Positions 1 through 64,000 of a stretch of 64,000 bases of DNA are shown in pieces; position 1 is the first letter of the stretch; each line of letters begins with the position of its first letter. The DNA comes from a virus. The position numbers were made by a program, and so were the translations under genes. The DNA lies in the IMG/VR virus record IMGVR_UViG_3300047160_002053, positions 32,001 through 96,000 of that record; one strand, written 5' to 3'. The notes under the pieces were generated by a model. It made no database searches. It worked only from the letters and a program-made list of their open reading frames with translations, and was not told the DNA's origin.

Positions 1-606
1 GCTGAGGCCTACAATACAGGTAACGGTGGAACCCATGACGAAGAGCCTGGCGTGGAATTCATCATGGCAAACAGATTTATCCGTAACCTGAATCTCTGTA
101 TGCGCGTAAATCCTGATACTCCTATCGTGATCCACATGAAAACGAATGGCGGCTATTGGGAAGAAGGCATGGCTATCTATGACGCTATTAAGTCGTGCCC
201 GTACCCTGTTACGATCCTGAATTACACTCACGCACGCTCAATGTCGAGCTTGATCTTTCAGGCCGCAAATAAGCGCGTGATGATGCCTCATTCGACGTTT
301 ATGTTCCACGACGGTACTCTGGGCGTAGATGGAACCGTGAAGCAAGTTGCATCGGCTGTTGAGTTTGGAAAGATCCAAGATCAGCAGATGATGAAAATTT
401 ATCTTGACTCCATGAAAGCAAATGGTAAATTTATGCACCGTAGCCGCAAGTTCATTCAGGCGTGGCTGCGCGAACAAATGGACAAAAAAGAAGACGTGTA
501 CCTCACTGCGAAAGACGCTGTTGAGTATGGGTTTGCCGACAAGATCTTTGATTACAACTGGGCAGATCTTACCAAATACACGCCTGAAGAGTTGGCTAGG
601 GGATAA
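1..606 (+). CDS. clpP: ClpP-like serine protease (5'-truncated by window edge)
   Basis: Frame is open from base 1 (AEAYNTG...). ClpP hallmarks: TNGG, 'AIYDAIK', catalytic Ser in ARSMSS, catalytic His in FMFHDG, C-terminal 'DVYLTAKDAVEYGFADKI'. Confidence 0.85.
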   Translation, partial: AEAYNTGNGGTHDEEPGVEFIMANRFIRNLNLCMRVNPDTPIVIHMKTNGGYWEEGMAIYDAIKSCPYPVTILNYTHARSMSSLIFQAANKRVMMPHSTFMFHDGTLGVDGTVKQVASAVEFGKIQDQQMMKIYLDSMKANGKFMHRSRKFIQAWLREQMDKKEDVYLTAKDAVEYGFADKIFDYNWADLTKYTPEELARG

Positions 607-608
607 GT

Positions 609-905
609 ATGATGGATGATATGAACGATATCGAGAAGCTTCTGTGGATCGAAAAACGTTTTGGAATCACCAAGACTTTGGAAGAGAAGCATCCCTCGAA
701 CGATAAGGTTGAAGCCCTGGAGCAGGAGCTTAACAGTATTCTTTCGCGCTACCGTGAAGAATACAAGATCACCATGCCTATGCCTCGCATTCGCATGTGG
801 CTGACCGATAACAAGATGAATTTCCTATTTTTTGATCGTAAGTCTGGCAAACGTATCTTGCTGGGTAACTGGCTCTCAAACAAGGAAGATTTCTATGAAC
901 GCTGA
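609..905 (+). CDS. hypothetical protein (98 aa)
   Basis: ORF tightly packed after clpP, with GGGGA RBS. Confidence 0.7.
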   Translation: MMDDMNDIEKLLWIEKRFGITKTLEEKHPSNDKVEALEQELNSILSRYREEYKITMPMPRIRMWLTDNKMNFLFFDRKSGKRILLGNWLSNKEDFYER

Positions 906-1317
906 AGAAGTTAGAAACAAGGTGAGAGAAAGCATTAACTTAGCGCTTCGTCCTTTGATCGGGACCAAGATGGATGCGACTGCCAAGATGCGCGCAAAGG
1001 CCGTGATCATGGACGTATTGGCGCATTATTACAACGATGGGACGATTGATGAGATCCCCCTGATTGATATTAACCACGAAACCGAGTTGGCATACTTGAC
1101 CAACGCTATTAGAAACATGTATTTGGAGATTGATGGTACTGAGGACGAACAGACCAGACTCGCACTTGCTCGTGAAATGAGCGGATACTCTATGCGTGCG
1201 AATGAACTGCGCCGTCAGATGGAAGGCTTAGGCCAGAATTCGATTCAGATCTTCCTCAAAAATCCCAATACCTATGAGCCATTTGTTTGGTACGGGAGAT
1301 CTCAGTATGAAAACTGA
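895..1317 (+). CDS. hypothetical protein (~140 aa)
   Basis: ATG at 895 with AGGAAG upstream, overlapping the previous stop. The track's longer start at 832 is unlikely. Confidence 0.7.
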   Translation: MNAEEVRNKVRESINLALRPLIGTKMDATAKMRAKAVIMDVLAHYYNDGTIDEIPLIDINHETELAYLTNAIRNMYLEIDGTEDEQTRLALAREMSGYSMRANELRRQMEGLGQNSIQIFLKNPNTYEPFVWYGRSQYEN

Positions 1318-2053
1318 AGTTGAAAACGTAGTTGTCACCGAAGAAAAGCCGGTGGAACTTGTAGCGAAACACACGGAGTTCGAGACGAAGTATCGTGTCG
1401 ATCCTGCAACCTTGACTGATTTCAAACAAATCGCAGATAAACTGCCTGGATTGGAGAAATTTATTTATGTCGAAGGTCCAGACACGTACTATACGAATGA
1501 GCACATCACGAAGAAATTTGACGCTTTCGCAGAAACGCTTGGTGAAAAAGCACGAGCAGCTTTTGAACAGCTACTTACCGACACAATTTCGCAATTTCCA
1601 CCTTTTATGCGATACCGCCGTCCTTCTCACGGTCTTGACGGGGATCGAAAAGAACTTACCACCAAGTATAAGCAATCTGGTTCAAAAAATAACATTCAAA
1701 GGGAAGAAAAAAACATTAGAGTTGACAAGGTTGACGAAGATACGATCATGAAATTCGTATCCGATCTTGGATATAAGCTTAATTTTTCGATCTGGAAGAC
1801 CTGCCACATCTACAATTTCTCAGATGCGACAATCGTATTCTATACGGTTTATGACACGACCAATGGAAAGTCGTCGAAGATCGACACGTTCGTTGAGATC
1901 GAAGTCTCCGAAGAGAAAGTCTCCGAGATGACAGAGAAGCAGGCTTTTGATATTATTGAGAAGTACGAAAAGGCCCTGGAAACTGTTGGTCTTTCTGCAC
2001 GCTCTCGTTTACGCAAATCATTGTTTGAAATGTACCGAAGGGAAGTCAAATGA
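1307..2053 (+). CDS. CYTH / triphosphate tunnel metalloenzyme family protein
   Basis: N-terminal ExExK (EFETKY), 'DTYY', basic R-Y-R strand, 'ELTTK', 'REE', C-terminal 'FVEIEV' and 'KSLFEMY'. ATG 1307 has GGGAG RBS. Confidence 0.75.
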   Translation: MKTEVENVVVTEEKPVELVAKHTEFETKYRVDPATLTDFKQIADKLPGLEKFIYVEGPDTYYTNEHITKKFDAFAETLGEKARAAFEQLLTDTISQFPPFMRYRRPSHGLDGDRKELTTKYKQSGSKNNIQREEKNIRVDKVDEDTIMKFVSDLGYKLNFSIWKTCHIYNFSDATIVFYTVYDTTNGKSSKIDTFVEIEVSEEKVSEMTEKQAFDIIEKYEKALETVGLSARSRLRKSLFEMYRREVK

Positions 2054-2322
2054 GTAAGTCAGATACAATCGACATTCCAGTATGGGCAGGACATGGCACG
2101 GGCCGATTAGTTCGTCGCGACGCATTGCCGCAGGAACATCCCTGGTCCACGTACAATTACATCAAAAATGAGCTTAAACTCAAGCCCGAAGACTATGGTG
2201 TTTTTGATCGAAAGACCGAGATTATCCGTGAAGAACTGGCCGGTAAAACCAATAGTGAACTGAAAACTATGGTAGCCGAACTTCGCCTACAGATTGAGGC
2301 GATGGAAAGAGCAGGTTTCTAA
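2050..2322 (+). CDS. hypothetical protein (90 aa)
   Basis: ATGA overlap with the upstream gene; C-terminal coiled-coil-like helix. Confidence 0.7.
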   Translation: MSKSDTIDIPVWAGHGTGRLVRRDALPQEHPWSTYNYIKNELKLKPEDYGVFDRKTEIIREELAGKTNSELKTMVAELRLQIEAMERAGF

Positions 2323-2540
2323 TGAGCAACATAGAAATGTGCGATATGTGTATGGAGCACTACTGTACTCACTGTGAGCGTGGACGTGATTGCTACGAAT
2401 GTGGACAGGAAAAGTGCGAATCCTGCGATAATTCCGAATGTCCTGAGTGTGGAGAAGCAATTTGTGAATCTTGTCTTGCTTCGCACCTGGAAGATTGTTA
2501 TGATGAAGAAGAAAACGAAACCGAAGACGATTGCGAATAG
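2322..2540 (+). CDS. Cys-rich acidic zinc-finger-like protein
   Basis: Six CxxC pairs in 72 aa, acidic tail, TAATG coupling. Confidence 0.7.
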   Translation: MSNIEMCDMCMEHYCTHCERGRDCYECGQEKCESCDNSECPECGEAICESCLASHLEDCYDEEENETEDDCE

Positions 2541-2552
2541 AAAGGACTTAAT

Positions 2553-3542
2553 ATGAGTGAAATCGACGACGCAGCAGAATGGGCCGCAGCAGCGGAAACC
2601 TACGAAAAGCCTGAAGAATCTAACAAGAGACGTAACCGATCTCCTGATTTCTTATACGAAGATGATGACGAGAAGAAGCCTGGCCAACCGAACCAGTACG
2701 CACTGTACGGCGGCGGCTACATGGCTACGACTCCTACGATCAAAACGCTTCCCCCTGGCGTTTATGATATCACTGCCGATAACCGTGGCGTTTATGTCGT
2801 TCCTGCACTTCCGCCGTCTGGCCTCCTGTTGGAATTGCCTGAGATGCGTTCTGAGGAAGTGATCCGTGTTGTGGATAATTTCTGGGCATCGGAAAAGGAC
2901 TATAAGGAAGGAAACCAATTCGTGATCGGCGGCGCTCAATTCAAGGCCGGTGTCATGATCTATGGTCCTCCTGGTTCTGGTAAATCCTGCACCATCAAAT
3001 TGATCTCGAAGAAGCTCGTTGAAAAGGGCGGAACGGTGTTCTTTGCATCGACCAATCCCGAAGTAGTTATGAGCTGGCTTGAAGATTTCGCTCGCGTTGA
3101 GCCGAATCGTAAGAGCATCGTGATCCTTGAAGACGTTGATTCTTTGATCGACCGTTTTGGCGAGGCTCATTACCTGGAAATGTTGGATTCGGCGAAGACC
3201 ATCGACAACGTGCTCTTCATCGCTACGACCAACTATCCTGAGAAGTTGGACCCGCGCATTTACAATCGTCCTGGCCGTTTTAGCCATGTGATCAAGATCG
3301 GTCTTCCGACTGACAATGCTCGCCGCGCATTCTTACAGGCCGTGTTGAAAGATCATAAAGATGTGGATTTCATCGTGGAAAACTCTAAGAACTTCACGAT
3401 TGACCACTTGTCCGCACTGCTTAATGCCGTGTACCGCGAGAAGAAGCCTTTGGAACAGGAAATCAAGCGTCTTCGTACCTTGTTCCGCGTGCCGAAGTCT
3501 GACGAGCGCACTATGGGTATCAGCCTGACGGACAACGACTAA
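2553..3542 (+). CDS. AAA+ ATPase (classical clade, single domain)
   Basis: Walker A GPPGSGKS, Walker B IVILEDVD, SRH 'ATTNYPEKLDPRIYNRPGRF' with Arg fingers. Confidence 0.9.
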   Translation: MSEIDDAAEWAAAAETYEKPEESNKRRNRSPDFLYEDDDEKKPGQPNQYALYGGGYMATTPTIKTLPPGVYDITADNRGVYVVPALPPSGLLLELPEMRSEEVIRVVDNFWASEKDYKEGNQFVIGGAQFKAGVMIYGPPGSGKSCTIKLISKKLVEKGGTVFFASTNPEVVMSWLEDFARVEPNRKSIVILEDVDSLIDRFGEAHYLEMLDSAKTIDNVLFIATTNYPEKLDPRIYNRPGRFSHVIKIGLPTDNARRAFLQAVLKDHKDVDFIVENSKNFTIDHLSALLNAVYREKKPLEQEIKRLRTLFRVPKSDERTMGISLTDND

Positions 3543-3543
3543 A

Positions 3544-3642
3544 ATGAGCTTCCCTATGTTTTGCCTGGCGATGTTCCTCGTAATGACGGGACATCCAGGC
3601 TTTGCAGTATTGCTTATTTTATTGACCTGGAGAAGCGAATGA
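3544..3642 (+). CDS. small hydrophobic membrane peptide (32 aa, not in ORF track)
   Basis: MSFPMFCLAMFLVMTGHPGFAVLLILLTWRSE; fills the gap and overlaps the next ATG (ATGA). Confidence 0.5.
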   Translation: MSFPMFCLAMFLVMTGHPGFAVLLILLTWRSE

Positions 3643-4433
3643 AATACCCAATAGACCCACAGACCGCAGAGACTATGTTTGGCCATTTGGTTACGCACGA
3701 GCGTACCCAGCGGCAGCTTATTACTGCAATGTCGGGTCTATTGATGGAAGCAATAGCTACCTCTGACGGCGATCAAGAATGGGTTGTAGAGGCTAAAAAG
3801 CTCTTCAAGACCCAGAAAATGATCAAAGCTGAACATGAGACTCGTCTTTTTAACCAAAAGAATGGGCACGCTGAGAATCATACCGTTAAGGTGGAAACTT
3901 CCGTGGCACCCGAGACTATTCAGCCTATCCAGGGCGCACCGATCATTATGCCTGGCGCTCAAATTGATCCGCAAACGAACCATGAATTGAACAAGATGGA
4001 AGAGAGCTTCGGCGGTGAAATGTCCGAAGAAGAGCTTGAAAGAATGTTCAATCAACGTCCTGCAATCCGCGCAACATCCGAAAACGCTGGCCCTAAGCAT
4101 GTCGATTTATCGAAGAAGAATCCGTTTAAGGGTATGACGCTTCAGGAAATCGAATCCTGGGAAGCAGCACAGAATAATTCCAATGACATCTACAAGATCA
4201 AAGCCCGTGTCCAAAACTTGGCCGTGGGTATCTCTGGCGGCAATTTAACGGCTGTCGGAGAGATGATGGTTAATTCTTTCGTTCACGTTCTGCGCGATCT
4301 CTATGAATTCGCAGACTACTTGCCAGATGCTGAACAACGTATTAGACTGGTAGAAAGAATTCGCAAGCACGAAGGTATGCCTGGAACACTGATCGCGGCG
4401 GCCTCTGCGGGCGTGAAAGTGAGCAAAAAATGA
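3639..4433 (+). CDS. hypothetical protein (~264 aa)
   Basis: ATG 3639 with GGAG RBS; helical, no recognised motif. Confidence 0.75.
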   Translation: MKYPIDPQTAETMFGHLVTHERTQRQLITAMSGLLMEAIATSDGDQEWVVEAKKLFKTQKMIKAEHETRLFNQKNGHAENHTVKVETSVAPETIQPIQGAPIIMPGAQIDPQTNHELNKMEESFGGEMSEEELERMFNQRPAIRATSENAGPKHVDLSKKNPFKGMTLQEIESWEAAQNNSNDIYKIKARVQNLAVGISGGNLTAVGEMMVNSFVHVLRDLYEFADYLPDAEQRIRLVERIRKHEGMPGTLIAAASAGVKVSKK

Positions 4434-4741
4434 CCGGCAAAGAACTTCGCACGTTTTTTAAGCGTTTCAAATACATGAAGAATAAATTTTCGGTACAATT
4501 CAAGGCCAATGGCATGGCTAGAATCACAGCATCTGCTTTCTTGATAGACGTGACTACCGGAAAGCGTAAGCTATTCACGGATCAGCGCACGTTGGCTTAT
4601 AAAGACTTCAGCGAATTCGAGCTTCTGAACTACATGCGAAACTGGATCTTAAACGTATCCATGCATGAAGTTGATGAGAAGATCCTGTTCGATGGCAAAC
4701 GCATCTTTGATCCACACAAAGTTTGGAATCACTTATGGTAA
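4430..4741 (+). CDS. hypothetical protein (103 aa)
   Basis: ATGA overlap; C-terminal 'HEVDE...FDPH' motif seen in small phage proteins. Confidence 0.7.
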   Translation: MTGKELRTFFKRFKYMKNKFSVQFKANGMARITASAFLIDVTTGKRKLFTDQRTLAYKDFSEFELLNYMRNWILNVSMHEVDEKILFDGKRIFDPHKVWNHLW

Positions 4742-5712
4742 AATTCAATCTCGGCTGGGGCAATAGTGTTGCTGTCCGCGAGGCATTTCTTAACACCTAT
4801 CAGGGCAACATGATTGTATTCTCATACGACCGCCTGATGAATATGGATTATCCCACTCACGAGGGCGATCCTGCTTTGGTTGAATTGACCAAACAGGTCG
4901 TGAAGCGTCAGACTGGCCAGGATTACAAGCACCTGTTCTTAGTCAACGGCGCTACTGGCGGCGTCGTTATTGCGCTCCGTGCCTATGCTCAGCAGGGTTA
5001 CGAATTTGCTATGACTCGCAAGGCTCCTTTTTATGTCCGATATCCAAAAATGGTCGAAGCATCTGGTCTTAAGCATATCGAATTCACGCACCGATACCCT
5101 ATTCTTAAAACTTGTTTTTTACTAGATCTTCCGTCAAATCCTCTTGGGCTCCAGGATGAGTTGGCTATTCCTGGCGCTCCGCAGATCCTGGATGGCGTGT
5201 ATTACAACAATGTTTATATGCCATGGAGACCGATTTCCCTTCCCATGCACAAAACCATGATCGGTTCCTACTCAAAGCTACTTGGGATCAATGGTATTCG
5301 CGTAGGATGGCTTGCAACGAACGATGACGAGCTAGCTGTTCAGTATGCTCAGCTTGTAACTTCCGAGTATTGTGGCCTATCCCAGGCCTCTACGGACATC
5401 CTAAAAATCGCCCTACATGGGTATGATTGGGATCTGTTTGAGCAATCGGCCAGATTTAAACTAGATTGTAACCGTGAAGAATTCTCGAAACTTGAGAAAT
5501 ACTTCGGCGACACGCCTGTTCGGGACGTTGGAATGTTCTTCTATGGACCAATGGATTCTACGGCGCAGGCTCTATTCACGAAAGCAGGTATCTCTTGGAC
5601 TCCAGGATCGTCCATGGGGACCAATGATAGCTTCGCAAGATTCAATCTTGGCCAAAGTAATGCGGTGATTCGTGACGCTGTTGCGGCGGTTTTGAAGGCT
5701 GATCGCACATGA
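4735..5712 (+). CDS. PLP-dependent aminotransferase, class I/II fold
   Basis: NGATGG, PSNPLG, DGVY (PLP Asp), GSYSK (Schiff-base Lys) followed by GIRVGW, C-terminal RFN. Confidence 0.85.
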   Translation: MVKFNLGWGNSVAVREAFLNTYQGNMIVFSYDRLMNMDYPTHEGDPALVELTKQVVKRQTGQDYKHLFLVNGATGGVVIALRAYAQQGYEFAMTRKAPFYVRYPKMVEASGLKHIEFTHRYPILKTCFLLDLPSNPLGLQDELAIPGAPQILDGVYYNNVYMPWRPISLPMHKTMIGSYSKLLGINGIRVGWLATNDDELAVQYAQLVTSEYCGLSQASTDILKIALHGYDWDLFEQSARFKLDCNREEFSKLEKYFGDTPVRDVGMFFYGPMDSTAQALFTKAGISWTPGSSMGTNDSFARFNLGQSNAVIRDAVAAVLKADRT

Positions 5713-5975
5713 AATTCAAGATTGGCGACCGAGTAGAAGTGATAAGTGCAGAAGATACTGGAACAGTCATCAATATCTATAAAAATGATGACAATGAAAT
5801 TATCGTTGCCGTCGAGATGGATCATCCAGAAAAGTTTGAACCCGTTCTACCAAAAGAATACCAGCACATTAAGACGGCTAAGCGTTGCGTTTGCCATACG
5901 ACTGAAGACGATGTTCGTCTATTAATTGGTCGTGGGTCTAAAGAATGGTCTACTCTGTGGGATTCCAATGAGTAA
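5709..5975 (+). CDS. small SH3/KOW-like beta-barrel protein
   Basis: 'KFKIGDRVEV...TGTVI...V.MD' pattern. Confidence 0.65.
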   Translation: MKFKIGDRVEVISAEDTGTVINIYKNDDNEIIVAVEMDHPEKFEPVLPKEYQHIKTAKRCVCHTTEDDVRLLIGRGSKEWSTLWDSNE

Positions 5976-6210
5976 GTTCAAGCGCGGCGACCGTATTCAG
6001 TCTATCGAGAGACCAGACATCATAGGTACTATCACGCACATTGAAGAGACTGGAATGGCCTACATCGTTCTGGACAGTTTCATTACGATCAAAAATTTCC
6101 CTCCTTTGAAAGAGGGATACATCACGGCAGAAGTCGAAGCTGTCTTTAAGCTAATCGAGAAATCTGACTGGGCATCTATCTGGGATGACGCAGCGGAAGA
6201 AGATAAATAA
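5968..6210 (+). CDS. small SH3/KOW-like protein, paralog of upstream gene
   Basis: 'KFKRGDRIQS...IGTIT...IVLD' and shared C-terminal W-x-x-[LI]-W-D. Confidence 0.65.
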   Translation: MSKFKRGDRIQSIERPDIIGTITHIEETGMAYIVLDSFITIKNFPPLKEGYITAEVEAVFKLIEKSDWASIWDDAAEEDK

Positions 6211-6243
6211 AGTTAGATATGGATCGCTATATCTAACTTTTAT
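6209..6243. terminator. bidirectional intrinsic terminator between convergent genes
   Basis: Perfect 12-bp inverted repeat AAAGTTAGATAT-N8-ATATCTAACTTT between stops at 6210 (+) and 6247 (-). Confidence 0.75.
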
Positions 6244-6246
6244 GCC

Positions 6247-7233
6247 TTACTTGAGCTTAGTTTCTTGAGCCATACGGCGCATTGCATCCGGAATATAAGC
6301 TGACACTCGTCCATCACCAATGCCCGTACTGGAAGCGTCTTCATTTTGAGAGAAGAATGCGTGCATACATTGTGGAAGGTTCTGGGGTGTTTTCCCGAAC
6401 ATAGCGTCGAAGAGTTGATTGTGGTGCGTAGAGATTTTTTCATTGATAAACTTCATCGGGCGGACAATCCACCATTTTGGTCCAAAGACCTGCGCGTGCG
6501 TGTAAAGGTTCTTCATGGTGATATCTCGGACATACCAGAGACCGTTGTCTTTCGTGTACAGGACTGGCGAAAATGCCCAGTACCATCCACCCAAAAGAAG
6601 CCAGTGAGCCCAAAACAAGGCTTTGTATTGCCATCCCAGGTGATATCCTAGTGCAAGCAGGGCAGAAGTCGTATAGAATTGCGGACCTGCCATAGGCTGG
6701 CCGATACCGTAAGCGTCCGAGTCAGGACAGTAGTTTACACCGAAGTTGTTACAGCGCGTAGAAACCCATCCATTGTTTGAATCGGTCGTCGAGCAAGTAC
6801 CGAGATTCTTCAGGTAATTCTTGATGGCTTTTCTGATGATGTCATCGTCAGCCTTGTAGAATTGGTTGGCGAATCCGAACGCAGATACGACATCTCCAGA
6901 CACGAAATCTAGGTTTTCAGTGTTGTCTTCATTATAACGACGTAGGAAGTTTCCATTCGAGTCGAAGAGCTTCTGATAGCCAGATTCTTGAATGAAATTG
7001 TACATGGTGAAGGCACCATGGTTATCATCATTGTTCAGGAAGATGCCATCGTTACGGGTAGCCAAACCAAGAGCGACCGGAATGTCGGCATGGACCGGAT
7101 CTGGCTTATTTGCGACGTACTGGAACACAAACAAGCGCCAATAAAGATGAACTAGCGGGTATAGTGCCATCACGAGAAGTTGAAAAGGATATCCGAACAG
7201 AAGAAAAATTAACCAACGAACTAGAGCTTTCAT
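6247..7233 (-). CDS. hypothetical membrane-anchored protein (328 aa)
   Basis: N-terminal hydrophobic helix, aromatic-rich internal segment, no recognised family. Confidence 0.75.
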   Translation of the reverse strand: MKALVRWLIFLLFGYPFQLLVMALYPLVHLYWRLFVFQYVANKPDPVHADIPVALGLATRNDGIFLNNDDNHGAFTMYNFIQESGYQKLFDSNGNFLRRYNEDNTENLDFVSGDVVSAFGFANQFYKADDDIIRKAIKNYLKNLGTCSTTDSNNGWVSTRCNNFGVNYCPDSDAYGIGQPMAGPQFYTTSALLALGYHLGWQYKALFWAHWLLLGGWYWAFSPVLYTKDNGLWYVRDITMKNLYTHAQVFGPKWWIVRPMKFINEKISTHHNQLFDAMFGKTPQNLPQCMHAFFSQNEDASSTGIGDGRVSAYIPDAMRRMAQETKLK

Positions 7234-7290
7234 GACAATCCAAGGGCGTGGCCCATGAGTTTGAGGAATTCTGAGATACAGTAACCCCAG

Positions 7291-7327
7291 AAAATAAAAA
7301 GCCCTACTAACAAAATCAGCAGGGCAT
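7291..7327 (-). terminator. Rho-independent terminator ending the tail-fibre operon
   Basis: On - strand: GCCCTGCTGA-TTTTG-TTAGTAGGGC hairpin followed by TTTTTATTTT. Confidence 0.75.
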
Positions 7328-7354
7328 CAGAACCATTAGGATCTTTGTTTTCCA

Positions 7355-7873
7355 TTACCAGCCAGCGAGAGGAGTAAATCCGCCCGATGCAGGGAAAGAT
7401 CCAGTAACAGTGGCAGGCAATACGCCCGATGCGAATCCAGCCTGAGCTTGGTGAATAAACAATCCAGTAGAGGGAGCGTTAAAAGCATTCTCTACGTTTG
7501 CAGTCGTATCTTGGATGTAAGCAAGCCAATAAGTCGTTCCCTGAACCAGATTGATAGGAGCAGTAAGAGCGTGATACGTTGGTCCGCCGCCTGCAGTCGA
7601 TACGCCAGCATAGTTTGCTGTGGTAACGACAGAGCTTTGTCCGAGCAACGCTGAAGGTAAGCCAGATACGCTGGTGTAGATTCCCATGACGCTTTTAATG
7701 CCTGCAGTTTGAGCAGATTTGAAGCAACTCATCGTAGTGATCGTACAGTTATTCTGTGCAGTAAACTGAACAAAATGCAAATCATTCGCAGACATACTGA
7801 ATGCAGTACCGGCAGTCGAGAAGACACCGATTTTTAATCCAGGGTTAAATTCAGCAATTGAAATTTTAGCCAT
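7355..7873 (-). CDS. putative virion fibre-tip / beta-sandwich protein
   Basis: Ser/Thr/Gly-rich beta protein ('VQFTA...MGIY...LVQGTTYWLA'); last gene of the fibre operon. Confidence 0.55.
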   Translation of the reverse strand: MAKISIAEFNPGLKIGVFSTAGTAFSMSANDLHFVQFTAQNNCTITTMSCFKSAQTAGIKSVMGIYTSVSGLPSALLGQSSVVTTANYAGVSTAGGGPTYHALTAPINLVQGTTYWLAYIQDTTANVENAFNAPSTGLFIHQAQAGFASGVLPATVTGSFPASGGFTPLAGW

Positions 7874-7881
7874 ATAAATCC

Positions 7882-8343
7882 TTAGTCGTTCGCAGACCAG
7901 CTTGCAATCGGGACGCGAAAATAAACAGCAGTGAAAACACCATTGTTCGTAACGGCGTTACCGTTAGCAGGAGTCAGGTCGTTAGTTGCAGACGAGTAAT
8001 CATCCGCAAAGTAAATCAGGTTAGCATTCGTGGCCGTACAAACGACCATGTAGCCCGCACCGGACGCCAAATTCTCACCGTATGTCCCAACGAATTGGCC
8101 AGCCTGAGTAGAAGTTGCGTTGATAGGAAGATAGCTTGCATCGACCAATAAACCATTAGGCAAAGTCAAAGAAGCAAGAACACCCTGAACCGTACCGGAC
8201 GTAAAATATCCGTATGCGACTAGGAACTTTCCTTCACGGACCCATTGGAATTGAACCGGACTAGCCGTACCAAATCCAGTCAGCGTGGGCGTCCACGACT
8301 GAGGATCTTTATTTAAAACAAATACGCCGCTAGTTTTTAGCAT
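7882..8343 (-). CDS. putative tail-fibre distal domain protein
   Basis: 'SWTPTLTGFG...QWVREG...LTLP...FRVPI..W' pattern typical of fibre C-terminal domains. Confidence 0.6.
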   Translation of the reverse strand: MLKTSGVFVLNKDPQSWTPTLTGFGTASPVQFQWVREGKFLVAYGYFTSGTVQGVLASLTLPNGLLVDASYLPINATSTQAGQFVGTYGENLASGAGYMVVCTATNANLIYFADDYSSATNDLTPANGNAVTNNGVFTAVYFRVPIASWSAND

Positions 8344-8355
8344 GAAAGACCTCTA

Positions 8356-9024
8356 TTAGAACCAAGCAGCAGAGAGCGACAAACCCAAGTATGCTTCGAT
8401 CTTGTTAACGTAGCTCAGCAAGCGTGCGCCAGTCACGTATTTCGCATCGTAAGATGCAGACGGAATAGCTTTTGCGCGGCTGATCGCAACGGTTGGCGAA
8501 CCAGATTGCAGGGCAGTCAAGACTGGAGTCATGGTGTCCAGAACCGATTCAGTTTTACCGTCTTGGGTGATTCCCAAAGCGATATTTTCTGCGTTGAATT
8601 GAATTAACAGATTCGTGCTGAAATTTTGAATGCCTTCCACCTGAGCTTTGATTGCTGCCATCTGTGCATTTGCAGTATAGGCAACGGCTTCAGCAGAATT
8701 CGATTGAATCGAATCCCACTTAGTTTGAACTTGCTGAGCAATCGAAGGATCGCCAGTAGGTTCCGAAGTGGTAACGTTCACCATTTGCGTTTCAGGTTGA
8801 CCTTGGCCATCCAAAACGGGATTGCCCTGATCGTCAAGAACAGGTTGAGAGACTTGCGTTGTAACGTCATGCATAGGAACTGCTTCAGGGTCCGCATTGA
8901 ACCATAAAGTTAGCTGAATGTCTGCACTGTTTCCTTGATAGGAAGCAGTGAGAGCTTTCGCCCATGCGTCAATCGAGGGAAGATCGACGTTGAAAGTTTT
9001 CCAAGGTAATTGAATTGAATACAT
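8356..9024 (-). CDS. putative tail-fibre assembly/chaperone-like protein
   Basis: Directly downstream of the fibre genes; tandem PVLDDQGN/PVLDGQGQ motif; helical C-terminus. Confidence 0.5.
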   Translation of the reverse strand: MYSIQLPWKTFNVDLPSIDAWAKALTASYQGNSADIQLTLWFNADPEAVPMHDVTTQVSQPVLDDQGNPVLDGQGQPETQMVNVTTSEPTGDPSIAQQVQTKWDSIQSNSAEAVAYTANAQMAAIKAQVEGIQNFSTNLLIQFNAENIALGITQDGKTESVLDTMTPVLTALQSGSPTVAISRAKAIPSASYDAKYVTGARLLSYVNKIEAYLGLSLSAAWF

Positions 9025-9034
9025 CGTATTCTCC

Positions 9035-11680
9035 TTATTGTTCTTCTACAGTTAAGATACGGCTTTGTGCGGCAGTGCTAACTGCCGAGCTTGCCGGACT
9101 TCTCCAGTAAACCGCAATCGTGTGCGTTCCAGGAGAAAGGTTAAAGATACCATCAAACGGTGAGTATGCCGCAGTCGTTGCCGTAACGCCTTGTGCATCG
9201 AATACCTGAACACCATCAATAAATAGAGCAGTGTTAACGCCGTTAGATCCGTTCGAGGTCATCTGAACGTTGTACGAGATACGAACGCGGTTGCCCTTGA
9301 TCTTGATTTTGACCATCATATCTGGCATCGGCACGTATGTCGCGCTAGAAGTCGAAGGCGATACCGATTGGCCAGTTGCCTGAGCCCACGCTTTTGGCGT
9401 AGGGGCATTAATGACTGCAGTCGTATTGCGGTTATCCGAGATGCTTTGCGAACCGACCAAAGTCGAATTCATGATGTCGTTGTTAGCGAACTTATAAGCA
9501 TGGATCGGAGTAATGATATTGATATTTTGGATCTGAATACCAGGAGTACCAGACGTTTTTGCAATCGTAACCGTATGGAAACCAAGAGTCAGTCCGGTGA
9601 ATTCGACGCGGCAAGGAGCGCGAGCGGTAGTCGTGGTCGAGGTATAGATACCCGAGCCCGAGTTAACCATGTTACTACGTGCGACACCAGTAGAATTCAA
9701 TGCGCCGTCAACAGTGACAGAGTACGCATAGGTTCCTCCGGATTGTCCCCACATGGAAATGTTAAATCCAGTTCCGAAGAAAGTGAAATTAACGTTGTCG
9801 CCGTTTGTACCAGAGTTAGACGTGTTACCAGTCGTACTTGCATTATCTACGCCGATAATAGACCAGCCAGCGCCAGTATATGTGAATTCACGAACTGGCG
9901 ACTTAAGCAAGACACCAGTAGGCATCTGCGTGTTATCAGTAGTCGAAGTTGCAGTCGTACCGTCATAGTTTGCGAAGTTATTGAAATCCGCAAGTTCGAC
10001 CGTTCCTGAAGGAAGCGTAGGCTTCTTAGGTTGATAGATGGCAAACTTAACGATACCAGGAGCATTCAGGGATGCACTTCCATTGCTGAGTTTCAATGTG
10101 TGGGTTCCGTAAGGAAGACCAGACGCCAATTTAACCCAAACAGGATTCTGAGTAGTCGTATAAGTAGTGGTTCCGATTGAGGCACCGCCATCAATCGAAT
10201 AAGTCATGCTGCGCGTGAAGCCTGTTGCGGTTTGTTGCAACATAACGTCGATACCAGTTCCGATGAAAACCAAAAGCGTGAAGTTGGCGGTTCCAGAAAG
10301 AACCGACAATGCTTCACCGATGTTCGGATCAATGATACCGTTTAGAGAAGAAAGAGTAGTCAGGTTATCAGAAAGCGTGAATGCTTTGTTCGCAGCAGAA
10401 GATCCGAGCGACATAAAATCATCAGAACGCGAGCTTCCGAATTCACGGAAATGAACGATCTGTGCGATCTCTTCATTCTGGTGATTCGTATTCGTGAAGG
10501 TCAGCGAAGTAGCATCGACCGCCTGGAAAGCCGTACCGATAGTTCCGTCGCCATTTTGGTAAACGAGAGTACGTCCACCTTTAGTTCCGGTGATACCAGC
10601 ATTGTAAGCAAAAGTCACTGCCGAAGCGGTAGTGTATTTTTTACCCTGAATATATGCAATACCAGGATTTACTTGAACGTTTGCAGCGGTAGTATTGACT
10701 GTGATAACTTCAATGCTTTGTACGCGAGCAGCAGCAGTAGCCGAGTTAGCACGGATCTTAACGGTGTGAACGCCAAGAGTCAAGCCAGAAGCAACGTTGA
10801 TACCTTGGAAGGTATCGTAGTTACGATTCGTCAAAGCACTGCTGTAAGTGGTTCCAGTCCAGATATTCGATCCTTCTGCGCCGCCGTCAACAGATACGCG
10901 GAAATCGTTAGCGACCGAGTACGTTTGGAAACCAATGTTTAAGCCGGTTCCATAGAAAGTAACTTCCATGAAATCGTTTAGAACGGCGAAAGAAACACCT
11001 GCACCAGAAGCGTCGCCGCTTGAAAGGATCGCTCCACCGAAGCGGATCTGTCCGAAAATATCTCCGATAACGCCATAAATCGGCTCTAGGTTAGGACCAA
11101 ATTCACCTTGAATTTGGTACGCACCAGGGACCGGCATACGATCAAAACCAATCTGCGCTTTCAAGTTCGACGAAAGATCGGTGATGGATGCACGGTTCGT
11201 GATCGAAGAATAGAAAGTACCTGCGGCTGGAGTTCCAGTCGTAGAGGTAGCCGACATCAAAGAAGTCTGGTTAATGACTGCCTGGAATGAATTTCCTTGT
11301 GCTTCGTACAATTGGACAAAGCGATTGTCCATTGCGAATTCGGCTTCTTTTTTGAGGCCTAGAAGGAATGCTTGAATGTTCAGGTTGATATTAATCGGGC
11401 TGTTAAGCGTGATCTGACTAGAATAGCCGTTAGATCCAATGGCCGTGAACGTATAGTCGTTCGTGGAGCCCAGGCGCAATTTTTTACCGTCAACGAATAG
11501 CCAGAATTGATCTGGTTGATTCACTGTGTCAACGCTAAAAGAAAGGTTGATGACGGTCTGGCTCGCAGTCGAAACTGCGTAATAGCTAGACATTACAGGC
11601 TGTTGCGGCGCAAACGGCAGATCCTGATTGGTCTGCTTTTTGACGTTCGCTTTTGAATTTAAACTCTGAGTAACAGGCAT
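9035..11680 (-). CDS. tail fibre / receptor-binding protein (881 aa)
   Basis: Three repeats of 'F.GTG...VDG...GL..G.HT[VL]' jelly-roll (carbohydrate-binding-like) module; paralog of 11714..15574. Confidence 0.75.
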   Translation of the reverse strand: MPVTQSLNSKANVKKQTNQDLPFAPQQPVMSSYYAVSTASQTVINLSFSVDTVNQPDQFWLFVDGKKLRLGSTNDYTFTAIGSNGYSSQITLNSPININLNIQAFLLGLKKEAEFAMDNRFVQLYEAQGNSFQAVINQTSLMSATSTTGTPAAGTFYSSITNRASITDLSSNLKAQIGFDRMPVPGAYQIQGEFGPNLEPIYGVIGDIFGQIRFGGAILSSGDASGAGVSFAVLNDFMEVTFYGTGLNIGFQTYSVANDFRVSVDGGAEGSNIWTGTTYSSALTNRNYDTFQGINVASGLTLGVHTVKIRANSATAAARVQSIEVITVNTTAANVQVNPGIAYIQGKKYTTASAVTFAYNAGITGTKGGRTLVYQNGDGTIGTAFQAVDATSLTFTNTNHQNEEIAQIVHFREFGSSRSDDFMSLGSSAANKAFTLSDNLTTLSSLNGIIDPNIGEALSVLSGTANFTLLVFIGTGIDVMLQQTATGFTRSMTYSIDGGASIGTTTYTTTQNPVWVKLASGLPYGTHTLKLSNGSASLNAPGIVKFAIYQPKKPTLPSGTVELADFNNFANYDGTTATSTTDNTQMPTGVLLKSPVREFTYTGAGWSIIGVDNASTTGNTSNSGTNGDNVNFTFFGTGFNISMWGQSGGTYAYSVTVDGALNSTGVARSNMVNSGSGIYTSTTTTARAPCRVEFTGLTLGFHTVTIAKTSGTPGIQIQNINIITPIHAYKFANNDIMNSTLVGSQSISDNRNTTAVINAPTPKAWAQATGQSVSPSTSSATYVPMPDMMVKIKIKGNRVRISYNVQMTSNGSNGVNTALFIDGVQVFDAQGVTATTAAYSPFDGIFNLSPGTHTIAVYWRSPASSAVSTAAQSRILTVEEQ

Positions 11681-11702
11681 CTTAACCCTCTTGTATCATA
11701 TC

Positions 11703-11709
11703 TAAGATT
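11703..11709 (-). promoter_or_regulatory. AATCTTA candidate late promoter
   Basis: Motif in the intergenic gap, 22 nt upstream of ATG 11680. Confidence 0.55.
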
Positions 11710-11713
11710 GCGA

Positions 11714-14700
11714 TTAGGCTTCTTCCACCAGCAACGAGCGGCCAGTGCCGTTAGCCGTAAGTGTTCCCGATGCAGTTGTCCAGAAGATATCGTATTTATG
11801 GATACCAGGAGAAACGTATGCGTAATAGACCAAAGTGGTCGTCTCGCTAGATCCTCCAGTAATCTGGTTATAAATAGGCGATCCATCGACATAGAAGCCA
11901 AATGCAGGTGCAGCGTTAGTGGTTGCCCAGTTAACGTACATAGTAATTTTAACACGTCCGCTCTTATTGGTATGAGTCACAGACAGATCTGGGACTGGAA
12001 CCATCAGAGATGAACTGGTCGTTGGGCTTGAGTTCGTACCGAAAGCCTGTGCAACGTTTTTGGTCTGCAAGTTGCTATCTTTGATCGGAGTCGTTTTTCT
12101 CAAATCTGCCAAAGGCGCAGATCCAATAGGAAGTGAGTTCTGACCACTGTATAGCGAATTATTGCGAACGTTATGGATAGGCGTAACGATATCGACACCT
12201 TCGTAGCCAAACGAAGTGGCTGCATTCTGAGTTAACACAACAAGGTGCAAACCAAGAGCAAGTCCAGAAACGCGCAGACCGTTACCGAAAGATCCGGTTC
12301 CGTTCGAGGTAGCGACACCAGTCGTTCCGACAAATGAAGTCCAGTTTCCGTAGAAGCTAGTCGTGGCTCCCAAAGTACCAGTCAAGTTAGCGACACCATC
12401 AACAGTCACGTTGAAAGTATTGGACGCGACCGGCGTAGACATACGAAGATCGAATCCAGTTCCGTAGAAGTAGAAACGAACAGTATTCGCAGCAGCTGCA
12501 CCTATGAAACGAATGCCCTCGATAGAACCTGCGGTTCCACCTTGAGAAGAAGGAGCTTCCGTATTCCATGTTCCAGTATAGATGTGCTCACGAACTGCTC
12601 CGCGACGAAGCATACCAGTTCCGATAAATTCGGCACCAGGAGTCGCGTTAGCAACGAAAGTTGCCATCACATTGTATTCGGCAAGTTCAATTGCGCCAGT
12701 AGGAAGCGTAGGCTTCTTAGGTTGGTAAGCAGTGAAGTATTTGAACACGCGGCTGTTAGAAGCAGAAGTAGAACGAAGTAATTTAACAGTGTGGGTTCCG
12801 TAAGGAAGACCAGACACAAGTTTTTGAGTTCTAACGCGGTTAACAACCGATAAACTATCCAAACTTCCAATGGTAGTTCCGTCAACGATAACTGAACAAA
12901 CATCGGCAGTAGAAGTATTGTCTTCATAAATGGTCAGATCGCAACCTGTTCCAACGAACGTGAACGTGATAAAGTTACCAGTTCCGACAGGGAATGCTCC
13001 ATCGGCTTGGTTTGTTCCCGAGTTGTTCGAGATGTTACGACCGACCATAGCGGTGATACCATCTTCTAGAGTGAAAGCACGGTCAACGCTTGCTCCTGGA
13101 GCAGAGAAATCATCCGAACGGTTCGCGCCGAATTCACGGAAGTAGTAATTATGGTATGCTTCTTCGTTACTGTGATCTGCTGCAGTCATGTTCAGCTGAG
13201 ATCCAACAGGATTCAAAGCCTTCCCGATAGTTCCATCAGATTTCTGATAAATCAATACGCGACCGCCACGGCTACCAAGGGTTCCCGTGTCGAAAGAAGA
13301 TGCATATGCAGAAGAAACTTGCGATGCCAGAGACAGTTTTTGGCCCGAAACGTAAGAAACGCCAGGGTTAACCGCAATAGCGGTAGTTTCTGTTAGGACG
13401 TTAAATCCGTAAACAGTGATACCCGAAGTGCTGTTGTTACGGAGTTTAACCGTGTGAACACCAAGGGTCAAACCAGACACCAAGTTCAATTGTTGATACG
13501 TGTTGTATCCACGAGCAGCTGCGACAGCTGAATAGTTCCCGTAGATATTTGCACCTTCAGTTCCACCGTCAACCGTAACGCGAATGTCACGACCAGTAGT
13601 TCCTGCGAACGTAAACATGTTCAGGCCAGTTCCGTAGAACACTACTTCAACGTAATCGTTAGCAACATTCGTGAAAGGTCCGTTACCGTTAGTATCTACG
13701 ACGTTTGCCCAGTTTCCACCGACAAAACGAACTTGACCAAACAAATCGCCGACAGATCCCCAGACTTGTTCGCCAGAAGAGCCGAATTCGTTGTTGATAC
13801 CGTAGATCACTTGGGTAAGAATACGATCTTCACCCATACGCGCTTTCAAGTCCTGAGACAGATCAGGAATTGCGGCGCGATTAGAAACTTGCGAATAATA
13901 AGCGCCAGCAGCAGGAACGCCAGTCGTGGTCGTAGGATTTAAAACAGAGTTCTGAGAAATAAACGATTGGAAACCGTTAGTCATGATCTCTTGTTGCGAA
14001 GAGATATTGGTCGTATTGATGGTCGAGTTGTCAACGATTTGAGTACGTTGGAACACTTCAACCGACAAGTTATACTTGCTGTAGTCACGATCCAAAAGAA
14101 TCGACGTAGAGGAAAGTTCAGTGAAAGATGCATCCGGAGTCAAAGTCGAGTTGACAAATCGCGGGATCTTCTGACCGTTAACCCAAACTTCGATAGCCGA
14201 AGCGGTTGTACCAGCATAGACACCAACGGCGTACTGCCAAGTCAGTTGCAGAGAAGTCTTGCCGCCAGACGATCCAACCGTACAGTTGATCGGCGTACCA
14301 ACGCTGTTTGTGAATGCATAGGCAGAGTTAGCGATACCGCCAGACGTTCCAGAAGTAGTCTTCTGCATGAACGCTTTGTACATGATAAGATTCGAGATAC
14401 CCGAACCAGACGTTTGGTTTGCGAAGAAACGCAAGTACAGTGAAGTACCAGCAGACAAAAGAGAAGTCGAGTTCTCAGTGTCGGTTTCGTTCGTGTTGCG
14501 AACACCAACGGTCGTAAAGTTCGTATTGTCATTCGACGCAACAAAACCAATAACAGGGGTCGTATTCGGAGTAAAGATATTCGAGTTTGCAGTCGAGTTA
14601 TCTTTATAGTCAACCAAGACATCGGAGAACGTCGAAGCGCCGAAAGCGGCAGAAATTGCTGCTCCATCCACTGCGAAGTTGTAGATATCTTTGGTGTAAA

Positions 14701-15574
14701 CGGCTTGCGAAATGTTTGCAGATGCCGAAACCAAATTGGTCGGGAAAGCTGCTTCAAGCGTATAAGACGTTTGCGAAGAGATCGAAGCGATCTTGCGAAC
14801 GACTCCACCCGAAACGATCACGTCACCAGCTGCGACCGTGAATGCAGGAGCGGCAGATGCCGTTGCAGCAGTTCCGGTAGTCGAAACGGTTTTCGATGCG
14901 TCATACGACATCGTGTACATGGCTTTGGCAGCGTTGAACACTGCGTTAGTGCCAGACGAGTTGATCGAGCTATTTGCGTTCGTAGAGCTTTCAGTGAAAA
15001 GATCAGTGAAAGATGCGCGGTAAAGAAGAGAATCTAGATCGTCACCGACTCCAGAGCCAGATCCACCAGAACCTGCGGAACCGAGTCGAGCCGATTGGCC
15101 AGCATTAAATGCTGCACCGTTACGGAAATAAAGACGTTGAGTACCGTCACCAGCGTCAACGCGCTTTGCGATCAAGAACACTTCTTGATTCGCTGCGCTA
15201 ACTGCCGGAAGTGCGTTACCTGCGGTGATAATCGAAACCGTCGCAGTTCCTGCGGTACGGTCGATCACGGCGATCATCATGTCGCCAGAGCTTACGAAGT
15301 TTTGCGAAGTCGATCCCAAAGAAATAACTTGGGGCACTGCGCCAGAAACCTTCTGGTTCAGAGTCAGTTTAAGAGCTTCAGAGAATTGAACCTGAGTTCC
15401 AGTGAACGTGATGGTTCCACCGTCCGTCAGGAGGGCGTTACGGTCTTCAAATAGCTTAGCGATCTCGCCATCAATACGAGGAAGCAACACGCTCAACTGT
15501 TCGTTGGCATTGTTCCCGATCATTGCGAGGGCTGATCTATTAACTACCTGTCTTGAATCTAATTGTGTAGGCAT
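11714..15574 (-). CDS. long tail fibre / receptor-binding protein (1286 aa)
   Basis: Ser/Thr/Gly/Ala-rich; C-terminal ~750 aa colinear with the 881-aa protein (FREFG..RSDDF, SGLPYGTHT, YQPKKPTLP). Confidence 0.75.
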   Translation of the reverse strand: MPTQLDSRQVVNRSALAMIGNNANEQLSVLLPRIDGEIAKLFEDRNALLTDGGTITFTGTQVQFSEALKLTLNQKVSGAVPQVISLGSTSQNFVSSGDMMIAVIDRTAGTATVSIITAGNALPAVSAANQEVFLIAKRVDAGDGTQRLYFRNGAAFNAGQSARLGSAGSGGSGSGVGDDLDSLLYRASFTDLFTESSTNANSSINSSGTNAVFNAAKAMYTMSYDASKTVSTTGTAATASAAPAFTVAAGDVIVSGGVVRKIASISSQTSYTLEAAFPTNLVSASANISQAVYTKDIYNFAVDGAAISAAFGASTFSDVLVDYKDNSTANSNIFTPNTTPVIGFVASNDNTNFTTVGVRNTNETDTENSTSLLSAGTSLYLRFFANQTSGSGISNLIMYKAFMQKTTSGTSGGIANSAYAFTNSVGTPINCTVGSSGGKTSLQLTWQYAVGVYAGTTASAIEVWVNGQKIPRFVNSTLTPDASFTELSSTSILLDRDYSKYNLSVEVFQRTQIVDNSTINTTNISSQQEIMTNGFQSFISQNSVLNPTTTTGVPAAGAYYSQVSNRAAIPDLSQDLKARMGEDRILTQVIYGINNEFGSSGEQVWGSVGDLFGQVRFVGGNWANVVDTNGNGPFTNVANDYVEVVFYGTGLNMFTFAGTTGRDIRVTVDGGTEGANIYGNYSAVAAARGYNTYQQLNLVSGLTLGVHTVKLRNNSTSGITVYGFNVLTETTAIAVNPGVSYVSGQKLSLASQVSSAYASSFDTGTLGSRGGRVLIYQKSDGTIGKALNPVGSQLNMTAADHSNEEAYHNYYFREFGANRSDDFSAPGASVDRAFTLEDGITAMVGRNISNNSGTNQADGAFPVGTGNFITFTFVGTGCDLTIYEDNTSTADVCSVIVDGTTIGSLDSLSVVNRVRTQKLVSGLPYGTHTVKLLRSTSASNSRVFKYFTAYQPKKPTLPTGAIELAEYNVMATFVANATPGAEFIGTGMLRRGAVREHIYTGTWNTEAPSSQGGTAGSIEGIRFIGAAAANTVRFYFYGTGFDLRMSTPVASNTFNVTVDGVANLTGTLGATTSFYGNWTSFVGTTGVATSNGTGSFGNGLRVSGLALGLHLVVLTQNAATSFGYEGVDIVTPIHNVRNNSLYSGQNSLPIGSAPLADLRKTTPIKDSNLQTKNVAQAFGTNSSPTTSSSLMVPVPDLSVTHTNKSGRVKITMYVNWATTNAAPAFGFYVDGSPIYNQITGGSSETTTLVYYAYVSPGIHKYDIFWTTASGTLTANGTGRSLLVEEA

Positions 15575-15595
15575 CTTAATCCTCTATATATCACA

Positions 15596-15925
15596 TTACG
15601 GAGCGCGGTCGATGCGGAAATCTACGCGATCTCCAACAACCAAGTCTACGGTAAACATTAACTGGGTTCTGGGTGCGCTTCCGACATAAGTGTAGTCAAA
15701 AAGCGGCTCCATGCGATCTCCATTTAAGTAAACCTGAAGTTCTGCAGCGGTATAGGTCTGAGATCCAGGAATAGTAACAGCCGTACCAGCGGTCACGGGA
15801 CCGTTGATTTGGTTTGCGCCCGCACCGGACGCAACAACCGTTAAACTCTGGTCGTAGATGGTGATCGTCGAACTTTCTTGGAAAGAACGAGAAACTCCAC
15901 CTGACAATCTCAGGAAACTACCCAT
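15596..15925 (-). CDS. small virion structural protein
   Basis: 'LQVYLNG...DYT...L.VGDRV.F' Ig-like module also seen in 18657..21356; TAATG coupling. Confidence 0.6.
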   Translation of the reverse strand: MGSFLRLSGGVSRSFQESSTITIYDQSLTVVASGAGANQINGPVTAGTAVTIPGSQTYTAAELQVYLNGDRMEPLFDYTYVGSAPRTQLMFTVDLVVGDRVDFRIDRAP

Positions 15926-17913
15926 TAAGCAATTCCTCTAAATTGGGGTCCAGTGAACAAGAAGGCTCCTAATCCTGTAACGACACCGACAGCAATCTGT
16001 GCTTCGTTCGTCGTATTGGCCAAAGAAGCACCCAAAACTTGAGCGCCTGCAGAGCCGAGGAAAACTTCGCGTCCGATGTTCGAGTTACCGAACGATCCAG
16101 GAGCAGAAGTGCCAACCAAATTCACGGTAACGCTACCGCCTGCAGAAACTGCAGAGCTAGAGTTAACCCAACCAATAACAACCCATTTGTTGTCCGAAGA
16201 AGCGTCTTTGTCGGCTTTGTAAACGCGGCCAACAGTCTCGCCAAGATCGAACATCGCCATGCGAACCAAGAACGTAGTGTTCGCGGCCATAGCTTCACCG
16301 GCAACGAAGGATTGCTTCAGAGACGGTGCGTATTGAACTGCAGCTGCCGAGCCAGATCCACCAGTGATCGTTGCTTGGTCGTATGCAGTTGATTTAACGC
16401 GAATTGCGTTCGAGGAAATCTCCAAAGAGGTTCCATCGACGTTCGCTTTGACTTTCGTTCCAGAGCCGCCAGTGATAGCGCCTGCAGCGTCGTAAGTCGT
16501 AGAGACAATTTTATTCTCGTCAACCGAGTTCGCAGCGAGTTTTGCAAGGGTGATTCCCAAGTCTTTAACGCGCAACGCATTCGCGTTGATTTCAATGGTT
16601 GAAGCGTCAACATTGACAGCAAGACCAGAGGCACCCTGACCGATTGCTCCGCCAGCGGCGAGCTTAACAGCCAATTCGTTCAAACCAGTGATCTGCAACG
16701 AAGGGTTCGACGCTTCCAGGTTGATAGTCAACTGACCAGCAACGTTACCAGGATTTGTGGACTTTAACCCACTGCTGGTAGCCAAGTCAACTGAAAAAGT
16801 GGACCCGCTGAAAGTAATCATGTCACCGCCGATCAAACCGGCGATAGGATTATAAAATGCGAAGTTAATCGGATCAGTTCCGACAGTAGTCACGGTTCCG
16901 TATTCAACGAAAACTTGACCTGCTTGCGAACCTTGTTGAACCGTAACCCACGCGCCGTTGAATTCATCAATCGGAGTGAGAGAGTCCATGTCCGCAGAAC
17001 GTGCCCACGCGCCCGAGGCAACAACGTAGATACCGTTGTCTGGAGCATTGGTTTGGTTCTTAACGAGAACGCGATCACCGGCCACAAGAGCAACAGTGTC
17101 AACGGTCTGCGTACCGCTCAACGTCAAGTTTGCGGTCGAAGCTGCCTTGACAGGAGCTTTCGGTGTCAAACCATTCAGGCGAGCGTTCATGTACGCAAGA
17201 GTAACTGCGTCTTGCGATGCAGAAGGATCTGCTAAGTTAGTAGCTCGGAATCCACCGAACGACTGGGCAGCTGCGAAAGCATTAACACCAGAAGTCAGGA
17301 TTGCTTGTTCGTAACGAACTGCGTCGCCAGCAACAGCTGCAGCGGCCAAGTTCGTAAGTTTGAATCCACCCATCGACTGAGCAGCTGCGAATGCACGCGA
17401 ACCATCTTGTTGGATCGAAGTATTGACCTGGCCAAGATTCACGTCTGCGTCTGGCATCGTGATTGTACGAGTCGTGCTTGCGGTAATACCGGAAGCATCG
17501 AAAGCGATTTGCTTCGTGTTATCTAGTGTATTTTTGATGCGGAACGTGCCATCAAAAGCCGAAGAAGCAGTCGAGGAACCGAGAGCACTATCAATACCGG
17601 CAAGAGCGCCTTTAAGCGTCAAGTCACCATTGGTAAAGTTCGTGTACGAGTTGTTATCACCGATCAGAGTCGAACCAGCCGTTCCGCCAGTGCTAGATCC
17701 AAGCTGCGTTTTGGTGAAATAGATGGTATTGTGAGTATGATACGTTGCGTCAACATCAGAACCGTTTTGCAGAGACAGTAAACGACCGAGGATCGTGTCT
17801 GTCAGCGTATTAGTTCCGGTGCTAAGTGCGCCGACAACGAGGGTATTTACAGAGAGATCAACTTGTCTCTGAATACCGCCAATTAACTGGGAGAGTTTTG
17901 AGATATTTGCCAT
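15925..17913 (-). CDS. head/tail fibre protein (662 aa)
   Basis: Widespread fibre motif 'VKAASTANLTLSGTQTVD..LVAGDRVLVKNQT...NGIYVV..GAWARS.D', repeated 'MGGFK.TNLA.P...DAV', DUF2190-like C-terminus. Confidence 0.7.
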   Translation of the reverse strand: MANISKLSQLIGGIQRQVDLSVNTLVVGALSTGTNTLTDTILGRLLSLQNGSDVDATYHTHNTIYFTKTQLGSSTGGTAGSTLIGDNNSYTNFTNGDLTLKGALAGIDSALGSSTASSAFDGTFRIKNTLDNTKQIAFDASGITASTTRTITMPDADVNLGQVNTSIQQDGSRAFAAAQSMGGFKLTNLAAAAVAGDAVRYEQAILTSGVNAFAAAQSFGGFRATNLADPSASQDAVTLAYMNARLNGLTPKAPVKAASTANLTLSGTQTVDTVALVAGDRVLVKNQTNAPDNGIYVVASGAWARSADMDSLTPIDEFNGAWVTVQQGSQAGQVFVEYGTVTTVGTDPINFAFYNPIAGLIGGDMITFSGSTFSVDLATSSGLKSTNPGNVAGQLTINLEASNPSLQITGLNELAVKLAAGGAIGQGASGLAVNVDASTIEINANALRVKDLGITLAKLAANSVDENKIVSTTYDAAGAITGGSGTKVKANVDGTSLEISSNAIRVKSTAYDQATITGGSGSAAAVQYAPSLKQSFVAGEAMAANTTFLVRMAMFDLGETVGRVYKADKDASSDNKWVVIGWVNSSSAVSAGGSVTVNLVGTSAPGSFGNSNIGREVFLGSAGAQVLGASLANTTNEAQIAVGVVTGLGAFLFTGPQFRGIA

Positions 17914-17936
17914 TTTAAATCCTTAATCGAACGATC

Positions 17937-18197
17937 CTATTTAAGATTAGCCTGCTTAGGCTTCCTGCCTTTTTTGGCAGGTATTTTCGCGGCCTTAGCC
18001 GGTTTTTGTTCTAAACCATCAATTTGAAAGGCGATTTTTGCGCTCATCCCGTATATATTCAGGAAGGCATTCATTTTATTCGCCGCTTCATCGCAAATGT
18101 CCTTGCAACGATCCCCAAGCTGCTGGGACAGGTTTTTAACCTCTGCCATTGGCATCTTAGAAATGTCAACTTTGCGCTCTCTGTCTTTCAAATCCAT
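17937..18197 (-). CDS. hypothetical basic protein (~86 aa)
   Basis: ATG 18197 with GGGAGAG RBS; Lys-rich C-terminus. Confidence 0.65.
   Translation of the reverse strand: MDLKDRERKVDISKMPMAEVKNLSQQLGDRCKDICDEAANKMNAFLNIYGMSAKIAFQIDGLEQKPAKAAKIPAKKGRKPKQANLK
17942..17948 (-). promoter_or_regulatory. AATCTTA candidate late promoter
   Basis: 28 nt upstream of ATG 17913, within the last codons of the upstream gene. Confidence 0.45.
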
Positions 18198-18207
18198 AAG
18201 CTCTCCC

Positions 18208-18657
18208 TTACAGTCTTCCGACCAATTCAATAGCTAATTTAATGTCGCGCAGCGTTGAAGTGAATTCGTTACGGACGAAAACGCCCACGAAAACCACAAA
18301 ATCGCCATCAACGAATCCGCCTACGCCAATTTCTGGCTTAGCATTCGTCAAATTTCCGTCCTTTCCAATCCAAAGAGGATCTCCGAGATTGAAAGAAGGA
18401 AAAGTCACATCTTCCAAACGACCAGTATCTTGCACGCCGCCTGTAGCAGATGCAGGAATGATTACGTTGGTAAGACCAACAAACGCGAGAACGTTCGCTT
18501 CATTGGAAACGTCAACCGTTACCAGTTGACTATTCGTGTTAATAGCCGCAGGCGTACCTTTGACCATAGAAGAGCCGGAAGCATTTGTAAAATTGCTTGC
18601 GACTCCCTTGACCGAGCCCTTCGCCTGAGCATTCAAAAAGTAGGGCGAGTAACTCAT
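18208..18657 (-). CDS. capsid-decoration/fibre-like (DUF2190-like) protein
   Basis: 'KGTPA.I...FVGL...I...G.V...G...GDPLWIG..G.LT...P' pattern; ATG 18657 coupled to the upstream TAA. Confidence 0.55.
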   Translation of the reverse strand: MSYSPYFLNAQAKGSVKGVASNFTNASGSSMVKGTPAAINTNSQLVTVDVSNEANVLAFVGLTNVIIPASATGGVQDTGRLEDVTFPSFNLGDPLWIGKDGNLTNAKPEIGVGGFVDGDFVVFVGVFVRNEFTSTLRDIKLAIELVGRL

Positions 18658-21356
18658 TAGATTACCCACCATTGAGTTCCGTCACTGACCATAGTCACTG
18701 TGACGAATTGCGAACTGATCACGAGAGTATTTGCTCCGTCGATCAATTGAGCGCCAAAAGCTTGGATCGTAACTGCGTTGACAGATGCGTCGATCTTCTT
18801 GAAGAAGAAGACTTGACCTGTAGCCGAACTTGCAGTCGGAAGACTGAACAAGATCGAACCTGAAGTAGCATCGCCGAGCAACACGTTGTCGCTCGTCATT
18901 ACGGTGTAGTTTCCAGTCTTAGTGGAAATTGCAACGGGTCCACCGATTGCATCGGCACCAGCAGGACCAGTAGGTCCAGGAGGTCCTTGAGGACCGACAC
19001 CGCCTCCGCCGCCTCCACCTGCGCCGCCGCCTCCGCCATTGATGCGGAATTCGAGTTCGTCGCCGATTTCAAGCTGTTGAAGAATCATGATCTCATTTGA
19101 AGCAGTACCAGATGCACCAACTTCAGACCAGTCGATTCCCAAACGGAGATATTGACCATTCAAGAACACCATCAACGCGCCAGATCCTACAGTGTAATAC
19201 TGCGTGATCGAAGCAAGACGAGTGTTCGGAGGAAGATTGATTACAGTGTTAACCGACACAGGTCCGGTCAAGGACGTAGGCGGAGTAGCACCAGAAGCCA
19301 CGATATCGACGTTTTCATCGTAAGTCGGGCTGTTAAGAGAAGCAAGGATTGCACCGAAAGCGCTATCAAGTTTTTTGATTGCTTTCGTGAGATTATCACC
19401 GTCATTGACGATGTAGTTACCATCTCCAGAACCGTTCTGAACAATAGTGATTGCGAACGGAGCAGGAATATTGAAATTCACCGCATTTGCCGTAGCACCG
19501 CCAGAATTATTAGTAACGCGAACCGTATTTTGGTTCGGATTCGGACGAACAGCTGCTGTAAAATCAGGCTGGAATGTTCCAGACAATGCAGATGCAAGCT
19601 GCGACGCAACTTGCGCGTCAGTCATTCCAGTCGTAATGTCCCATTCGATTCCAACATGGTCAGCCAAAGGAGCAGGGTCAGTTCCGCCGCCATCTTTGTT
19701 AACCCAAACGTAATATTTACGAGCATCAGCTGCAGAGTTGATGAAGAAATATTGATTCGACGACATCGTTGCGGCAGATCCACAAAGAACATCTGTGATT
19801 TCAGGCAACGCACCAGGATTCACCGCAGAGGAGTATTGGGGTTTGCTAGACGTTTCTAGCGGAGCACCGATATACTGCAGGATCTGTTTAGGGAATCCAT
19901 CGTCGATATCTTCCGACTCACCCATTTCAAGTTCTGTGCCGATGAATCGTACATAGACTCGCGGAATGACGCCGCCGTTATCCGCACGATGCAAGAACCA
20001 GAACACGTCCTGTCCTTGCGGTACGCTTGCGCGATCCGCAATGTAAATATCGCGGTTCGAGCTAGGTGTAGCCGAAGTGCTGTAGCTTCCGAATGCGTAT
20101 TTAGCTTTCGCTCCGCCAGCGCCGGTAGACGTGCCCGCGAAAGGAATAGTCAATGTGACTTGGCTCAGAGAATCAACGGATTGGATTTGGTAGTATCCGG
20201 CAACGGTGTCTGCGCCCAGCTTAATCCAGTCACCAGCTTGCAACGGGCCAGTCCATGCAATGGAACCAACCGAAGTGACAACTGCTGACGAATTCGTGAA
20301 GATCAGGTTAGGAGAAATTTGTACGTCGCGAACCAAAGTCACATAGGCGACTTCGTTATCTGCGAGAGTAATGTCGGTAGAGGTAGGATTCGCCGTGAAT
20401 TTGTATTTCAGACGCGAACCTACGATATTCAAGAAAATATCTTCGTCCCAATTGATGAGACCGGCAGTATCCGCAGAATGCGTGATCGTGCCTGCGCCCG
20501 TAGTAATCGTGTTACCAAGATCAGTGCGCAACGAATCAATGGAACCTGCCGAACCTGGCGAGTACCAATAGACCGTACCTTTGATTTCCTGGAGTGCCGT
20601 CATGATAGCATTCATCCAGTCTTTCAAAGTCATGAGCATCTTATCGCCGCCGTGGAACGGATTGATCGAGTTCGACGAAGACGTAGAAGGATTTTCAGTA
20701 CGACCTTCTGCTTGAGCGGTCCACGGATAAACGTAGAACGGATTCGGAGAAGCGCCGCCAGTTCCAAGACGGAACAGCATCCAGCGTGCATCGGTGATGC
20801 TTTGAACGTTATTGCCTGAATCGGTAGTTACTGTGGCAATAGGAAGAACGTTCGATGCAAAGGTGCTAGTCGTGATCTTAATGCGGTAGCGAAGAATCTG
20901 AGCACGAGGAGCATTTTTGGTAGTTTCGTTATTGGTAGTCGGGTTCCAGATGTACACTTGTGACGAGGTAGTGTCGTCGATGAAGCGTTCATATTCCAGA
21001 CCAACGTAGTTGATCGCAGAAGGCGCGAAAGCACCGTCAACGATAGTGTTCGTCGCGGAGTTCAGCTGCTGAGCAGGAGTGCCAACAGGAACGAGATAAA
21101 AAGTACCGGACTGGCTCGAAGAGACATGGAACACTGCGCCAGGATCAACGATGAGTTGAAGACCCGATGCCGCACCGCCGATAGCTCCGGCCATAGAAAT
21201 TTCAAAACCGCGAAGGAGATAACCCTGCGAAGTTCCGGTTACAAACGATTGAATTAACTGATCGAAGTCATTGGACGCAGCTGATTCGAGAGCGCGCATG
21301 TCTGGGACATCGACCCTCTGCTGACTAATCCAATTAACACGTCTTTGAACGCCCAT
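18657..21356 (-). CDS. baseplate-attached tail fibre protein (899 aa)
   Basis: N-terminal baseplate-docking-type domain ('QQRVDVPD...LRGFEI'), poly-Gly plus collagen GXY (GPQGPPGPTGPAGAD), C-terminal 'SDGTQWWVI' fibre domain. Confidence 0.75.
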   Translation of the reverse strand: MGVQRRVNWISQQRVDVPDMRALESAASNDFDQLIQSFVTGTSQGYLLRGFEISMAGAIGGAASGLQLIVDPGAVFHVSSSQSGTFYLVPVGTPAQQLNSATNTIVDGAFAPSAINYVGLEYERFIDDTTSSQVYIWNPTTNNETTKNAPRAQILRYRIKITTSTFASNVLPIATVTTDSGNNVQSITDARWMLFRLGTGGASPNPFYVYPWTAQAEGRTENPSTSSSNSINPFHGGDKMLMTLKDWMNAIMTALQEIKGTVYWYSPGSAGSIDSLRTDLGNTITTGAGTITHSADTAGLINWDEDIFLNIVGSRLKYKFTANPTSTDITLADNEVAYVTLVRDVQISPNLIFTNSSAVVTSVGSIAWTGPLQAGDWIKLGADTVAGYYQIQSVDSLSQVTLTIPFAGTSTGAGGAKAKYAFGSYSTSATPSSNRDIYIADRASVPQGQDVFWFLHRADNGGVIPRVYVRFIGTELEMGESEDIDDGFPKQILQYIGAPLETSSKPQYSSAVNPGALPEITDVLCGSAATMSSNQYFFINSAADARKYYVWVNKDGGGTDPAPLADHVGIEWDITTGMTDAQVASQLASALSGTFQPDFTAAVRPNPNQNTVRVTNNSGGATANAVNFNIPAPFAITIVQNGSGDGNYIVNDGDNLTKAIKKLDSAFGAILASLNSPTYDENVDIVASGATPPTSLTGPVSVNTVINLPPNTRLASITQYYTVGSGALMVFLNGQYLRLGIDWSEVGASGTASNEIMILQQLEIGDELEFRINGGGGGAGGGGGGGVGPQGPPGPTGPAGADAIGGPVAISTKTGNYTVMTSDNVLLGDATSGSILFSLPTASSATGQVFFFKKIDASVNAVTIQAFGAQLIDGANTLVISSQFVTVTMVSDGTQWWVI

Positions 21357-21391
21357 TTAACTACCCTTTAGATTTTAGATACTACCAAATA

Positions 21392-21398
21392 TAAGATT
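21392..21398 (-). promoter_or_regulatory. AATCTTA candidate late promoter
   Basis: 35 nt upstream of ATG 21356 in a divergent intergenic region. Confidence 0.55.
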
Positions 21399-21473
21399 GT
21401 CATGTTGCTGGTCCTTCCAAAATCGGTTGCCTACACCCTATTTATCATATAAGATGGTCTTAGGATGCAGCTG

Positions 21474-21480
21474 AATCTTA
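21474..21480 (+). promoter_or_regulatory. AATCTTA candidate late promoter
   Basis: 27 nt upstream of TTG 21508 (GAGGAG RBS); divergent partner of the 21392 copy. Confidence 0.5.
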
Positions 21481-21507
21481 AATGTGTCCTAGACAGAGGA
21501 GTTTTCC

Positions 21508-21951
21508 TTGGGTAAATCGAAACGTGGCTTCAAAGAACGCACCAGAGAACAAGAGCTGAAATTTGAAAACAAGGAGTTTCGCCGCCGAGAAAGAGACAAA
21601 GACCATCAAATTCTCATGTTAAAACGCGAGGTTAGCTCGCTTCGTAAGCAGCTTGCCAGGATCGACCTGGATCGCTATAGCCATATCCGCGACATCGTGG
21701 AAGAGCATTATCATGAAGAAGAACAACAGGTTACAGCTTTAGACGGGCTCAAATCCCTTAAAGAACAGTGGAAGTGCCATGAGTGTGGCAACGGCTATCT
21801 GGAGATCTACGTCTATAATCGTCAAGACGGTACTTTCTATTACCGCGTCTGTAACAATTGTCCTAATCGAACCAAATCGCAGAAATACGATCCGGATACA
21901 GTGCAGGGCATCATGAAAGACCTTACAAAACCTGCGAAAAACACTAAATAG
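21508..21951 (+). CDS. coiled-coil + zinc-ribbon protein
   Basis: N-terminal coiled coil; CHECG...CNNC zinc ribbon; strong RBS. Confidence 0.75.
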   Translation: MGKSKRGFKERTREQELKFENKEFRRRERDKDHQILMLKREVSSLRKQLARIDLDRYSHIRDIVEEHYHEEEQQVTALDGLKSLKEQWKCHECGNGYLEIYVYNRQDGTFYYRVCNNCPNRTKSQKYDPDTVQGIMKDLTKPAKNTK

Positions 21952-21985
21952 TTGAATTGTTTGGCCTTTTTTGAGAAAAAAAGGC

Positions 21986-22014
21986 TTCACATTCCCCTCC
22001 GACCATGCTACTAT
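21986..22014 (+). promoter_or_regulatory. sigma70-type promoter
   Basis: TTCACA-17-TACTAT with TG extension, upstream of GGAGG + ATG 22034. Confidence 0.55.
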
Positions 22015-22033
22015 GGTATTGATTGGAGGTCGA

Positions 22034-22585
22034 ATGACATTTGAAACAATAATTCTCATGGCGGCAAAGAAGGCCGCAGTTTCCGGAGCGCTGCTCCTCG
22101 CGATCTGTACGCATGAAAGTGGTTTGAAAAATATCACTGTTCCTCATGACGGCGGAAGTCCTTCCTATGGAATCTGCCAAATTAAGTTTGAAACGGCCAA
22201 GATGGTCGGTTTCACCGGCCAAGAAAAAGATCTGATGAAGCCGGAAGTCAACGCAAAGTGGGCCGCTGAATATCTGAAGTTCCAAAAAGAACGATATGGC
22301 GGAGAATGGCTCAAGGCAGTTGCTGCTTACAATTCTGGAACGTACAATCCATCGTCCAAAGTTCCTGGCTGTCCTCGAAATCTTCAGTATGTAAAAAATG
22401 TTCAACGAAAGTTGGCAGAGGACTTGCAACAAAAGCTGCAATGTGGTACAAAGAAAATAGTCCTACCTCAAATTAGTATTTGTGTGTGGGAAAAACAGTG
22501 GACGGAGTGCGAATCTCCGCCTAGAAAGAAAACAAATGAAAGCCATCATGGTGATGGACCTAGAGCTAAATCAGCCGTCCCGTAA
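22034..22585 (+). CDS. soluble lytic transglycosylase (SLT domain)
   Basis: Catalytic 'HESG', 'YGICQI', 'N...AAEYL', 'AVAAYNSG'. Confidence 0.85.
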   Translation: MTFETIILMAAKKAAVSGALLLAICTHESGLKNITVPHDGGSPSYGICQIKFETAKMVGFTGQEKDLMKPEVNAKWAAEYLKFQKERYGGEWLKAVAAYNSGTYNPSSKVPGCPRNLQYVKNVQRKLAEDLQQKLQCGTKKIVLPQISICVWEKQWTECESPPRKKTNESHHGDGPRAKSAVP

Positions 22586-23126
22586 GGTTATTCAACTCGG
22601 GGCAGCAGTGTTCAATCCGCGTAACGGCGTATTGATTGAAAGGCTCGAACTATATGTGAATCCAGAAGAGCCGATTGATCCATTTATCACGGATCTTACT
22701 GGTATTCGCGACTCAGACGTGCGCGGAGGCTGTACTGTAAAAGAAGCCTACGAAGAATTGAAACGACTGCACAAAAAACATAAGTGCTTCGTTAATCCGA
22801 TGGTTTGGGGATCAGGAGTCAGAAACGATTCGATTGCTCTTTATGAAGGCTATCGAGAATTCTGTCTTCAGCGCGGCGAAGAGCCTGACGCGGAAAATTA
22901 TTTTGGATTTAGAGTCCTAGACGTGAAAACTGTCTATCAAAGTGTTCAGATATTTGAAGACAGTCAATATTCCGGTGGATTAAAAGACTGTATGAAAAAA
23001 CTAGGCCTTACGTTTGAGGGTGATCCTCACAGGGCCATAACCGATGCGATCAATACGTTTCGCCTCTGGTATCATCTTATGAGGATTTTTCACGATGGAA
23101 AAGTCGCCCAAAAAAAGCGGATTTGA
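22536..23126 (+). CDS. DEDDh 3'-5' exonuclease (DnaQ-like)
   Basis: ExoI DLE, 'LTGI', ExoII D, ExoIII 'HRAITDA'. Confidence 0.85.
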   Translation: MKAIMVMDLELNQPSRKVIQLGAAVFNPRNGVLIERLELYVNPEEPIDPFITDLTGIRDSDVRGGCTVKEAYEELKRLHKKHKCFVNPMVWGSGVRNDSIALYEGYREFCLQRGEEPDAENYFGFRVLDVKTVYQSVQIFEDSQYSGGLKDCMKKLGLTFEGDPHRAITDAINTFRLWYHLMRIFHDGKVAQKKRI

Positions 23127-23196
23127 CCGAGAACTTATTATCATCCTCGTTTCATTAGCAGCCCTAGCTGTGGCTATTTCTATGAATTTTCGTTAA
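23095..23196 (+). CDS. small single-TM peptide (33 aa, not in ORF track)
   Basis: MEKSPKKSGFDRELIIILVSLAALAVAISMNFR fills the gap before the convergent gene. Confidence 0.4.
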   Translation: MEKSPKKSGFDRELIIILVSLAALAVAISMNFR

Positions 23197-23618
23197 GAGC
23201 GATCTAGCGCGAAAAGCGGGATCGTACCTTCAAAATTGAAGTTCATCTTGTAGGTAGATTTCGTAGCTGCTACGTGGCTTTCTTGCGTCACTTTTGCTTG
23301 CGGAATGAACAGAATATCTTCGCCAGTTGAACGGTCCTGAATACGGATCGAAATGTACGGAGAAGCCAAAAGATCGACGAACAAGGGACGCAGGCTCTGA
23401 GCTTGCAATCCGCCGCTATTTTTAACGCGAAGTCCTTGGACTCCACCTTTGATAGAAATTCGAGTAGGCGCGATTTCTTGCGCATATCCCACGTCAATTC
23501 CATAGATCGGAGTTTCGCCGTAATCAACAGTCAAAGAAATAGACTGAACCGTCTTATAGACTTGGTTGTTGATGTAAAGCTTAATATGTGCGCCAGTAAG
23601 GATAATCGGTGCAGCCAT
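23193..23618 (-). CDS. tail-tube-like protein (141 aa)
   Basis: 'LTGAHIKLYIN...VQSISL.VDYG..PIYGI....QEIAP' tube-protein pattern of contractile tails. Confidence 0.65.
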   Translation of the reverse strand: MAAPIILTGAHIKLYINNQVYKTVQSISLTVDYGETPIYGIDVGYAQEIAPTRISIKGGVQGLRVKNSGGLQAQSLRPLFVDLLASPYISIRIQDRSTGEDILFIPQAKVTQESHVAATKSTYKMNFNFEGTIPLFALDRS

Positions 23619-25510
23619 TATTCACCCCAGATAGTTGGGTTCTCAGAGTATGGAGTACCCCATTTTCCCAATCCGATATCGTTTGGATATAAGATTGTGA
23701 AAACAATGTTGATGCCCGAAGCGGCGACCTGATTGATCAAATCTTCAGCATAAATACGGCCAGAAACAACGTCCGTAATATAGAACGGATAGTCTAGTCC
23801 ATCACGCGAAATGTCAGGAGCAGATTTAGCTGCCACAAGAGCAACGTCGGTTCCGTTAGCATGGAACGTTTTCACGTTATAAGCAGGACTAATCAACAGC
23901 GTGTTGTTTGAAGGACGAGCAATATAAGGAATTGGACCTTCTTGTTCCTGCGTGCCGTAGCCGAGGATGATATTGCCCTGTTCATCAGGAAATTCGCTAG
24001 AATCAGCAACTTGGATTACGCGAGGCATGGTTCCGTCGAGATCCTGTTGCAAAGTAGTGCCGATATCAGAAACCGTGAAAGGTTGAGAGGTATCGTACAT
24101 GTAAGGACCAGGCTGACCAGGAGCAAGAGAAGCCATATCGCCCAATGGACCAGAAGCAGAGATAGCTGCAGATCCAGAATAGGTTCCAACCATAGTTGCG
24201 GTCGCATCATTCACAAAAACATTCAAAACATTCTTGTTTGCAAAGGCTTTCAAAGTAGAATAGGTAGAATTGATCGCAACGGCCATATTGGTCACTGTAT
24301 CATTTACCGTAGCACCATTCGTAAAATTTACGCCCTGTTGAATAAGCGCAGTCGTAGTCAAATTGAAAGTATCGCCAGAATTTGGTTGAGCATTAAGTTC
24401 AAACGAAACCATAGGCGGCTCATGCAAGTGCGCAGAACCTTCGCGTCCACGACGAATAACTTTCGTTGCGGCAGGCAAGAAGATCTGAAGCATACGGGCC
24501 GAAGACTGATAGACCGCTGCATAAGACAGACGACTATTTAGAGTCTTACGAATTGGATCGAAAAACAAAATAGCATCGTCAGCGCCTTGAGTCACGATGC
24601 CAGAAGTACCGAGAGGGTTAACGATTTCAAAATAAGAAGATCCGACAGGTCCACCAACAGAATCGACGATTGTGTACGATCCTTCATTGGATGAAGCGGA
24701 GAACCCGCCGCCGTAAATATTGACATAGTTTCCAGAAGAAACTTTACCCAAGTTAGGGTTAGCTCCACCAGTCCAAGTAAAACGAATGACGCCGCCAGGC
24801 TGAAGAGAAAGAGTCCATTGAGTAGACATGTTTCCGCCAGCTGCGACTGCTGCATCGAACTTCAGTTCATTTTGTGCGCGACCGCCAAGGATCGTAACGC
24901 TGGAGGCGGGACCGATAGTATCTGACAAGATCTCGACGTAAGGACCGTTACCGTCATCCTTGGCAATCGCAGTTCCGGCATAGCCGAGACGACGAAGTTC
25001 TTTAGTAATAGAATCGGCTACTTCCTGAGCAGTTGCTGCAGCAATAGAAGCGAATTCAGACGTATGGAAAGTGATCGGCACAGTTACATGGTCATCGAAA
25101 TTGATGATCAAAGTGTCGCCGTCTTTCAGGTTATAGGGCTCAAATGCTCGTGCTTGGTTAGAAGCGCGGACGAATTCATCGCCGAAAATAGCGTTCAAAA
25201 GATTATTGATGAGATCGCGAACTTGCTTACGGTTCTTAACCTCGATACCGATCTGACGAAAAACATCATCCGATAGACCAACAGAAGGAGGGCGAACGAT
25301 ACCGTGTTCGGCAAGACGCTCATCCAAATAACGACCTGAAGCAGTAGAAATATAAAGCTGGTCATTCACTGCTCGAACGTTGTCGATCAATGGTGCAGCG
25401 GCACCTGTAGCCAATGCTTGCAAAATCGCATCGACCGAAGGTCCTTTAATGTAAGGATTGAGGTAGCTCCTCAACCTTTTATACTGTTCTTCAGGAGTTG
25501 TTACTGCCAT
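23618..25510 (-). CDS. baseplate wedge subunit (P2 gpI-like N-terminus, 630 aa)
   Basis: 'TASGRYLD..L...GI.RP..GLSDD.FR' and C-terminal 'AASGINI.F'; directly follows baseplate J. Confidence 0.7.
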   Translation of the reverse strand: MAVTTPEEQYKRLRSYLNPYIKGPSVDAILQALATGAAAPLIDNVRAVNDQLYISTASGRYLDERLAEHGIVRPPSVGLSDDVFRQIGIEVKNRKQVRDLINNLLNAIFGDEFVRASNQARAFEPYNLKDGDTLIINFDDHVTVPITFHTSEFASIAAATAQEVADSITKELRRLGYAGTAIAKDDGNGPYVEILSDTIGPASSVTILGGRAQNELKFDAAVAAGGNMSTQWTLSLQPGGVIRFTWTGGANPNLGKVSSGNYVNIYGGGFSASSNEGSYTIVDSVGGPVGSSYFEIVNPLGTSGIVTQGADDAILFFDPIRKTLNSRLSYAAVYQSSARMLQIFLPAATKVIRRGREGSAHLHEPPMVSFELNAQPNSGDTFNLTTTALIQQGVNFTNGATVNDTVTNMAVAINSTYSTLKAFANKNVLNVFVNDATATMVGTYSGSAAISASGPLGDMASLAPGQPGPYMYDTSQPFTVSDIGTTLQQDLDGTMPRVIQVADSSEFPDEQGNIILGYGTQEQEGPIPYIARPSNNTLLISPAYNVKTFHANGTDVALVAAKSAPDISRDGLDYPFYITDVVSGRIYAEDLINQVAASGINIVFTILYPNDIGLGKWGTPYSENPTIWGE

Positions 25511-25513
25511 TTG

Positions 25514-28500
25514 TTATGTTCCATTCTGGCTGACAGAGATGTCAAGCACAGGGTCGATAATACGCGCTTTTTCCGAAGGAGCAATGAAAATAATATCATG
25601 AGTGCTGTCGTACTGAGGCGAATCAATTGCCATTGCACGGACACCAGGAATTGCGTTAACCGCAGAAACGATGGCGCTGAATGCGATAGGTTGACCGACA
25701 GGATTCGAGTTCACAAGAGAGCTAACCGAAGTACGGACTTGCTCTGCAGTTTGCGCAAACGGAACGCCAGTATTGATGCGAATAACAACAGAAACTTGAA
25801 TACGACGAGTTAGAGGCTCACGAGAGAAGATCTCAGCACCGGCAGCGCCGACACCAGGATAAGTCGTTGGATCGCGAGGATCGCCGTAAATGATACGGTT
25901 AGCTTCTGCAATCAAGCCAGTATTGTAGCGATAAGAGTCAAGACCCTTACGAATAGTCGTATTGAAATCCATTTTTGACAATGAAGTCAATTGTACACCG
26001 GCTGCCTCGTCAATTTTCGAGTATTGAGCGTTCGTATCGAACGTAATCAATGAACGGAAAGGTGCGCCAGGCTGTTGCGAAGCGAACAAGACATGCTTGT
26101 AACCGCTATATGCGACGCCTTCTTCAACGTAAACAGAAGTCTCACGACCGTTCAGGCTGACGTTAGTCAAAGGTGCCAAAGTGCCAGTGATGACTGCAGT
26201 ATCGCGGTCGATAACATCAGAAACCACATAAGAACCTGCGTTCTGAGTAGTCAGAGTATCGCCAGTAGCAACAAACAAATCTCCAGCAACAGTTGCTTCG
26301 TACTCATAGAATTGAATTTGTGGTCTGTGAACCTGCAATCCATTCGGAGTAGTAACAAATACCGCAGCTTCGTTTACCGCAGAAGGGTTGATCGCTTCCA
26401 AGAACGTGCGACGGCCTTGTTGGACAAGGTTTACAGTGAAAGGAGCCGGAACGTTTACGTTCGAGGCGTCGGTAGTTTCTTGGAGACCCGTTGTCGTAAC
26501 AGTTGTAACACCATTAGATGCAGAAGCAGTCAATCCGGTCGCGGCACCGACAGCAAGTGCGGCTTTAGCCGCCACGGAAACTGCCGTGTCACCGCTCAAA
26601 ATTGACACTTGGATGCCTGTTCTACCAACGACAGCTGGGTCTGAATTAGATCCGTTAACATTGAACCAAACATAGTACAAGTTCACGTCACCAGCCGATT
26701 GGATCAGGAAGTAAGTACCTGCTCCGCCGATAGTGAAGTTAGAACCTGCTGGCATGACGAGATTCGTGATCTCGGCAAGTGCTGCACCAGTGCGAAGAAC
26801 CATGAATTGGCCTTGGTTCGCAGCGTTGAAGTCAACACCCAGAGTTAGGATGTCGCCTGCGCGTGCGTTCTCGAAGTTAGGCTGAGTGCCAACTCCGTTC
26901 CAGTTCAAATATAGAGAATGATTAGAAGCGTTTACCTTGATCGAAGTCGTAGCATCGTAGCCAACAGAAATGGCGTTCAAAGGAAGCGTCACTTCTTCTT
27001 CAACCGTATTTGCATTTTCATACCATACAGAATTGTTGTAACGACGGATAACGCGGAACTTACCTTGGTTCAGAACCGTGAAAGGTGCTCCGACGATCAT
27101 GGTATCGCCTTCAGAAACTTCCGTAGAAGCGCTGAAATCACCAGCAACAAAAGCATCGCCGACAAGGTTCGCACTAGAAACTGTTACAGTACCAGTTCCC
27201 GCGTATGCGAGAGCAGTAGACTGATCTGGGCCAGTTGCAGTAACAGTAACTATGTTACCATTTGAAGACGAAGTAACGTTCGGAAGAGTTCCGATAACCG
27301 CAGACAAATTTGCTGCAGTATCAGCTGCAGTAGCTCCGATTGCGAAATCGGTTCCTGCAACAAGGTTAGAAGTTCCGATGGTAAAAGTATCACCGGCAGT
27401 AGAATTTGTACCAAAAGTGAAAGTGCCAGACGAGAATTCATCAACCGCATTCGGGTTCAAGACACGAAGAGTTGTTCCATCGTCAGAAACTCCGGTAACA
27501 GGGAATGTTCCGTTATTATCTGCTTGAGGCAAACCAGAAATAGTCACGAGATCGCCGATAGACAATTCGTTGAAGTTTGCAGCGCCAGTCAAGATCAAGT
27601 ATTCAGCTTCCGAAGTTCCAGAAACTTTAGAAACGTTGATCGTTCCGCCTCCAGCGTCATTGAAATTCACTGCAGTTTTAATGAACTGAGGCGATGCGTT
27701 ATCACCAGTCCAAGACAAGCAGGCAAGAGCGCCTTGTTTTTCCACACGGAAAGTGCGGTTTTGAGTACGCAAATGATGACGAGGTTTACCGAAGTAGCGT
27801 TGGTTCAGAGCACGGCTCAGCAATTTAATTGTCGAGAATCCGACAGCCGGAACATTGCTTAAAACAGTAATAGAAGTGTTCGATGAGAACAAAGCTTCTT
27901 TACGCTGAGTGTTTGTTGCTTGCAAGCGGAACCATTGATCAGAATGGATACCTTGTGCTGCAACTTTATCAACAGAGACTGAAGCAAGTTGATTATCCAC
28001 ACGAGTAGCGGTATCAAGAACAGGTACTTCATATCCGTTAGCCAATCCACCGATGATTTGGATAGATCCATCAGATCCCAAAGTATCGGTAGCAAGTTCA
28101 AGCTTAGATCCGCGATCAACAACTCCAACGGTAGCGACGGTCGTCAGACCAGTTACCGCGAGAACCGAGATCAAACGACGAACTTGGTCCATCGTAGTAG
28201 GAACTAGGCGCAATTCTTCGCCATTGTTAAATGCGTATCCTTGATCAGAAGGAAGTGACAAAGATTTTTTGAATGTAAAATTAGGAGATCCGCCAAGATT
28301 TGACGAAGCAATCCAGTTGATACCGTCTTTCAAAAATACAGATTCATATTGGAATCCGCTATCTTCATAAGTAGAAAGAGCGATAGTGCCAGTTCCGTTT
28401 GCAGGAGGATTTGGATCGTTAACCAAAGTAGCAGTGAAATAGTCACCCAAGTTTGCTGCGACATAAGCCTGAATATCAGCTGCGGTAGTAGTTGCAGACT

Positions 28501-31500
28501 GATAGAAAGTAATCGCACCAGCGACTAAAGTTGCCTTATTATTTTCTGCGACAGCTGATCCAGTAGGACGCTGAACAGAGAACGAAGTCGCTGTAGGAGT
28601 GAATCCTGCTTGAGTAGAAACGCGGAAAACTCCGTCATTCGCTTCATTGAATTCAGTAGACTTGGTGATATTTACATATTCTCCACCAGTCAAAGATCCC
28701 AATGCAGGGGCAGTTCCAGTTCCGTTCCAAGTATAAGTAACTTGGTCGATACCAGCTGCAGGAGTATTTGGAGTAACTGAAATATTCCATTCAGTAGACG
28801 CATCAATAGATGTTCCTACCGATGGACCAGATTTCAAGTTAATACGAACGTTAACATTTTCGTCAACAGTGATTACGCTTGAAACGTCAAAATTAGGAAC
28901 AGAAGGATTAGAGTAACCAACATTGATGAACTCACCCGAACGACCCCATGGAGTAGCACGATAAAGGATAGCATTATCATTGCCAGTAGGGTTCAATACT
29001 TTACGAGCTTGCATTAACACTTTGAAGTTAGAAAAATCAAAGCTTGCACCGAAAGCAGACGAGAAATTGGCAGTAGCGCCAGAATCAACGTCGTAAGCAT
29101 TAAAGTTGTTTGGGTTATTGATATTGGTAGTGTTCGTGATAGCGCGACGGTAGAACGGAACCTCGAACGACTTAGAAGTCGTATCGTTGTCAACAACTAC
29201 AACGGCAGTATCACTATGACCAAAATCAAGCGGATTAGCAATATAAAAACGGTCAAAATCACGAAGACGACGGATCAATGGCTGATTGTTGATTCCGATA
29301 GTTCCAGAAGTAACTGATTTTTCTTGTACGTTCTCACCGTATGGCTGAGCATCACGAATAGTTCCGTAAGGATGCAAGAAAGCAACAAGTTCGTTAGGAT
29401 CGCGAGCGCTCAAGTCGATTGCAGGCGGGAACGAAGTAATGTAAGAATCAATTGGATCTGCGTGAACGCCGCCTGAAGCTGCAAGCAAACGAGTGTGAAT
29501 AAACAATGGGAAGCTAGCTTCCGTGTCACCGCTATCATAGAACGCAATCAAAGAATCTTTAGAAGTGTCAGACTCACCAACAGGCAAGTTCAACAACTTA
29601 CCTTGGGTATCAGCAGTAACGATCAGAAGAGATCCGCTTGCGTCTTTAGTGCGAGAACGAACAACGATAAATTGCTCTTCTTGAACGCTAAAGATCAAGC
29701 TATTAGTTTGAGCTTGAAGCTCTGTCGCAATTTGGTCAAGAGTCTTAACGCCAGTAGTGACGCGGAACTTCTGAGGAGCCAAAGTAGAACGGAGAACTAC
29801 GAAACCTTCTGAGAACAATACGCCAGGAGTAGCTGCGATAGCTGCATATTCCGAAGCAGTAACTTCGATGTCAAGAGTGCTATTAGTACGTGCGTAAACA
29901 CGGCCTTCGATACGGTCAGATGCTACAAGCTCTGCGGACCATACGATAACGTAATCGCCGACAAGAACATTTTGGAATGCAGTTGAAACTGTAGAAGTAT
30001 AACGGATGCGATCTGGAGCTACTGCAGAAACTGCAAGAAGCGTATTTCCAGCAACGCCGTTATTGATAATTTGACCAGGATTGTCGATCAACATCCAGAC
30101 GTGAGCGTCTTGAGTGAAAGTGATAGATCCACCAGGAATCTCGTCAGATTGAATACGAGCTTCAGTTTGATCAGAACCTGCAGTCAATTGATCGCCAGCA
30201 ACAAGTGGAGTAACAAGCTTAAATTGAGCAGTGTTACGGTCAAGTTGATAATCAGACTGTTTACCGATAGAAGACAGGCCAATCAATTGGCTGAACATTC
30301 CCTTGGTAACAAGAGTAGAAGTAGGATCAATGACGATAGATGCGCGGTTATTTGCGCCAAGGTTCGATGTGATCTCAAGAGTCGTTCCAACAACAGTGGT
30401 CGTAACGCCCGTAAGTTTCGCATTCAAAACCTGCGCCCAAGCATCAAGAGAATTCGTCGCAGCAACTTGAGTATACAAGCCAGTAGCGATGAAATCTGCG
30501 TCAGTAATAGTGTAAGTGATAAAACCAGTGTTATCGACAGACAGAATCAAAGTGTCGCCTGTAACGATAGTTGCAGACCACAATTGTTGACTTTGAGTGA
30601 AGATAGAAGCAGTCTTTCCGTCTTTAGAAAGAGGGATCTTGTTCTTATACAAACGAAGAGTTTGAATTTGGTTAGAAGGAAATTCTAATTGAACAGCTGC
30701 ATCACGACCAGAAGTCGTGGTTGGAGTAACAACTTGAATAGTGTCGTTACCTTCATAGTTTGCACGGATAACAACGTATTGTCCGCCGCCTGCAGTCGTA
30801 GCTTCAAATCCCAAAGTAGTGTTTGCGTTAATCGAAGCTGTAACCTCGAACGCAGTCGCTCCACCTGGAGAACGGAAATCGCTATTAGCAAAAGTGTGTT
30901 GATAAATCTGCTCACCGACTTGAACGGCAAGAGTGTCTCCACCTACAAGGTCATAAGGTGCAGCGTTTGTAGTTTCTAAGAAAGCTTTTGCAACAGGAGC
31001 TTGGCGTCCGCCAGTAGCAAGTTGGAAATACTGTTCTCCGCCCAAAGCAGAGTCAACGATTGCTTCAAGACCTACGCCAGCGGTTTTAGCTTCGTAGATA
31101 GCGCCATTGTCGATGTAAAGGATAGAACCTTCAGTCGAAGAAATAATAGAAGAAGAAACGATAGATGCGCCTGGTTCATCAGAAGCCGTAGCATCTTGAA
31201 CTGCAGCTTTGATTGCGGTCGGAGTTCCGAGACCAATCGAAGCTAGTGCCTGTTTAATACGAACGCGAAGCTGATCATCAGTTTCAGAATCCGCACCAGT
31301 AGTAAAAGGGAGTGGATTCGTAACAGAAGCTCCTGCGAAAGGAGGAGTTGCGAACGACTTGATCGCTCCACGAGGAACGTTTCCAGAAGATCCAGGCTGT
31401 TGAGCCGCTACTTGAACATTTTCAACGGTAGTTTCACCGTCAAGGATAACTGCCGCAGTAACTACTGAATATTGAATATCAGGAGATGCGCCAGCTGCAG

Positions 31501-32098
31501 GAGAAAGAACGATAGTATTCGCAGGAATAGAGCGGTTTCCACCTTGAGCCAAAATAACCGTCTCGCCGACGTTATGGAATTTAGTGGTAGCCGTATTCAA
31601 ATTGATGACGTAATATCCGCCAACAGGAGTGATCGAAGAATATGCGATTGGACCTTCAACGTTAGGAGTCGAACGGCCAATGTAAATTGAGCCCGAAGCC
31701 GGAAAAGCGGAAGCATCAGAAACCTTGATCTGAGTCGAACCAATGTTCGGAGGGTTAGCGCCCGCGTAAACTTTAGTCGAGATCTTTTGGAACGATGTGT
31801 CAGTAATAGTTACAAGACCACTTGCAGGTTTTGCGGTGATCGGAGTAACTCGATTCTCTTCAGCCAAACGCTTCAAGGCGTCGCCGGTAGCTCTATCTAC
31901 CGAGAAATCGCGAAGAATCTGGAAAACGTCGCCAGACGAACGAGCGACCATCAAAGCTACGACTTCGTAGAACGAAGTTACAGCTGAGCCTACGTTAAAA
32001 TCGTTAATACCCTGCTTTGCAGCGTATGCCGATAACATATCCGATAGAATTTGCTCATATGACTGTGGGACTGGAATTCCACTAGATGATTCGGCCAT
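25514..32098 (-). CDS. giant baseplate J-like (T4 gp6-type) wedge protein, 2194 aa
   Basis: N-terminal J domain ('ATGDAL..LA', 'PGSSGNVP...I', 'TGADSETDDQLRVR'); C-terminal J elements ('AAGAEI', 'NSNPVGQPI..S.IV......PGV'); ~1500 aa of inserted beta domains. Confidence 0.8.
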   Translation of the reverse strand: MAESSSGIPVPQSYEQILSDMLSAYAAKQGINDFNVGSAVTSFYEVVALMVARSSGDVFQILRDFSVDRATGDALKRLAEENRVTPITAKPASGLVTITDTSFQKISTKVYAGANPPNIGSTQIKVSDASAFPASGSIYIGRSTPNVEGPIAYSSITPVGGYYVINLNTATTKFHNVGETVILAQGGNRSIPANTIVLSPAAGASPDIQYSVVTAAVILDGETTVENVQVAAQQPGSSGNVPRGAIKSFATPPFAGASVTNPLPFTTGADSETDDQLRVRIKQALASIGLGTPTAIKAAVQDATASDEPGASIVSSSIISSTEGSILYIDNGAIYEAKTAGVGLEAIVDSALGGEQYFQLATGGRQAPVAKAFLETTNAAPYDLVGGDTLAVQVGEQIYQHTFANSDFRSPGGATAFEVTASINANTTLGFEATTAGGGQYVVIRANYEGNDTIQVVTPTTTSGRDAAVQLEFPSNQIQTLRLYKNKIPLSKDGKTASIFTQSQQLWSATIVTGDTLILSVDNTGFITYTITDADFIATGLYTQVAATNSLDAWAQVLNAKLTGVTTTVVGTTLEITSNLGANNRASIVIDPTSTLVTKGMFSQLIGLSSIGKQSDYQLDRNTAQFKLVTPLVAGDQLTAGSDQTEARIQSDEIPGGSITFTQDAHVWMLIDNPGQIINNGVAGNTLLAVSAVAPDRIRYTSTVSTAFQNVLVGDYVIVWSAELVASDRIEGRVYARTNSTLDIEVTASEYAAIAATPGVLFSEGFVVLRSTLAPQKFRVTTGVKTLDQIATELQAQTNSLIFSVQEEQFIVVRSRTKDASGSLLIVTADTQGKLLNLPVGESDTSKDSLIAFYDSGDTEASFPLFIHTRLLAASGGVHADPIDSYITSFPPAIDLSARDPNELVAFLHPYGTIRDAQPYGENVQEKSVTSGTIGINNQPLIRRLRDFDRFYIANPLDFGHSDTAVVVVDNDTTSKSFEVPFYRRAITNTTNINNPNNFNAYDVDSGATANFSSAFGASFDFSNFKVLMQARKVLNPTGNDNAILYRATPWGRSGEFINVGYSNPSVPNFDVSSVITVDENVNVRINLKSGPSVGTSIDASTEWNISVTPNTPAAGIDQVTYTWNGTGTAPALGSLTGGEYVNITKSTEFNEANDGVFRVSTQAGFTPTATSFSVQRPTGSAVAENNKATLVAGAITFYQSATTTAADIQAYVAANLGDYFTATLVNDPNPPANGTGTIALSTYEDSGFQYESVFLKDGINWIASSNLGGSPNFTFKKSLSLPSDQGYAFNNGEELRLVPTTMDQVRRLISVLAVTGLTTVATVGVVDRGSKLELATDTLGSDGSIQIIGGLANGYEVPVLDTATRVDNQLASVSVDKVAAQGIHSDQWFRLQATNTQRKEALFSSNTSITVLSNVPAVGFSTIKLLSRALNQRYFGKPRHHLRTQNRTFRVEKQGALACLSWTGDNASPQFIKTAVNFNDAGGGTINVSKVSGTSEAEYLILTGAANFNELSIGDLVTISGLPQADNNGTFPVTGVSDDGTTLRVLNPNAVDEFSSGTFTFGTNSTAGDTFTIGTSNLVAGTDFAIGATAADTAANLSAVIGTLPNVTSSSNGNIVTVTATGPDQSTALAYAGTGTVTVSSANLVGDAFVAGDFSASTEVSEGDTMIVGAPFTVLNQGKFRVIRRYNNSVWYENANTVEEEVTLPLNAISVGYDATTSIKVNASNHSLYLNWNGVGTQPNFENARAGDILTLGVDFNAANQGQFMVLRTGAALAEITNLVMPAGSNFTIGGAGTYFLIQSAGDVNLYYVWFNVNGSNSDPAVVGRTGIQVSILSGDTAVSVAAKAALAVGAATGLTASASNGVTTVTTTGLQETTDASNVNVPAPFTVNLVQQGRRTFLEAINPSAVNEAAVFVTTPNGLQVHRPQIQFYEYEATVAGDLFVATGDTLTTQNAGSYVVSDVIDRDTAVITGTLAPLTNVSLNGRETSVYVEEGVAYSGYKHVLFASQQPGAPFRSLITFDTNAQYSKIDEAAGVQLTSLSKMDFNTTIRKGLDSYRYNTGLIAEANRIIYGDPRDPTTYPGVGAAGAEIFSREPLTRRIQVSVVIRINTGVPFAQTAEQVRTSVSSLVNSNPVGQPIAFSAIVSAVNAIPGVRAMAIDSPQYDSTHDIIFIAPSEKARIIDPVLDISVSQNGT

Positions 32099-32118
32099 TT
32101 AGATCTCCGTTATACCTT

Positions 32119-32125
32119 TAAGATT
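32119..32125 (-). promoter_or_regulatory. AATCTTA candidate late promoter
   Basis: 20 nt upstream of ATG 32098 (GGAG RBS between). Confidence 0.55.
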
Positions 32126-32148
32126 CGCGTTTCTCATTATCCTATATA

Positions 32149-34734
32149 TCACGCCGCCAGCTCAAAAGTGAGCGGGAATACGCCCTGGACACCAGCTATA
32201 ACGACGCCCATGGAAATTGACAGAACTGGACCGTTTAGGGAGATCTGGAGGCTATCCAGACCCGCGAATCGTGGGTCCTGTTCGATTAACTTATTGATAG
32301 AATTATAGATTTCCTGAACATTGACATCAGAAGTCATAATTCCTGCTTTAATACCTACCCCGAAATCAGGATGAGTGATCAATTTTCCCTTTTCAGTGGA
32401 AAGCTTGATCTTAATCGCTTGGATTAAATTTGTCATTCCCGCAGAATAACGGAAATCACCAAAACTGTTTGTGGCAACATCACCAGTATCGGTCAAAAGC
32501 CAATCAACCTTGCTCAGGCCGACCAAAGGATCAGCTGCTACAGACGTAGGAACTAAAATATTGGCATCATTTGATACCGGAAGATTGCTCGGGATAAAGA
32601 TTTTCTGTTGACTATTAACCGTTCCAGGCAAGTAAGCTTGAACGTAAGCCTTATCTGCCGTTACGAATGAATCAAGGTTTGGCTCTCCATCCAAAGAAAG
32701 CAGGAAGCTTGTGTCAGAAAGACGGTCGATTCCCAAAATTCTACGAGCGCTTGGCTGTTGAGTAGAGCTTTGAAGAACGATACGTTGTCCGATATACATG
32801 TCCGCAACGTCCGAAATAGTGATTTGACGACCTGTTGCGTTAGAAAGCAATGGGCGCTGGAAACCATTTTCATCAATATAAGGATCGCGAAGATTGTTCA
32901 AAGTGGCGATTTCAATCCAACGCTGAGGGTCGCCAAGATAACGAGATGCAATCTGCTCAATGTTCAAACCAAAAGGAACTGGAGCAAGAATTTTAGAGTC
33001 TGGAATATCGAACGCGATACCTGCTTGATCAGCAAGACCGGCAACGTATTCCATGTTCGATTGTTTCTGGTCGTCATCAACTTCAGTAGTCGCAGTCAAA
33101 ATATCGTAAGACTGCATGACATCATAAAGAGCCTTCAAGAGTTCGTACTCATCAAGGGTCATAGGAGTCAAACGAGTCGATGGAGTTGGACGACCATAAA
33201 TCTGGCTGTAGAAAGCGTCACCGGCACCGAAGTTATTCGAGAGTTGGAGGGCAAGATCTTGAATAACAGCGCGTTGCTCTTTCAAATCGGCTACGCTAGT
33301 TGTACGTGCATCTTCGATAACTTGATCGACTGCAGCTTGTTGAGCATTGTTTAAGCTCATGCTATAGACCGGAACATTATCCATCAATTGGAAGTTGCGC
33401 TCTGGAGCACGGAACACGTTATCGCTTGGATCAATAGAATTCGCTGTAGCGGCCTTTGAACCGAGTTGTCCGCCCGATACCGCTGACATAGAAAGACCTT
33501 CAACTTGCGCAAAAGAAGCATTGACAGAAGTCAATGCGCTACGAACAGAAGGATCGCTAGAAGTCGTAGAGATAGAACTGCTTAAAATCTTCAAGCTATC
33601 TTTGATCGAACTTGCATAGTCACGCTGAATTTGAAAAGGAAGATCTGCAGCGGTAACTGCAACACCTGCTAAATCTTTAATGAACAGTGCGCCCTGCCTT
33701 AAAACATCTAGAGGACGTTCAACGTCAGAACGAACTGCACCAATCAAGTCGATGGCCGCAGACGTGAGTTTGCGCGCTTCACTGATTGTATTCAAAATAC
33801 GATTCAAAATTCCAGGACTGATAGGCTGGATAGAAGGCTGAACCGCAGGAGCTTTTTCTGCAAGCTCAATACGACGCCATGCTTTCAATGTGAAAGAGTA
33901 ATTGATCCAAGTTGCCTTGTTTTCATTTTGACTCCATTGAAAAATCATAGGAGTTACTACGAAAGACTGATTCTGCTTTGGAATATCAAAAACTAGACGC
34001 CAAGAAGCATTCTTAGGGTTTTTCTTAGCTTCAGCATACTGCTCAAGGAATTGTTGCAAAGCAAGTGCGTGATAATATCCCGTACTAGTTGCACCTGCAG
34101 CTGTTTCTTGAGGTTTTTGCGTCGATGGCTTACTGTTCGGAGACCCTGATGTCGCTGAATTCAATACTTTTTGAAATTGAGAAACAACGTTAGTCACGCC
34201 CTCCAAGGTACCGCCAAATAGGGACTGAAGGACTGACGGACTTTGAGGAGGGCTTGTGACGGAACTTCTATATGGCCAAACACCCATTGTTCCGGATGCT
34301 TGGATCATTTTAAATTTTAGGCCGCCGTGTTCTTCGGTAATACCGCGAATTGTGGCAGTCGTATTGATTGCAAACTGATCAGTGATCGTTAACTGCTGAG
34401 GAGTAATAGGAAGACGAAATACCCATTGATTTCCCAATGGAATGAAGCTTATTGTAGAAAAAGTATCATTTGTAACGAATTCAACGCTTGGTGCGCCAGA
34501 ATTACCGCCTACTGTCTGACCAGTAGCGGCGTCAACGACCAAAAGACGATATGGGAACAATTGATCCCAGCGAGCGGGGTCAATAGTCATAGCCGCCCAA
34601 AAACGACTAGATACGTCGTTCCATGGAACTGTAGTGTTCTGGCGTGCGCTCTTAATGAGCCTATCCGCATCGGATAGTCCACTAAAACTGCTTGGATTAC
34701 TAACCAATTGCGTTACGGAATCTAAAAATGACAT
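32149..34734 (-). CDS. tail tube initiator / LysM-like / gp25-like baseplate fusion protein
   Basis: N-term 'FRLPITPQQLTI...T.RGITEEH.G...I..SGT.G'; central 'IEQIASRYLGDPQRW.EIATLNNL..PYI'; C-term gp25/gpW 'QAIKIKLSTEKG.L..HPDFG.G'. Confidence 0.7.
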   Translation of the reverse strand: MSFLDSVTQLVSNPSSFSGLSDADRLIKSARQNTTVPWNDVSSRFWAAMTIDPARWDQLFPYRLLVVDAATGQTVGGNSGAPSVEFVTNDTFSTISFIPLGNQWVFRLPITPQQLTITDQFAINTTATIRGITEEHGGLKFKMIQASGTMGVWPYRSSVTSPPQSPSVLQSLFGGTLEGVTNVVSQFQKVLNSATSGSPNSKPSTQKPQETAAGATSTGYYHALALQQFLEQYAEAKKNPKNASWRLVFDIPKQNQSFVVTPMIFQWSQNENKATWINYSFTLKAWRRIELAEKAPAVQPSIQPISPGILNRILNTISEARKLTSAAIDLIGAVRSDVERPLDVLRQGALFIKDLAGVAVTAADLPFQIQRDYASSIKDSLKILSSSISTTSSDPSVRSALTSVNASFAQVEGLSMSAVSGGQLGSKAATANSIDPSDNVFRAPERNFQLMDNVPVYSMSLNNAQQAAVDQVIEDARTTSVADLKEQRAVIQDLALQLSNNFGAGDAFYSQIYGRPTPSTRLTPMTLDEYELLKALYDVMQSYDILTATTEVDDDQKQSNMEYVAGLADQAGIAFDIPDSKILAPVPFGLNIEQIASRYLGDPQRWIEIATLNNLRDPYIDENGFQRPLLSNATGRQITISDVADMYIGQRIVLQSSTQQPSARRILGIDRLSDTSFLLSLDGEPNLDSFVTADKAYVQAYLPGTVNSQQKIFIPSNLPVSNDANILVPTSVAADPLVGLSKVDWLLTDTGDVATNSFGDFRYSAGMTNLIQAIKIKLSTEKGKLITHPDFGVGIKAGIMTSDVNVQEIYNSINKLIEQDPRFAGLDSLQISLNGPVLSISMGVVIAGVQGVFPLTFELAA

Positions 34735-34750
34735 GTTTTGCCCTCTTCAA

Positions 34751-34757
34751 TAAGATT
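34751..34757 (-). promoter_or_regulatory. AATCTTA candidate late promoter
   Basis: 16 nt upstream of ATG 34734 (GAGGG RBS between). Confidence 0.55.
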
Positions 34758-34797
34758 ACGGGTAGAAAGACTCCCTAAAATGTGATATATCAGAGAT

Positions 34798-35379
34798 ATG
34801 AAGCGTTTGATTTTACTTTCATTTTTATTTGCCCTAGGATCGTGCGTAGCTCCTTCTCAGCACGGCGATTTGAAGCCAAAAGAGAAGCCTGAGCACTCTA
34901 TTGAGATTACGGACCCCGAAATTAAAGTGATTTCGGACTCATATTTTGATATAAGTAAGCGATTTAACTTAGGTTTTAGCAGAAAAGTCAGTATTGGATT
35001 CACAAAAATACCCAAAGACAACGTGATTGGACTTTGTACTTTCGGTAAAGATTTCAGAGAGATAGACCTTGACGCTGACTTTTGGAATCGAGCTAGCTGG
35101 CCCTCAAAAGTAGCGCTTCTTTACCATGAAATGACGCACTGCTACTGTACCAGAGAACATGATTTCGACGGCGGTACAATGTACCCAGATGGATCGCTCA
35201 GATACATTCTGGACCGATTCACAAGAAATATGCCTTCGCCCCTAAAACCTGAAGGATACCTGGATGACGGATGTCCGAAATCAATTATGCATCCGATTAT
35301 CGTGGACAACTACTGCTTCAATAAGCATTATGGTTACTATATCGAAGAAATGTTTAACCGCTGTGATCCTTGGAAATAA
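34798..35379 (+). CDS. lipoprotein zinc metallopeptidase (metzincin-like)
   Basis: Signal with lipobox LGSC; HEMTHCYCTREH (HExxHxxxxxH); Met-turn 'SIMHP'. Confidence 0.8.
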   Translation: MKRLILLSFLFALGSCVAPSQHGDLKPKEKPEHSIEITDPEIKVISDSYFDISKRFNLGFSRKVSIGFTKIPKDNVIGLCTFGKDFREIDLDADFWNRASWPSKVALLYHEMTHCYCTREHDFDGGTMYPDGSLRYILDRFTRNMPSPLKPEGYLDDGCPKSIMHPIIVDNYCFNKHYGYYIEEMFNRCDPWK

Positions 35380-35380
35380 A

Positions 35381-35734
35381 ATGCTAAATTCAGACGAAAG
35401 AGATGTTATCAAAAAGGTTTACGCAAAATTCGTAGAATCTGACACTGCTGGAAACGAAGGTTGGTCTGACATTGATGAGAATATGTCATACTTAGCATAT
35501 CTAACCGATGCAGAAGTGATCATAGAAGCTGCGGCGAAAATTCATCAACAAAAATTGGGCAATCCGCGATGTAATCTGGATCATCCTACTACTGAATGTT
35601 TTGTCCCGACAGTTCTTGAAGCAGCAGACATTGTTATTGATCTTTACACCAAAACAGGCCATCTGCCTAATAAGAATAGATTTTTACTTGAGTATTATCT
35701 GACTTTAAGCTTTATCGGCTATATCGTAAGTTAA
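35381..35734 (+). CDS. hypothetical protein (117 aa)
   Basis: ATG immediately after the peptidase stop. Confidence 0.65.
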   Translation: MLNSDERDVIKKVYAKFVESDTAGNEGWSDIDENMSYLAYLTDAEVIIEAAAKIHQQKLGNPRCNLDHPTTECFVPTVLEAADIVIDLYTKTGHLPNKNRFLLEYYLTLSFIGYIVS

Positions 35735-37107
35735 GACAGATCTTTGTAAAGACGAGCCTTAGATCCAGGATTGTACTTGGCAGGCACGATGTCATTTAAC
35801 GTAACAGAATTCCCATTCACAGATTTAATAGAGCGCTGAAGTTCGTCTTGCTGATCAGCAATAACCCAGACCGCGTCACCTGGCTGAAACATGCTTGCGT
35901 CTGCTAGAGCGACAACTGTAGTTCCGTTACCTGGACTTCCGAGAAGTGAAGTGGGAAGAATAGAAAGATAAGTTGCTTTCTGAGATTTAGTGCTAGAGAT
36001 GATCGCATCTTGAGCGCCGGAAGAACCTTGTAGTCCGGCGAGTTGCATCAAAGAACCAGCTAAAATATCGAGGCGCAGATTTAAAAGCCCATATCTTTTG
36101 AAATAAAGACCTGTACCACTTGCTTCGCCAGTATTCAAATCCTGAGTAACTGTACCTAAAATCGTATTTAATTGTCCAAGACGAGTGGTTTGGAAAGAAT
36201 TACGAGTGTTCAATGCGGATTGCAAAGCTGCAAGCTGTACCGAATGAAGTTTAGTTGGTGCCAAAAGATTCGAGTTGTAGCTATTGAAACCGATACAAGT
36301 GGTCTGTCCGTGTGCGGTATTGAAGTCAACATAAGCAAGCCAAGTGTTTAGCGCAGGGATAATGACGTTGTTAATGTTATTAATAGCTGCTTGATTGATT
36401 GCTTGATTCGCAGGATCGTTAGTAACAATACCAGCTGCTTCGGTTTGAAGAAAAGTCTTCAAATTATTTACAGCGGTCACAAGATTAGTTTTTAAAGTCT
36501 GAATAGCAGGATCGTTTGCGATTAAATCAGGGCCAGGAGTCCACGTTCCGCCGCCAGTCGTACAGGCAGCTTGAGTCGTGTACTGAGGAAGCGAACAAGT
36601 TCCAGTTGCTCCGCAAGATTGTCCAGTAGTATTCTGGATGTCAGTATTGCTAGAAGCTGAAGTGATCAATGTTAGGCAAGCCTGAATCAGATCTCCCTCT
36701 TTGGTCGTAGATCCATAAGCTTCAATGTAATTTTTACCAATAATATAGGTGAGAGCAAAAGGTTTAGTTTTAACCCATACGTTATGAGTAGCCGAAAGAC
36801 TAGGAACCGTTACGGTCGTATCATTAGGATAGAAATGATTCTGCAATTTCTTATTCGCAGAATCTTGAATGTCTTGCTCTACAATCGTAGTGCGCAAGTT
36901 TCCATCAAGCATATTGTATTCAGTTTGATAAGCAGTGACCATAGCATTAACCGGATCGAACAGATTTTTGTTCGCTTGGTCAAGCTTGGCTACTTTATCA
37001 AGCTGAGTCTGCAGCTGAGCCTTAGCGGTTGTAAGCGCCTTGATAGTATCATCAGCACTAACAATGCTCAGCGAGAATGCAATACGGTCATCTTTTGACA
37101 ATGGCAT
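35731..37107 (-). CDS. putative virion structural protein (~458 aa)
   Basis: In the tail operon; coiled coils, Cys-containing 'C..P.Y.TQ..C...GG.W' motif, C-terminal beta-barrel; TAATG-coupled start at 37107. Confidence 0.65.
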   Translation of the reverse strand: MPLSKDDRIAFSLSIVSADDTIKALTTAKAQLQTQLDKVAKLDQANKNLFDPVNAMVTAYQTEYNMLDGNLRTTIVEQDIQDSANKKLQNHFYPNDTTVTVPSLSATHNVWVKTKPFALTYIIGKNYIEAYGSTTKEGDLIQACLTLITSASSNTDIQNTTGQSCGATGTCSLPQYTTQAACTTGGGTWTPGPDLIANDPAIQTLKTNLVTAVNNLKTFLQTEAAGIVTNDPANQAINQAAINNINNVIIPALNTWLAYVDFNTAHGQTTCIGFNSYNSNLLAPTKLHSVQLAALQSALNTRNSFQTTRLGQLNTILGTVTQDLNTGEASGTGLYFKRYGLLNLRLDILAGSLMQLAGLQGSSGAQDAIISSTKSQKATYLSILPTSLLGSPGNGTTVVALADASMFQPGDAVWVIADQQDELQRSIKSVNGNSVTLNDIVPAKYNPGSKARLYKDLS

Positions 37108-37385
37108 TAGTGAATCCTCAAAGGCCAAATCTTAAAGTTGTTAAGACATTTCTCGGCATCGGCTTTCTGTTCTTCATTTCCATACTTCTTCATATGGCGC
37201 AAGCTCTCAAGAACTTGCTCAAATAGGGCTTCGGCACGATCTTTACTAAATGACATCTTGCCAGATTCACTCTCCAGCATTTCGTCACCTATTTGAATAT
37301 AATAATACTGAGCCTCAATTGCCATTACTTCCGCCATTGTGTAGTCTGCATACATTATATCAGATTTCTTGCCGTTTTTGCTCAT
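37107..37385 (-). CDS. hypothetical protein (92 aa)
   Basis: Packed ORF in the operon. Confidence 0.65.
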   Translation of the reverse strand: MSKNGKKSDIMYADYTMAEVMAIEAQYYYIQIGDEMLESESGKMSFSKDRAEALFEQVLESLRHMKKYGNEEQKADAEKCLNNFKIWPLRIH

Positions 37386-37387
37386 AT

Positions 37388-37927
37388 TTACCCCAAGAAT
37401 GCGTGCATTGAAACGATTGTCACGAGATCATACAAAGTATGACACAGCATGACAGTTCCGAAACCTACCTCTTGTCCTTTCTTAAATGTAAAAGGAATAT
37501 AGAAACTTAACGCAGCAGCTGCAATCCAGCCCTGATAAACGTGGCCTAAACCGAATGATACCATGACTATCGCAATCGCAATCCATGTCAAAGCTTTCTT
37601 CCACCATTTATCTTTCCCTAACCAACGAGACAAAATCGCCAGCGGAAGTCCGTGACATGCATCTTCCCAGAAAACAGTCAGCGTGGCTTGCCAAGGAATT
37701 ATCATGGCACCAGAAGTCATATCGTGCAACTGCTCATTTCCAGCAAAAGTCCTGAAAATAAACCATCTGTATGCGGTGATACCGCACAGAAACAGAATCC
37801 ATTTTGCAATTGGCTTCCATTCGATCCTCAAAAGGTCTTTATGTTTTGATTGCCAGGTCGCATAGAGCATAAAAAGCCCCATGATCCAATAAGGAAACAT
37901 CCTGAGTGCTACTTCCTGAAACGTCAT
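37388..37927 (-). CDS. CPBP (CAAX protease/Abi) family intramembrane metalloprotease
   Basis: Multiple TM helices; motif 1 variant WEDACHG, motif 2 FGLGH, motif 4 HTLYD. Confidence 0.75.
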   Translation of the reverse strand: MTFQEVALRMFPYWIMGLFMLYATWQSKHKDLLRIEWKPIAKWILFLCGITAYRWFIFRTFAGNEQLHDMTSGAMIIPWQATLTVFWEDACHGLPLAILSRWLGKDKWWKKALTWIAIAIVMVSFGLGHVYQGWIAAAALSFYIPFTFKKGQEVGFGTVMLCHTLYDLVTIVSMHAFLG

Positions 37928-37936
37928 AAAATCTCC

Positions 37937-38995
37937 TTACGTTGCAGTTACTTTCACCGCATATCCTGCGATTGCGGTACTCAATACTGGCGCTCCAACG
38001 TTTCCTATTCCTAGGAACATCGTACTCAAAAGAAGAATAGGCTGTCCGCCGTCTCCTCCGAGTGCTACCAGTCCATCCAGAGTGATCTGGGCGGATTTAA
38101 TTTTTGCCATTGATTCTGCTTCAACCATCATTTGGCTACCCTTCAAGGTAATTTCAGATTGAGATTGAACAGAAAGTTTTTGACATTCCAATGTAGCAGA
38201 TCCAGAAGCTTTTGCTGCCAAAGCAGCAACGTCGATATTGAAATCTTTCGTAGCTTTAAAATTGATACTTTCATTTGTAGTTACATTGAAATTCTTTTTA
38301 GTGGTGTTTGAGATGTCGTCATCAGCTGTCAAGTCCGCTTTACCGTTCTTGTCTAGGCGCTGAGTGATAGTTTTATGTTTTACTTGGTAAGAACCGTCTT
38401 TTTCGATAGTAATTACTGTAGGTCCCTGCTGATCGTCTAAAGGCTTACCTTGAGCATCGGTAGCTCCACGGAAAGTGAGTGTAGCAGATCCGTCCGTATT
38501 GATTACAACATTGATTCCGTTGTATTCACCTTGCAAGTATGGACCTTCATCCTTGAGAGTTGTCTTTCTGTCTGGATGAGTCAAATGGCCAATGATGATG
38601 GCTTTATCGGACATACCATCTAGGCAAAGCATAAGAACAATCGAGCCATCCTGACCCTTTAAATTGGTAGAATCGCCCTTTGTAGTCTTTTTCTTCTTAG
38701 GACGAAGAGCCATTTCAAAGAAGTCTGCGATTGATCCAAGACCTTCTGCAGACATACAGTTACGATACTGAATAGTAGTCGCACCTTTATCTTCATGTTG
38801 CTCAACCACAAGAACGTCATATTCAGTGGTAAGCTTAGAGCGATTGCTTTCATCGCTGACCGGATAGGTAGCAGTAACGATCCCAATGCGAAGAGCATAG
38901 CTTTTGTAGCTCTTATTGAAACCCGCCATCATATCATGTGCTTCTGTGCTCAGTAATCCCTGCGGCAATACTGCGCCATTATCTAGCTTATTCAT
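37937..38995 (-). CDS. baseplate central spike (gpV/gp5-like)
   Basis: N-terminal OB-fold-like region, beta-helix-like repeats in the C-half, located after the hub. Confidence 0.65.
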   Translation of the reverse strand: MNKLDNGAVLPQGLLSTEAHDMMAGFNKSYKSYALRIGIVTATYPVSDESNRSKLTTEYDVLVVEQHEDKGATTIQYRNCMSAEGLGSIADFFEMALRPKKKKTTKGDSTNLKGQDGSIVLMLCLDGMSDKAIIIGHLTHPDRKTTLKDEGPYLQGEYNGINVVINTDGSATLTFRGATDAQGKPLDDQQGPTVITIEKDGSYQVKHKTITQRLDKNGKADLTADDDISNTTKKNFNVTTNESINFKATKDFNIDVAALAAKASGSATLECQKLSVQSQSEITLKGSQMMVEAESMAKIKSAQITLDGLVALGGDGGQPILLLSTMFLGIGNVGAPVLSTAIAGYAVKVTAT

Positions 38996-40836
38996 TAGGC
39001 ATCTTCTCCTTTCTTACCCTTACGTGGCGGATCGCCAGGCTGAGGAAATGGAGCATTCGCGCTGTGTGGCTGGTTCAGATCGTCTGGACGATAAACGACA
39101 TCCTGTTCTTCTGAAATGCCAGGCAATATTTTATTATTGTCCCAATCGTTTTGACGTTTATCGTAAGCGCTAGTATAAGTCATCTCCGCATAATGAGTGC
39201 CATTCTGATTGCTTGATTTACTAACTCCACTTGACAAAGAAATAACGGTTCTGAAAAGTCTATTTCCAGATTGAATTGCAATGCTACAAGAGTGATCAAT
39301 CTCTTCGATGTGGTACACGTTACCATCCAATTCTAAATTGTCACCAACAGCAATCGGATCTTGAATACCGATGCAGGTAATATGACCATTTAATTTTAAA
39401 TGCCCGCCAATAACTGCGTCGCCGACGATTTGAGCCCATGATGGACTACGATATTCTTTATTCGTAGTCGTAGGTTCGTCAAACTGAGTAGTTACAATGT
39501 ACGGACGTAATCCGCTTCTTTGAACATCTTGAATGTCGTAGGCGTAGTTTTTTCTTGCAATTTCCTGTGCAATGTCTGCGCCTTCCTGTCCAACGGTAGA
39601 TTTACCAAAATATTGAACAAAGTTAATTCTCGCAGCTTCTTCTCTGCCAATATCCATTTCGGTGATAAGCGCAGTAGAAATCTTCCAACGAGGCAAATTC
39701 AAGAACTTAGTAGTAGCTAAATTTGTCCCTTTAAAGTCTTCAGTAGTAAAAGGGATTTGTCTGAATACTACAGTGGGCATAACTCTACCATTTGGAGAGA
39801 CCCTAAAGCAAGTGAAAAGCTCATTCAGAGGAGAATTCGTGTATTGATTCAAAATCGCCCAAGCTTTTACTTGGTTCCAATACTCTGGTTTCAGGAACGT
39901 ATCGCCGCCACATGGAGTCGGAGTATAATAAATGCGTTCAAATTTTTGACTCAATCCGGCAGGATTTAATCCTACAGAAAGTTTTGTATTTGTAGATCCG
40001 CCAGCATATTTCTGAACACCAAAAATATGGACATAGATGTCTTTGGCGGCTTTGACGCCAGTTACACCTAAAAGTTTACCGACAAGCTGTGGCATGAAGA
40101 AATGCACGTTCGGACTTTTTACCGTACCGTTTTTTTCTAAACGTCCTTCATCGGAAATACCAGCTCCAATGAAACTTTGAACTAAAACAGCGATGACATC
40201 TTGGACATTCGTAAGTCCTTTGCCATTGATCAGTTGAGTCCAATCTTTGCCTAAATAAGACGCGAATAAAAGAGCATTATTAGGATCTTGATTTGGGTCG
40301 ATAAGATATGGATTGAAATAAATCGTGTTATTGTATTCGGTGAAAGCAAATCCATTGATCTTAAATAAAACAATTTTGGTTCCAGTTTGAGGATCAACTG
40401 AAATTACTCGCCTAACACCTTGAACTTTGAAGATACCTTTAAATCCATCATTCTGTCCGTTGATAGCTTGCTTTGCGCGAGCTGCATTTGCAACGCGACG
40501 AGCATCGTCTTCCCAATTCAACATATTAACAACCATGAAATCGCCAGGAGCAATCGAGGTTTCGTAGTTAACATCAGTCATGATCAAAGTAGCGTTTACA
40601 GAAGGAGTAAGATTTCCTTTCGATACGCTTACGCTGACTTGAAGACAGTCATTTTCAACAACAAGAGGATCGCGAACTTCGGTGAGCGGAGTATTTGTTA
40701 CACGGTAAGTATCTCTATTTTCCCAGCGCACGAACGTAAGAACCCATGCAGGCGCAGTCTGATGGACTGCATTATCCTCATCCTTGCCCGATCCAATCGG
40801 TCCTACAAATTTTACGAAAGCTCTTGAGTCAGCCAT
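38995..40836 (-). CDS. baseplate hub protein (gp27/gpD-like)
   Basis: Follows the tape measure; 'NELF', 'FRQIPF', 'GLRP', 'G.I...GI..PI.VGDN....G.VYHIEEI.H'. Confidence 0.7.
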   Translation of the reverse strand: MADSRAFVKFVGPIGSGKDEDNAVHQTAPAWVLTFVRWENRDTYRVTNTPLTEVRDPLVVENDCLQVSVSVSKGNLTPSVNATLIMTDVNYETSIAPGDFMVVNMLNWEDDARRVANAARAKQAINGQNDGFKGIFKVQGVRRVISVDPQTGTKIVLFKINGFAFTEYNNTIYFNPYLIDPNQDPNNALLFASYLGKDWTQLINGKGLTNVQDVIAVLVQSFIGAGISDEGRLEKNGTVKSPNVHFFMPQLVGKLLGVTGVKAAKDIYVHIFGVQKYAGGSTNTKLSVGLNPAGLSQKFERIYYTPTPCGGDTFLKPEYWNQVKAWAILNQYTNSPLNELFTCFRVSPNGRVMPTVVFRQIPFTTEDFKGTNLATTKFLNLPRWKISTALITEMDIGREEAARINFVQYFGKSTVGQEGADIAQEIARKNYAYDIQDVQRSGLRPYIVTTQFDEPTTTNKEYRSPSWAQIVGDAVIGGHLKLNGHITCIGIQDPIAVGDNLELDGNVYHIEEIDHSCSIAIQSGNRLFRTVISLSSGVSKSSNQNGTHYAEMTYTSAYDKRQNDWDNNKILPGISEEQDVVYRPDDLNQPHSANAPFPQPGDPPRKGKKGEDA

Positions 40837-43358
40837 TATTTTGATTGTTTCCCTGATTGTACCTGAGTTCCTTTTTGCGTATAGCCTTTAAGAACGTCTT
40901 GTACTGCTTTGTAAGTGTCAGCGTTTTTATTTTGTCGAGCAGCTTCTAAAACCTGCTGTAGAGCGGCATTGGCTTCACGAACTTCGCGAGTCCACGCAGC
41001 AGTAGCTTCTGCGGCAGATTTCATTGCAGGTGCCATTTCATTGAAATTATCCAATACAACCTTTGAATCAGCGGCCATAGCCTTGATAGTCGTATCTTCC
41101 ATGCGACCAGTGCGCTCGATGCTAGTGAGTTTATCTTGAGCAATATTCTCACGTCCAAGTTGTTTGCCTTCCAAAGCTTCTGCCGGATTGATAGTACCCA
41201 AAGCACGGCTTATTGTTTGCTGCCTATTCATTGGCCCAAGCTCTGTGGTCTGAAAAGTTGTTAATTTATTAAAATCATTTCTAACATCTTCTGGAGCATT
41301 TCTTATGTCTTCTTCAGTCAGACGCTCTTTACCTATATTTTTTGCATATGATTTTATTTTATCTCTAAGCTGATCTGCTTGCTTGAAACGACTAACTGCT
41401 CCAGATGTCGTTCCACTTACTCTGGAAATCAATTCTTTAGAGCTAATTCCGGCTTCTTTTGCGGCGGCTTCAACTACCGGATGATCTTCTGTAAGCTCAT
41501 CTTCTCTAATTGCCATAAGACCTTGCTTAGTCATGGTAGAAAGCTTTCTTAAAGATGGATCAGATAAAAACCCTGCAGCTCTCATTACGCCACGCGGTCC
41601 TGTTGTAGTCTGAGAAATTTGCTGATATTGTTCGTAAGCAGTTTTAGCTGCAGAAATTCCTGCATTAGTATTCTCACCAACGAATCGACCAAATCCTCCA
41701 GAGATACGCTCTTGATCTGAATCTGATCTCGCGCCTGAGCGTGCAATAATTTCCGCTGTCATTTGAGTAAAACGACGATTTTCTTCTGCGAACTTAGAAT
41801 CATCCAATCCAAGCTTCATACCTTCTGCTAAAATTTTAACAGTAGCCTGCTTAGTAGATTCAGAACTTCCTAGACTTCCAGAAAGTGTGCCAAGAATTTG
41901 ATTTGCATTAGTCAAATCCATACCACGTTCCATTTGAAGGCCGAAAGTGGCATTTCGTGCCATTTGCGTAGATCCACCAGAACCTAAGATTCCAGACCCC
42001 ATTTGCATTGCCATCTCAGGAGTGAATCCTGCACCGATAGCGCCTTCCATATAGCCGCCGCGACCGTAGAATCCTGAATTGTTCAGGCCAAGTCCGCGCT
42101 GCATATCAAGGTTACGCTGCCAATTTTGTTCGTATTCGCCAACCGCAGCAGTTTTGAAAGGATTTTGTTTTTTCTGACCTTCATACGAATCGTTATATGC
42201 GTTAACCATGTCAGATGCCAACATCGAATTGTAACGATTTCTTTGAGTCTCAGAAAAAGGACTAAGCATGAGAGCGCGTTGTCTTTCGTCGCTCAATGCT
42301 CCCCAGATACCACGGCCTGCGCCATAGATACCGCCGACACCAGCGCCGATCAGAGCACCCGTCTTAGCTCCACCGGCTGCACCGGCAATTGCTCCAGGAA
42401 TTGCTCCAACACCACCAGCTGCTCCACCGGCAGTAAATCCACCGATACCTCCGACGACACCGCCAATCGTAGCTCCGGTAGCTGCTCCACCGGCAACACC
42501 TTGGCCCCATCCTTTCAGAAGTGTTCCACCAAGAGACCATTTGTCGGCAGTTTGTGCTGCAGACATCGTTTCAAGAGCTTGACGCGCAGCGCGTGCTCTT
42601 TCTGCGGAGAACATAAGTTCAAACGGAGATCGACGATTATAAATATCGGAAGCTGCACGGCCAAGACTTCCGTTGACCGCAGATCCCATAGCTGATTCGG
42701 TGCGAACCGGAGCCATACTCATGTCGCGGTACATATTTGCACCTTCGACCATAGTGCCGCCGAGCCACGCTGCGCCCGTACCTACGGCACCCAAAATAGC
42801 GCCAGGAGAGGCCATGCGATAGCCAGCCTTAGCTGCGCCCATTATTCCGCCGCCTTGATATGCGCGAGCGAGACGTTCCATGCCTTGAGGTTTCAAGGAT
42901 TCACGAGCGTCTAAAGATTGATTCATTGCCGCATCGCGTTGGCGATATGCTTCTCTTTGTTGTTGTAAATTCGATTCTACGCGAGCAATTTTCTCTTTGA
43001 TGTCCAATTCTTCTTTGGAATCTTTAACCATCTGCTTTTGCTGGTCCTGCATCTTTTTGAGAACTTCAGAACGCTGTGCGATGATTTTCCCCAATCGTTC
43101 CTGAGCTTTAGCTTGCTCAGAGATCATTTGATCAATCTCACGACGGGATTGCTGGGTCGCTTTTCTGTAAGCTTCAACGCTAGGAGCCGACATAATGCCG
43201 CCCATACCGTTTTGCTGCATACGTTGCGCCGTGTCACGTTGCATACGTGCCATATCAGCAGGTGCATAGAGGTCTTTCAACTTCTTTTGCATCTCTTGTA
43301 CCGACCTGTCAAAGTCAGCTGTATCAAATTTGGCAGAAAATACGAACTCTTTTTTCAC
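40836..43358 (-). CDS. tape measure protein (840 aa)
   Basis: Ala/Gln/Met-rich helical protein with a Gly-zipper hydrophobic segment, first gene of the tail operon; GTG start. Confidence 0.75.
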   Translation of the reverse strand: MKKEFVFSAKFDTADFDRSVQEMQKKLKDLYAPADMARMQRDTAQRMQQNGMGGIMSAPSVEAYRKATQQSRREIDQMISEQAKAQERLGKIIAQRSEVLKKMQDQQKQMVKDSKEELDIKEKIARVESNLQQQREAYRQRDAAMNQSLDARESLKPQGMERLARAYQGGGIMGAAKAGYRMASPGAILGAVGTGAAWLGGTMVEGANMYRDMSMAPVRTESAMGSAVNGSLGRAASDIYNRRSPFELMFSAERARAARQALETMSAAQTADKWSLGGTLLKGWGQGVAGGAATGATIGGVVGGIGGFTAGGAAGGVGAIPGAIAGAAGGAKTGALIGAGVGGIYGAGRGIWGALSDERQRALMLSPFSETQRNRYNSMLASDMVNAYNDSYEGQKKQNPFKTAAVGEYEQNWQRNLDMQRGLGLNNSGFYGRGGYMEGAIGAGFTPEMAMQMGSGILGSGGSTQMARNATFGLQMERGMDLTNANQILGTLSGSLGSSESTKQATVKILAEGMKLGLDDSKFAEENRRFTQMTAEIIARSGARSDSDQERISGGFGRFVGENTNAGISAAKTAYEQYQQISQTTTGPRGVMRAAGFLSDPSLRKLSTMTKQGLMAIREDELTEDHPVVEAAAKEAGISSKELISRVSGTTSGAVSRFKQADQLRDKIKSYAKNIGKERLTEEDIRNAPEDVRNDFNKLTTFQTTELGPMNRQQTISRALGTINPAEALEGKQLGRENIAQDKLTSIERTGRMEDTTIKAMAADSKVVLDNFNEMAPAMKSAAEATAAWTREVREANAALQQVLEAARQNKNADTYKAVQDVLKGYTQKGTQVQSGKQSK

Positions 43359-43382
43359 GTTTACACCCTAATTAGCCTACTC

Positions 43383-43390
43383 TAAAGATT
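43383..43390 (-). promoter_or_regulatory. AATCTTTA candidate late promoter variant
   Basis: 24 nt upstream of the tape-measure GTG. Confidence 0.5.
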
Positions 43391-43438
43391 GCAGTTATTC
43401 AGAATCGGCCATATCTCTTATATCAGATCTCTAATTAA

Positions 43439-43469
43439 ACTTGACTTTTTTAATCAAGTTAGATATTCT
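43439..43469 (+). promoter_or_regulatory. sigma70-type promoter with overlapping inverted repeat
   Basis: TTGACT-17-TATTCT; ACTTGAC-N7-ATCAAGT palindrome. Confidence 0.65.
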
Positions 43470-43529
43470 GCTTGTATCTGGCGCTTAGACCGGATATATT
43501 GAATCTAGGACTTGCAGAAAGGGAATCCA

Positions 43530-43757
43530 ATGCGGACCAAGAAAACGAAGGCTAAGACGGCGAAAACGAAGACCAAAAAGGTGGCACCGAAAGCTCCTAC
43601 CATTATGGATCGCCTACCCAAGAACCGTGGCGAATGGCTGGAACTGGTCATCAAAATGACCGAAAAGCACATTATCGACGGAAGACCTGATTACTTGGTT
43701 TCTCAGGCTGAACGACTGAAAGCCGAACTCAAAGTTTGGAAAGAAGAAAATTCATAA
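43530..43757 (+). CDS. hypothetical protein with Lys-rich N-terminus
   Basis: ATG 43530 with AAGGGA RBS. Confidence 0.65.
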   Translation: MRTKKTKAKTAKTKTKKVAPKAPTIMDRLPKNRGEWLELVIKMTEKHIIDGRPDYLVSQAERLKAELKVWKEENS

Positions 43758-43765
43758 GTTACGGC

Positions 43766-43773
43766 AATCTTTA
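43766..43773 (+). promoter_or_regulatory. AATCTTTA candidate late promoter variant
   Basis: 4 nt upstream of ATG 43778, no Shine-Dalgarno. Confidence 0.4.
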
Positions 43774-43777
43774 GAAA

Positions 43778-44041
43778 ATGAAGGACGACAATTTCATTTT
43801 CTTACTATTGACCGGAATTTACATTTTCACATTCTGGCTAATCTGCTATCAGATCGAATTGCGCTGGCGTCCTGTCGCACGCATAAAATGTAAATTTGGA
43901 TACCATAAACGCAAGTTCAAGCGTTTAGGACAAGACGTGTCAAGTTATCGCTGCGAAGTCTGCGGAAAAGCCAAAGACCATCCTCATCTCAAAGTTATCG
44001 ACGGCGGCAAAAAAGACTTTGATGTTCCCTTTCGGTTCTGA
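43778..44041 (+). CDS. membrane-anchored small zinc-binding protein
   Basis: N-terminal TM; C..GYH ... CEVCG. Confidence 0.65.
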   Translation: MKDDNFIFLLLTGIYIFTFWLICYQIELRWRPVARIKCKFGYHKRKFKRLGQDVSSYRCEVCGKAKDHPHLKVIDGGKKDFDVPFRF

Positions 44042-44064
44042 TATATTACTTTCGGAGGTAATCA

Positions 44065-44448
44065 ATGAATCCGAAAGATTATGTACAAAACGCACTAAAA
44101 ACTGAATCCAACAACTTTGAAGCAATCGCTCAGCGTGTTGGTGCTCCCGAAAATATTCGTTTACTTCACGCAGCAATTGGCCTTGCGACTGAAGCTGGCG
44201 AAATTCAAGATCAATTGAAAAAGGCCGTATTCTACGGAAAGCCTCTTGATAAAGTAAATCTCGAAGAAGAACTTGGAGATTTGTTCTGGTACATCGCGAT
44301 CATGTCCGATACTCTCGGTGTTTCGTTTGACCAGATCATGGAAAAGAACATCGCTAAGCTAAAAGCTCGTTACGGCGATAAGTTCACTGAAAAAGCAGCT
44401 CTTGAACGTAATTTGGATGCTGAACGCGAAATTTTGGAGAAAAAATGA
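44065..44448 (+). CDS. MazG-like nucleotide pyrophosphohydrolase
   Basis: 'GLATEAGE', 'EELGDLFWY', 'NIAKLKARY'. Confidence 0.9.
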   Translation: MNPKDYVQNALKTESNNFEAIAQRVGAPENIRLLHAAIGLATEAGEIQDQLKKAVFYGKPLDKVNLEEELGDLFWYIAIMSDTLGVSFDQIMEKNIAKLKARYGDKFTEKAALERNLDAEREILEKK

Positions 44449-44594
44449 AATATTTAGTTTTGATTCTTGCTCTCGGCGTTGTTGGATGTTCTTCTACGCC
44501 AAAAGTTCTCATGAAGAATTGCGAGAAACTGAAAAATGGATATTACGAGTGTGAAGAAATTCCGAAGAAAAATATCGGAGAACGAGTTCGTTAG
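44445..44594 (+). CDS. small lipoprotein (49 aa, not in ORF track)
   Basis: MKYLVLILALGVVGC lipobox; ATGA overlap. Confidence 0.6.
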   Translation: MKYLVLILALGVVGCSSTPKVLMKNCEKLKNGYYECEEIPKKNIGERVR

Positions 44595-44755
44595 AACTTA
44601 CGACACTCGTCGTCAACTAACCAAGTAACACAGATCGGCCCAAGAGTCCAAATCCGACAGTTACAAATTGCTTTCATGTATTCTGGGCCATTTTTCCAGC
44701 TAATAGAACCGTCAGGTTTTCGCCACAGTCCTACGTCTAATCGTCCGATTCTCAT
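44591..44755 (-). CDS. hypothetical protein (54 aa, not in ORF track)
   Basis: MRIGRLDVGLWRKPDG...CNC...C with GAGGA RBS; fills the gap. Confidence 0.45.
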   Translation of the reverse strand: MRIGRLDVGLWRKPDGSISWKNGPEYMKAICNCRIWTLGPICVTWLVDDECRKF

Positions 44756-44903
44756 CTTTTAATTCCTCTTCCGCAATTTTCTTTCCAGCTTGACGCTCAC
44801 GCGCTTTAGCTTTCTTGGTAGATTTATGCGGATTTATATCTAAAGCCCAGTTTTGTGCTTGAAGCGATCTTTTTCCAATTTTTCTTGTATCGTTGCTGCC
44901 CAT
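44712..44903 (-). CDS. small basic hypothetical protein
   Basis: TAATG coupling to the Rrf2 gene. Confidence 0.55.
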   Translation of the reverse strand: MGSNDTRKIGKRSLQAQNWALDINPHKSTKKAKARERQAGKKIAEEELKDENRTIRRRTVAKT

Positions 44904-45235
44904 TATAATTTCGTGTTCTTATGCGCGTTGATAAGATTTTGACGCAATTCAAGAACCGATCCTTGTTCACCTTTTAGGTTATCGTCAATCGTTCCTACGG
45001 CCTTAGCAATATCATAGGCGCTTACTTCTTTAGACTTGTCAATCGTGTAGCCTCCGCCTTGACCGCGCTTCACGATAACAATCTCTGCGCTTTTAAGGGC
45101 GTGCATAATCTGGACCAAAAAGGTCGATGTCACTCCGATTTCTACAGCGAGTTCAGACGTTTTTACCAAGCCGTCCTTCTTTTTAAGAGCGGCTATCGCA
45201 TTTATACCGATTTCAAGTTTTTTATTCAGCTTCAT
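44903..45235 (-). CDS. Rrf2-family winged-helix transcriptional regulator (no Fe-S cysteines)
   Basis: 'ELA.EIGV..TFL.QIM..LK.A.IV.VKRGQGGGY....EVSAYDI'. Confidence 0.85.
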   Translation of the reverse strand: MKLNKKLEIGINAIAALKKKDGLVKTSELAVEIGVTSTFLVQIMHALKSAEIVIVKRGQGGGYTIDKSKEVSAYDIAKAVGTIDDNLKGEQGSVLELRQNLINAHKNTKL

Positions 45236-45241
45236 ACTAAC

Positions 45242-45270
45242 ATCCTATCTCAAACTTGACTAAATTACAA
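45242..45270 (-). promoter_or_regulatory. sigma70-type promoter, probably leaderless
   Basis: TTGTAA-17-TAGGAT, 6 nt before ATG 45235. Confidence 0.6.
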
Positions 45271-45273
45271 GGA

Positions 45274-45528
45274 TTAAATTGGTGCCCCTGGAGGCTTATT
45301 TAAGATCTGAGTATATCCATAGAAGTCGATTAGGCTTTTGATTGATTCAATCGCATCTGGATGCCAATTGGTCTCTTCGCCTAGCCAATAAGCGATCACG
45401 ATGCATGGCACGAATGTCATTGACGCTAAGTATCCAACGCAACGCTTAACATCGCGTCCGCCTTTATCGTTAAACCATGAAATGCAAAACTTTTTATTCG
45501 CGCTATATGTGTCTAAGTCAATCGTCAC
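45274..45528 (-). CDS. hypothetical protein (~84 aa)
   Basis: GTG 45528 overlapping the thyX stop. Confidence 0.55.
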   Translation of the reverse strand: MTIDLDTYSANKKFCISWFNDKGGRDVKRCVGYLASMTFVPCIVIAYWLGEETNWHPDAIESIKSLIDFYGYTQILNKPPGAPI

Positions 45529-46384
45529 TTGGGCCTTCAAACGTAGTGATATTCTCGTGCGCAAGTGTTTTTCGATATTGAATCCAGCCTTCACTGAAGT
45601 TCCCAGAACGCATACTCAACATATCTGATTGAGCCTGATGTTCTGCTGGGGAAGCGTGAATAGGAAGCTGGCCCAAAAGACGGTCGTATAGCTTTAGGTC
45701 TTCTTGTACGGAAGGAACTTTCCCTTCATGATTCAAATAAGAGACTCGCGCACAGCGAGCGACAGACATCTTAATTAGGTAGTCAATCAAATCTACGCCT
45801 TGTCCGAACTCATTGGCCACTAAAGCAAGATCTTCGTCACCAATAAAAGGTAAATGCCAACGTCCAAATTCAACTTCTTGTGGGGCGTTAGTCGAATAAA
45901 CATTCCACATCTGCTTAGCCAATTCTGCGATCTCAGGCTGTGCCATTGGATGGTATCGAAGAGCGAAGAAGTTTGCGAAATCAGTAGCAGTGCAAACTAC
46001 GGCAATGTGAGAAAATGGCTCAAGGATTCGATTCGCATATTGTTTATGAATTTCTAGATTCATCATTTCAGTAGCCATTGTAACTGCACAATCACGAGCC
46101 TCTAGCCAAGTATTAACCGCCGCTTCGTGATCATCGCCAGTAAGAGCTTCGCCGCCTTGCATACCAGCTTTATTTTTAGTGAAAGCTAGTGGAATAGCAG
46201 GATTGTCAATGACCATTTGAATAGATTTCTTGACTGGGATCGCACGCGAGGAAGAAGCGTTGCGAGAGAACATTCTATGAGTCATAAACTCAGAGTGAAT
46301 GAAACGAGGATACGTGAGAACGAAAGTTGTAATACGACATCCCGAAGGAGTGATACTATCCTTGACTATCTTTGCTTCGATCAT
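45518..46384 (-). CDS. thyX: flavin-dependent thymidylate synthase
   Basis: Phage-type ThyX motif 'IHSEFMTHRMFSRNASSSRAIP', 'HKQYANRILEPF', 'ARCARVSY', 'HASPAEHQA'. Confidence 0.9.
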   Translation of the reverse strand: MIEAKIVKDSITPSGCRITTFVLTYPRFIHSEFMTHRMFSRNASSSRAIPVKKSIQMVIDNPAIPLAFTKNKAGMQGGEALTGDDHEAAVNTWLEARDCAVTMATEMMNLEIHKQYANRILEPFSHIAVVCTATDFANFFALRYHPMAQPEIAELAKQMWNVYSTNAPQEVEFGRWHLPFIGDEDLALVANEFGQGVDLIDYLIKMSVARCARVSYLNHEGKVPSVQEDLKLYDRLLGQLPIHASPAEHQAQSDMLSMRSGNFSEGWIQYRKTLAHENITTFEGPSDD

Positions 46385-46541
46385 CTTGATTGCCTTTCTT
46401 CATTTTGGAATCGTAAATTGATTTTCCAGCCAAATAAACCGTGATCGTGACAAGTCCACCAGGAACAATAACGGCAGCAAGCCAAAGTCCCTTTGGCAAC
46501 TTCTTGGCTTCTTGGTATGCTTCTGACAGAGCTTTCTTCAT
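46356..46541 (-). CDS. small membrane protein
   Basis: One hydrophobic segment; packed between def and thyX. Confidence 0.55.
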   Translation of the reverse strand: MKKALSEAYQEAKKLPKGLWLAAVIVPGGLVTITVYLAGKSIYDSKMKKGNQDDRSKDSQG

Positions 46542-46545
46542 GTCA

Positions 46546-47037
46546 TTATTTTACCTTCAATCCCCATTTTTTAGCAAGCTCTTTTCGTCTTGCTTTATGA
46601 AGGCTTTCGGATTGAAGGTGCGTCTTTCCATCGAGATGATCTGTCTCGTGCTGAACGCAGACTGAATGGATTCTTTTGAAAACTTTTTCTTGCTTTGCGC
46701 CAGTCTCGTCTTGATATTCTAGCTTAACCCAGTCCGCTCTTTCTTGAAGCGTGAGTTTTTCTCCAGGAGCGCTCAGGCATCCTTCCTCTAGGTTCGCGGA
46801 CGCAACTGACTTTGAAACGATCTTAGGATTTACGATGTAAAGCTTTTCCCCTTCTGGACCAAGCATAGTGAACATGCGGAAAGTCAGGCCGACCTGATTT
46901 GCAGCAAGTCCCATGCCATTATTTGCTACCATGGTTTCCCACATGGAATCCAAAAGCGTCTTCAGCTCTGGACCAAAAACAGTGACTTCTTTGCAGACTT
47001 GGAATAGTTCCGGAGATGGAAATTTAAGGATATTCAT
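46546..47037 (-). CDS. def: peptide deformylase
   Basis: All three PDF motifs: GMGLAANQVG, EGCLS, QHETDHLDG. Confidence 0.95.
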   Translation of the reverse strand: MNILKFPSPELFQVCKEVTVFGPELKTLLDSMWETMVANNGMGLAANQVGLTFRMFTMLGPEGEKLYIVNPKIVSKSVASANLEEGCLSAPGEKLTLQERADWVKLEYQDETGAKQEKVFKRIHSVCVQHETDHLDGKTHLQSESLHKARRKELAKKWGLKVK

Positions 47038-47176
47038 TCAGGGTCTCATTAAGCTCTTTAACGCGAGAAACAAAGGATTTAGGGTCCTTCTGATCTGTTA
47101 TTTTACGCACTGTATAAAATCCAGCAGAAGCTAGAACTACAGCCCATATCAAATAGATTATCGCCGCGTGTCTCAT
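47024..47176 (-). CDS. small single-TM protein (50 aa, not in ORF track)
   Basis: MRHAAIIYLIWAVVLASAGFYTVRK...; ATGA overlap. Confidence 0.5.
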   Translation of the reverse strand: MRHAAIIYLIWAVVLASAGFYTVRKITDQKDPKSFVSRVKELNETLNEYP

Positions 47177-47517
47177 TTGAAACGCCATTCAAGATTCAAG
47201 GAGTATTTATCTACTCCGATCTGACTTGTAATTTTATCGCAAAGGCCAAAAGTTGGCGCATTGAATTGAACTGATTTTTCTCGGACGGTTTTGGCTAGAA
47301 ATACGCCTCCGCCTACGACATCGAAAGTCGTGTCGCCCAAAAGATAGTGGACTTCTTGCTCGGCATCTTTGGAAACTTTTTTCTCTGCTGTATCAATATT
47401 CTGAATGATGCCCGACTGTTTGCCGCCAGCTTCCATAGCTTTAGAACAGGCTTCGTGACCGTTACCACTAAACCCTGTACATGACGCTGCAATGATTAGA
47501 GCTGTTACGCTACCCAT
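47173..47517 (-). CDS. hypothetical envelope-associated protein
   Basis: ATG 47517 with GGAG RBS; N-terminal hydrophobic + Cys pair; ends YSLNLEWRFK. Confidence 0.65.
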   Translation of the reverse strand: MGSVTALIIAASCTGFSGNGHEACSKAMEAGGKQSGIIQNIDTAEKKVSKDAEQEVHYLLGDTTFDVVGGGVFLAKTVREKSVQFNAPTFGLCDKITSQIGVDKYSLNLEWRFK

Positions 47518-47749
47518 CGTCTCCGTCTTCTGGATGAGTTGAATTCCAAAAGTCCTTATCGGCCTGTTCGTTTCGTTCCGCCATGGGAACTTCATTGTTT
47601 AAAATTTCTTCAGAGAGAGCAAACATGTGCTTTTCAAGACGAAGCTTGTTTCCTTCACCTTTAGTAGACTTCAACCCATCAGACAGTTGTCTTAGCGCTG
47701 TACCAGCGTCTATTTTACCTTGTCTATATGAGTCACAAACCTTGCACAT
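47510..47749 (-). CDS. hypothetical protein (79 aa, N-terminal CxxC)
   Basis: AAGGA RBS; packed ORF. Confidence 0.6.
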   Translation of the reverse strand: MCKVCDSYRQGKIDAGTALRQLSDGLKSTKGEGNKLRLEKHMFALSEEILNNEVPMAERNEQADKDFWNSTHPEDGDDG

Positions 47750-48117
47750 TTCCTTTTCTCCTTAATATAATTTTTGCATTTTTCTAATTCTGAGTCAATA
47801 AATTTCTTATTATTGAGCAATCTATTGCGCCCAGAAGGATGCGGAAGCTTAAAATGTTGAATATTGAGACGTTCTAGCTCTTTTGACGCCTCATTTCCTA
47901 AAGCTACATAGGTGTGACGACGAATACGTGTCTCATCATCTGCCGCCATAAGCCAAACAGGAATCTGGTTCTTGTTCGCGAGCATTACGAACGTAATGTC
48001 AACGTCCATCTTCCAGATCCAGTCTAAAAGAGTTTTGTAGCTTTGAGTTCCTACGAAAGGAATTACCTGGCTCACGTTCTTTGGGCTAGGTTTATCGCCA
48101 ACAAAAATGGTGTACAT
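47710..48117 (-). CDS. minimal uracil-DNA-glycosylase-superfamily protein
   Basis: 'FVGDKPS', 'PFVG', 'VALGNEA', 'LPHPSGRNR' match UDG motifs A and B. Confidence 0.65.
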   Translation of the reverse strand: MYTIFVGDKPSPKNVSQVIPFVGTQSYKTLLDWIWKMDVDITFVMLANKNQIPVWLMAADDETRIRRHTYVALGNEASKELERLNIQHFKLPHPSGRNRLLNNKKFIDSELEKCKNYIKEKRKCARFVTHIDKVK

Positions 48118-48118
48118 C

Positions 48119-49351
48119 TCAATGCTCGTCCGTGTTCGTGTGATCGGCGAGATAGTCTTCTGATACCCATTTCAAAGCTTGTTTGTTGCCTTCGATGCTG
48201 TAATTCTGCGCAGCTTTAATGGCGATACCTTCGCGGACTTTCTCCGATTTGTCATTGAACATCGAAGCGCCCTTAGTCAAATGATAAGCCATGTCCTTGT
48301 TGAAAGGACCTTTGTAAAGAACTGGAACATATTCAAATCCACGCTCTTTAGCGAAAGCTTCTACGTCATCGGGAGTAAGCCATTCTTGAGTTCCATCTGG
48401 AAGAATACGCTTTACGTCAAAAAGAATAAATTTGTGTTCGGTTAATCCGTATGAATAACCCTTTTGGATACCAGGACCTACGATCTCACCGAAAACGCTC
48501 TCGCCAAGCTTCAACTTATTGAAAACGTCGAGTTTCTTGAATACATTGCCCCAAACATCTTCGCTGTAAAATCCAGGACCTTTCACTGCAGATTTATCGA
48601 CCAAGTTAGAGCCGTAACACTGCTCAACTTTAGGAGCAATGCGAAGCAAAAGCTTGATTCGTTTCATCAAAGTAGTTGGACGGAACGGAAGAAGTGCTGC
48701 GCGAGCGTTGGTACCGTGGAGTTTCTCTTGGATAACAACCTGCTGACCTTCTTTGAACATATTAGGAAACCATTTAATATTTCCCAATCCGTTGTAGCGA
48801 TGAAAAAGAGGATGCGGATTTTTCGCATTTCGGCTCTTAGGCATTCCAGTATTTACGCGAGCTTCTTTAACAGGCGGCTCGTATTTCGTAACGTTCAAAA
48901 TCTTACGAAGATCTTGTTCATCAGAGAAATAGTCTGGATTAACAATTGATTTAACCGTCTGAGGGTCAACGATCATACCTTGAGAAGCCAATCCACGAAT
49001 CTTGATCTGGCGCACACGATGATGATGCAGCTTGATTTTAGAATCAGGTGGAATCAAAAGATCTTCTAAATCTGGATTCAAAACAGAATCAATAGGAATG
49101 TAGATGACTTTATCGCCGATCTTGTATTTACCTTTCTGGGTAATTACTTGGAAGCCATAAATAGTGGCAACTTCAAGGCGTTCAGCGTTATTATGCGGCT
49201 GAATGTCCAAAATCTTTGTGTAAGGAACTTTATAGCCGGAGCCGCTTTCTTCTTCTGCGACTTCAACCACTTCTGGATTTCCAGAAGGAATCAAATTCTC
49301 TTGATAAGAGCTAGGAACCGATTTAAAAAGGTTTTTTACCATCTCAAGCAT
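48119..49351 (-). CDS. ATP-dependent RNA ligase (DRB0094/Rnl5-like, N-terminal OB domain)
   Basis: N-term 'I..H.NAERLEVA...G.QVI..KG.Y..GD..IYIPIDS'; motif I EKLHGTN, FGEIVG, FDV, VPVL, REG, K.VS..YL. Confidence 0.9.
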   Translation of the reverse strand: MLEMVKNLFKSVPSSYQENLIPSGNPEVVEVAEEESGSGYKVPYTKILDIQPHNNAERLEVATIYGFQVITQKGKYKIGDKVIYIPIDSVLNPDLEDLLIPPDSKIKLHHHRVRQIKIRGLASQGMIVDPQTVKSIVNPDYFSDEQDLRKILNVTKYEPPVKEARVNTGMPKSRNAKNPHPLFHRYNGLGNIKWFPNMFKEGQQVVIQEKLHGTNARAALLPFRPTTLMKRIKLLLRIAPKVEQCYGSNLVDKSAVKGPGFYSEDVWGNVFKKLDVFNKLKLGESVFGEIVGPGIQKGYSYGLTEHKFILFDVKRILPDGTQEWLTPDDVEAFAKERGFEYVPVLYKGPFNKDMAYHLTKGASMFNDKSEKVREGIAIKAAQNYSIEGNKQALKWVSEDYLADHTNTDEH

Positions 49352-50235
49352 TAGAAATCTCCTTCATCACATTGTAGGCAGGTGAATCCGCGACTGCGCC
49401 ACATTTCCACTACCTGTTTCCTATCATCAATCATAAACTGGGGCTCATACCTTGTCAACAATTCAAAATCCAAGATAATTTCTTTTACGATTGAATCTTG
49501 TCTCGAATCGTGACGATTTCGCATGTAAAGATCGTAGTCGTCTTTTTCATACCATCCAATTTTATCTGCAATCCAGTCCTTAGTGATCTTACGTTGATTA
49601 TCATCTCTGCCAGAGCAGAACACGAGCTTGAACCTTGGGATCAATCCATCAATGACATCGACGCACCACTGATTGACAGTATCGTCTTTAATGCCAGCGA
49701 AGAACGCAGGCCAGTTTTTCTTGCTACCGTCAGTAGGGCGAACAAAATGACGGCGGTGTTCTACGTTACAAAGAGTCCCATCCAAATCAACGATGATCGC
49801 TTTTGGCTTTGGGCCGTCTGGATAAATGAAATTAAGACGACCTTCATCTATAGTAGGACGTTCATATTTAGTGAAAAAAGTCTGAAGCGCGCCTCGGGCC
49901 GACTTCTCATCGTTGATAGTCTCATGATTGCCGAAACGATTACGGACGCGCTCTAGGCAAACTTCATAAGGCTGATGAAGAACAATGATTTCTACATTAA
50001 CTTCGGGGTTCTTAAATTTTGCGTAATCAATGTACTTTGCTCGCTGTTGCTTATTGAAGTTCATGCGATCAACGATAATATCTTTTCCAGACATGACTGC
50101 CTCAAAGAAAATATCCATATGAGCGCCTGATTGCGAATCCTGGTTCACATATATCGCGCCAGTTTCGGCGACAAGCTGACGAGCTTTAGTAGACTTACCA
50201 GATCCAGGAGGACCAACCAAAAGTGTGAGTTTCAT
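49351..50235 (-). CDS. pseT: polynucleotide 5'-kinase / 3'-phosphatase (T4 PseT-like)
   Basis: P-loop GPPGSGKST fused to HAD DLDGTL ... SGR ... DDRKQVV.MWR..G..C.Q. Confidence 0.9.
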   Translation of the reverse strand: MKLTLLVGPPGSGKSTKARQLVAETGAIYVNQDSQSGAHMDIFFEAVMSGKDIIVDRMNFNKQQRAKYIDYAKFKNPEVNVEIIVLHQPYEVCLERVRNRFGNHETINDEKSARGALQTFFTKYERPTIDEGRLNFIYPDGPKPKAIIVDLDGTLCNVEHRRHFVRPTDGSKKNWPAFFAGIKDDTVNQWCVDVIDGLIPRFKLVFCSGRDDNQRKITKDWIADKIGWYEKDDYDLYMRNRHDSRQDSIVKEIILDFELLTRYEPQFMIDDRKQVVEMWRSRGFTCLQCDEGDF

Positions 50236-50474
50236 ACTTCTTCTTCCGTAGCCTTTCTAAAATCTTCAGGGTGGAGCATTGTAGTTATCTTACCATCGTA
50301 ATCGGTGACAATGCAATGGCCAACTGCTGGATGGTGTTCGGCCAAGAAATGAACGATGTCGCCGTATTTTAAAGGATGTCCAGGCCATACTTCGGCACCC
50401 TTTTTCTTGCTTTTGGACCATTTTGGTTCAAAAACTATGGCATCACCTGCTTTAAATTTAGCGCGTCGCTTCAT
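50232..50474 (-). CDS. hypothetical SH3-like protein
   Basis: ATGA-coupled on both sides. Confidence 0.65.
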   Translation of the reverse strand: MKRRAKFKAGDAIVFEPKWSKSKKKGAEVWPGHPLKYGDIVHFLAEHHPAVGHCIVTDYDGKITTMLHPEDFRKATEEEV

Positions 50475-51355
50475 ACTTTCTCCACCAATTTTTGGATTTG
50501 ACGTAAGATTCCTTTGTAATGGTCTTCCGTTTGGATCGCACCTTCAAGAGACCCGTAATACTCCTCCAAACACTCAAGGAGGATCTTTTTGACCGCTGGC
50601 TGATCTGGGCGATGGCGCAACTTAGAATTGGCGTAGACCTCATCTAAACGCTTTTCCTGCGCATGGAAATGATCTTGAACCTGCTTCATTGTCCATCCAC
50701 CACGGCGAATCTCTTTCAATTGCTCATGATTACGTTGAAGATCAATGTCATGTTCAGTTAAGATCTGTTCTGCCTCATTCAAAAGACGAACTACATGGTA
50801 CGCGAACTTAACGTCATATCCGTGCTCTTGAATGCTCGCATAGCGCTTTGACGAAGGATCTGGATTCTTAATTTCCATCTTATGCATTTGCGAATATGCG
50901 TAGCCACGGAAGGTGTGCCATGAGCCTTTGTGCAAGAAAATCTTACGATTGTCGCGAACATGATTAGCAATTTTCGTAGCCTGCAATACGCAGTTTTGCG
51001 GAGTAAAAAGAGAATCAATCATGTTAGGGTTATTGCCCATAACAAGCTGAAAGTATTTAACAATGTTATAGATATTAAGATCGTACTCCTTACGAGTATC
51101 TTTCTCAATTACGTGGTGCTGTTGGAATTGTTCAAATCTTTGAATCTGATCGCCAAAGCCGTGGATTTCTCCAGCAAGATGCGGAAACACCATATCTTTT
51201 GGTGGAATGCAAAATCCATAAAGATCCATGTCGCTAGTGTCAGAAGATACTGCGTATGCGACAGATCCCATGATCGTCAAATATTGAGTGCCGCCGATAA
51301 CAAATGAAGGTGGCTTGATCAAACCTTTACTGTGGAGTCTTTCAATTAAAGTCAT
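50471..51355 (-). CDS. Pol-beta-superfamily nucleotidyltransferase (RlaP/YcgL-like)
   Basis: GSVAY...SDMD catalytic motif, 'NNPNMIDSLF', 'GYA.SQ', 'YD.KFA.H.VRL'. Confidence 0.85.
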   Translation of the reverse strand: MTLIERLHSKGLIKPPSFVIGGTQYLTIMGSVAYAVSSDTSDMDLYGFCIPPKDMVFPHLAGEIHGFGDQIQRFEQFQQHHVIEKDTRKEYDLNIYNIVKYFQLVMGNNPNMIDSLFTPQNCVLQATKIANHVRDNRKIFLHKGSWHTFRGYAYSQMHKMEIKNPDPSSKRYASIQEHGYDVKFAYHVVRLLNEAEQILTEHDIDLQRNHEQLKEIRRGGWTMKQVQDHFHAQEKRLDEVYANSKLRHRPDQPAVKKILLECLEEYYGSLEGAIQTEDHYKGILRQIQKLVEKV

Positions 51356-51549
51356 TCTATCTCTCTTTCGTATTCCGCGAACCATACGAATCCGAAGCTC
51401 GCGATTGCCATTGTAATGGCTATACTTGCTTCTTCAAGACTATCACCAACTGAGCGGTGAAGCAAGCTTCCTGCTGCAGCTCCTAAGAATACACCTATGA
51501 CGCGGGACAGCGATCCCCAGAAAGACCTTTTAAGTGCCTTCTTGTCCAC
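51352..51549 (-). CDS. two-TM small membrane protein
   Basis: GTG 51549; two hydrophobic helices. Confidence 0.5.
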   Translation of the reverse strand: MDKKALKRSFWGSLSRVIGVFLGAAAGSLLHRSVGDSLEEASIAITMAIASFGFVWFAEYEREIE

Positions 51550-52132
51550 CTTCGGACGCAGCTTTCTTTTGGCGTGCTTCTTCTTCAGCTTCTTTAAGGA
51601 GCTTTTTATATTTTGAAGAAAGCTTGTGAATCGCTTCTTTAAGGTGTTTAGTTTGGAAGCCGCCGCCTTCCCATTCCGTTTGGATGAACCTGTTTTTCCC
51701 GTGGACATCTATAATTCCCCAATCGTTATCGTCGATAACAATGTAATGATCAACTTCTGGATGTGCATTAAGCCAAAGCTGAATCTCCAAGCCTCGATTC
51801 CCGCCCCAATCAGATGGAGTGCGATCAATGACCCGTTTTGAATCAATTTTATACGATGCCAGTTTTTCTCTCAACCAGTCAAGAGAAAAATGTTCCCGCC
51901 AAGTGGAAGAAATCACGATCTTGGCTTCTGGATACTGGAATAAAAGTTCTTGAAAATTTGCGGTACAAACATTGCAGAGCGTTTCCATCACTGGACCGCT
52001 AACGCCCTGTTCTTTGTAACGTTTACGACGATTGTGCTCATAAACAAAAGACCCTTCGGAGTTCAAAACTCCATCAAAGTCCAAGAAAATTACAGCATAA
52101 GACTTTTGAGGTGCTTCACTATTAGAATCCAT
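51530..52132 (-). CDS. HAD phosphatase, 'Swiss Army Knife' RNA-repair-like family
   Basis: IFLDFDGVLN, IVISSTWR, RG.EI..WL..HP, YIVIDD. Confidence 0.85.
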   Translation of the reverse strand: MDSNSEAPQKSYAVIFLDFDGVLNSEGSFVYEHNRRKRYKEQGVSGPVMETLCNVCTANFQELLFQYPEAKIVISSTWREHFSLDWLREKLASYKIDSKRVIDRTPSDWGGNRGLEIQLWLNAHPEVDHYIVIDDNDWGIIDVHGKNRFIQTEWEGGGFQTKHLKEAIHKLSSKYKKLLKEAEEEARQKKAASEGGQEGT

Positions 52133-52539
52133 GAGTTCTCCGGATTGTGTACGTCGAAATGAATAAACTGGCCACCATTGGCCTCAAATTTAGTTTTCCA
52201 TTTCTCTGCGTTGTCGTCAATCAAAAAATCGCCTTTGAATAGGCCCTTGTCCTGTGTCAGATTGATTTTATTGATCAAGTCTGGGAAATACTTACCTATC
52301 CATTCTACTTTTTCTTGATACGAATGAGCGCTTTCGGCGACAGGCTGACTTAAAATATGAACATCGTATCCCATTCGCATAATTTGTCGAACGGCGACCT
52401 GTGCGCCAGCGATGGGCTTAAGATTAAGAAAAAATCCAGGTTCGTACATAAGGGATACGTCGAACCCGCTTTTGAAAACTTCAGCGCCTAGAAAATCGGC
52501 GATGGTGTCGTCAAGATCTATGTATACGATTTTCTTCAT
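52090..52539 (-). CDS. 5'(3')-deoxyribonucleotidase (NT5C-like HAD)
   Basis: DLDDTIADF, 'GFF.NL.PI.GA', 'EK.EWI..YFP', 'GDFLIDD'. Confidence 0.85.
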   Translation of the reverse strand: MKKIVYIDLDDTIADFLGAEVFKSGFDVSLMYEPGFFLNLKPIAGAQVAVRQIMRMGYDVHILSQPVAESAHSYQEKVEWIGKYFPDLINKINLTQDKGLFKGDFLIDDNAEKWKTKFEANGGQFIHFDVHNPENSWILIVKHLKSLML

Positions 52540-52987
52540 TCTTCCATCCGTTTTTGTTATTTAGACTCTTATTGAAATAATATAAAATCTCCATTTCTGC
52601 TGAAATTTCATTTGGTCTATGGCCAACATAGCTTGCTGTAAGTTCTCTCAATTTTAATAAATTTAATGCTTGTTTCTTTTTAAGAATTAAAAAAGGTAGT
52701 ACGTCTCTGATTATCTTTTCTGTTGCTACTCCAGTAGAAGAATATTTCAAATAATCAGCCGTGGCGGGGAAAGAACGAAGTTTATTGGTAGATTTACATG
52801 CTGCCCAGCTGCCGCCATACTGATGCACAAGCTGATTCATAAAATCAATAGAAATATCAGATTTCTTCCATGAAAGCTGTATCATCGCTGTATAATTTTT
52901 AAGTGGGCGATTGACATGTCTTTTCGCAATCGAAAAAGATCCGTCTGAATCAAGAACGCCAGCTAAATAGGCATAGTTAATACTCAT
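52511..52987 (-). CDS. free-standing LAGLIDADG homing endonuclease (single motif)
   Basis: YLAGVLDSDGSF motif, 'PFLILKKKQA'; visibly more AT-rich than its neighbours. Confidence 0.9.
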   Translation of the reverse strand: MSINYAYLAGVLDSDGSFSIAKRHVNRPLKNYTAMIQLSWKKSDISIDFMNQLVHQYGGSWAACKSTNKLRSFPATADYLKYSSTGVATEKIIRDVLPFLILKKKQALNLLKLRELTASYVGHRPNEISAEMEILYYFNKSLNNKNGWKNEENRIHRS

Positions 52988-53007
52988 AAACCCTCCTGCA
53001 CTGTCTT

Positions 53008-53036
53008 ATATTACCAAAACAGTCGGCTTTACGCAA
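53008..53036 (-). promoter_or_regulatory. sigma70-type promoter of the LAGLIDADG gene
   Basis: TTGCGT-17-TAATAT followed by AGGAGG RBS. Confidence 0.6.
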
Positions 53037-53039
53037 GAA

Positions 53040-54734
53040 CTATCCTTCACAGGCGGCACATTCGTCTTTCGACCTGGAAGCCAAATCACCACGAATGACG
53101 CCTTCAGTCCTGAAGTAATACAAGGACTTCAATCCGCTTTCCCAGGCCTCGACATGAACGCCGTGGATATATTTAGGATCAGCATTTGCGCCGAAGAACA
53201 GGTTTACCGATTGACCTTGATCAATATATTTTTGACGCTGTGCGGCCTGTTTCACGATGGCATATTGGTTGATTTCACGAGCGGTCAAGAAAACTTCTTT
53301 AGCTTTCGCGTCAAGAAATTTTAGATGCTGAACGCTTCCTGATTGTTCGTTGATTGACTTCCAGACCTCTGGCGTATTATGGCCAATAGAAGTGAGGTAG
53401 TCTTCGAGAACCGAATTCGTGCGAATGAAAGTGCCCTTAGCAGATTTCTGAGAGAAAATATTCGCTGCTACAGGTTCAATTCCAGCACTATGGCCCCCAG
53501 AAATAGTGGAATTTGAAACAGTGGGCGCAACAGCCATTAAATGGGTATGGCGACGACCATATCCTTTACACCATTCAGGTTCGCCAAGCTCAATAGCCAT
53601 CGCAGCTGACTCTGCTTCTGCTTTGGTACGCATGTTGCGAAAGATCTGAGAATTTAACATCATTGCGTCGAAGCTATCAAAAGGAATCATATTTTTCTGT
53701 AGAAGCGTATGCCAACCAAGGACGCCGAGACCAATTGCGCGGCCTTTAATCGCGGAACGACGAGAAGCTTCAAGGCCAGGGACCGATTCCGACTTTTTGA
53801 TGTATTCTTCAATAACCGCATCTAGAAAACGAACAGCTACCGCAATCGCGTCTGTATCTTTCCATTCTTCCCATTTGACTAAATTCATAGAAGAAAGACA
53901 GCAAACAAAGCTGTGATCAGGATCGGTGTAAAGAAAGATTTCGGTGCAAATATTGGACGTGCGGACACTTAGTCCATTTGCCGTATAGCATTCTGGATTT
54001 TGACGATTTACATTGTCAGAAAAGAAAAGATATGGCTCGCCAGTTTCATAGCGTGCTTTTAGAATTTCTTGCCACAAAGATCGCTTGTCCTTGTCTCCGT
54101 CGAGCATCTCGCGCATCCATTGATCATCAATGCAGATGCCGTGATTGAGATTGAGGCATCGTCTGTTAACGTCGCCTGTTGGTCTTCGCATTTGAATGAA
54201 TTCTTCAATGTCTGCATGGCGAATATCCGTATAAACAGCCGCAGCTCCTCTGCGGACATTTGCTTGAGAGACGGAGATGATGGTGGAATCGTAAACCTTG
54301 GCCCAAGGAATGATCCCCTCAGATCTTCCATTTCCTCTGATGGATGCACCCCGACCACGCACGTCGCCCAGGAATATTCCAACTCCTGCTCCGTTCTTTG
54401 AGAGCATCGCAAGCTCGTGGCTTTTATCGAAGATAGAATCCACGGAATCTCCGACGTGAATACTGTTACAAGAAATAGGAAGGCCACGGTCAGAGCCAAG
54501 ATTGGAGAGAACTGGCGATGCCGGACATAGCCAATTTTTCCACATGACTTCATAGAATTTTTCCTCCCATTTCGCACTATCAGGATAATACGAAGCAGCA
54601 GCCTTTGCAACACGACGATACATGGCACGGGGAGTCTCGTCACCAATAAGATATCCGCCGCGTAGCGTTTTGAGACCTTCTTCTCCCATCCATTCGGGAG
54701 CTTCGCCTTTACTTTTCAACTCGTTTAGCAACAT
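53040..54734 (-). CDS. nrdA: ribonucleotide reductase class I alpha subunit (no ATP cone)
   Basis: ISCNS, SNICTEI thiyl Cys, VCCLSS, APTVS, SLYYFR, C-terminal CAACEG; true ATG at 54734 (GGAG RBS). Confidence 0.95.
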   Translation of the reverse strand: MLLNELKSKGEAPEWMGEEGLKTLRGGYLIGDETPRAMYRRVAKAAASYYPDSAKWEEKFYEVMWKNWLCPASPVLSNLGSDRGLPISCNSIHVGDSVDSIFDKSHELAMLSKNGAGVGIFLGDVRGRGASIRGNGRSEGIIPWAKVYDSTIISVSQANVRRGAAAVYTDIRHADIEEFIQMRRPTGDVNRRCLNLNHGICIDDQWMREMLDGDKDKRSLWQEILKARYETGEPYLFFSDNVNRQNPECYTANGLSVRTSNICTEIFLYTDPDHSFVCCLSSMNLVKWEEWKDTDAIAVAVRFLDAVIEEYIKKSESVPGLEASRRSAIKGRAIGLGVLGWHTLLQKNMIPFDSFDAMMLNSQIFRNMRTKAEAESAAMAIELGEPEWCKGYGRRHTHLMAVAPTVSNSTISGGHSAGIEPVAANIFSQKSAKGTFIRTNSVLEDYLTSIGHNTPEVWKSINEQSGSVQHLKFLDAKAKEVFLTAREINQYAIVKQAAQRQKYIDQGQSVNLFFGANADPKYIHGVHVEAWESGLKSLYYFRTEGVIRGDLASRSKDECAACEG

Positions 54735-54876
54735 AAATATCTCCGTGTTTGTCTTGACATTTTCCGCATTCGTAGCATCCAACCATTTTATTGCCGCCTG
54801 TAGTCCAGATGGTCATTGGTCGGTGGAGATTTATCAGGCAATGAATTTGCCATTTTATCCAGTATAAAGTCAACAT
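54709..54876 (-). CDS. small zinc-binding protein (55 aa, not in ORF track)
   Basis: MLTLYWIKWQIHCLINLH...CYECGKC... between nrdB and nrdA. Confidence 0.55.
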   Translation of the reverse strand: MLTLYWIKWQIHCLINLHRPMTIWTTGGNKMVGCYECGKCQDKHGDIYVAKRVEK

Positions 54877-54877
54877 G

Positions 54878-55837
54878 TTAATCCCAAATTTTTGTGAAAT
54901 CGACCGAGCCCTTCGAGTAATCTGTTACGCGCTGAGCAAAAAAATCCGCGTGAGATACGCCTGCCGACATAACATCGAACCAAGACATACGTGACAGGGA
55001 TTCCTTGTCGATATTTTTCCAGTTACTTTTAAGACCTAGATCTTGCAACTTTGTATTCGCACGATGACGAATAAATGCTTTTAGATCGGCGGGATCTAAC
55101 CCTTCGATAGGACCAAGCTCAAAAGCCTTGTCAATGAAAGCATCTTCCAATGCAACAGTATGACGAGCAGCTTCATAAATGTCCTTTTTAAGATCATCAG
55201 TCCAAATATCTGGAAATTCCTGAATTAGTGTACGAAATAGCCAGCATCCAGCTTCAGAATGCAACGATTCATCTTTGATGGAAAACGCAATGATCTGGCC
55301 TAAACCTTTCATTTTATTGAAACGACTGAAATTGAGCAAAACGGCAAATGAACTGAAGAGATTCACGCCTTCATTGAAAGCCGAAAAGATAGCCAAGGAA
55401 CGAGCGATCTCTTCCTTAGATTTTCCCTTCGTTTCAATGAGTCGATCAATCTTTGCTTTTGCTGTAGGCTCATGTAAAAAAGCCGAAAAGTCTTCCAAGC
55501 CTAGAGATTGATTCAAATACGCATACGAAACGGCATGAATAGACTCAAACGCCGAAAAGGTAGCTGCCATCATTTGAATTTCAGGCTTTTTGAACCACTT
55601 AGCCACCATTTGGGACCAGTATTCTTGGATGAACACTTCGGATTGTGTAAATCCTTTAAGGATATGCCCGATAACGTTCTTCTCTGCCTCTGATAAATTC
55701 AATTTCCAGTCATTGATGTCTCCGGCCATTGCGATTTCGGTATGAAGCCAGTGACTTTGTTGCTGTAATTCCCAATATTTATATGCTTGATCGTATTCAA
55801 ACGGAGCATACGTTGCCCTAGGCGTCAGAAGACTCAT
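54878..55837 (-). CDS. nrdB: ribonucleotide reductase class I beta subunit
   Basis: PFEY, W...EI, FTQSE, ESIHAVSY (radical Tyr), EGVNLFSSF, DESLH, DFF..RVTDY. Confidence 0.95.
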   Translation of the reverse strand: MSLLTPRATYAPFEYDQAYKYWELQQQSHWLHTEIAMAGDINDWKLNLSEAEKNVIGHILKGFTQSEVFIQEYWSQMVAKWFKKPEIQMMAATFSAFESIHAVSYAYLNQSLGLEDFSAFLHEPTAKAKIDRLIETKGKSKEEIARSLAIFSAFNEGVNLFSSFAVLLNFSRFNKMKGLGQIIAFSIKDESLHSEAGCWLFRTLIQEFPDIWTDDLKKDIYEAARHTVALEDAFIDKAFELGPIEGLDPADLKAFIRHRANTKLQDLGLKSNWKNIDKESLSRMSWFDVMSAGVSHADFFAQRVTDYSKGSVDFTKIWD

Positions 55838-55861
55838 CCAATGCTCCCCTTTCTCTGATGT

Positions 55862-56164
55862 TTACTGATCAGCGTCTACGATTTCTTTAACTTTTACTTT
55901 GAATTCTGCTGCTTTTTGCTTGTTTACCTGTCCCATCATGTGCAATAACGTAATGTTCACGACGATAGAGGAAACAATTAGGAGGGCAGTTGAATTGAAA
56001 AAGGTCATGTTGGCCAAAATAAGGATCAAATTCGAGAAAAACATCAGTCCACCGAAATTGACGCCATTAAGAAACATTCCAGTCACAAATTTACGACCAG
56101 CCAGTCTCAAAGCCTTCTGCTGATCCTTACTCAAATCTTCAAATTTTTTAGATGTGACACTCAT
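55862..56164 (-). CDS. membrane protein (2 TM)
   Basis: Hydrophobic core; ATGA coupling. Confidence 0.65.
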   Translation of the reverse strand: MSVTSKKFEDLSKDQQKALRLAGRKFVTGMFLNGVNFGGLMFFSNLILILANMTFFNSTALLIVSSIVVNITLLHMMGQVNKQKAAEFKVKVKEIVDADQ

Positions 56165-56352
56165 CTTCCGCCTCGCGACTCACGGGCCATAATTTTCTCG
56201 ACTACTTCAGGAAGCTTTCTAGGAGACAGTCCTTCCATTTTCATCAACTCGGCGAATCTTACAATCGCCTGTTCTGGGTCTGATATTCCAGTTTTTTCTA
56301 CGATCCATGCAATCTGGCCAAAAGTAAGGCGCATTCTGTGATTATTGCTCAT
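56161..56352 (-). CDS. hypothetical protein (63 aa)
   Basis: TAATG coupling. Confidence 0.6.
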   Translation of the reverse strand: MSNNHRMRLTFGQIAWIVEKTGISDPEQAIVRFAELMKMEGLSPRKLPEVVEKIMARESRGGR

Positions 56353-56705
56353 TATGAATTGGAGTGCATAATCGCACTCACGCCTCTTACTTGAACTGAC
56401 GTTGCATCTCCAGAATCGTTTTTAGATAGAACCGATGCGTCAATTCCATATTCAAAGCGATGCTCGATTGTAGTCAGAGATTCGACCAACGAAACGTCGG
56501 CGAGAAGGACTTCTCCTTCCTGTCTAAGATTCTTGTAGGCACCCACTACGCGCTCGGGACGTTTTTCATAGTTGAGATAAAGCAAACCATCTTTCTGCGG
56601 GATGTCAAATTTACAGTCGGAGGCAATCGACTGGCCGTATCCATTTGGATTTTTCTCAATCTTAAAGACCATTTGGGTCTTCTGTTCGCTCAATTTTGTC
56701 TGCAT
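56352..56705 (-). CDS. hypothetical protein (117 aa)
   Basis: GGAGG RBS. Confidence 0.7.
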   Translation of the reverse strand: MQTKLSEQKTQMVFKIEKNPNGYGQSIASDCKFDIPQKDGLLYLNYEKRPERVVGAYKNLRQEGEVLLADVSLVESLTTIEHRFEYGIDASVLSKNDSGDATSVQVRGVSAIMHSNS

Positions 56706-56726
56706 GGGTCCTCCGGATATTTTATA

Positions 56727-56960
56727 TCATTTCTTTGACTGCGGGGCTTCGGATTTCGGTCCATAAAACACGGGATGGCTTCCGTCGCCATAAGTTTCTA
56801 GGCCAAGCATGTGAGTCTCTGCCCATTGCAGAAAAAGACCGATAACTTCGTGCCGCTGTAGGCCGTGATCAAGCAGCATTTCGAAATAAAGAGGCTCAAG
56901 CTCTGCGGTGATCTTACCTAGAGGCCTGATCTTTTTCTTTTTTCGAGATTTCTTTGCCAT
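56727..56960 (-). CDS. hypothetical protein (77 aa)
   Basis: GGAG RBS; basic N-terminus. Confidence 0.65.
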   Translation of the reverse strand: MAKKSRKKKKIRPLGKITAELEPLYFEMLLDHGLQRHEVIGLFLQWAETHMLGLETYGDGSHPVFYGPKSEAPQSKK

Positions 56961-57236
56961 TTACCACTCCAGCCTGAATGCCAGTGTACATCTTTCTTTG
57001 CCGATTTGCAAACTAAAATGGTTCGGTAGACGCACTGTGCCAGTTCCTCCTGCGGCTACATAAAGAAAAGGACCAACGGTAGCGATAACCTTTGGTCCTA
57101 CAAACTCTTCAACTTTCTTTTCATTTGTTTCTACGATCCTTCTAAAATCAGGATGCGTATTGTAATAATGCGCCGATGTTTCGGTGCATCCTTTTGACGT
57201 AGTGCAAGCTAAAAGAACCAGCGCTTCAGGTAGCAT
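56961..57236 (-). CDS. hypothetical envelope-associated protein, paralog of 47173..47517
   Basis: MLPEALVLLAC..C...EKKV...QIG...LAFRLEW. Confidence 0.6.
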   Translation of the reverse strand: MLPEALVLLACTTSKGCTETSAHYYNTHPDFRRIVETNEKKVEEFVGPKVIATVGPFLYVAAGGTGTVRLPNHFSLQIGKERCTLAFRLEW

Positions 57237-57837
57237 TCTCTGCCTGTACGATCTTGATGAGTTCATCAAGCGAAACAGGTGCGTAACCGTTAACATCTAC
57301 GCCGACATTGATCATGAGAGTGCCTTTGGGAGAACGTCGCGTGCGCCATTTTTCATGGACATGACCGCAAATTAAAATCTTGCCGTCATCTTCTGGACGC
57401 CATTTGGCGTACTTATCTCCGCCGTTCTCGATCTCATAAGGACCCGCATACGGGTGATGACACATGCGAACAAGTCCGATGCCAGGCAAATCGACTACAG
57501 TTTGTTCCGGAAGAATCTTAAATCCAAACTCTTCATATTTCTGAATCCATTTGGCGCGATTTTCTTCGGAACGAGATTTTTTATGATAAGAATGGCAGAA
57601 ATCGTGATTACCAGGAACCAAAAGCTTGGTGCCCATGAGACGTTGAGCGTAAGTTTCTACGGCTCGAAAAGCCAAAGAAAAGTCGCCAAGATTGTAAACC
57701 GTGTCTTCCAGCTTTACAATGCTGTTCCATTTTAGAATCATGTCTTCGTTCATCACCGCAGCGTCTGGATATGGACGACTGCAATATTTAATTACGTTTT
57801 GATGCCAGTAATGCTGGTCTGAACTAAAATAAATCAC
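57226..57837 (-). CDS. calcineurin-like metallophosphoesterase
   Basis: SDQH, LGD, GNHD, CHHP, GHVH motifs. Confidence 0.9.
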   Translation of the reverse strand: MIYFSSDQHYWHQNVIKYCSRPYPDAAVMNEDMILKWNSIVKLEDTVYNLGDFSLAFRAVETYAQRLMGTKLLVPGNHDFCHSYHKKSRSEENRAKWIQKYEEFGFKILPEQTVVDLPGIGLVRMCHHPYAGPYEIENGGDKYAKWRPEDDGKILICGHVHEKWRTRRSPKGTLMINVGVDVNGYAPVSLDELIKIVQAENAT

Positions 57838-58460
57838 GGAACCATCCTTTCGATCTCCATACGCACGCGCTCTGGAGTCGTTTTCTGGTAAGCTTCGTTG
57901 AACATCTCTCTACAGGCCCGAAGTGATTTGGGATGACCTTCAAAGCCTAGTTTAGCAAGAAATCGGTAAAAACGGAACACTCTTAAATAATCTTCTCGAA
58001 TTCTATCGTGAGGTCTTCCGATGAATTTGAGGGTACGACTTTTGATATCCGATATTCCTTTGTTTGGATCAATAAATTTTACTTCAACGGGATCGTAATA
58101 GATTGAATTGATCGTAAAATCTCGCCTTGCTGCGTCATCTTCGAGCGTGCCAATTTCAGTTCTATCTGGTCTGCGCCCATCGGTAAATCCTGCTTCTTTA
58201 CGGAAATTTGCAATCTCGAATTGTTGATGCTCTTTGGATACTGCGTAGACAAGGAAGTTTTCTCCAACGGCATCCACTTTCCAACCATTGTTATCGAATT
58301 CTCCACGTAATGTCTCCATATTTGCATCAGTCACAATATCATAGTCTTTAGGCTTACGACCTAACAGCATATCGCGCACGCATCCACCGACAAGATACGT
58401 GTTTTTGCTCGCATTGCGAACCAATAAAAATAACTGCAAAAGTAGCAAATTATCAATCAT
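57834..58460 (-). CDS. class II tRNA nucleotidyltransferase (CCA/poly(A) polymerase head+neck), minimal
   Basis: VGGCVRD, DYD, 'FEIANFR', RRDFTINS, EDYLR..R..RF; only 208 aa. Confidence 0.9.
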   Translation of the reverse strand: MIDNLLLLQLFLLVRNASKNTYLVGGCVRDMLLGRKPKDYDIVTDANMETLRGEFDNNGWKVDAVGENFLVYAVSKEHQQFEIANFRKEAGFTDGRRPDRTEIGTLEDDAARRDFTINSIYYDPVEVKFIDPNKGISDIKSRTLKFIGRPHDRIREDYLRVFRFYRFLAKLGFEGHPKSLRACREMFNEAYQKTTPERVRMEIERMVP

Positions 58461-58744
58461 AGTAACGGCAATTCTTTCAAAAATTCTGACACGTCGCGAC
58501 CATAAGCAGCGAACGCAGTCATAGAATTATCCCAGAAAGGCTCCAGGAATTTTGCTTTATTTCTAGTTGGCACTTTTTTATAAAGTGCTTTCAGTTTTTT
58601 CTCGTCCTTGACGCCAAGATACACGAGGGTTCCATTGGTCCATCCCATCTTTTTCCTCAACAGGAGTTCAGCAAGAGCGTGACCGCCTTGAACTGCCTGC
58701 TGAGCTTTCGACATGTCTGAACGCACAACAACGTACATTTTCAT
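58457..58744 (-). CDS. peptidyl-tRNA hydrolase type 2 (Pth2)-like protein
   Basis: 'KMYVVVRSDMS..Q.AVQ.GHA', 'LV.L.V..E..L', 'F.EP.....TA.A'. Confidence 0.7.
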   Translation of the reverse strand: MKMYVVVRSDMSKAQQAVQGGHALAELLLRKKMGWTNGTLVYLGVKDEKKLKALYKKVPTRNKAKFLEPFWDNSMTAFAAYGRDVSEFLKELPLL

Positions 58745-58747
58745 AAA

Positions 58748-59869
58748 TCACTCGAAATAGTTCGGAACGAAGAAACTTGTGTTCCCTGTAATCAATTTTT
58801 CATCTTCACGGATACCTACGCCAACCGGATCAGCGCCGACAATCCAGCTACCAATCACAGGACGGTATCCACCGATTTCTGGAAGAGTGAAAAGCTCCTG
58901 ATAAATATGGCCTTCTTCGCCATATTCTCCGTCTTTTTCTTGAAGAGTTTTGCCAGTTTCGTCAACCAAAGTAACGTTGGCACCTTCGCGAGAAAAGATA
59001 GGCTTTTTCACGTATCCCTTGCCTTGAAGCGGCTCGAACTTAGATTCAAGCAGCAAAGGGTGATTAGGATACATTTCCCAGAGAATTGGGAGCAAACCTT
59101 TATTTGACAAGATCATCTTCCATGCTGGCTCAATTAGACGGCATTTGTCTTTCAAAAGAGCCTCGCCAAAATCTTCGTGAACCATGAATTCCCACGGATA
59201 TAGCTTGAACATATATTCAATGACGTTTTCATCGCCATCGTAAAAATACTCGCCATCACATCCAACTTCGTCTATGAAAAGGAATTCAACGTTGTGACCG
59301 GCTTGTTGAGCAAGATCCATGATGTATTCTGTATTGCGGAAATCCTCAAGACTTTCACGAACACACGTAAAATAGATCTTTGAAGGATTTTCTTTTTCTT
59401 TCAAATACTTCCATTGTTCAATAGAAGCTTCATGGATCGAATTGAATTGGTCCTTAAGCTTACGATCTTCTTTCCAATACCACTGGATCAATCCAGCTTC
59501 CAGAAAAGAAGTAGGAGTGTCCGCATTGTATTCGTACATTTTGATTTGCCCATCTTTCATAGCCAAATCAAAGCGGCCATAGAACGTGAAGTCATCTCGT
59601 TCCCACGACTTTTTGATCAATGGAATACACACATCGGGAATTTGAAGTTTCGCAAAAAGATTTTTGTCGATGACATGTTGCACTGCTGCAAGACACATGT
59701 CTGAAAGCTCTTTAGATGCTGCATAAAGCTTTTCAACTTCTTCAGAAGTGAATTTATAGCCAGCTTTTTCTTGCCAGTACGGAATATCATCTACAGTGTG
59801 ATAGTCAAACCCGTATTCCTGCAAGCGTTTCAGATAATCAGTGCGGAAAAAGAATTTTTCTCGTTTCAC
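58748..59869 (-). CDS. glutathionylspermidine-synthase-like ATP-grasp ligase (YgiC/YjfC family)
   Basis: YGRFD, YEYNADTPT, FKLYPWE, EPAWKMILSNK.LL..LW, KPIFSREGANV, GIRED. True start is GTG 59869 (GGAGG RBS), not 60037. Confidence 0.92.
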   Translation of the reverse strand: MKREKFFFRTDYLKRLQEYGFDYHTVDDIPYWQEKAGYKFTSEEVEKLYAASKELSDMCLAAVQHVIDKNLFAKLQIPDVCIPLIKKSWERDDFTFYGRFDLAMKDGQIKMYEYNADTPTSFLEAGLIQWYWKEDRKLKDQFNSIHEASIEQWKYLKEKENPSKIYFTCVRESLEDFRNTEYIMDLAQQAGHNVEFLFIDEVGCDGEYFYDGDENVIEYMFKLYPWEFMVHEDFGEALLKDKCRLIEPAWKMILSNKGLLPILWEMYPNHPLLLESKFEPLQGKGYVKKPIFSREGANVTLVDETGKTLQEKDGEYGEEGHIYQELFTLPEIGGYRPVIGSWIVGADPVGVGIREDEKLITGNTSFFVPNYFE

Positions 59870-59870
59870 A

Positions 59871-60359
59871 TTAACCTCCGATGCTCGCGTGACCGTAAGA
59901 TCCGAATCCTCCACGGCTGATCGCCTTGCCAGAAACTCCTGTTCCAGCTGCGCGGCCAGAAGTAGCGACCGCTGCCTTTCCGACAGTAGCTTCAACGCCG
60001 CCGCCCGATGCGATCTGAGTGTGAGTGAAAGTTTCACCAGTTTGATAGATCACGCCGCGAGAATAAACCGTAGAGCGACCGATCCAGTAGCCGTTGTAAA
60101 ATCCGCTGTGGCCATAGTAACGATATGGATACGCAGGGCCAAGATAATAAGTCTCACCGTTTTGAGTGACTTTCTCGCAAAGCTTCGACGGATCAAAATC
60201 ATCGTCATCGTCGAGATTTTTTGCAATCTCAGCTTTCGGATTATCGTTAACGCAGTCACCTTCAGAACCGTATTTATTTCGGACATCTGCATCCGGACGG
60301 CTCGAACAGGAGATCAAGGCGAACATCGAAAGAGGGAGTAAAAGTGTACGTTTTTTCAT
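59871..60359 (-). CDS. YgiB/YjfM (DUF1190)-like lipoprotein
   Basis: Lipobox LISC, Cys pair, Gly-rich tail 'SRGGFGSYGHASIGG'; immediately upstream of the YgiC homolog. Confidence 0.75.
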   Translation of the reverse strand: MKKRTLLLPLSMFALISCSSRPDADVRNKYGSEGDCVNDNPKAEIAKNLDDDDDFDPSKLCEKVTQNGETYYLGPAYPYRYYGHSGFYNGYWIGRSTVYSRGVIYQTGETFTHTQIASGGGVEATVGKAAVATSGRAAGTGVSGKAISRGGFGSYGHASIGG

Positions 60360-60889
60360 CGTTTATACGCTCCTAGCGGGTGATTTATTCCTAAAATCCT
60401 CATAGCCCATAGCTTATCACCATATTGAAAGCCATGCAAGGTCGAAGTGTGAACAAAATTCTCTTTTTGAGACTCTAACATATCGGAATCATCGTCGATT
60501 ATAACGTAATCGGTGACTTCTGGATGTCTATTTAGCCAGTCTTGAATTTCTTCTCCGCGTGGTTTACCAGGAAAACGCGGAGTAACGTCAATAACTGCCT
60601 GCGACACGAGCTTAGCGGGAGAAAGAATATTCTTAAGCGATTCTACGGTTTCTCCTAAACGCCAAGTAGATGAAACGACAATTTTAAGATCTGGGACTTC
60701 TCGAATCAAATCCTCTACGTTATTCAGAGCAATGGGATCAAATTCCTGGGCAAGATATTCTTTTAGAGAACCTTTCCAATCTTCATACATCTCATTTTCC
60801 CATTTAGTTTGATCCCTCTTGTGACGCCAAAAGTTAAAGGATTGATGAGAATTTAAGACGCCATCAAAATCTAGGAATATAACTCTCAT
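60356..60889 (-). CDS. second 'Swiss Army Knife' RNA-repair-like HAD phosphatase
   Basis: IFLDFDGVLN, IVVSSTWR, RGEEIQDWL..HPEV, YVIIDDDSDM. Confidence 0.85.
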   Translation of the reverse strand: MRVIFLDFDGVLNSHQSFNFWRHKRDQTKWENEMYEDWKGSLKEYLAQEFDPIALNNVEDLIREVPDLKIVVSSTWRLGETVESLKNILSPAKLVSQAVIDVTPRFPGKPRGEEIQDWLNRHPEVTDYVIIDDDSDMLESQKENFVHTSTLHGFQYGDKLWAMRILGINHPLGAYKR

Positions 60890-61257
60890 GGCTTTTCCAT
60901 ATCGCAATGATAACACACGATTTTAGTATGCGTGAAACCAACTTCCACCCATTTGTGATCGCATCCCTTTTTTTCTTCTTCTGGAGGCATGTAACCATAA
61001 AAAGGATTCCATGTGCTGCTTTTAGGAAGCTTATCGTTAGTATCAGCTGGTGCGTAATCTACTCCAATTTCATTTCCATGTTCATCAATTTTTGTCCATA
61101 TAGCAAAGGCATCAGACATCGCGTATGGAATAGGGCCTTTATCAGGGAAAGAATCCCATGTAACCCAAATATGATCGGATGCCGTGGAAACATAATCCAC
61201 TTTGCCGGTCAGACCATTTTCATTAACAATGAAGCGATCTCCCTTATTTAATTTCAT
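60886..61257 (-). CDS. hypothetical protein (SH3-like N-term, Cys/His C-term)
   Basis: 'KLNKGDR...G.V' and 'CDHKW...CYHC'. Confidence 0.65.
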   Translation of the reverse strand: MKLNKGDRFIVNENGLTGKVDYVSTASDHIWVTWDSFPDKGPIPYAMSDAFAIWTKIDEHGNEIGVDYAPADTNDKLPKSSTWNPFYGYMPPEEEKKGCDHKWVEVGFTHTKIVCYHCDMEKP

Positions 61258-61403
61258 GGCTTATCCTTATGTTTTTTCTTGCGTGTGTATTTAGTTTTAT
61301 CTGGAACTATTTTTGTGTAATGTACTCCAGCACGAGGAGCTTTCTGCGAAAGCTTTTTTAGCTCCTCTTTCTGTTTTTTCGTGAATGCAGATACCTTTTT
61401 CAT
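61254..61403 (-). CDS. ArfA-like small basic protein (49 aa, not in ORF track)
   Basis: MKKVSAFTKKQKEELKKLSQKAPRAGVHYTKIVPDKTKYTRKKKHKDKP; ATGA overlap with the next gene. Confidence 0.55.
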   Translation of the reverse strand: MKKVSAFTKKQKEELKKLSQKAPRAGVHYTKIVPDKTKYTRKKKHKDKP

Positions 61404-61409
61404 AAAAAC

Positions 61410-61440
61410 AGAATAGTAAACTTTACCTAAAAAGTAAAGT
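61410..61440 (-). promoter_or_regulatory. sigma70-type promoter (leaderless) with palindrome
   Basis: TTTACT-17-TATTCT, 6 nt before ATG 61403; perfect ACTTTAC-N7-GTAAAGT inverted repeat. Confidence 0.6.
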
Positions 61441-61643
61441 TATTTCTGAAATGCTGCGAAGAGTAAAGATACGCCAATAGAAGGCAGCAGCGTGAACAGG
61501 GAGATCATCGTATGGATGAATAGGATCGTCAGCGCAACGCCGTTTGACGCAGGGTAGTGTAGGCCGATGTTGGCGCTACACATCAGAATCAGAGTTTGAA
61601 TCAGGGCCAGGTTTACCAGGGCTTTCAATAGAAGCTTTTTCAT
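61440..61643 (-). CDS. two-TM small membrane protein
   Basis: AAGGAG RBS; hydrophobic throughout. Confidence 0.65.
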   Translation of the reverse strand: MKKLLLKALVNLALIQTLILMCSANIGLHYPASNGVALTILFIHTMISLFTLLPSIGVSLLFAAFQK

Positions 61644-62485
61644 TTTGATCTCCTTCAGTCTTCAGGATATCGCTATCGTATCTAAATGTCCAGCCTTTAT
61701 GTTGCTTTCTTCCCTGTTTATTCGTAAGAACACGACTTACATTAGAATTTTGTAAATTCAATGCCTTAGCGCATTCTTTGCCTGACTCAAAATGAAACTC
61801 TTGTTGAGTAGCCAAATTAGTAGCAACGACTGGCTTGCGAATCTTAGGATACAAATTTTTATTCCTGCTTTCCTTACGGGCCTCTGAATCAAACCCATTT
61901 CTAGATTTGGACATAGAATCTACATGAGACGCGGAAAGCTTAGCGCCTTTTCTTGGATTTCCATTTTTTGCAAATTTCTCTTTTATATCTTTTTTGGTTT
62001 TTTCTTTATGACACTTTGCACAAAGTATTTGATGATTATTTAATCCAAGAGCGGTTCCACCAAGAGAAATGGCCATAATATGGTCCACTTCCGGTCGAAT
62101 ACTAATGGGAATCAATTTTTTGAAGCGCCGCATGACCAATTCAATGGATCTTGACGGTATGTCAGTTTCATAAAATTTGCTGTTTTTGGTAATCGCAGCA
62201 GAAAGATATTGCTGCCAAGAAACAGGGCAAGAAGCACATGAATTATTCTGTTTTTTTAGTAATTCATATAGACCATGAGCAGACTGAGGTCGTCCCCATG
62301 CCAATGCAGCTTTAATACATTGGTCATCCCCGCACCAACGTCGTTTTTGCGCCGGTTAGGGGTTCCAGGCACCAGACGCAGCATTTCTTAAGTCCTTCCG
62401 GTAACTTAAGGTTCCCAAGCGGATACATTCTCTTCTTGGAAGTCTTCGTAATCTCTGGAATTAAAGGGTTTTTACACTCTTTCAT
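61576..62485 (-). pseudogene. HNH homing endonuclease with NUMOD3/NUMOD1-like DNA-binding domains, split by a 1-nt frameshift
   Basis: C-part: EVDHI...GG...NHQILCAKCH.EKT, 'F.SG.ECAK.L....SNVS..L', 'HKGWTF.Y'. N-part from ATG 62485 (..CVWC..) joins in frame if one A of the A5 run (T5 at 62344-62348) is skipped. Confidence 0.7.
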
Positions 62486-62506
62486 GCTCTCTTTATATCA
62501 CGCGCC

Positions 62507-62513
62507 AATCTTA
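62507..62513 (+). promoter_or_regulatory. AATCTTA candidate late promoter
   Basis: 5 nt upstream of ATG 62519. Confidence 0.45.
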
Positions 62514-62518
62514 AGAGC

Positions 62519-62878
62519 ATGAGTACGCCAACTAAAAATCAATCCCAAACGAATGCCCAAGCTGCAAATGACGCCCTAGTCGCTGCGGCTAATCAGATTT
62601 TCATAGACAATACTGACGCAGCGATTCAAAAAGCGATTGATCAGGGTGTCTTTTTCGTTGATTCGATGGCATTTGATAGAAACGTAAATCCGCAGCAAGT
62701 TTTCCAGTATTACACGGATCTAGGCTACAATGTCAGCTTTCCTGACTATATTGTAAACCAACAACTCGAACCAGCACAGCTGTTTGGTGATTTTTGGATC
62801 AATTACTGGCGCAACAATTTGTTGCCTCGTATCGGAGACAAATATCCGATTCGCTTCCTAATCAGCTGGAAGCCTTAA
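62519..62878 (+). CDS. hypothetical protein (119 aa), possibly late/virion
   Basis: Lone + strand gene in a - strand region, preceded by AATCTTA. Confidence 0.7.
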   Translation: MSTPTKNQSQTNAQAANDALVAAANQIFIDNTDAAIQKAIDQGVFFVDSMAFDRNVNPQQVFQYYTDLGYNVSFPDYIVNQQLEPAQLFGDFWINYWRNNLLPRIGDKYPIRFLISWKP

Positions 62879-63348
62879 TCCAGTCTATTGCGAATTTCTG
62901 CGATCAGGTCCTCAATCATATTGACCTGTTTTACGCCATAGCGCTCGCACACAATATCGACATTTCCTTTGCGCCAAAAACCTTCTGGGCAGCAAACGAT
63001 CAGTTCCGGATGACGATCTTCTCCGGAATCCTTGGCGTGAAGACCAAGTTCAAGAAGTGAAATCGGCGACATAGTTGCCGGATCAAAATACATCACAATT
63101 AAATCAGACTGCTCAAGAGCACGAAGTTCCCATTGGACTTGTTCTTTGAATTGCGGATTCGTGATTTTTTGTTCCCAAGAAGAATCCCAATCGTCTCTGC
63201 GCGGATTCAGTATAACACAGTTCAAATCAGATAGCGCATTCGTCACGCGAGTTTGCCAATCTTCTGCCTTGCCCATTTCAATTGAACCGGCCAAGAAAAT
63301 ATTGAACCATCCTAAATCAAGTTCCTGTGGTGCTTTGATTACCTTCAC
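62875..63348 (-). CDS. nucleoside 2-deoxyribosyltransferase-like protein
   Basis: IFLAGSIEMG, DWQ, NPRRDDW, QVQWEL, SPISLLELG. Confidence 0.85.
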   Translation of the reverse strand: MKVIKAPQELDLGWFNIFLAGSIEMGKAEDWQTRVTNALSDLNCVILNPRRDDWDSSWEQKITNPQFKEQVQWELRALEQSDLIVMYFDPATMSPISLLELGLHAKDSGEDRHPELIVCCPEGFWRKGNVDIVCERYGVKQVNMIEDLIAEIRNRLD

Positions 63349-63778
63349 GTTTCCTCACTTGTCTGAAAAATTGTTCGTGTTGAGCTTCGACTTTCCCCAT
63401 TTCCAAAAGCTTATGGGCCATAATATATCGGCCTTCTTCGGCAGCTTGAATGGCGATCTTTTCGTAAGAAGCGGTTCCGATCTTTTCCATGATGCCCGCG
63501 ACGAGCATCGGTAATCGCCAGCCGGTTTTATAACACATCCAGCCAATGATTTCGCCCACGATCTCACCGGCCTTATCCAGTTTCTTGTCAGTACACCAAC
63601 CAAGAAGATCGAGCATCTTTTCGATATCGTAGATGTGTTTTAACTCATCGAGTGCGATCTTTTGGATATATTCTTGCTCGGCCTTATTGGTCACGGAACG
63701 CCAATGACCTTCGTAGGCATGATAGGCCGCGATCTCAGCCGCATGAGCAAATCTAAGTTGTCTGGCCAGTTTGCTCAC
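63317..63778 (-). CDS. ferritin-like di-iron protein (Coq7-like)
   Basis: E..A..AY, DELKH, E, E..HE four-helix ligand pattern. Confidence 0.75.
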   Translation of the reverse strand: MSKLARQLRFAHAAEIAAYHAYEGHWRSVTNKAEQEYIQKIALDELKHIYDIEKMLDLLGWCTDKKLDKAGEIVGEIIGWMCYKTGWRLPMLVAGIMEKIGTASYEKIAIQAAEEGRYIMAHKLLEMGKVEAQHEQFFRQVRKREGNQSTTGT

Positions 63779-63986
63779 GAGCGCGCCTTTCCATGTGTTC
63801 TTTAGATCTACGCTCCATATCTAATTTGTATTCTTGGTAGATTTTTTTGGTAGTGATTGCCAATAAATAGCCACGAGACCAAAAGATGACATGCATCTCC
63901 AGACCCTTATAGTAAATAGGTCTTCCTATTGAAATTTCAAATTTTGGGAAAAAAGAAAAAATCTTTCCGCGTCTAAAATGGAGCAT
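63753..63986 (-). CDS. hypothetical protein (77 aa)
   Basis: AGGAGG RBS at the window edge. Confidence 0.6.
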   Translation of the reverse strand: MLHFRRGKIFSFFPKFEISIGRPIYYKGLEMHVIFWSRGYLLAITTKKIYQEYKLDMERRSKEHMERRAREQTGQTT

Positions 63987-64000
63987 AACGCCCTCCTACT

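What the first reader, a model, noticed from the sequence alone, without database searches (positions are those of the whole stretch)
46546..61403. Co-oriented tRNA-repair plus ribosome-rescue toolkit: candidate anti-defence system that keeps translation running
Seen, within ~15 kb on one strand: RNA ligase next to PNKP, an RlaP-type nucleotidyltransferase, two RNA-repair-type HADs, a metallophosphoesterase, a CCA-type enzyme next to a Pth2-like protein, peptide deformylase and an ArfA-like peptide. Known: T4 Pnkp+Rnl1 heal and seal tRNA cut by PrrC; CCA enzymes restore 3' ends; Pth recycles drop-off peptidyl-tRNA; ArfA rescues ribosomes on non-stop mRNA. Inference: the set covers anticodon cleavage, CCA-end removal or blockage, peptidyl-tRNA accumulation and stalled ribosomes. 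That would make it a layered counter to tRNase/mRNase abortive-infection systems. Each gene is known from phages individually; the near-complete chain in one locus is the notable point.
Basis: partly seen in the sequence, partly recalled or inferred. Interest (0 to 1): 0.75.

Follow-up and report, generated by a model that had tools for sequence, protein, structure and literature searches.

The report
Phage RNA-repair and tRNA-upkeep gene cluster
An uncultured large phage carries a real cluster of RNA-mending and tRNA-upkeep genes, but this kind of kit is already described in big phages and the claimed ArfA-like ribosome-rescue peptide is not supported.

Summary
Nine of the ten named families are confirmed at the stated coordinates. 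They are peptide deformylase, an RNA ligase (DRB0094/Rnl5 type, not T4 Rnl1), T4-type PNKP, RlaP, two HAD_SAK_2 phosphatases, a metallophosphoesterase, a half-length CCA-type nucleotidyltransferase and a 95-aa Pth2-fold protein. The "ArfA-like" 49-aa peptide is not ArfA by any profile test. It belongs to DUF7230 and shares only a short K..Y.RK.KH motif with ArfA.

Co-orientation carries no information, because about 21 kb here lies on one strand. The set is also interleaved with ribonucleotide reductase, NT5C, a GSP-synthase-like ATP-grasp, HNH endonucleases and about 12 unknown ORFs.

Related IMG/VR phages keep HAD_SAK–RlaP–PNKP–ligase…deformylase. Two of them carry a T4 Rnl1-type ligase in the same slot. 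The Pth2-like gene and short CCA enzyme occur only in the two records that also carry a nearby tRNA-Ala. Across 72 viral loci the mini-Pth2 gene lies a median 126 bp from a tRNA gene.

The repair-plus-rescue concept is published (Iyer et al. 2021; RaK2 2013; mycobacteriophage tRNA arrays 2018). This scan has also reported CCA–PTH2–RlaP sets on other phage DNA. Verdict: real, a new member of a known kind, low-to-moderate interest.

The parts
46546..47037 (-). Peptide deformylase (163 aa), with GMGLAANQ, EGCLS and HETDH motifs
   Evidence: PF01327 E 6e-39. TIGR00079 is over its cut-off. Motifs seen. Conserved at the end of the module in G001, G002, G004 and G005.
47173..47595 (-). Unknown ORF (114-140 aa) that sits beside the deformylase gene
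   Evidence: No family hit. Homologues lie next to PDF in G002, G004 and G005. Only one other homologue was found by word search.
47710..48117 (-). Weak UDG-superfamily-like ORF (135 aa) between the ligase and the deformylase
   Evidence: PF03167 E 7.5e-5, below its cut-off. Homologues occupy the same position in G004 and G005. G002 has a DUF1643 protein there instead, with no pairwise similarity to this ORF.
48119..49351 (-). ATP-dependent RNA ligase of the DRB0094/Rnl5 type, with an N-terminal OB domain; motif I is K210 in KLHG
   Evidence: PF09414 E 5e-24 and PF21189. TIGR02306 171 bits, cut-off 151. Sequence read. G002 and G005 have a T4 Rnl1-type ligase in this slot.
49351..50235 (-). T4-type polynucleotide kinase-phosphatase (P-loop GPPGSGKS; HAD DLDGT)
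   Evidence: AAA_33 and HAD_PNKP E 3e-32. Motifs seen. 49-54% identical homologues in G001, G002, G004 and G005.
50471..51385 (-). RlaP-family Pol-beta nucleotidyltransferase (GS...DMD)
   Evidence: PF10127 E 7e-19. 65-71% identical in G002-G005. The published biochemistry of the family is addition of 1-2 NMP to RNA 3' ends (PMC12776372).
51530..52132 (-). Stand-alone HAD_SAK_2 phosphatase, copy a (DFDGV)
   Evidence: PF18143 E 9e-28. Motif seen. Lies directly upstream of RlaP in G002 and G005 too.
57226..57837 (-). Calcineurin-like metallophosphoesterase (DxH, GD, GNHD, GH)
   Evidence: Metallophos_2 E 5e-8. phrog_547 E 3e-39. PDB 1xm7 E 2e-11. Motifs seen. Its start overlaps the stop of the CCA gene.
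57834..58460 (-). Half-length class II CCA/poly(A)-type nucleotidyltransferase: head and neck only, motifs A, B, D and E present, no body or tail
   Evidence: PF01743 E 4e-36. Aligns to residues 54-240 of the 420-aa CCA enzyme 6ibp. Only this record, G002 and G003 have the 207-210 aa form; 53 of the other 56 phage homologues are 351-559 aa, and three sit inside open frames of about 2190 aa.
58457..58744 (-). Mini Pth2-fold protein (95 aa)
   Evidence: In 72 viral loci the nearest tRNA gene is a median 126 bp away, always on the same strand.
60356..60916 (-). Stand-alone HAD_SAK_2 phosphatase, copy b (DFDGV)
   Evidence: PF18143 E 3e-30. 68% identical homologue in G005.
61254..61403 (-). 49-aa basic peptide, a DUF7230 relative (invariant DKTKYTRKxKH); not an ArfA family member and not a conserved part of the module
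   Evidence: Absent from G001-G005.

Best explanation
The region is the start of a long leftward gene block of an uncultured phage of roughly 165 kb. Two known kinds of RNA-maintenance genes lie there among nucleotide-metabolism genes.

(1) A break-repair module: HAD_SAK phosphatase, RlaP, PNKP and RNA ligase. PNKP, the HAD enzymes and the metallophosphoesterase would heal 2',3'-cyclic-phosphate/3'-phosphate and 5'-OH ends. RlaP would add back one or two lost nucleotides. The ligase would seal the break. A deformylase gene trails this module in all relatives.

(2) A tRNA-island set linked to the phage tRNA-Ala gene: a Pth2-fold protein and a half-size CCA-type nucleotidyltransferase, with the metallophosphoesterase next door. 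These would free and rebuild tRNA 3' ends.

The families, intact motifs and conservation pattern are shown. The substrates, and the role as a counter to tRNA- or mRNA-cutting host defences, are inferred from published work on these families.
For: - Family assignments are over the curated cut-offs, with intact catalytic motifs.
- The Pth2 fold is confirmed.
- Related records G001, G002, G004 and G005 keep PNKP, the ligase and PDF in the same order; G002, G004 and G005 also keep RlaP and a HAD_SAK gene upstream of it.
- The ligase next to PNKP is Rnl5 type here and in G001 and G004, but T4 Rnl1 type in G002 and G005. This is a non-orthologous swap in one slot.
- In a region where only 8 of 22 ORFs are shared with G005, 6 of the 9 RNA/translation genes are shared against 2 of the 13 others (hypergeometric p about 0.02).
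- In G002 the set is contiguous: tRNA-Ala, mini-Pth2, short CCA, MPE, NT5C, HAD_SAK, RlaP, PNKP, Rnl1, PDF.
- Similar clusters recur in unrelated phages. L040 has RlaP, CCA, Rnl and PNKP within 4 kb. Rhizobium phage RHph_I1_18 has an aa-tRNA hydrolase, RlaP and an MPE about 3 kb from a five-tRNA cluster.
- All phage tRNA genes examined encode their own CCA, so the CCA enzyme would repair ends rather than mature them.
- Supporting literature: PMC7824862, PMC12776372, PMC3622015, PMC5966550.
Against: - There is no functional data and the host is unknown.
- The genes are interleaved with RNR, NT5C, a GSP-synthase-like gene, HNH genes and unknown ORFs.
- There is no excess of promoter- or terminator-like sites to define an operon.
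- G000 and G005 are colinear genome-wide (66 of 124 ORFs shared), so conserved order partly reflects relatedness.
- G003, a complete related genome, has only RlaP and the short CCA from this set. G005, also complete, has neither CCA, Pth2 nor a tRNA.
- The short CCA lacks the tRNA-binding body and tail.
- From memory of S. solfataricus Pth2, the catalytic Lys aligns with Gln/His in the mini-Pth2 family and the catalytic Asp aligns with Glu.
- Characterised Rnl5 enzymes seal nicks in duplexes rather than anticodon-loop breaks (recalled knowledge).
Confidence: 0.6

Rival explanations
1. One integrated, layered anti-defence system covers anticodon cleavage, CCA loss, peptidyl-tRNA build-up and stalled ribosomes, and includes an ArfA-type rescue peptide.
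For: - All the enzymatic layers except ArfA are present.
- p49 and E. coli ArfA share K31, K36, Y39, R41, K42, K44 and H45 at the same residue numbers in an ungapped alignment.
- The motif is invariant in the p49 family.
Against: - There is no ArfA profile match at any threshold.
- hhalign probability is only 1.8-6%.
- p49 belongs to DUF7230.
- p49 is absent from all five related records. Four other viral loci that carry it hold none of the repair genes, and only one has a tRNA gene, about 7.7 kb away.
- The full set exists only in G000 and G002.
- Deformylase is a maturation enzyme, not a rescue factor.
Confidence: 0.08
2. The genes serve housekeeping for the phage rather than counter-defence. 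They are auxiliary genes that raise the capacity of infected cells: nucleotide supply (RNR, ThyA, NT5C, HADs, the PNKP 3'-phosphatase), upkeep of tRNA ends during heavy translation, and deformylation of bulk phage protein. They sit together only because this is the phage's auxiliary-gene region.
For: - The neighbours are ThyA, MazG, RNR, NT5C and a nucleoside deoxyribosyltransferase.
- A divergent RNR also sits next to HAD_SAK and RlaP in G005.
- The mini-Pth2 tracks tRNA genes, not the repair enzymes: 64 of 72 loci have a tRNA within 3 kb, against RlaP in 5, CCA in 5 and PNKP in 1.
Against: - The ligase swap beside PNKP indicates selection for a heal-and-seal pair.
- RlaP and HAD_SAK are families defined by their RNA-repair neighbourhoods.
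- RlaP prefers damaged RNA ends in vitro (PMC12776372).
Confidence: 0.22
3. Chance co-location. Unrelated accessory genes have accumulated in a plastic early region through homing-endonuclease-driven gene traffic, with no shared function.
For: - The region is less conserved than the genome as a whole: 8 of 22 ORFs are shared with G005, against 66 of 124 genome-wide.
- HNH genes lie at 52511-52987 and 61576-62304, next to segments that are absent in G002.
Against: - RNA-related genes are preferentially retained.
- The same families cluster in unrelated phages.
- Two ligase families occupy the same slot.
Confidence: 0.1

Closest known systems
Phage T4 Pnkp + Rnl1 tRNA restriction-repair pair (the counter to the PrrC anticodon nuclease)
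   Same: A PNKP with the same kinase-plus-HAD-phosphatase architecture lies next to an ATP-dependent RNA ligase. Sister phages G002 and G005 carry a true Rnl1-type ligase in that slot.
   Different: The ligase in this window is the DRB0094/Rnl5 type with an N-terminal OB domain, not Rnl1. PF09511 is absent from this genome. RlaP and stand-alone HAD_SAK phosphatases are added. No PrrC-type host is known for this phage.
RNA-repair and ribosome-rescue gene sets of large phages (Iyer et al. 2021, PMC7824862; Klebsiella phage RaK2, PMC3622015)
   Same: The same inventory: ATP-grasp RNA ligase, polynucleotide kinase, phosphoesterases, RlaP, a CCA-adding enzyme, PTH2 and phage tRNAs. The same proposed role against host attacks on tRNA.
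   Different: This phage is smaller (about 165 kb by comparison with G003 and G005). Its CCA enzyme is half length and its Pth2 is a 95-aa mini form. A deformylase trails the module consistently.
PTH2-like genes inside tRNA arrays of cluster C mycobacteriophages (PMC5966550)
   Same: A Pth2-family gene is embedded in or next to phage tRNA genes, and was read there as extra ribosome-rescue capacity.
   Different: Here the family is a shorter environmental clade. Its only hits among GenBank phage genomes are weak ones to Lak megaphages. The tRNA linkage is very tight across 72 loci (median 126 bp, same strand). In this window, insertions have pushed the tRNA-Ala about 6 kb away.
E. coli ArfA (alternative ribosome-rescue factor A)
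   Same: Similar size, and a basic C-terminal K..Y.RK.KH motif at the same residue numbers.
   Different: There is no significant profile similarity. The rest of the sequence is unrelated. The peptide belongs to DUF7230.

Membership tests
T4-type polynucleotide kinase-phosphatase (Pnkp) | N-terminal P-loop kinase plus a C-terminal HAD (DxDxT) 3'-phosphatase in one polypeptide of about 300 aa | tested here: met
   AAA_33 at residues 3-106 and HAD_PNKP at 144-294, E 3e-32. GPPGSGKS and DLDGT are present.
Rnl5 / DRB0094-type RNA ligase | A match to TIGR02306 over its cut-off, an N-terminal OB domain and a motif I lysine | tested here: met
   171.1 bits against a cut-off of 151.15. PF21189 OB domain. 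K210 lies in KLHG and REGIAIK is present.
T4 Rnl1 RNA ligase | A match to PF09511 (RNA_lig_T4_1) | tested here: not met
   No PF09511 match in G000. It is present in the equivalent slot of G002 and G005.
RlaP nucleotidyltransferase | PF10127 over its cut-off, the Pol-beta G[GS]...DxD signature, and a neighbouring RNA ligase | tested here: met
   69 bits against a cut-off of 23. GSVAYA...DMD is present. The ligase lies 1.1 kb downstream.
Class II CCA-adding enzyme | Head-domain motifs A-E | tested here: met
   GGCVRD/DYD, RRD, EDYLR and RVFRF are present. PF01743 E 4e-36.
Class II CCA-adding enzyme | Full-length architecture with the body and tail tRNA-binding domains, and a score over the equivalog cut-offs | tested here: not met
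   The protein is 208 aa and aligns only to residues 54-240 of a 420-aa enzyme. NCBIfam scores are 141.8 against 290 and 148.5 against 305. No separate C-terminal gene was found.
Peptidyl-tRNA hydrolase Pth2 | The Pth2 fold and family-level sequence similarity | tested here: met
   Family profile against 2zv3, E 5e-6. AF2 pLDDT 94.8. The top 13 Foldseek hits are all Pth2, with TM 0.67-0.79. Single-sequence Pfam is just under its cut-off.
Peptidyl-tRNA hydrolase Pth2 | Canonical catalytic Lys and Asp (K18/D86 of S. solfataricus Pth2, recalled from the literature) | tested here: inconclusive
   In the HMM alignment the Lys position is Gln/His in the mini family, and the Asp aligns with the nearly invariant E68. 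Activity cannot be tested here.
ArfA | A match to PF03889 or to solved ArfA chains | tested here: not met
   No match at E<=10 in the genome, in hmmscan or in the PDB. hhalign probability is 1.8% and 6.4%.
DUF7230 (PF23876) | A match to the family profile | tested here: inconclusive
   p49 itself scores 18 bits against a cut-off of 27. However, 30 of 33 profile-search relatives hit DUF7230, best E 8e-6.
Peptide deformylase | TIGR00079 over its cut-off and the three metal-site motifs | tested here: met
   124.8 bits against 103.95. GMGLAANQ, EGCLS and HETDH are present.
HAD_SAK_2 (HAD of Swiss-Army-Knife RNA repair proteins) | PF18143 over its cut-off and the DxDGV nucleophile motif | tested here: met
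   97.9 and 105.8 bits against a cut-off of 27.5. DFDGV is present in both copies. Both are stand-alone proteins, not fused.

The most novel reading that the evidence does not exclude
The 49-aa peptide and its wider DUF7230 family are a previously unrecognised class of small ribosome-binding factors. Their invariant C-terminal DKTKYTRKxKH tail would occupy the empty mRNA channel as ArfA's KGKGSYxRKxKH tail does. That would give phages, and bacteria that lack ArfA, an analogous sensor of stalled ribosomes.
Probability: 0.07. Interest if true: 0.7.

Novelty: new member of a known kind. Interest (0 to 1): 0.3.

Why it matters
The cluster adds an environmental phage lineage to the list of phages that carry RNA heal-and-seal enzymes together with tRNA-end upkeep genes. 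Three details deserve a specialist's attention:
- Sister phages swap between Rnl5-type and Rnl1-type ligases next to the same PNKP.
- A conserved half-size CCA-type enzyme lacks its tRNA-binding domains.
- A 95-aa Pth2-fold family is almost always placed beside phage tRNA genes.

None of these changes the published picture that large phages carry repair kits against tRNA-targeting defences.

Tried and rejected
- **Close cultured relative:** a megablast of the 15-kb region against GenBank phages found nothing. Only distant protein matches exist.
- **The look-up of encoding contigs:** IMG/VR loci were used instead.
- **ArfA membership:** rejected. The ESM Atlas returned only unnamed small-protein clusters and DUF7230.
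- **Split-gene idea for the short CCA enzyme:** tblastn with the C-terminal halves of 12 full-length phage CCA enzymes found nothing in G000 or G002. This is a weak negative, because these domains diverge fast.
- **CCA enzyme needed for maturation of phage tRNAs:** rejected, because all phage tRNA genes examined encode CCA.
- **UDG-like ORF and G002's DUF1643 as the same gene:** no pairwise similarity.
- **Operon boundaries:** promoter- and terminator-like sites are no more frequent than in shuffled sequence.
- **PHROGs and Pfam on the small ORFs** at 55.8-57.3 kb and on h123, h162, h80 and h140 gave nothing.
- **Not run:** no complex prediction was made, because I do not claim that any two of these proteins bind.
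- **Not readable:** Burroughs & Aravind 2016 (PMC5062991) is not held in the library. It is cited only through PMC7824862.


Full report
**Setting**

The window is bases 32001-96000 of a 104,162-bp linear IMG/VR virus record that CheckV rates about 65% complete. Two complete relatives are 164.5 and 168.8 kb, so the whole phage is probably about 165 kb. GenBank phages hold no close relative. From about 44.6 kb to beyond the window's end every gene lies on the minus strand. The co-orientation of the finding's genes therefore says nothing. A single tRNA-Ala(UGC) gene lies just past the window's end (genome 96762-96837, minus strand). It sits at the head of this leftward block.

**Check of the observation**

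Pfam, NCBIfam and PHROGs confirm the following genes:
- Peptide deformylase, 46546-47037.
- RNA ligase, 48119-49351.
- T4-architecture PNKP, 49351-50235.
- RlaP, 50471-51385.
- Two stand-alone HAD_SAK_2 phosphatases, 51530-52132 and 60356-60916.
- A calcineurin-like metallophosphoesterase, 57226-57837.
- A PolyA_pol-head nucleotidyltransferase, 57834-58460.

Catalytic motifs are intact in all of these.

The ligase is not Rnl1-like. It passes the curated cut-off of TIGR02306 (the DRB0094/Rnl5 type) and has the N-terminal OB domain.

The Pth2-like ORF (58457-58744, 95 aa) is just under the Pfam threshold on its own. It has 89 homologues of about 95 aa. A profile built from them hits archaeal Pth2 2zv3 at E 5e-6. 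An AlphaFold model (pLDDT 94.8) has Pth2 structures as its 13 best Foldseek hits (TM 0.67-0.79). The fold assignment is therefore sound.

- NT5C.
- NrdA and NrdB.
- A GSP-synthase-like ATP-grasp (E 8.5e-142).
- An HNH endonuclease (a second one lies just past the finding's end, at 61576-62304).
- A weak UDG-like ORF.
- About a dozen ORFs with no family.

The flanks carry ThyA, an Rrf2-type regulator, MazG and a nucleoside deoxyribosyltransferase.

**The ArfA claim fails**

The 49-aa peptide (61254-61403) gives no match to PF03889 in hmmscan at E<=10. A six-frame search of the whole genome also finds nothing. There is no NCBIfam hit and no match to solved ArfA chains.

Profile-profile comparison with E. 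coli ArfA aligns only the 17-residue basic motif. The probability is 1.8%, or 6.4% with a 33-member profile. It is not evidence of homology.

An exhaustive profile search found 33 small proteins that share an invariant DKTKYTRKxKH. Thirty of them hit DUF7230. No paper mentions that family.

The peptide is absent from all five related records. Four other viral loci that carry it show none of the repair genes, and only one has a tRNA gene, about 7.7 kb from the peptide. It is not part of the module.

**What relatives show**

Five related IMG/VR records were fetched whole. G005 and G003 are complete. G005 shares 66 of 124 ORFs with this genome, largely in the same order. G003 shares 52.

- G001, G002, G004 and G005 keep PNKP, the ligase and the deformylase in the same order. 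G002, G004 and G005 also keep RlaP and a HAD_SAK gene upstream of it.
- The ligase beside PNKP is the Rnl5 type here and in G001 and G004. In G002 and G005 it is a T4 Rnl1-type enzyme (PF09511, E about 1e-23). Two unrelated ligase families in one slot next to the same PNKP is the best evidence here that this is a selected heal-and-seal unit.
- The region as a whole is plastic. Only 8 of 22 ORFs are shared with G005. Six of the nine RNA/translation genes are among the shared ones, against two of the thirteen others (one-sided hypergeometric p about 0.02, from the counts).
- In G002 the whole set is contiguous: tRNA-Ala, mini-Pth2, short CCA, MPE, NT5C, HAD_SAK, a membrane ORF, RlaP, a SLOG/DprA-like ORF, PNKP, endonuclease VII, Rnl1, DUF1643, two small ORFs, deformylase, HAD_SAK.
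- G005 has a divergent RNR next to HAD_SAK and RlaP, as this window does.

**Two sub-modules**

The mini-Pth2 occurs only in this record and G002, the two that have a tRNA-Ala gene on the same strand upstream of it. The short CCA enzyme occurs in those two and in G003. G005 has no tRNA, no CCA enzyme and no Pth2. G003 has nine tRNAs, a tmRNA and the short CCA enzyme directly after an eight-tRNA array, but no PNKP, deformylase or mini-Pth2.

The link to tRNA genes was measured across IMG/VR:

| Locus set | Loci | tRNA gene within 3 kb | tRNA gene within 500 bp | Median distance to nearest tRNA gene (loci that have one) |
|---|---|---|---|---|
| mini-Pth2 | 72 | 64 | 50 | 126 bp, always same strand |
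| CCA-type enzyme | 59 | 5 | 2 | about 3.0 kb (10 loci) |
| RlaP | 16 | 0 | 0 | about 6.4 kb (6 loci) |

In the same 72 mini-Pth2 loci, RlaP appears in 5, CCA in 5 and PNKP in 1. The Pth2-fold gene is therefore a tRNA-island gene rather than a partner of the ligase module. All phage tRNA genes examined encode their own CCA, so a CCA enzyme would repair ends rather than mature them.

**Oddities of the tRNA-end genes**

The CCA-type protein is only 208 aa. It aligns to residues 54-240 of a 420-aa CCA-adding enzyme and keeps motifs A, B, D and E. It lacks the body and tail that hold the tRNA.

Of 59 phage homologues, only the three closest (72-76% identical, 207-210 aa) have this form. Of the other 56, 53 are 351-559 aa and three lie inside open frames of about 2190 aa. 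No separate C-terminal gene was found.

In the mini-Pth2 family, the position that aligns with the catalytic Lys of archaeal Pth2 (recalled from the literature) is Gln/His. The Asp position is a nearly invariant Glu. Its chemistry may therefore differ from that of canonical Pth2.

**Mechanism**

The most likely reading has two parts.
- **Break repair.** PNKP, with the HAD_SAK and metallophosphoesterase enzymes, heals the ends of cleaved RNA. RlaP restores one or two lost 3' nucleotides, as shown for Pseudomonas RlaP (PMC12776372). The ligase then seals the break.
- **tRNA 3'-end upkeep.** The Pth2-fold protein and the short CCA enzyme act on tRNA 3' ends alongside the phage tRNA.

The families, motifs and conservation pattern are shown. 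The substrates and the counter-defence purpose are inferred. A housekeeping role in the phage's auxiliary-metabolism region remains a serious rival, given the nucleotide-metabolism neighbours.

**Comparison with what is known**

- Iyer et al. 2021 (PMC7824862, section 3.4.9) describe exactly this inventory in large phages: RNA ligases, polynucleotide kinases, phosphoesterases, RlaP, CCA-adding enzyme, PTH2 and phage tRNAs. They read it as repair and ribosome rescue after host attacks on tRNA.
- The RaK2 genome paper of 2013 lists CCA enzyme, PNK, RNA ligase and Pth2 in one phage.
- PTH2-like genes inside phage tRNA arrays were noted in 2018.
- A cultured Rhizobium phage has an aa-tRNA hydrolase, RlaP and a metallophosphoesterase about 3 kb from a five-tRNA cluster.
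- Earlier reports of this scan describe CCA–PTH2–RlaP sets in several coliphages and a Klebsiella phage.

The finding is a new member of a known kind.

**Verdict**

The genes are real and mostly correctly named. The ArfA element is not supported. The "one integrated layered system" reading is only partly supported. The concept is already published. Interest 0.3.

Noticed in passing
L106-L177 (72 IMG/VR loci); window 58457-58744: The 95-aa mini-Pth2 family sits a median 126 bp from a tRNA gene. Fifty of 72 loci have one within 500 bp, always on the same strand, and the tRNA is usually directly downstream. Its only hits among GenBank phage genomes are weak ones to Lak megaphages.
   Followed up: partly
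window 57834-58460; G002 42950-43567; G003 130573-131190: A conserved half-length (207-210 aa) class II CCA-type nucleotidyltransferase without the body and tail domains. In G003 it starts 45 bp after an eight-tRNA array.
   Followed up: partly
window 61254-61403; P0096-P0127: The DUF7230-type small proteins share an invariant DKTKYTRKxKH tail, and some have Cys-rich N-termini. No literature exists on the family.
   Followed up: partly
window 63317-63778: A 153-aa ferritin-like ORF with weak Rubrerythrin/COQ7 hits. Homologues lie about 0.5 kb from the mini-Pth2 gene in three unrelated viral loci (L130, L153, L160). It might be a tRNA-modifying di-iron hydroxylase, but this is untested.
   Followed up: no
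window 58748-60037: A full-length GSP-synthase-like ATP-grasp (PF03738, E 8.5e-142) between the Pth2-like gene and the second HAD_SAK. It is absent from G001-G005.
   Followed up: no
window 52511-52987 and 61576-62304: Two HNH endonuclease genes lie next to segments that G002 lacks: RNR plus small ORFs, and the segment from the GSP-synthase gene to p49. This suggests gene traffic linked to homing endonucleases.
   Followed up: no
G002 38721-39200 (L099 18721-19200) and G005 162240-162641 (L097 2240-2641): In relatives a small SLOG/YAcAr/DprA-like ORF sits between RlaP and PNKP. This window has an unrelated 80-aa ORF (50232-50474) in that place.
   Followed up: no
G003 142799-143196 and 129596-130528: The complete related phage G003 encodes a tmRNA (tag DADFEQAAA) and nine tRNAs. 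It lacks homologues of this window's PNKP, deformylase and mini-Pth2 genes.
   Followed up: no
window 43778-44594: A short plus-strand islet with a MazG-like pyrophosphohydrolase (44065-44448) lies inside the minus-strand block. An Rrf2-type regulator (44903-45235) and ThyA (45518-46384) follow on the minus strand.
   Followed up: no
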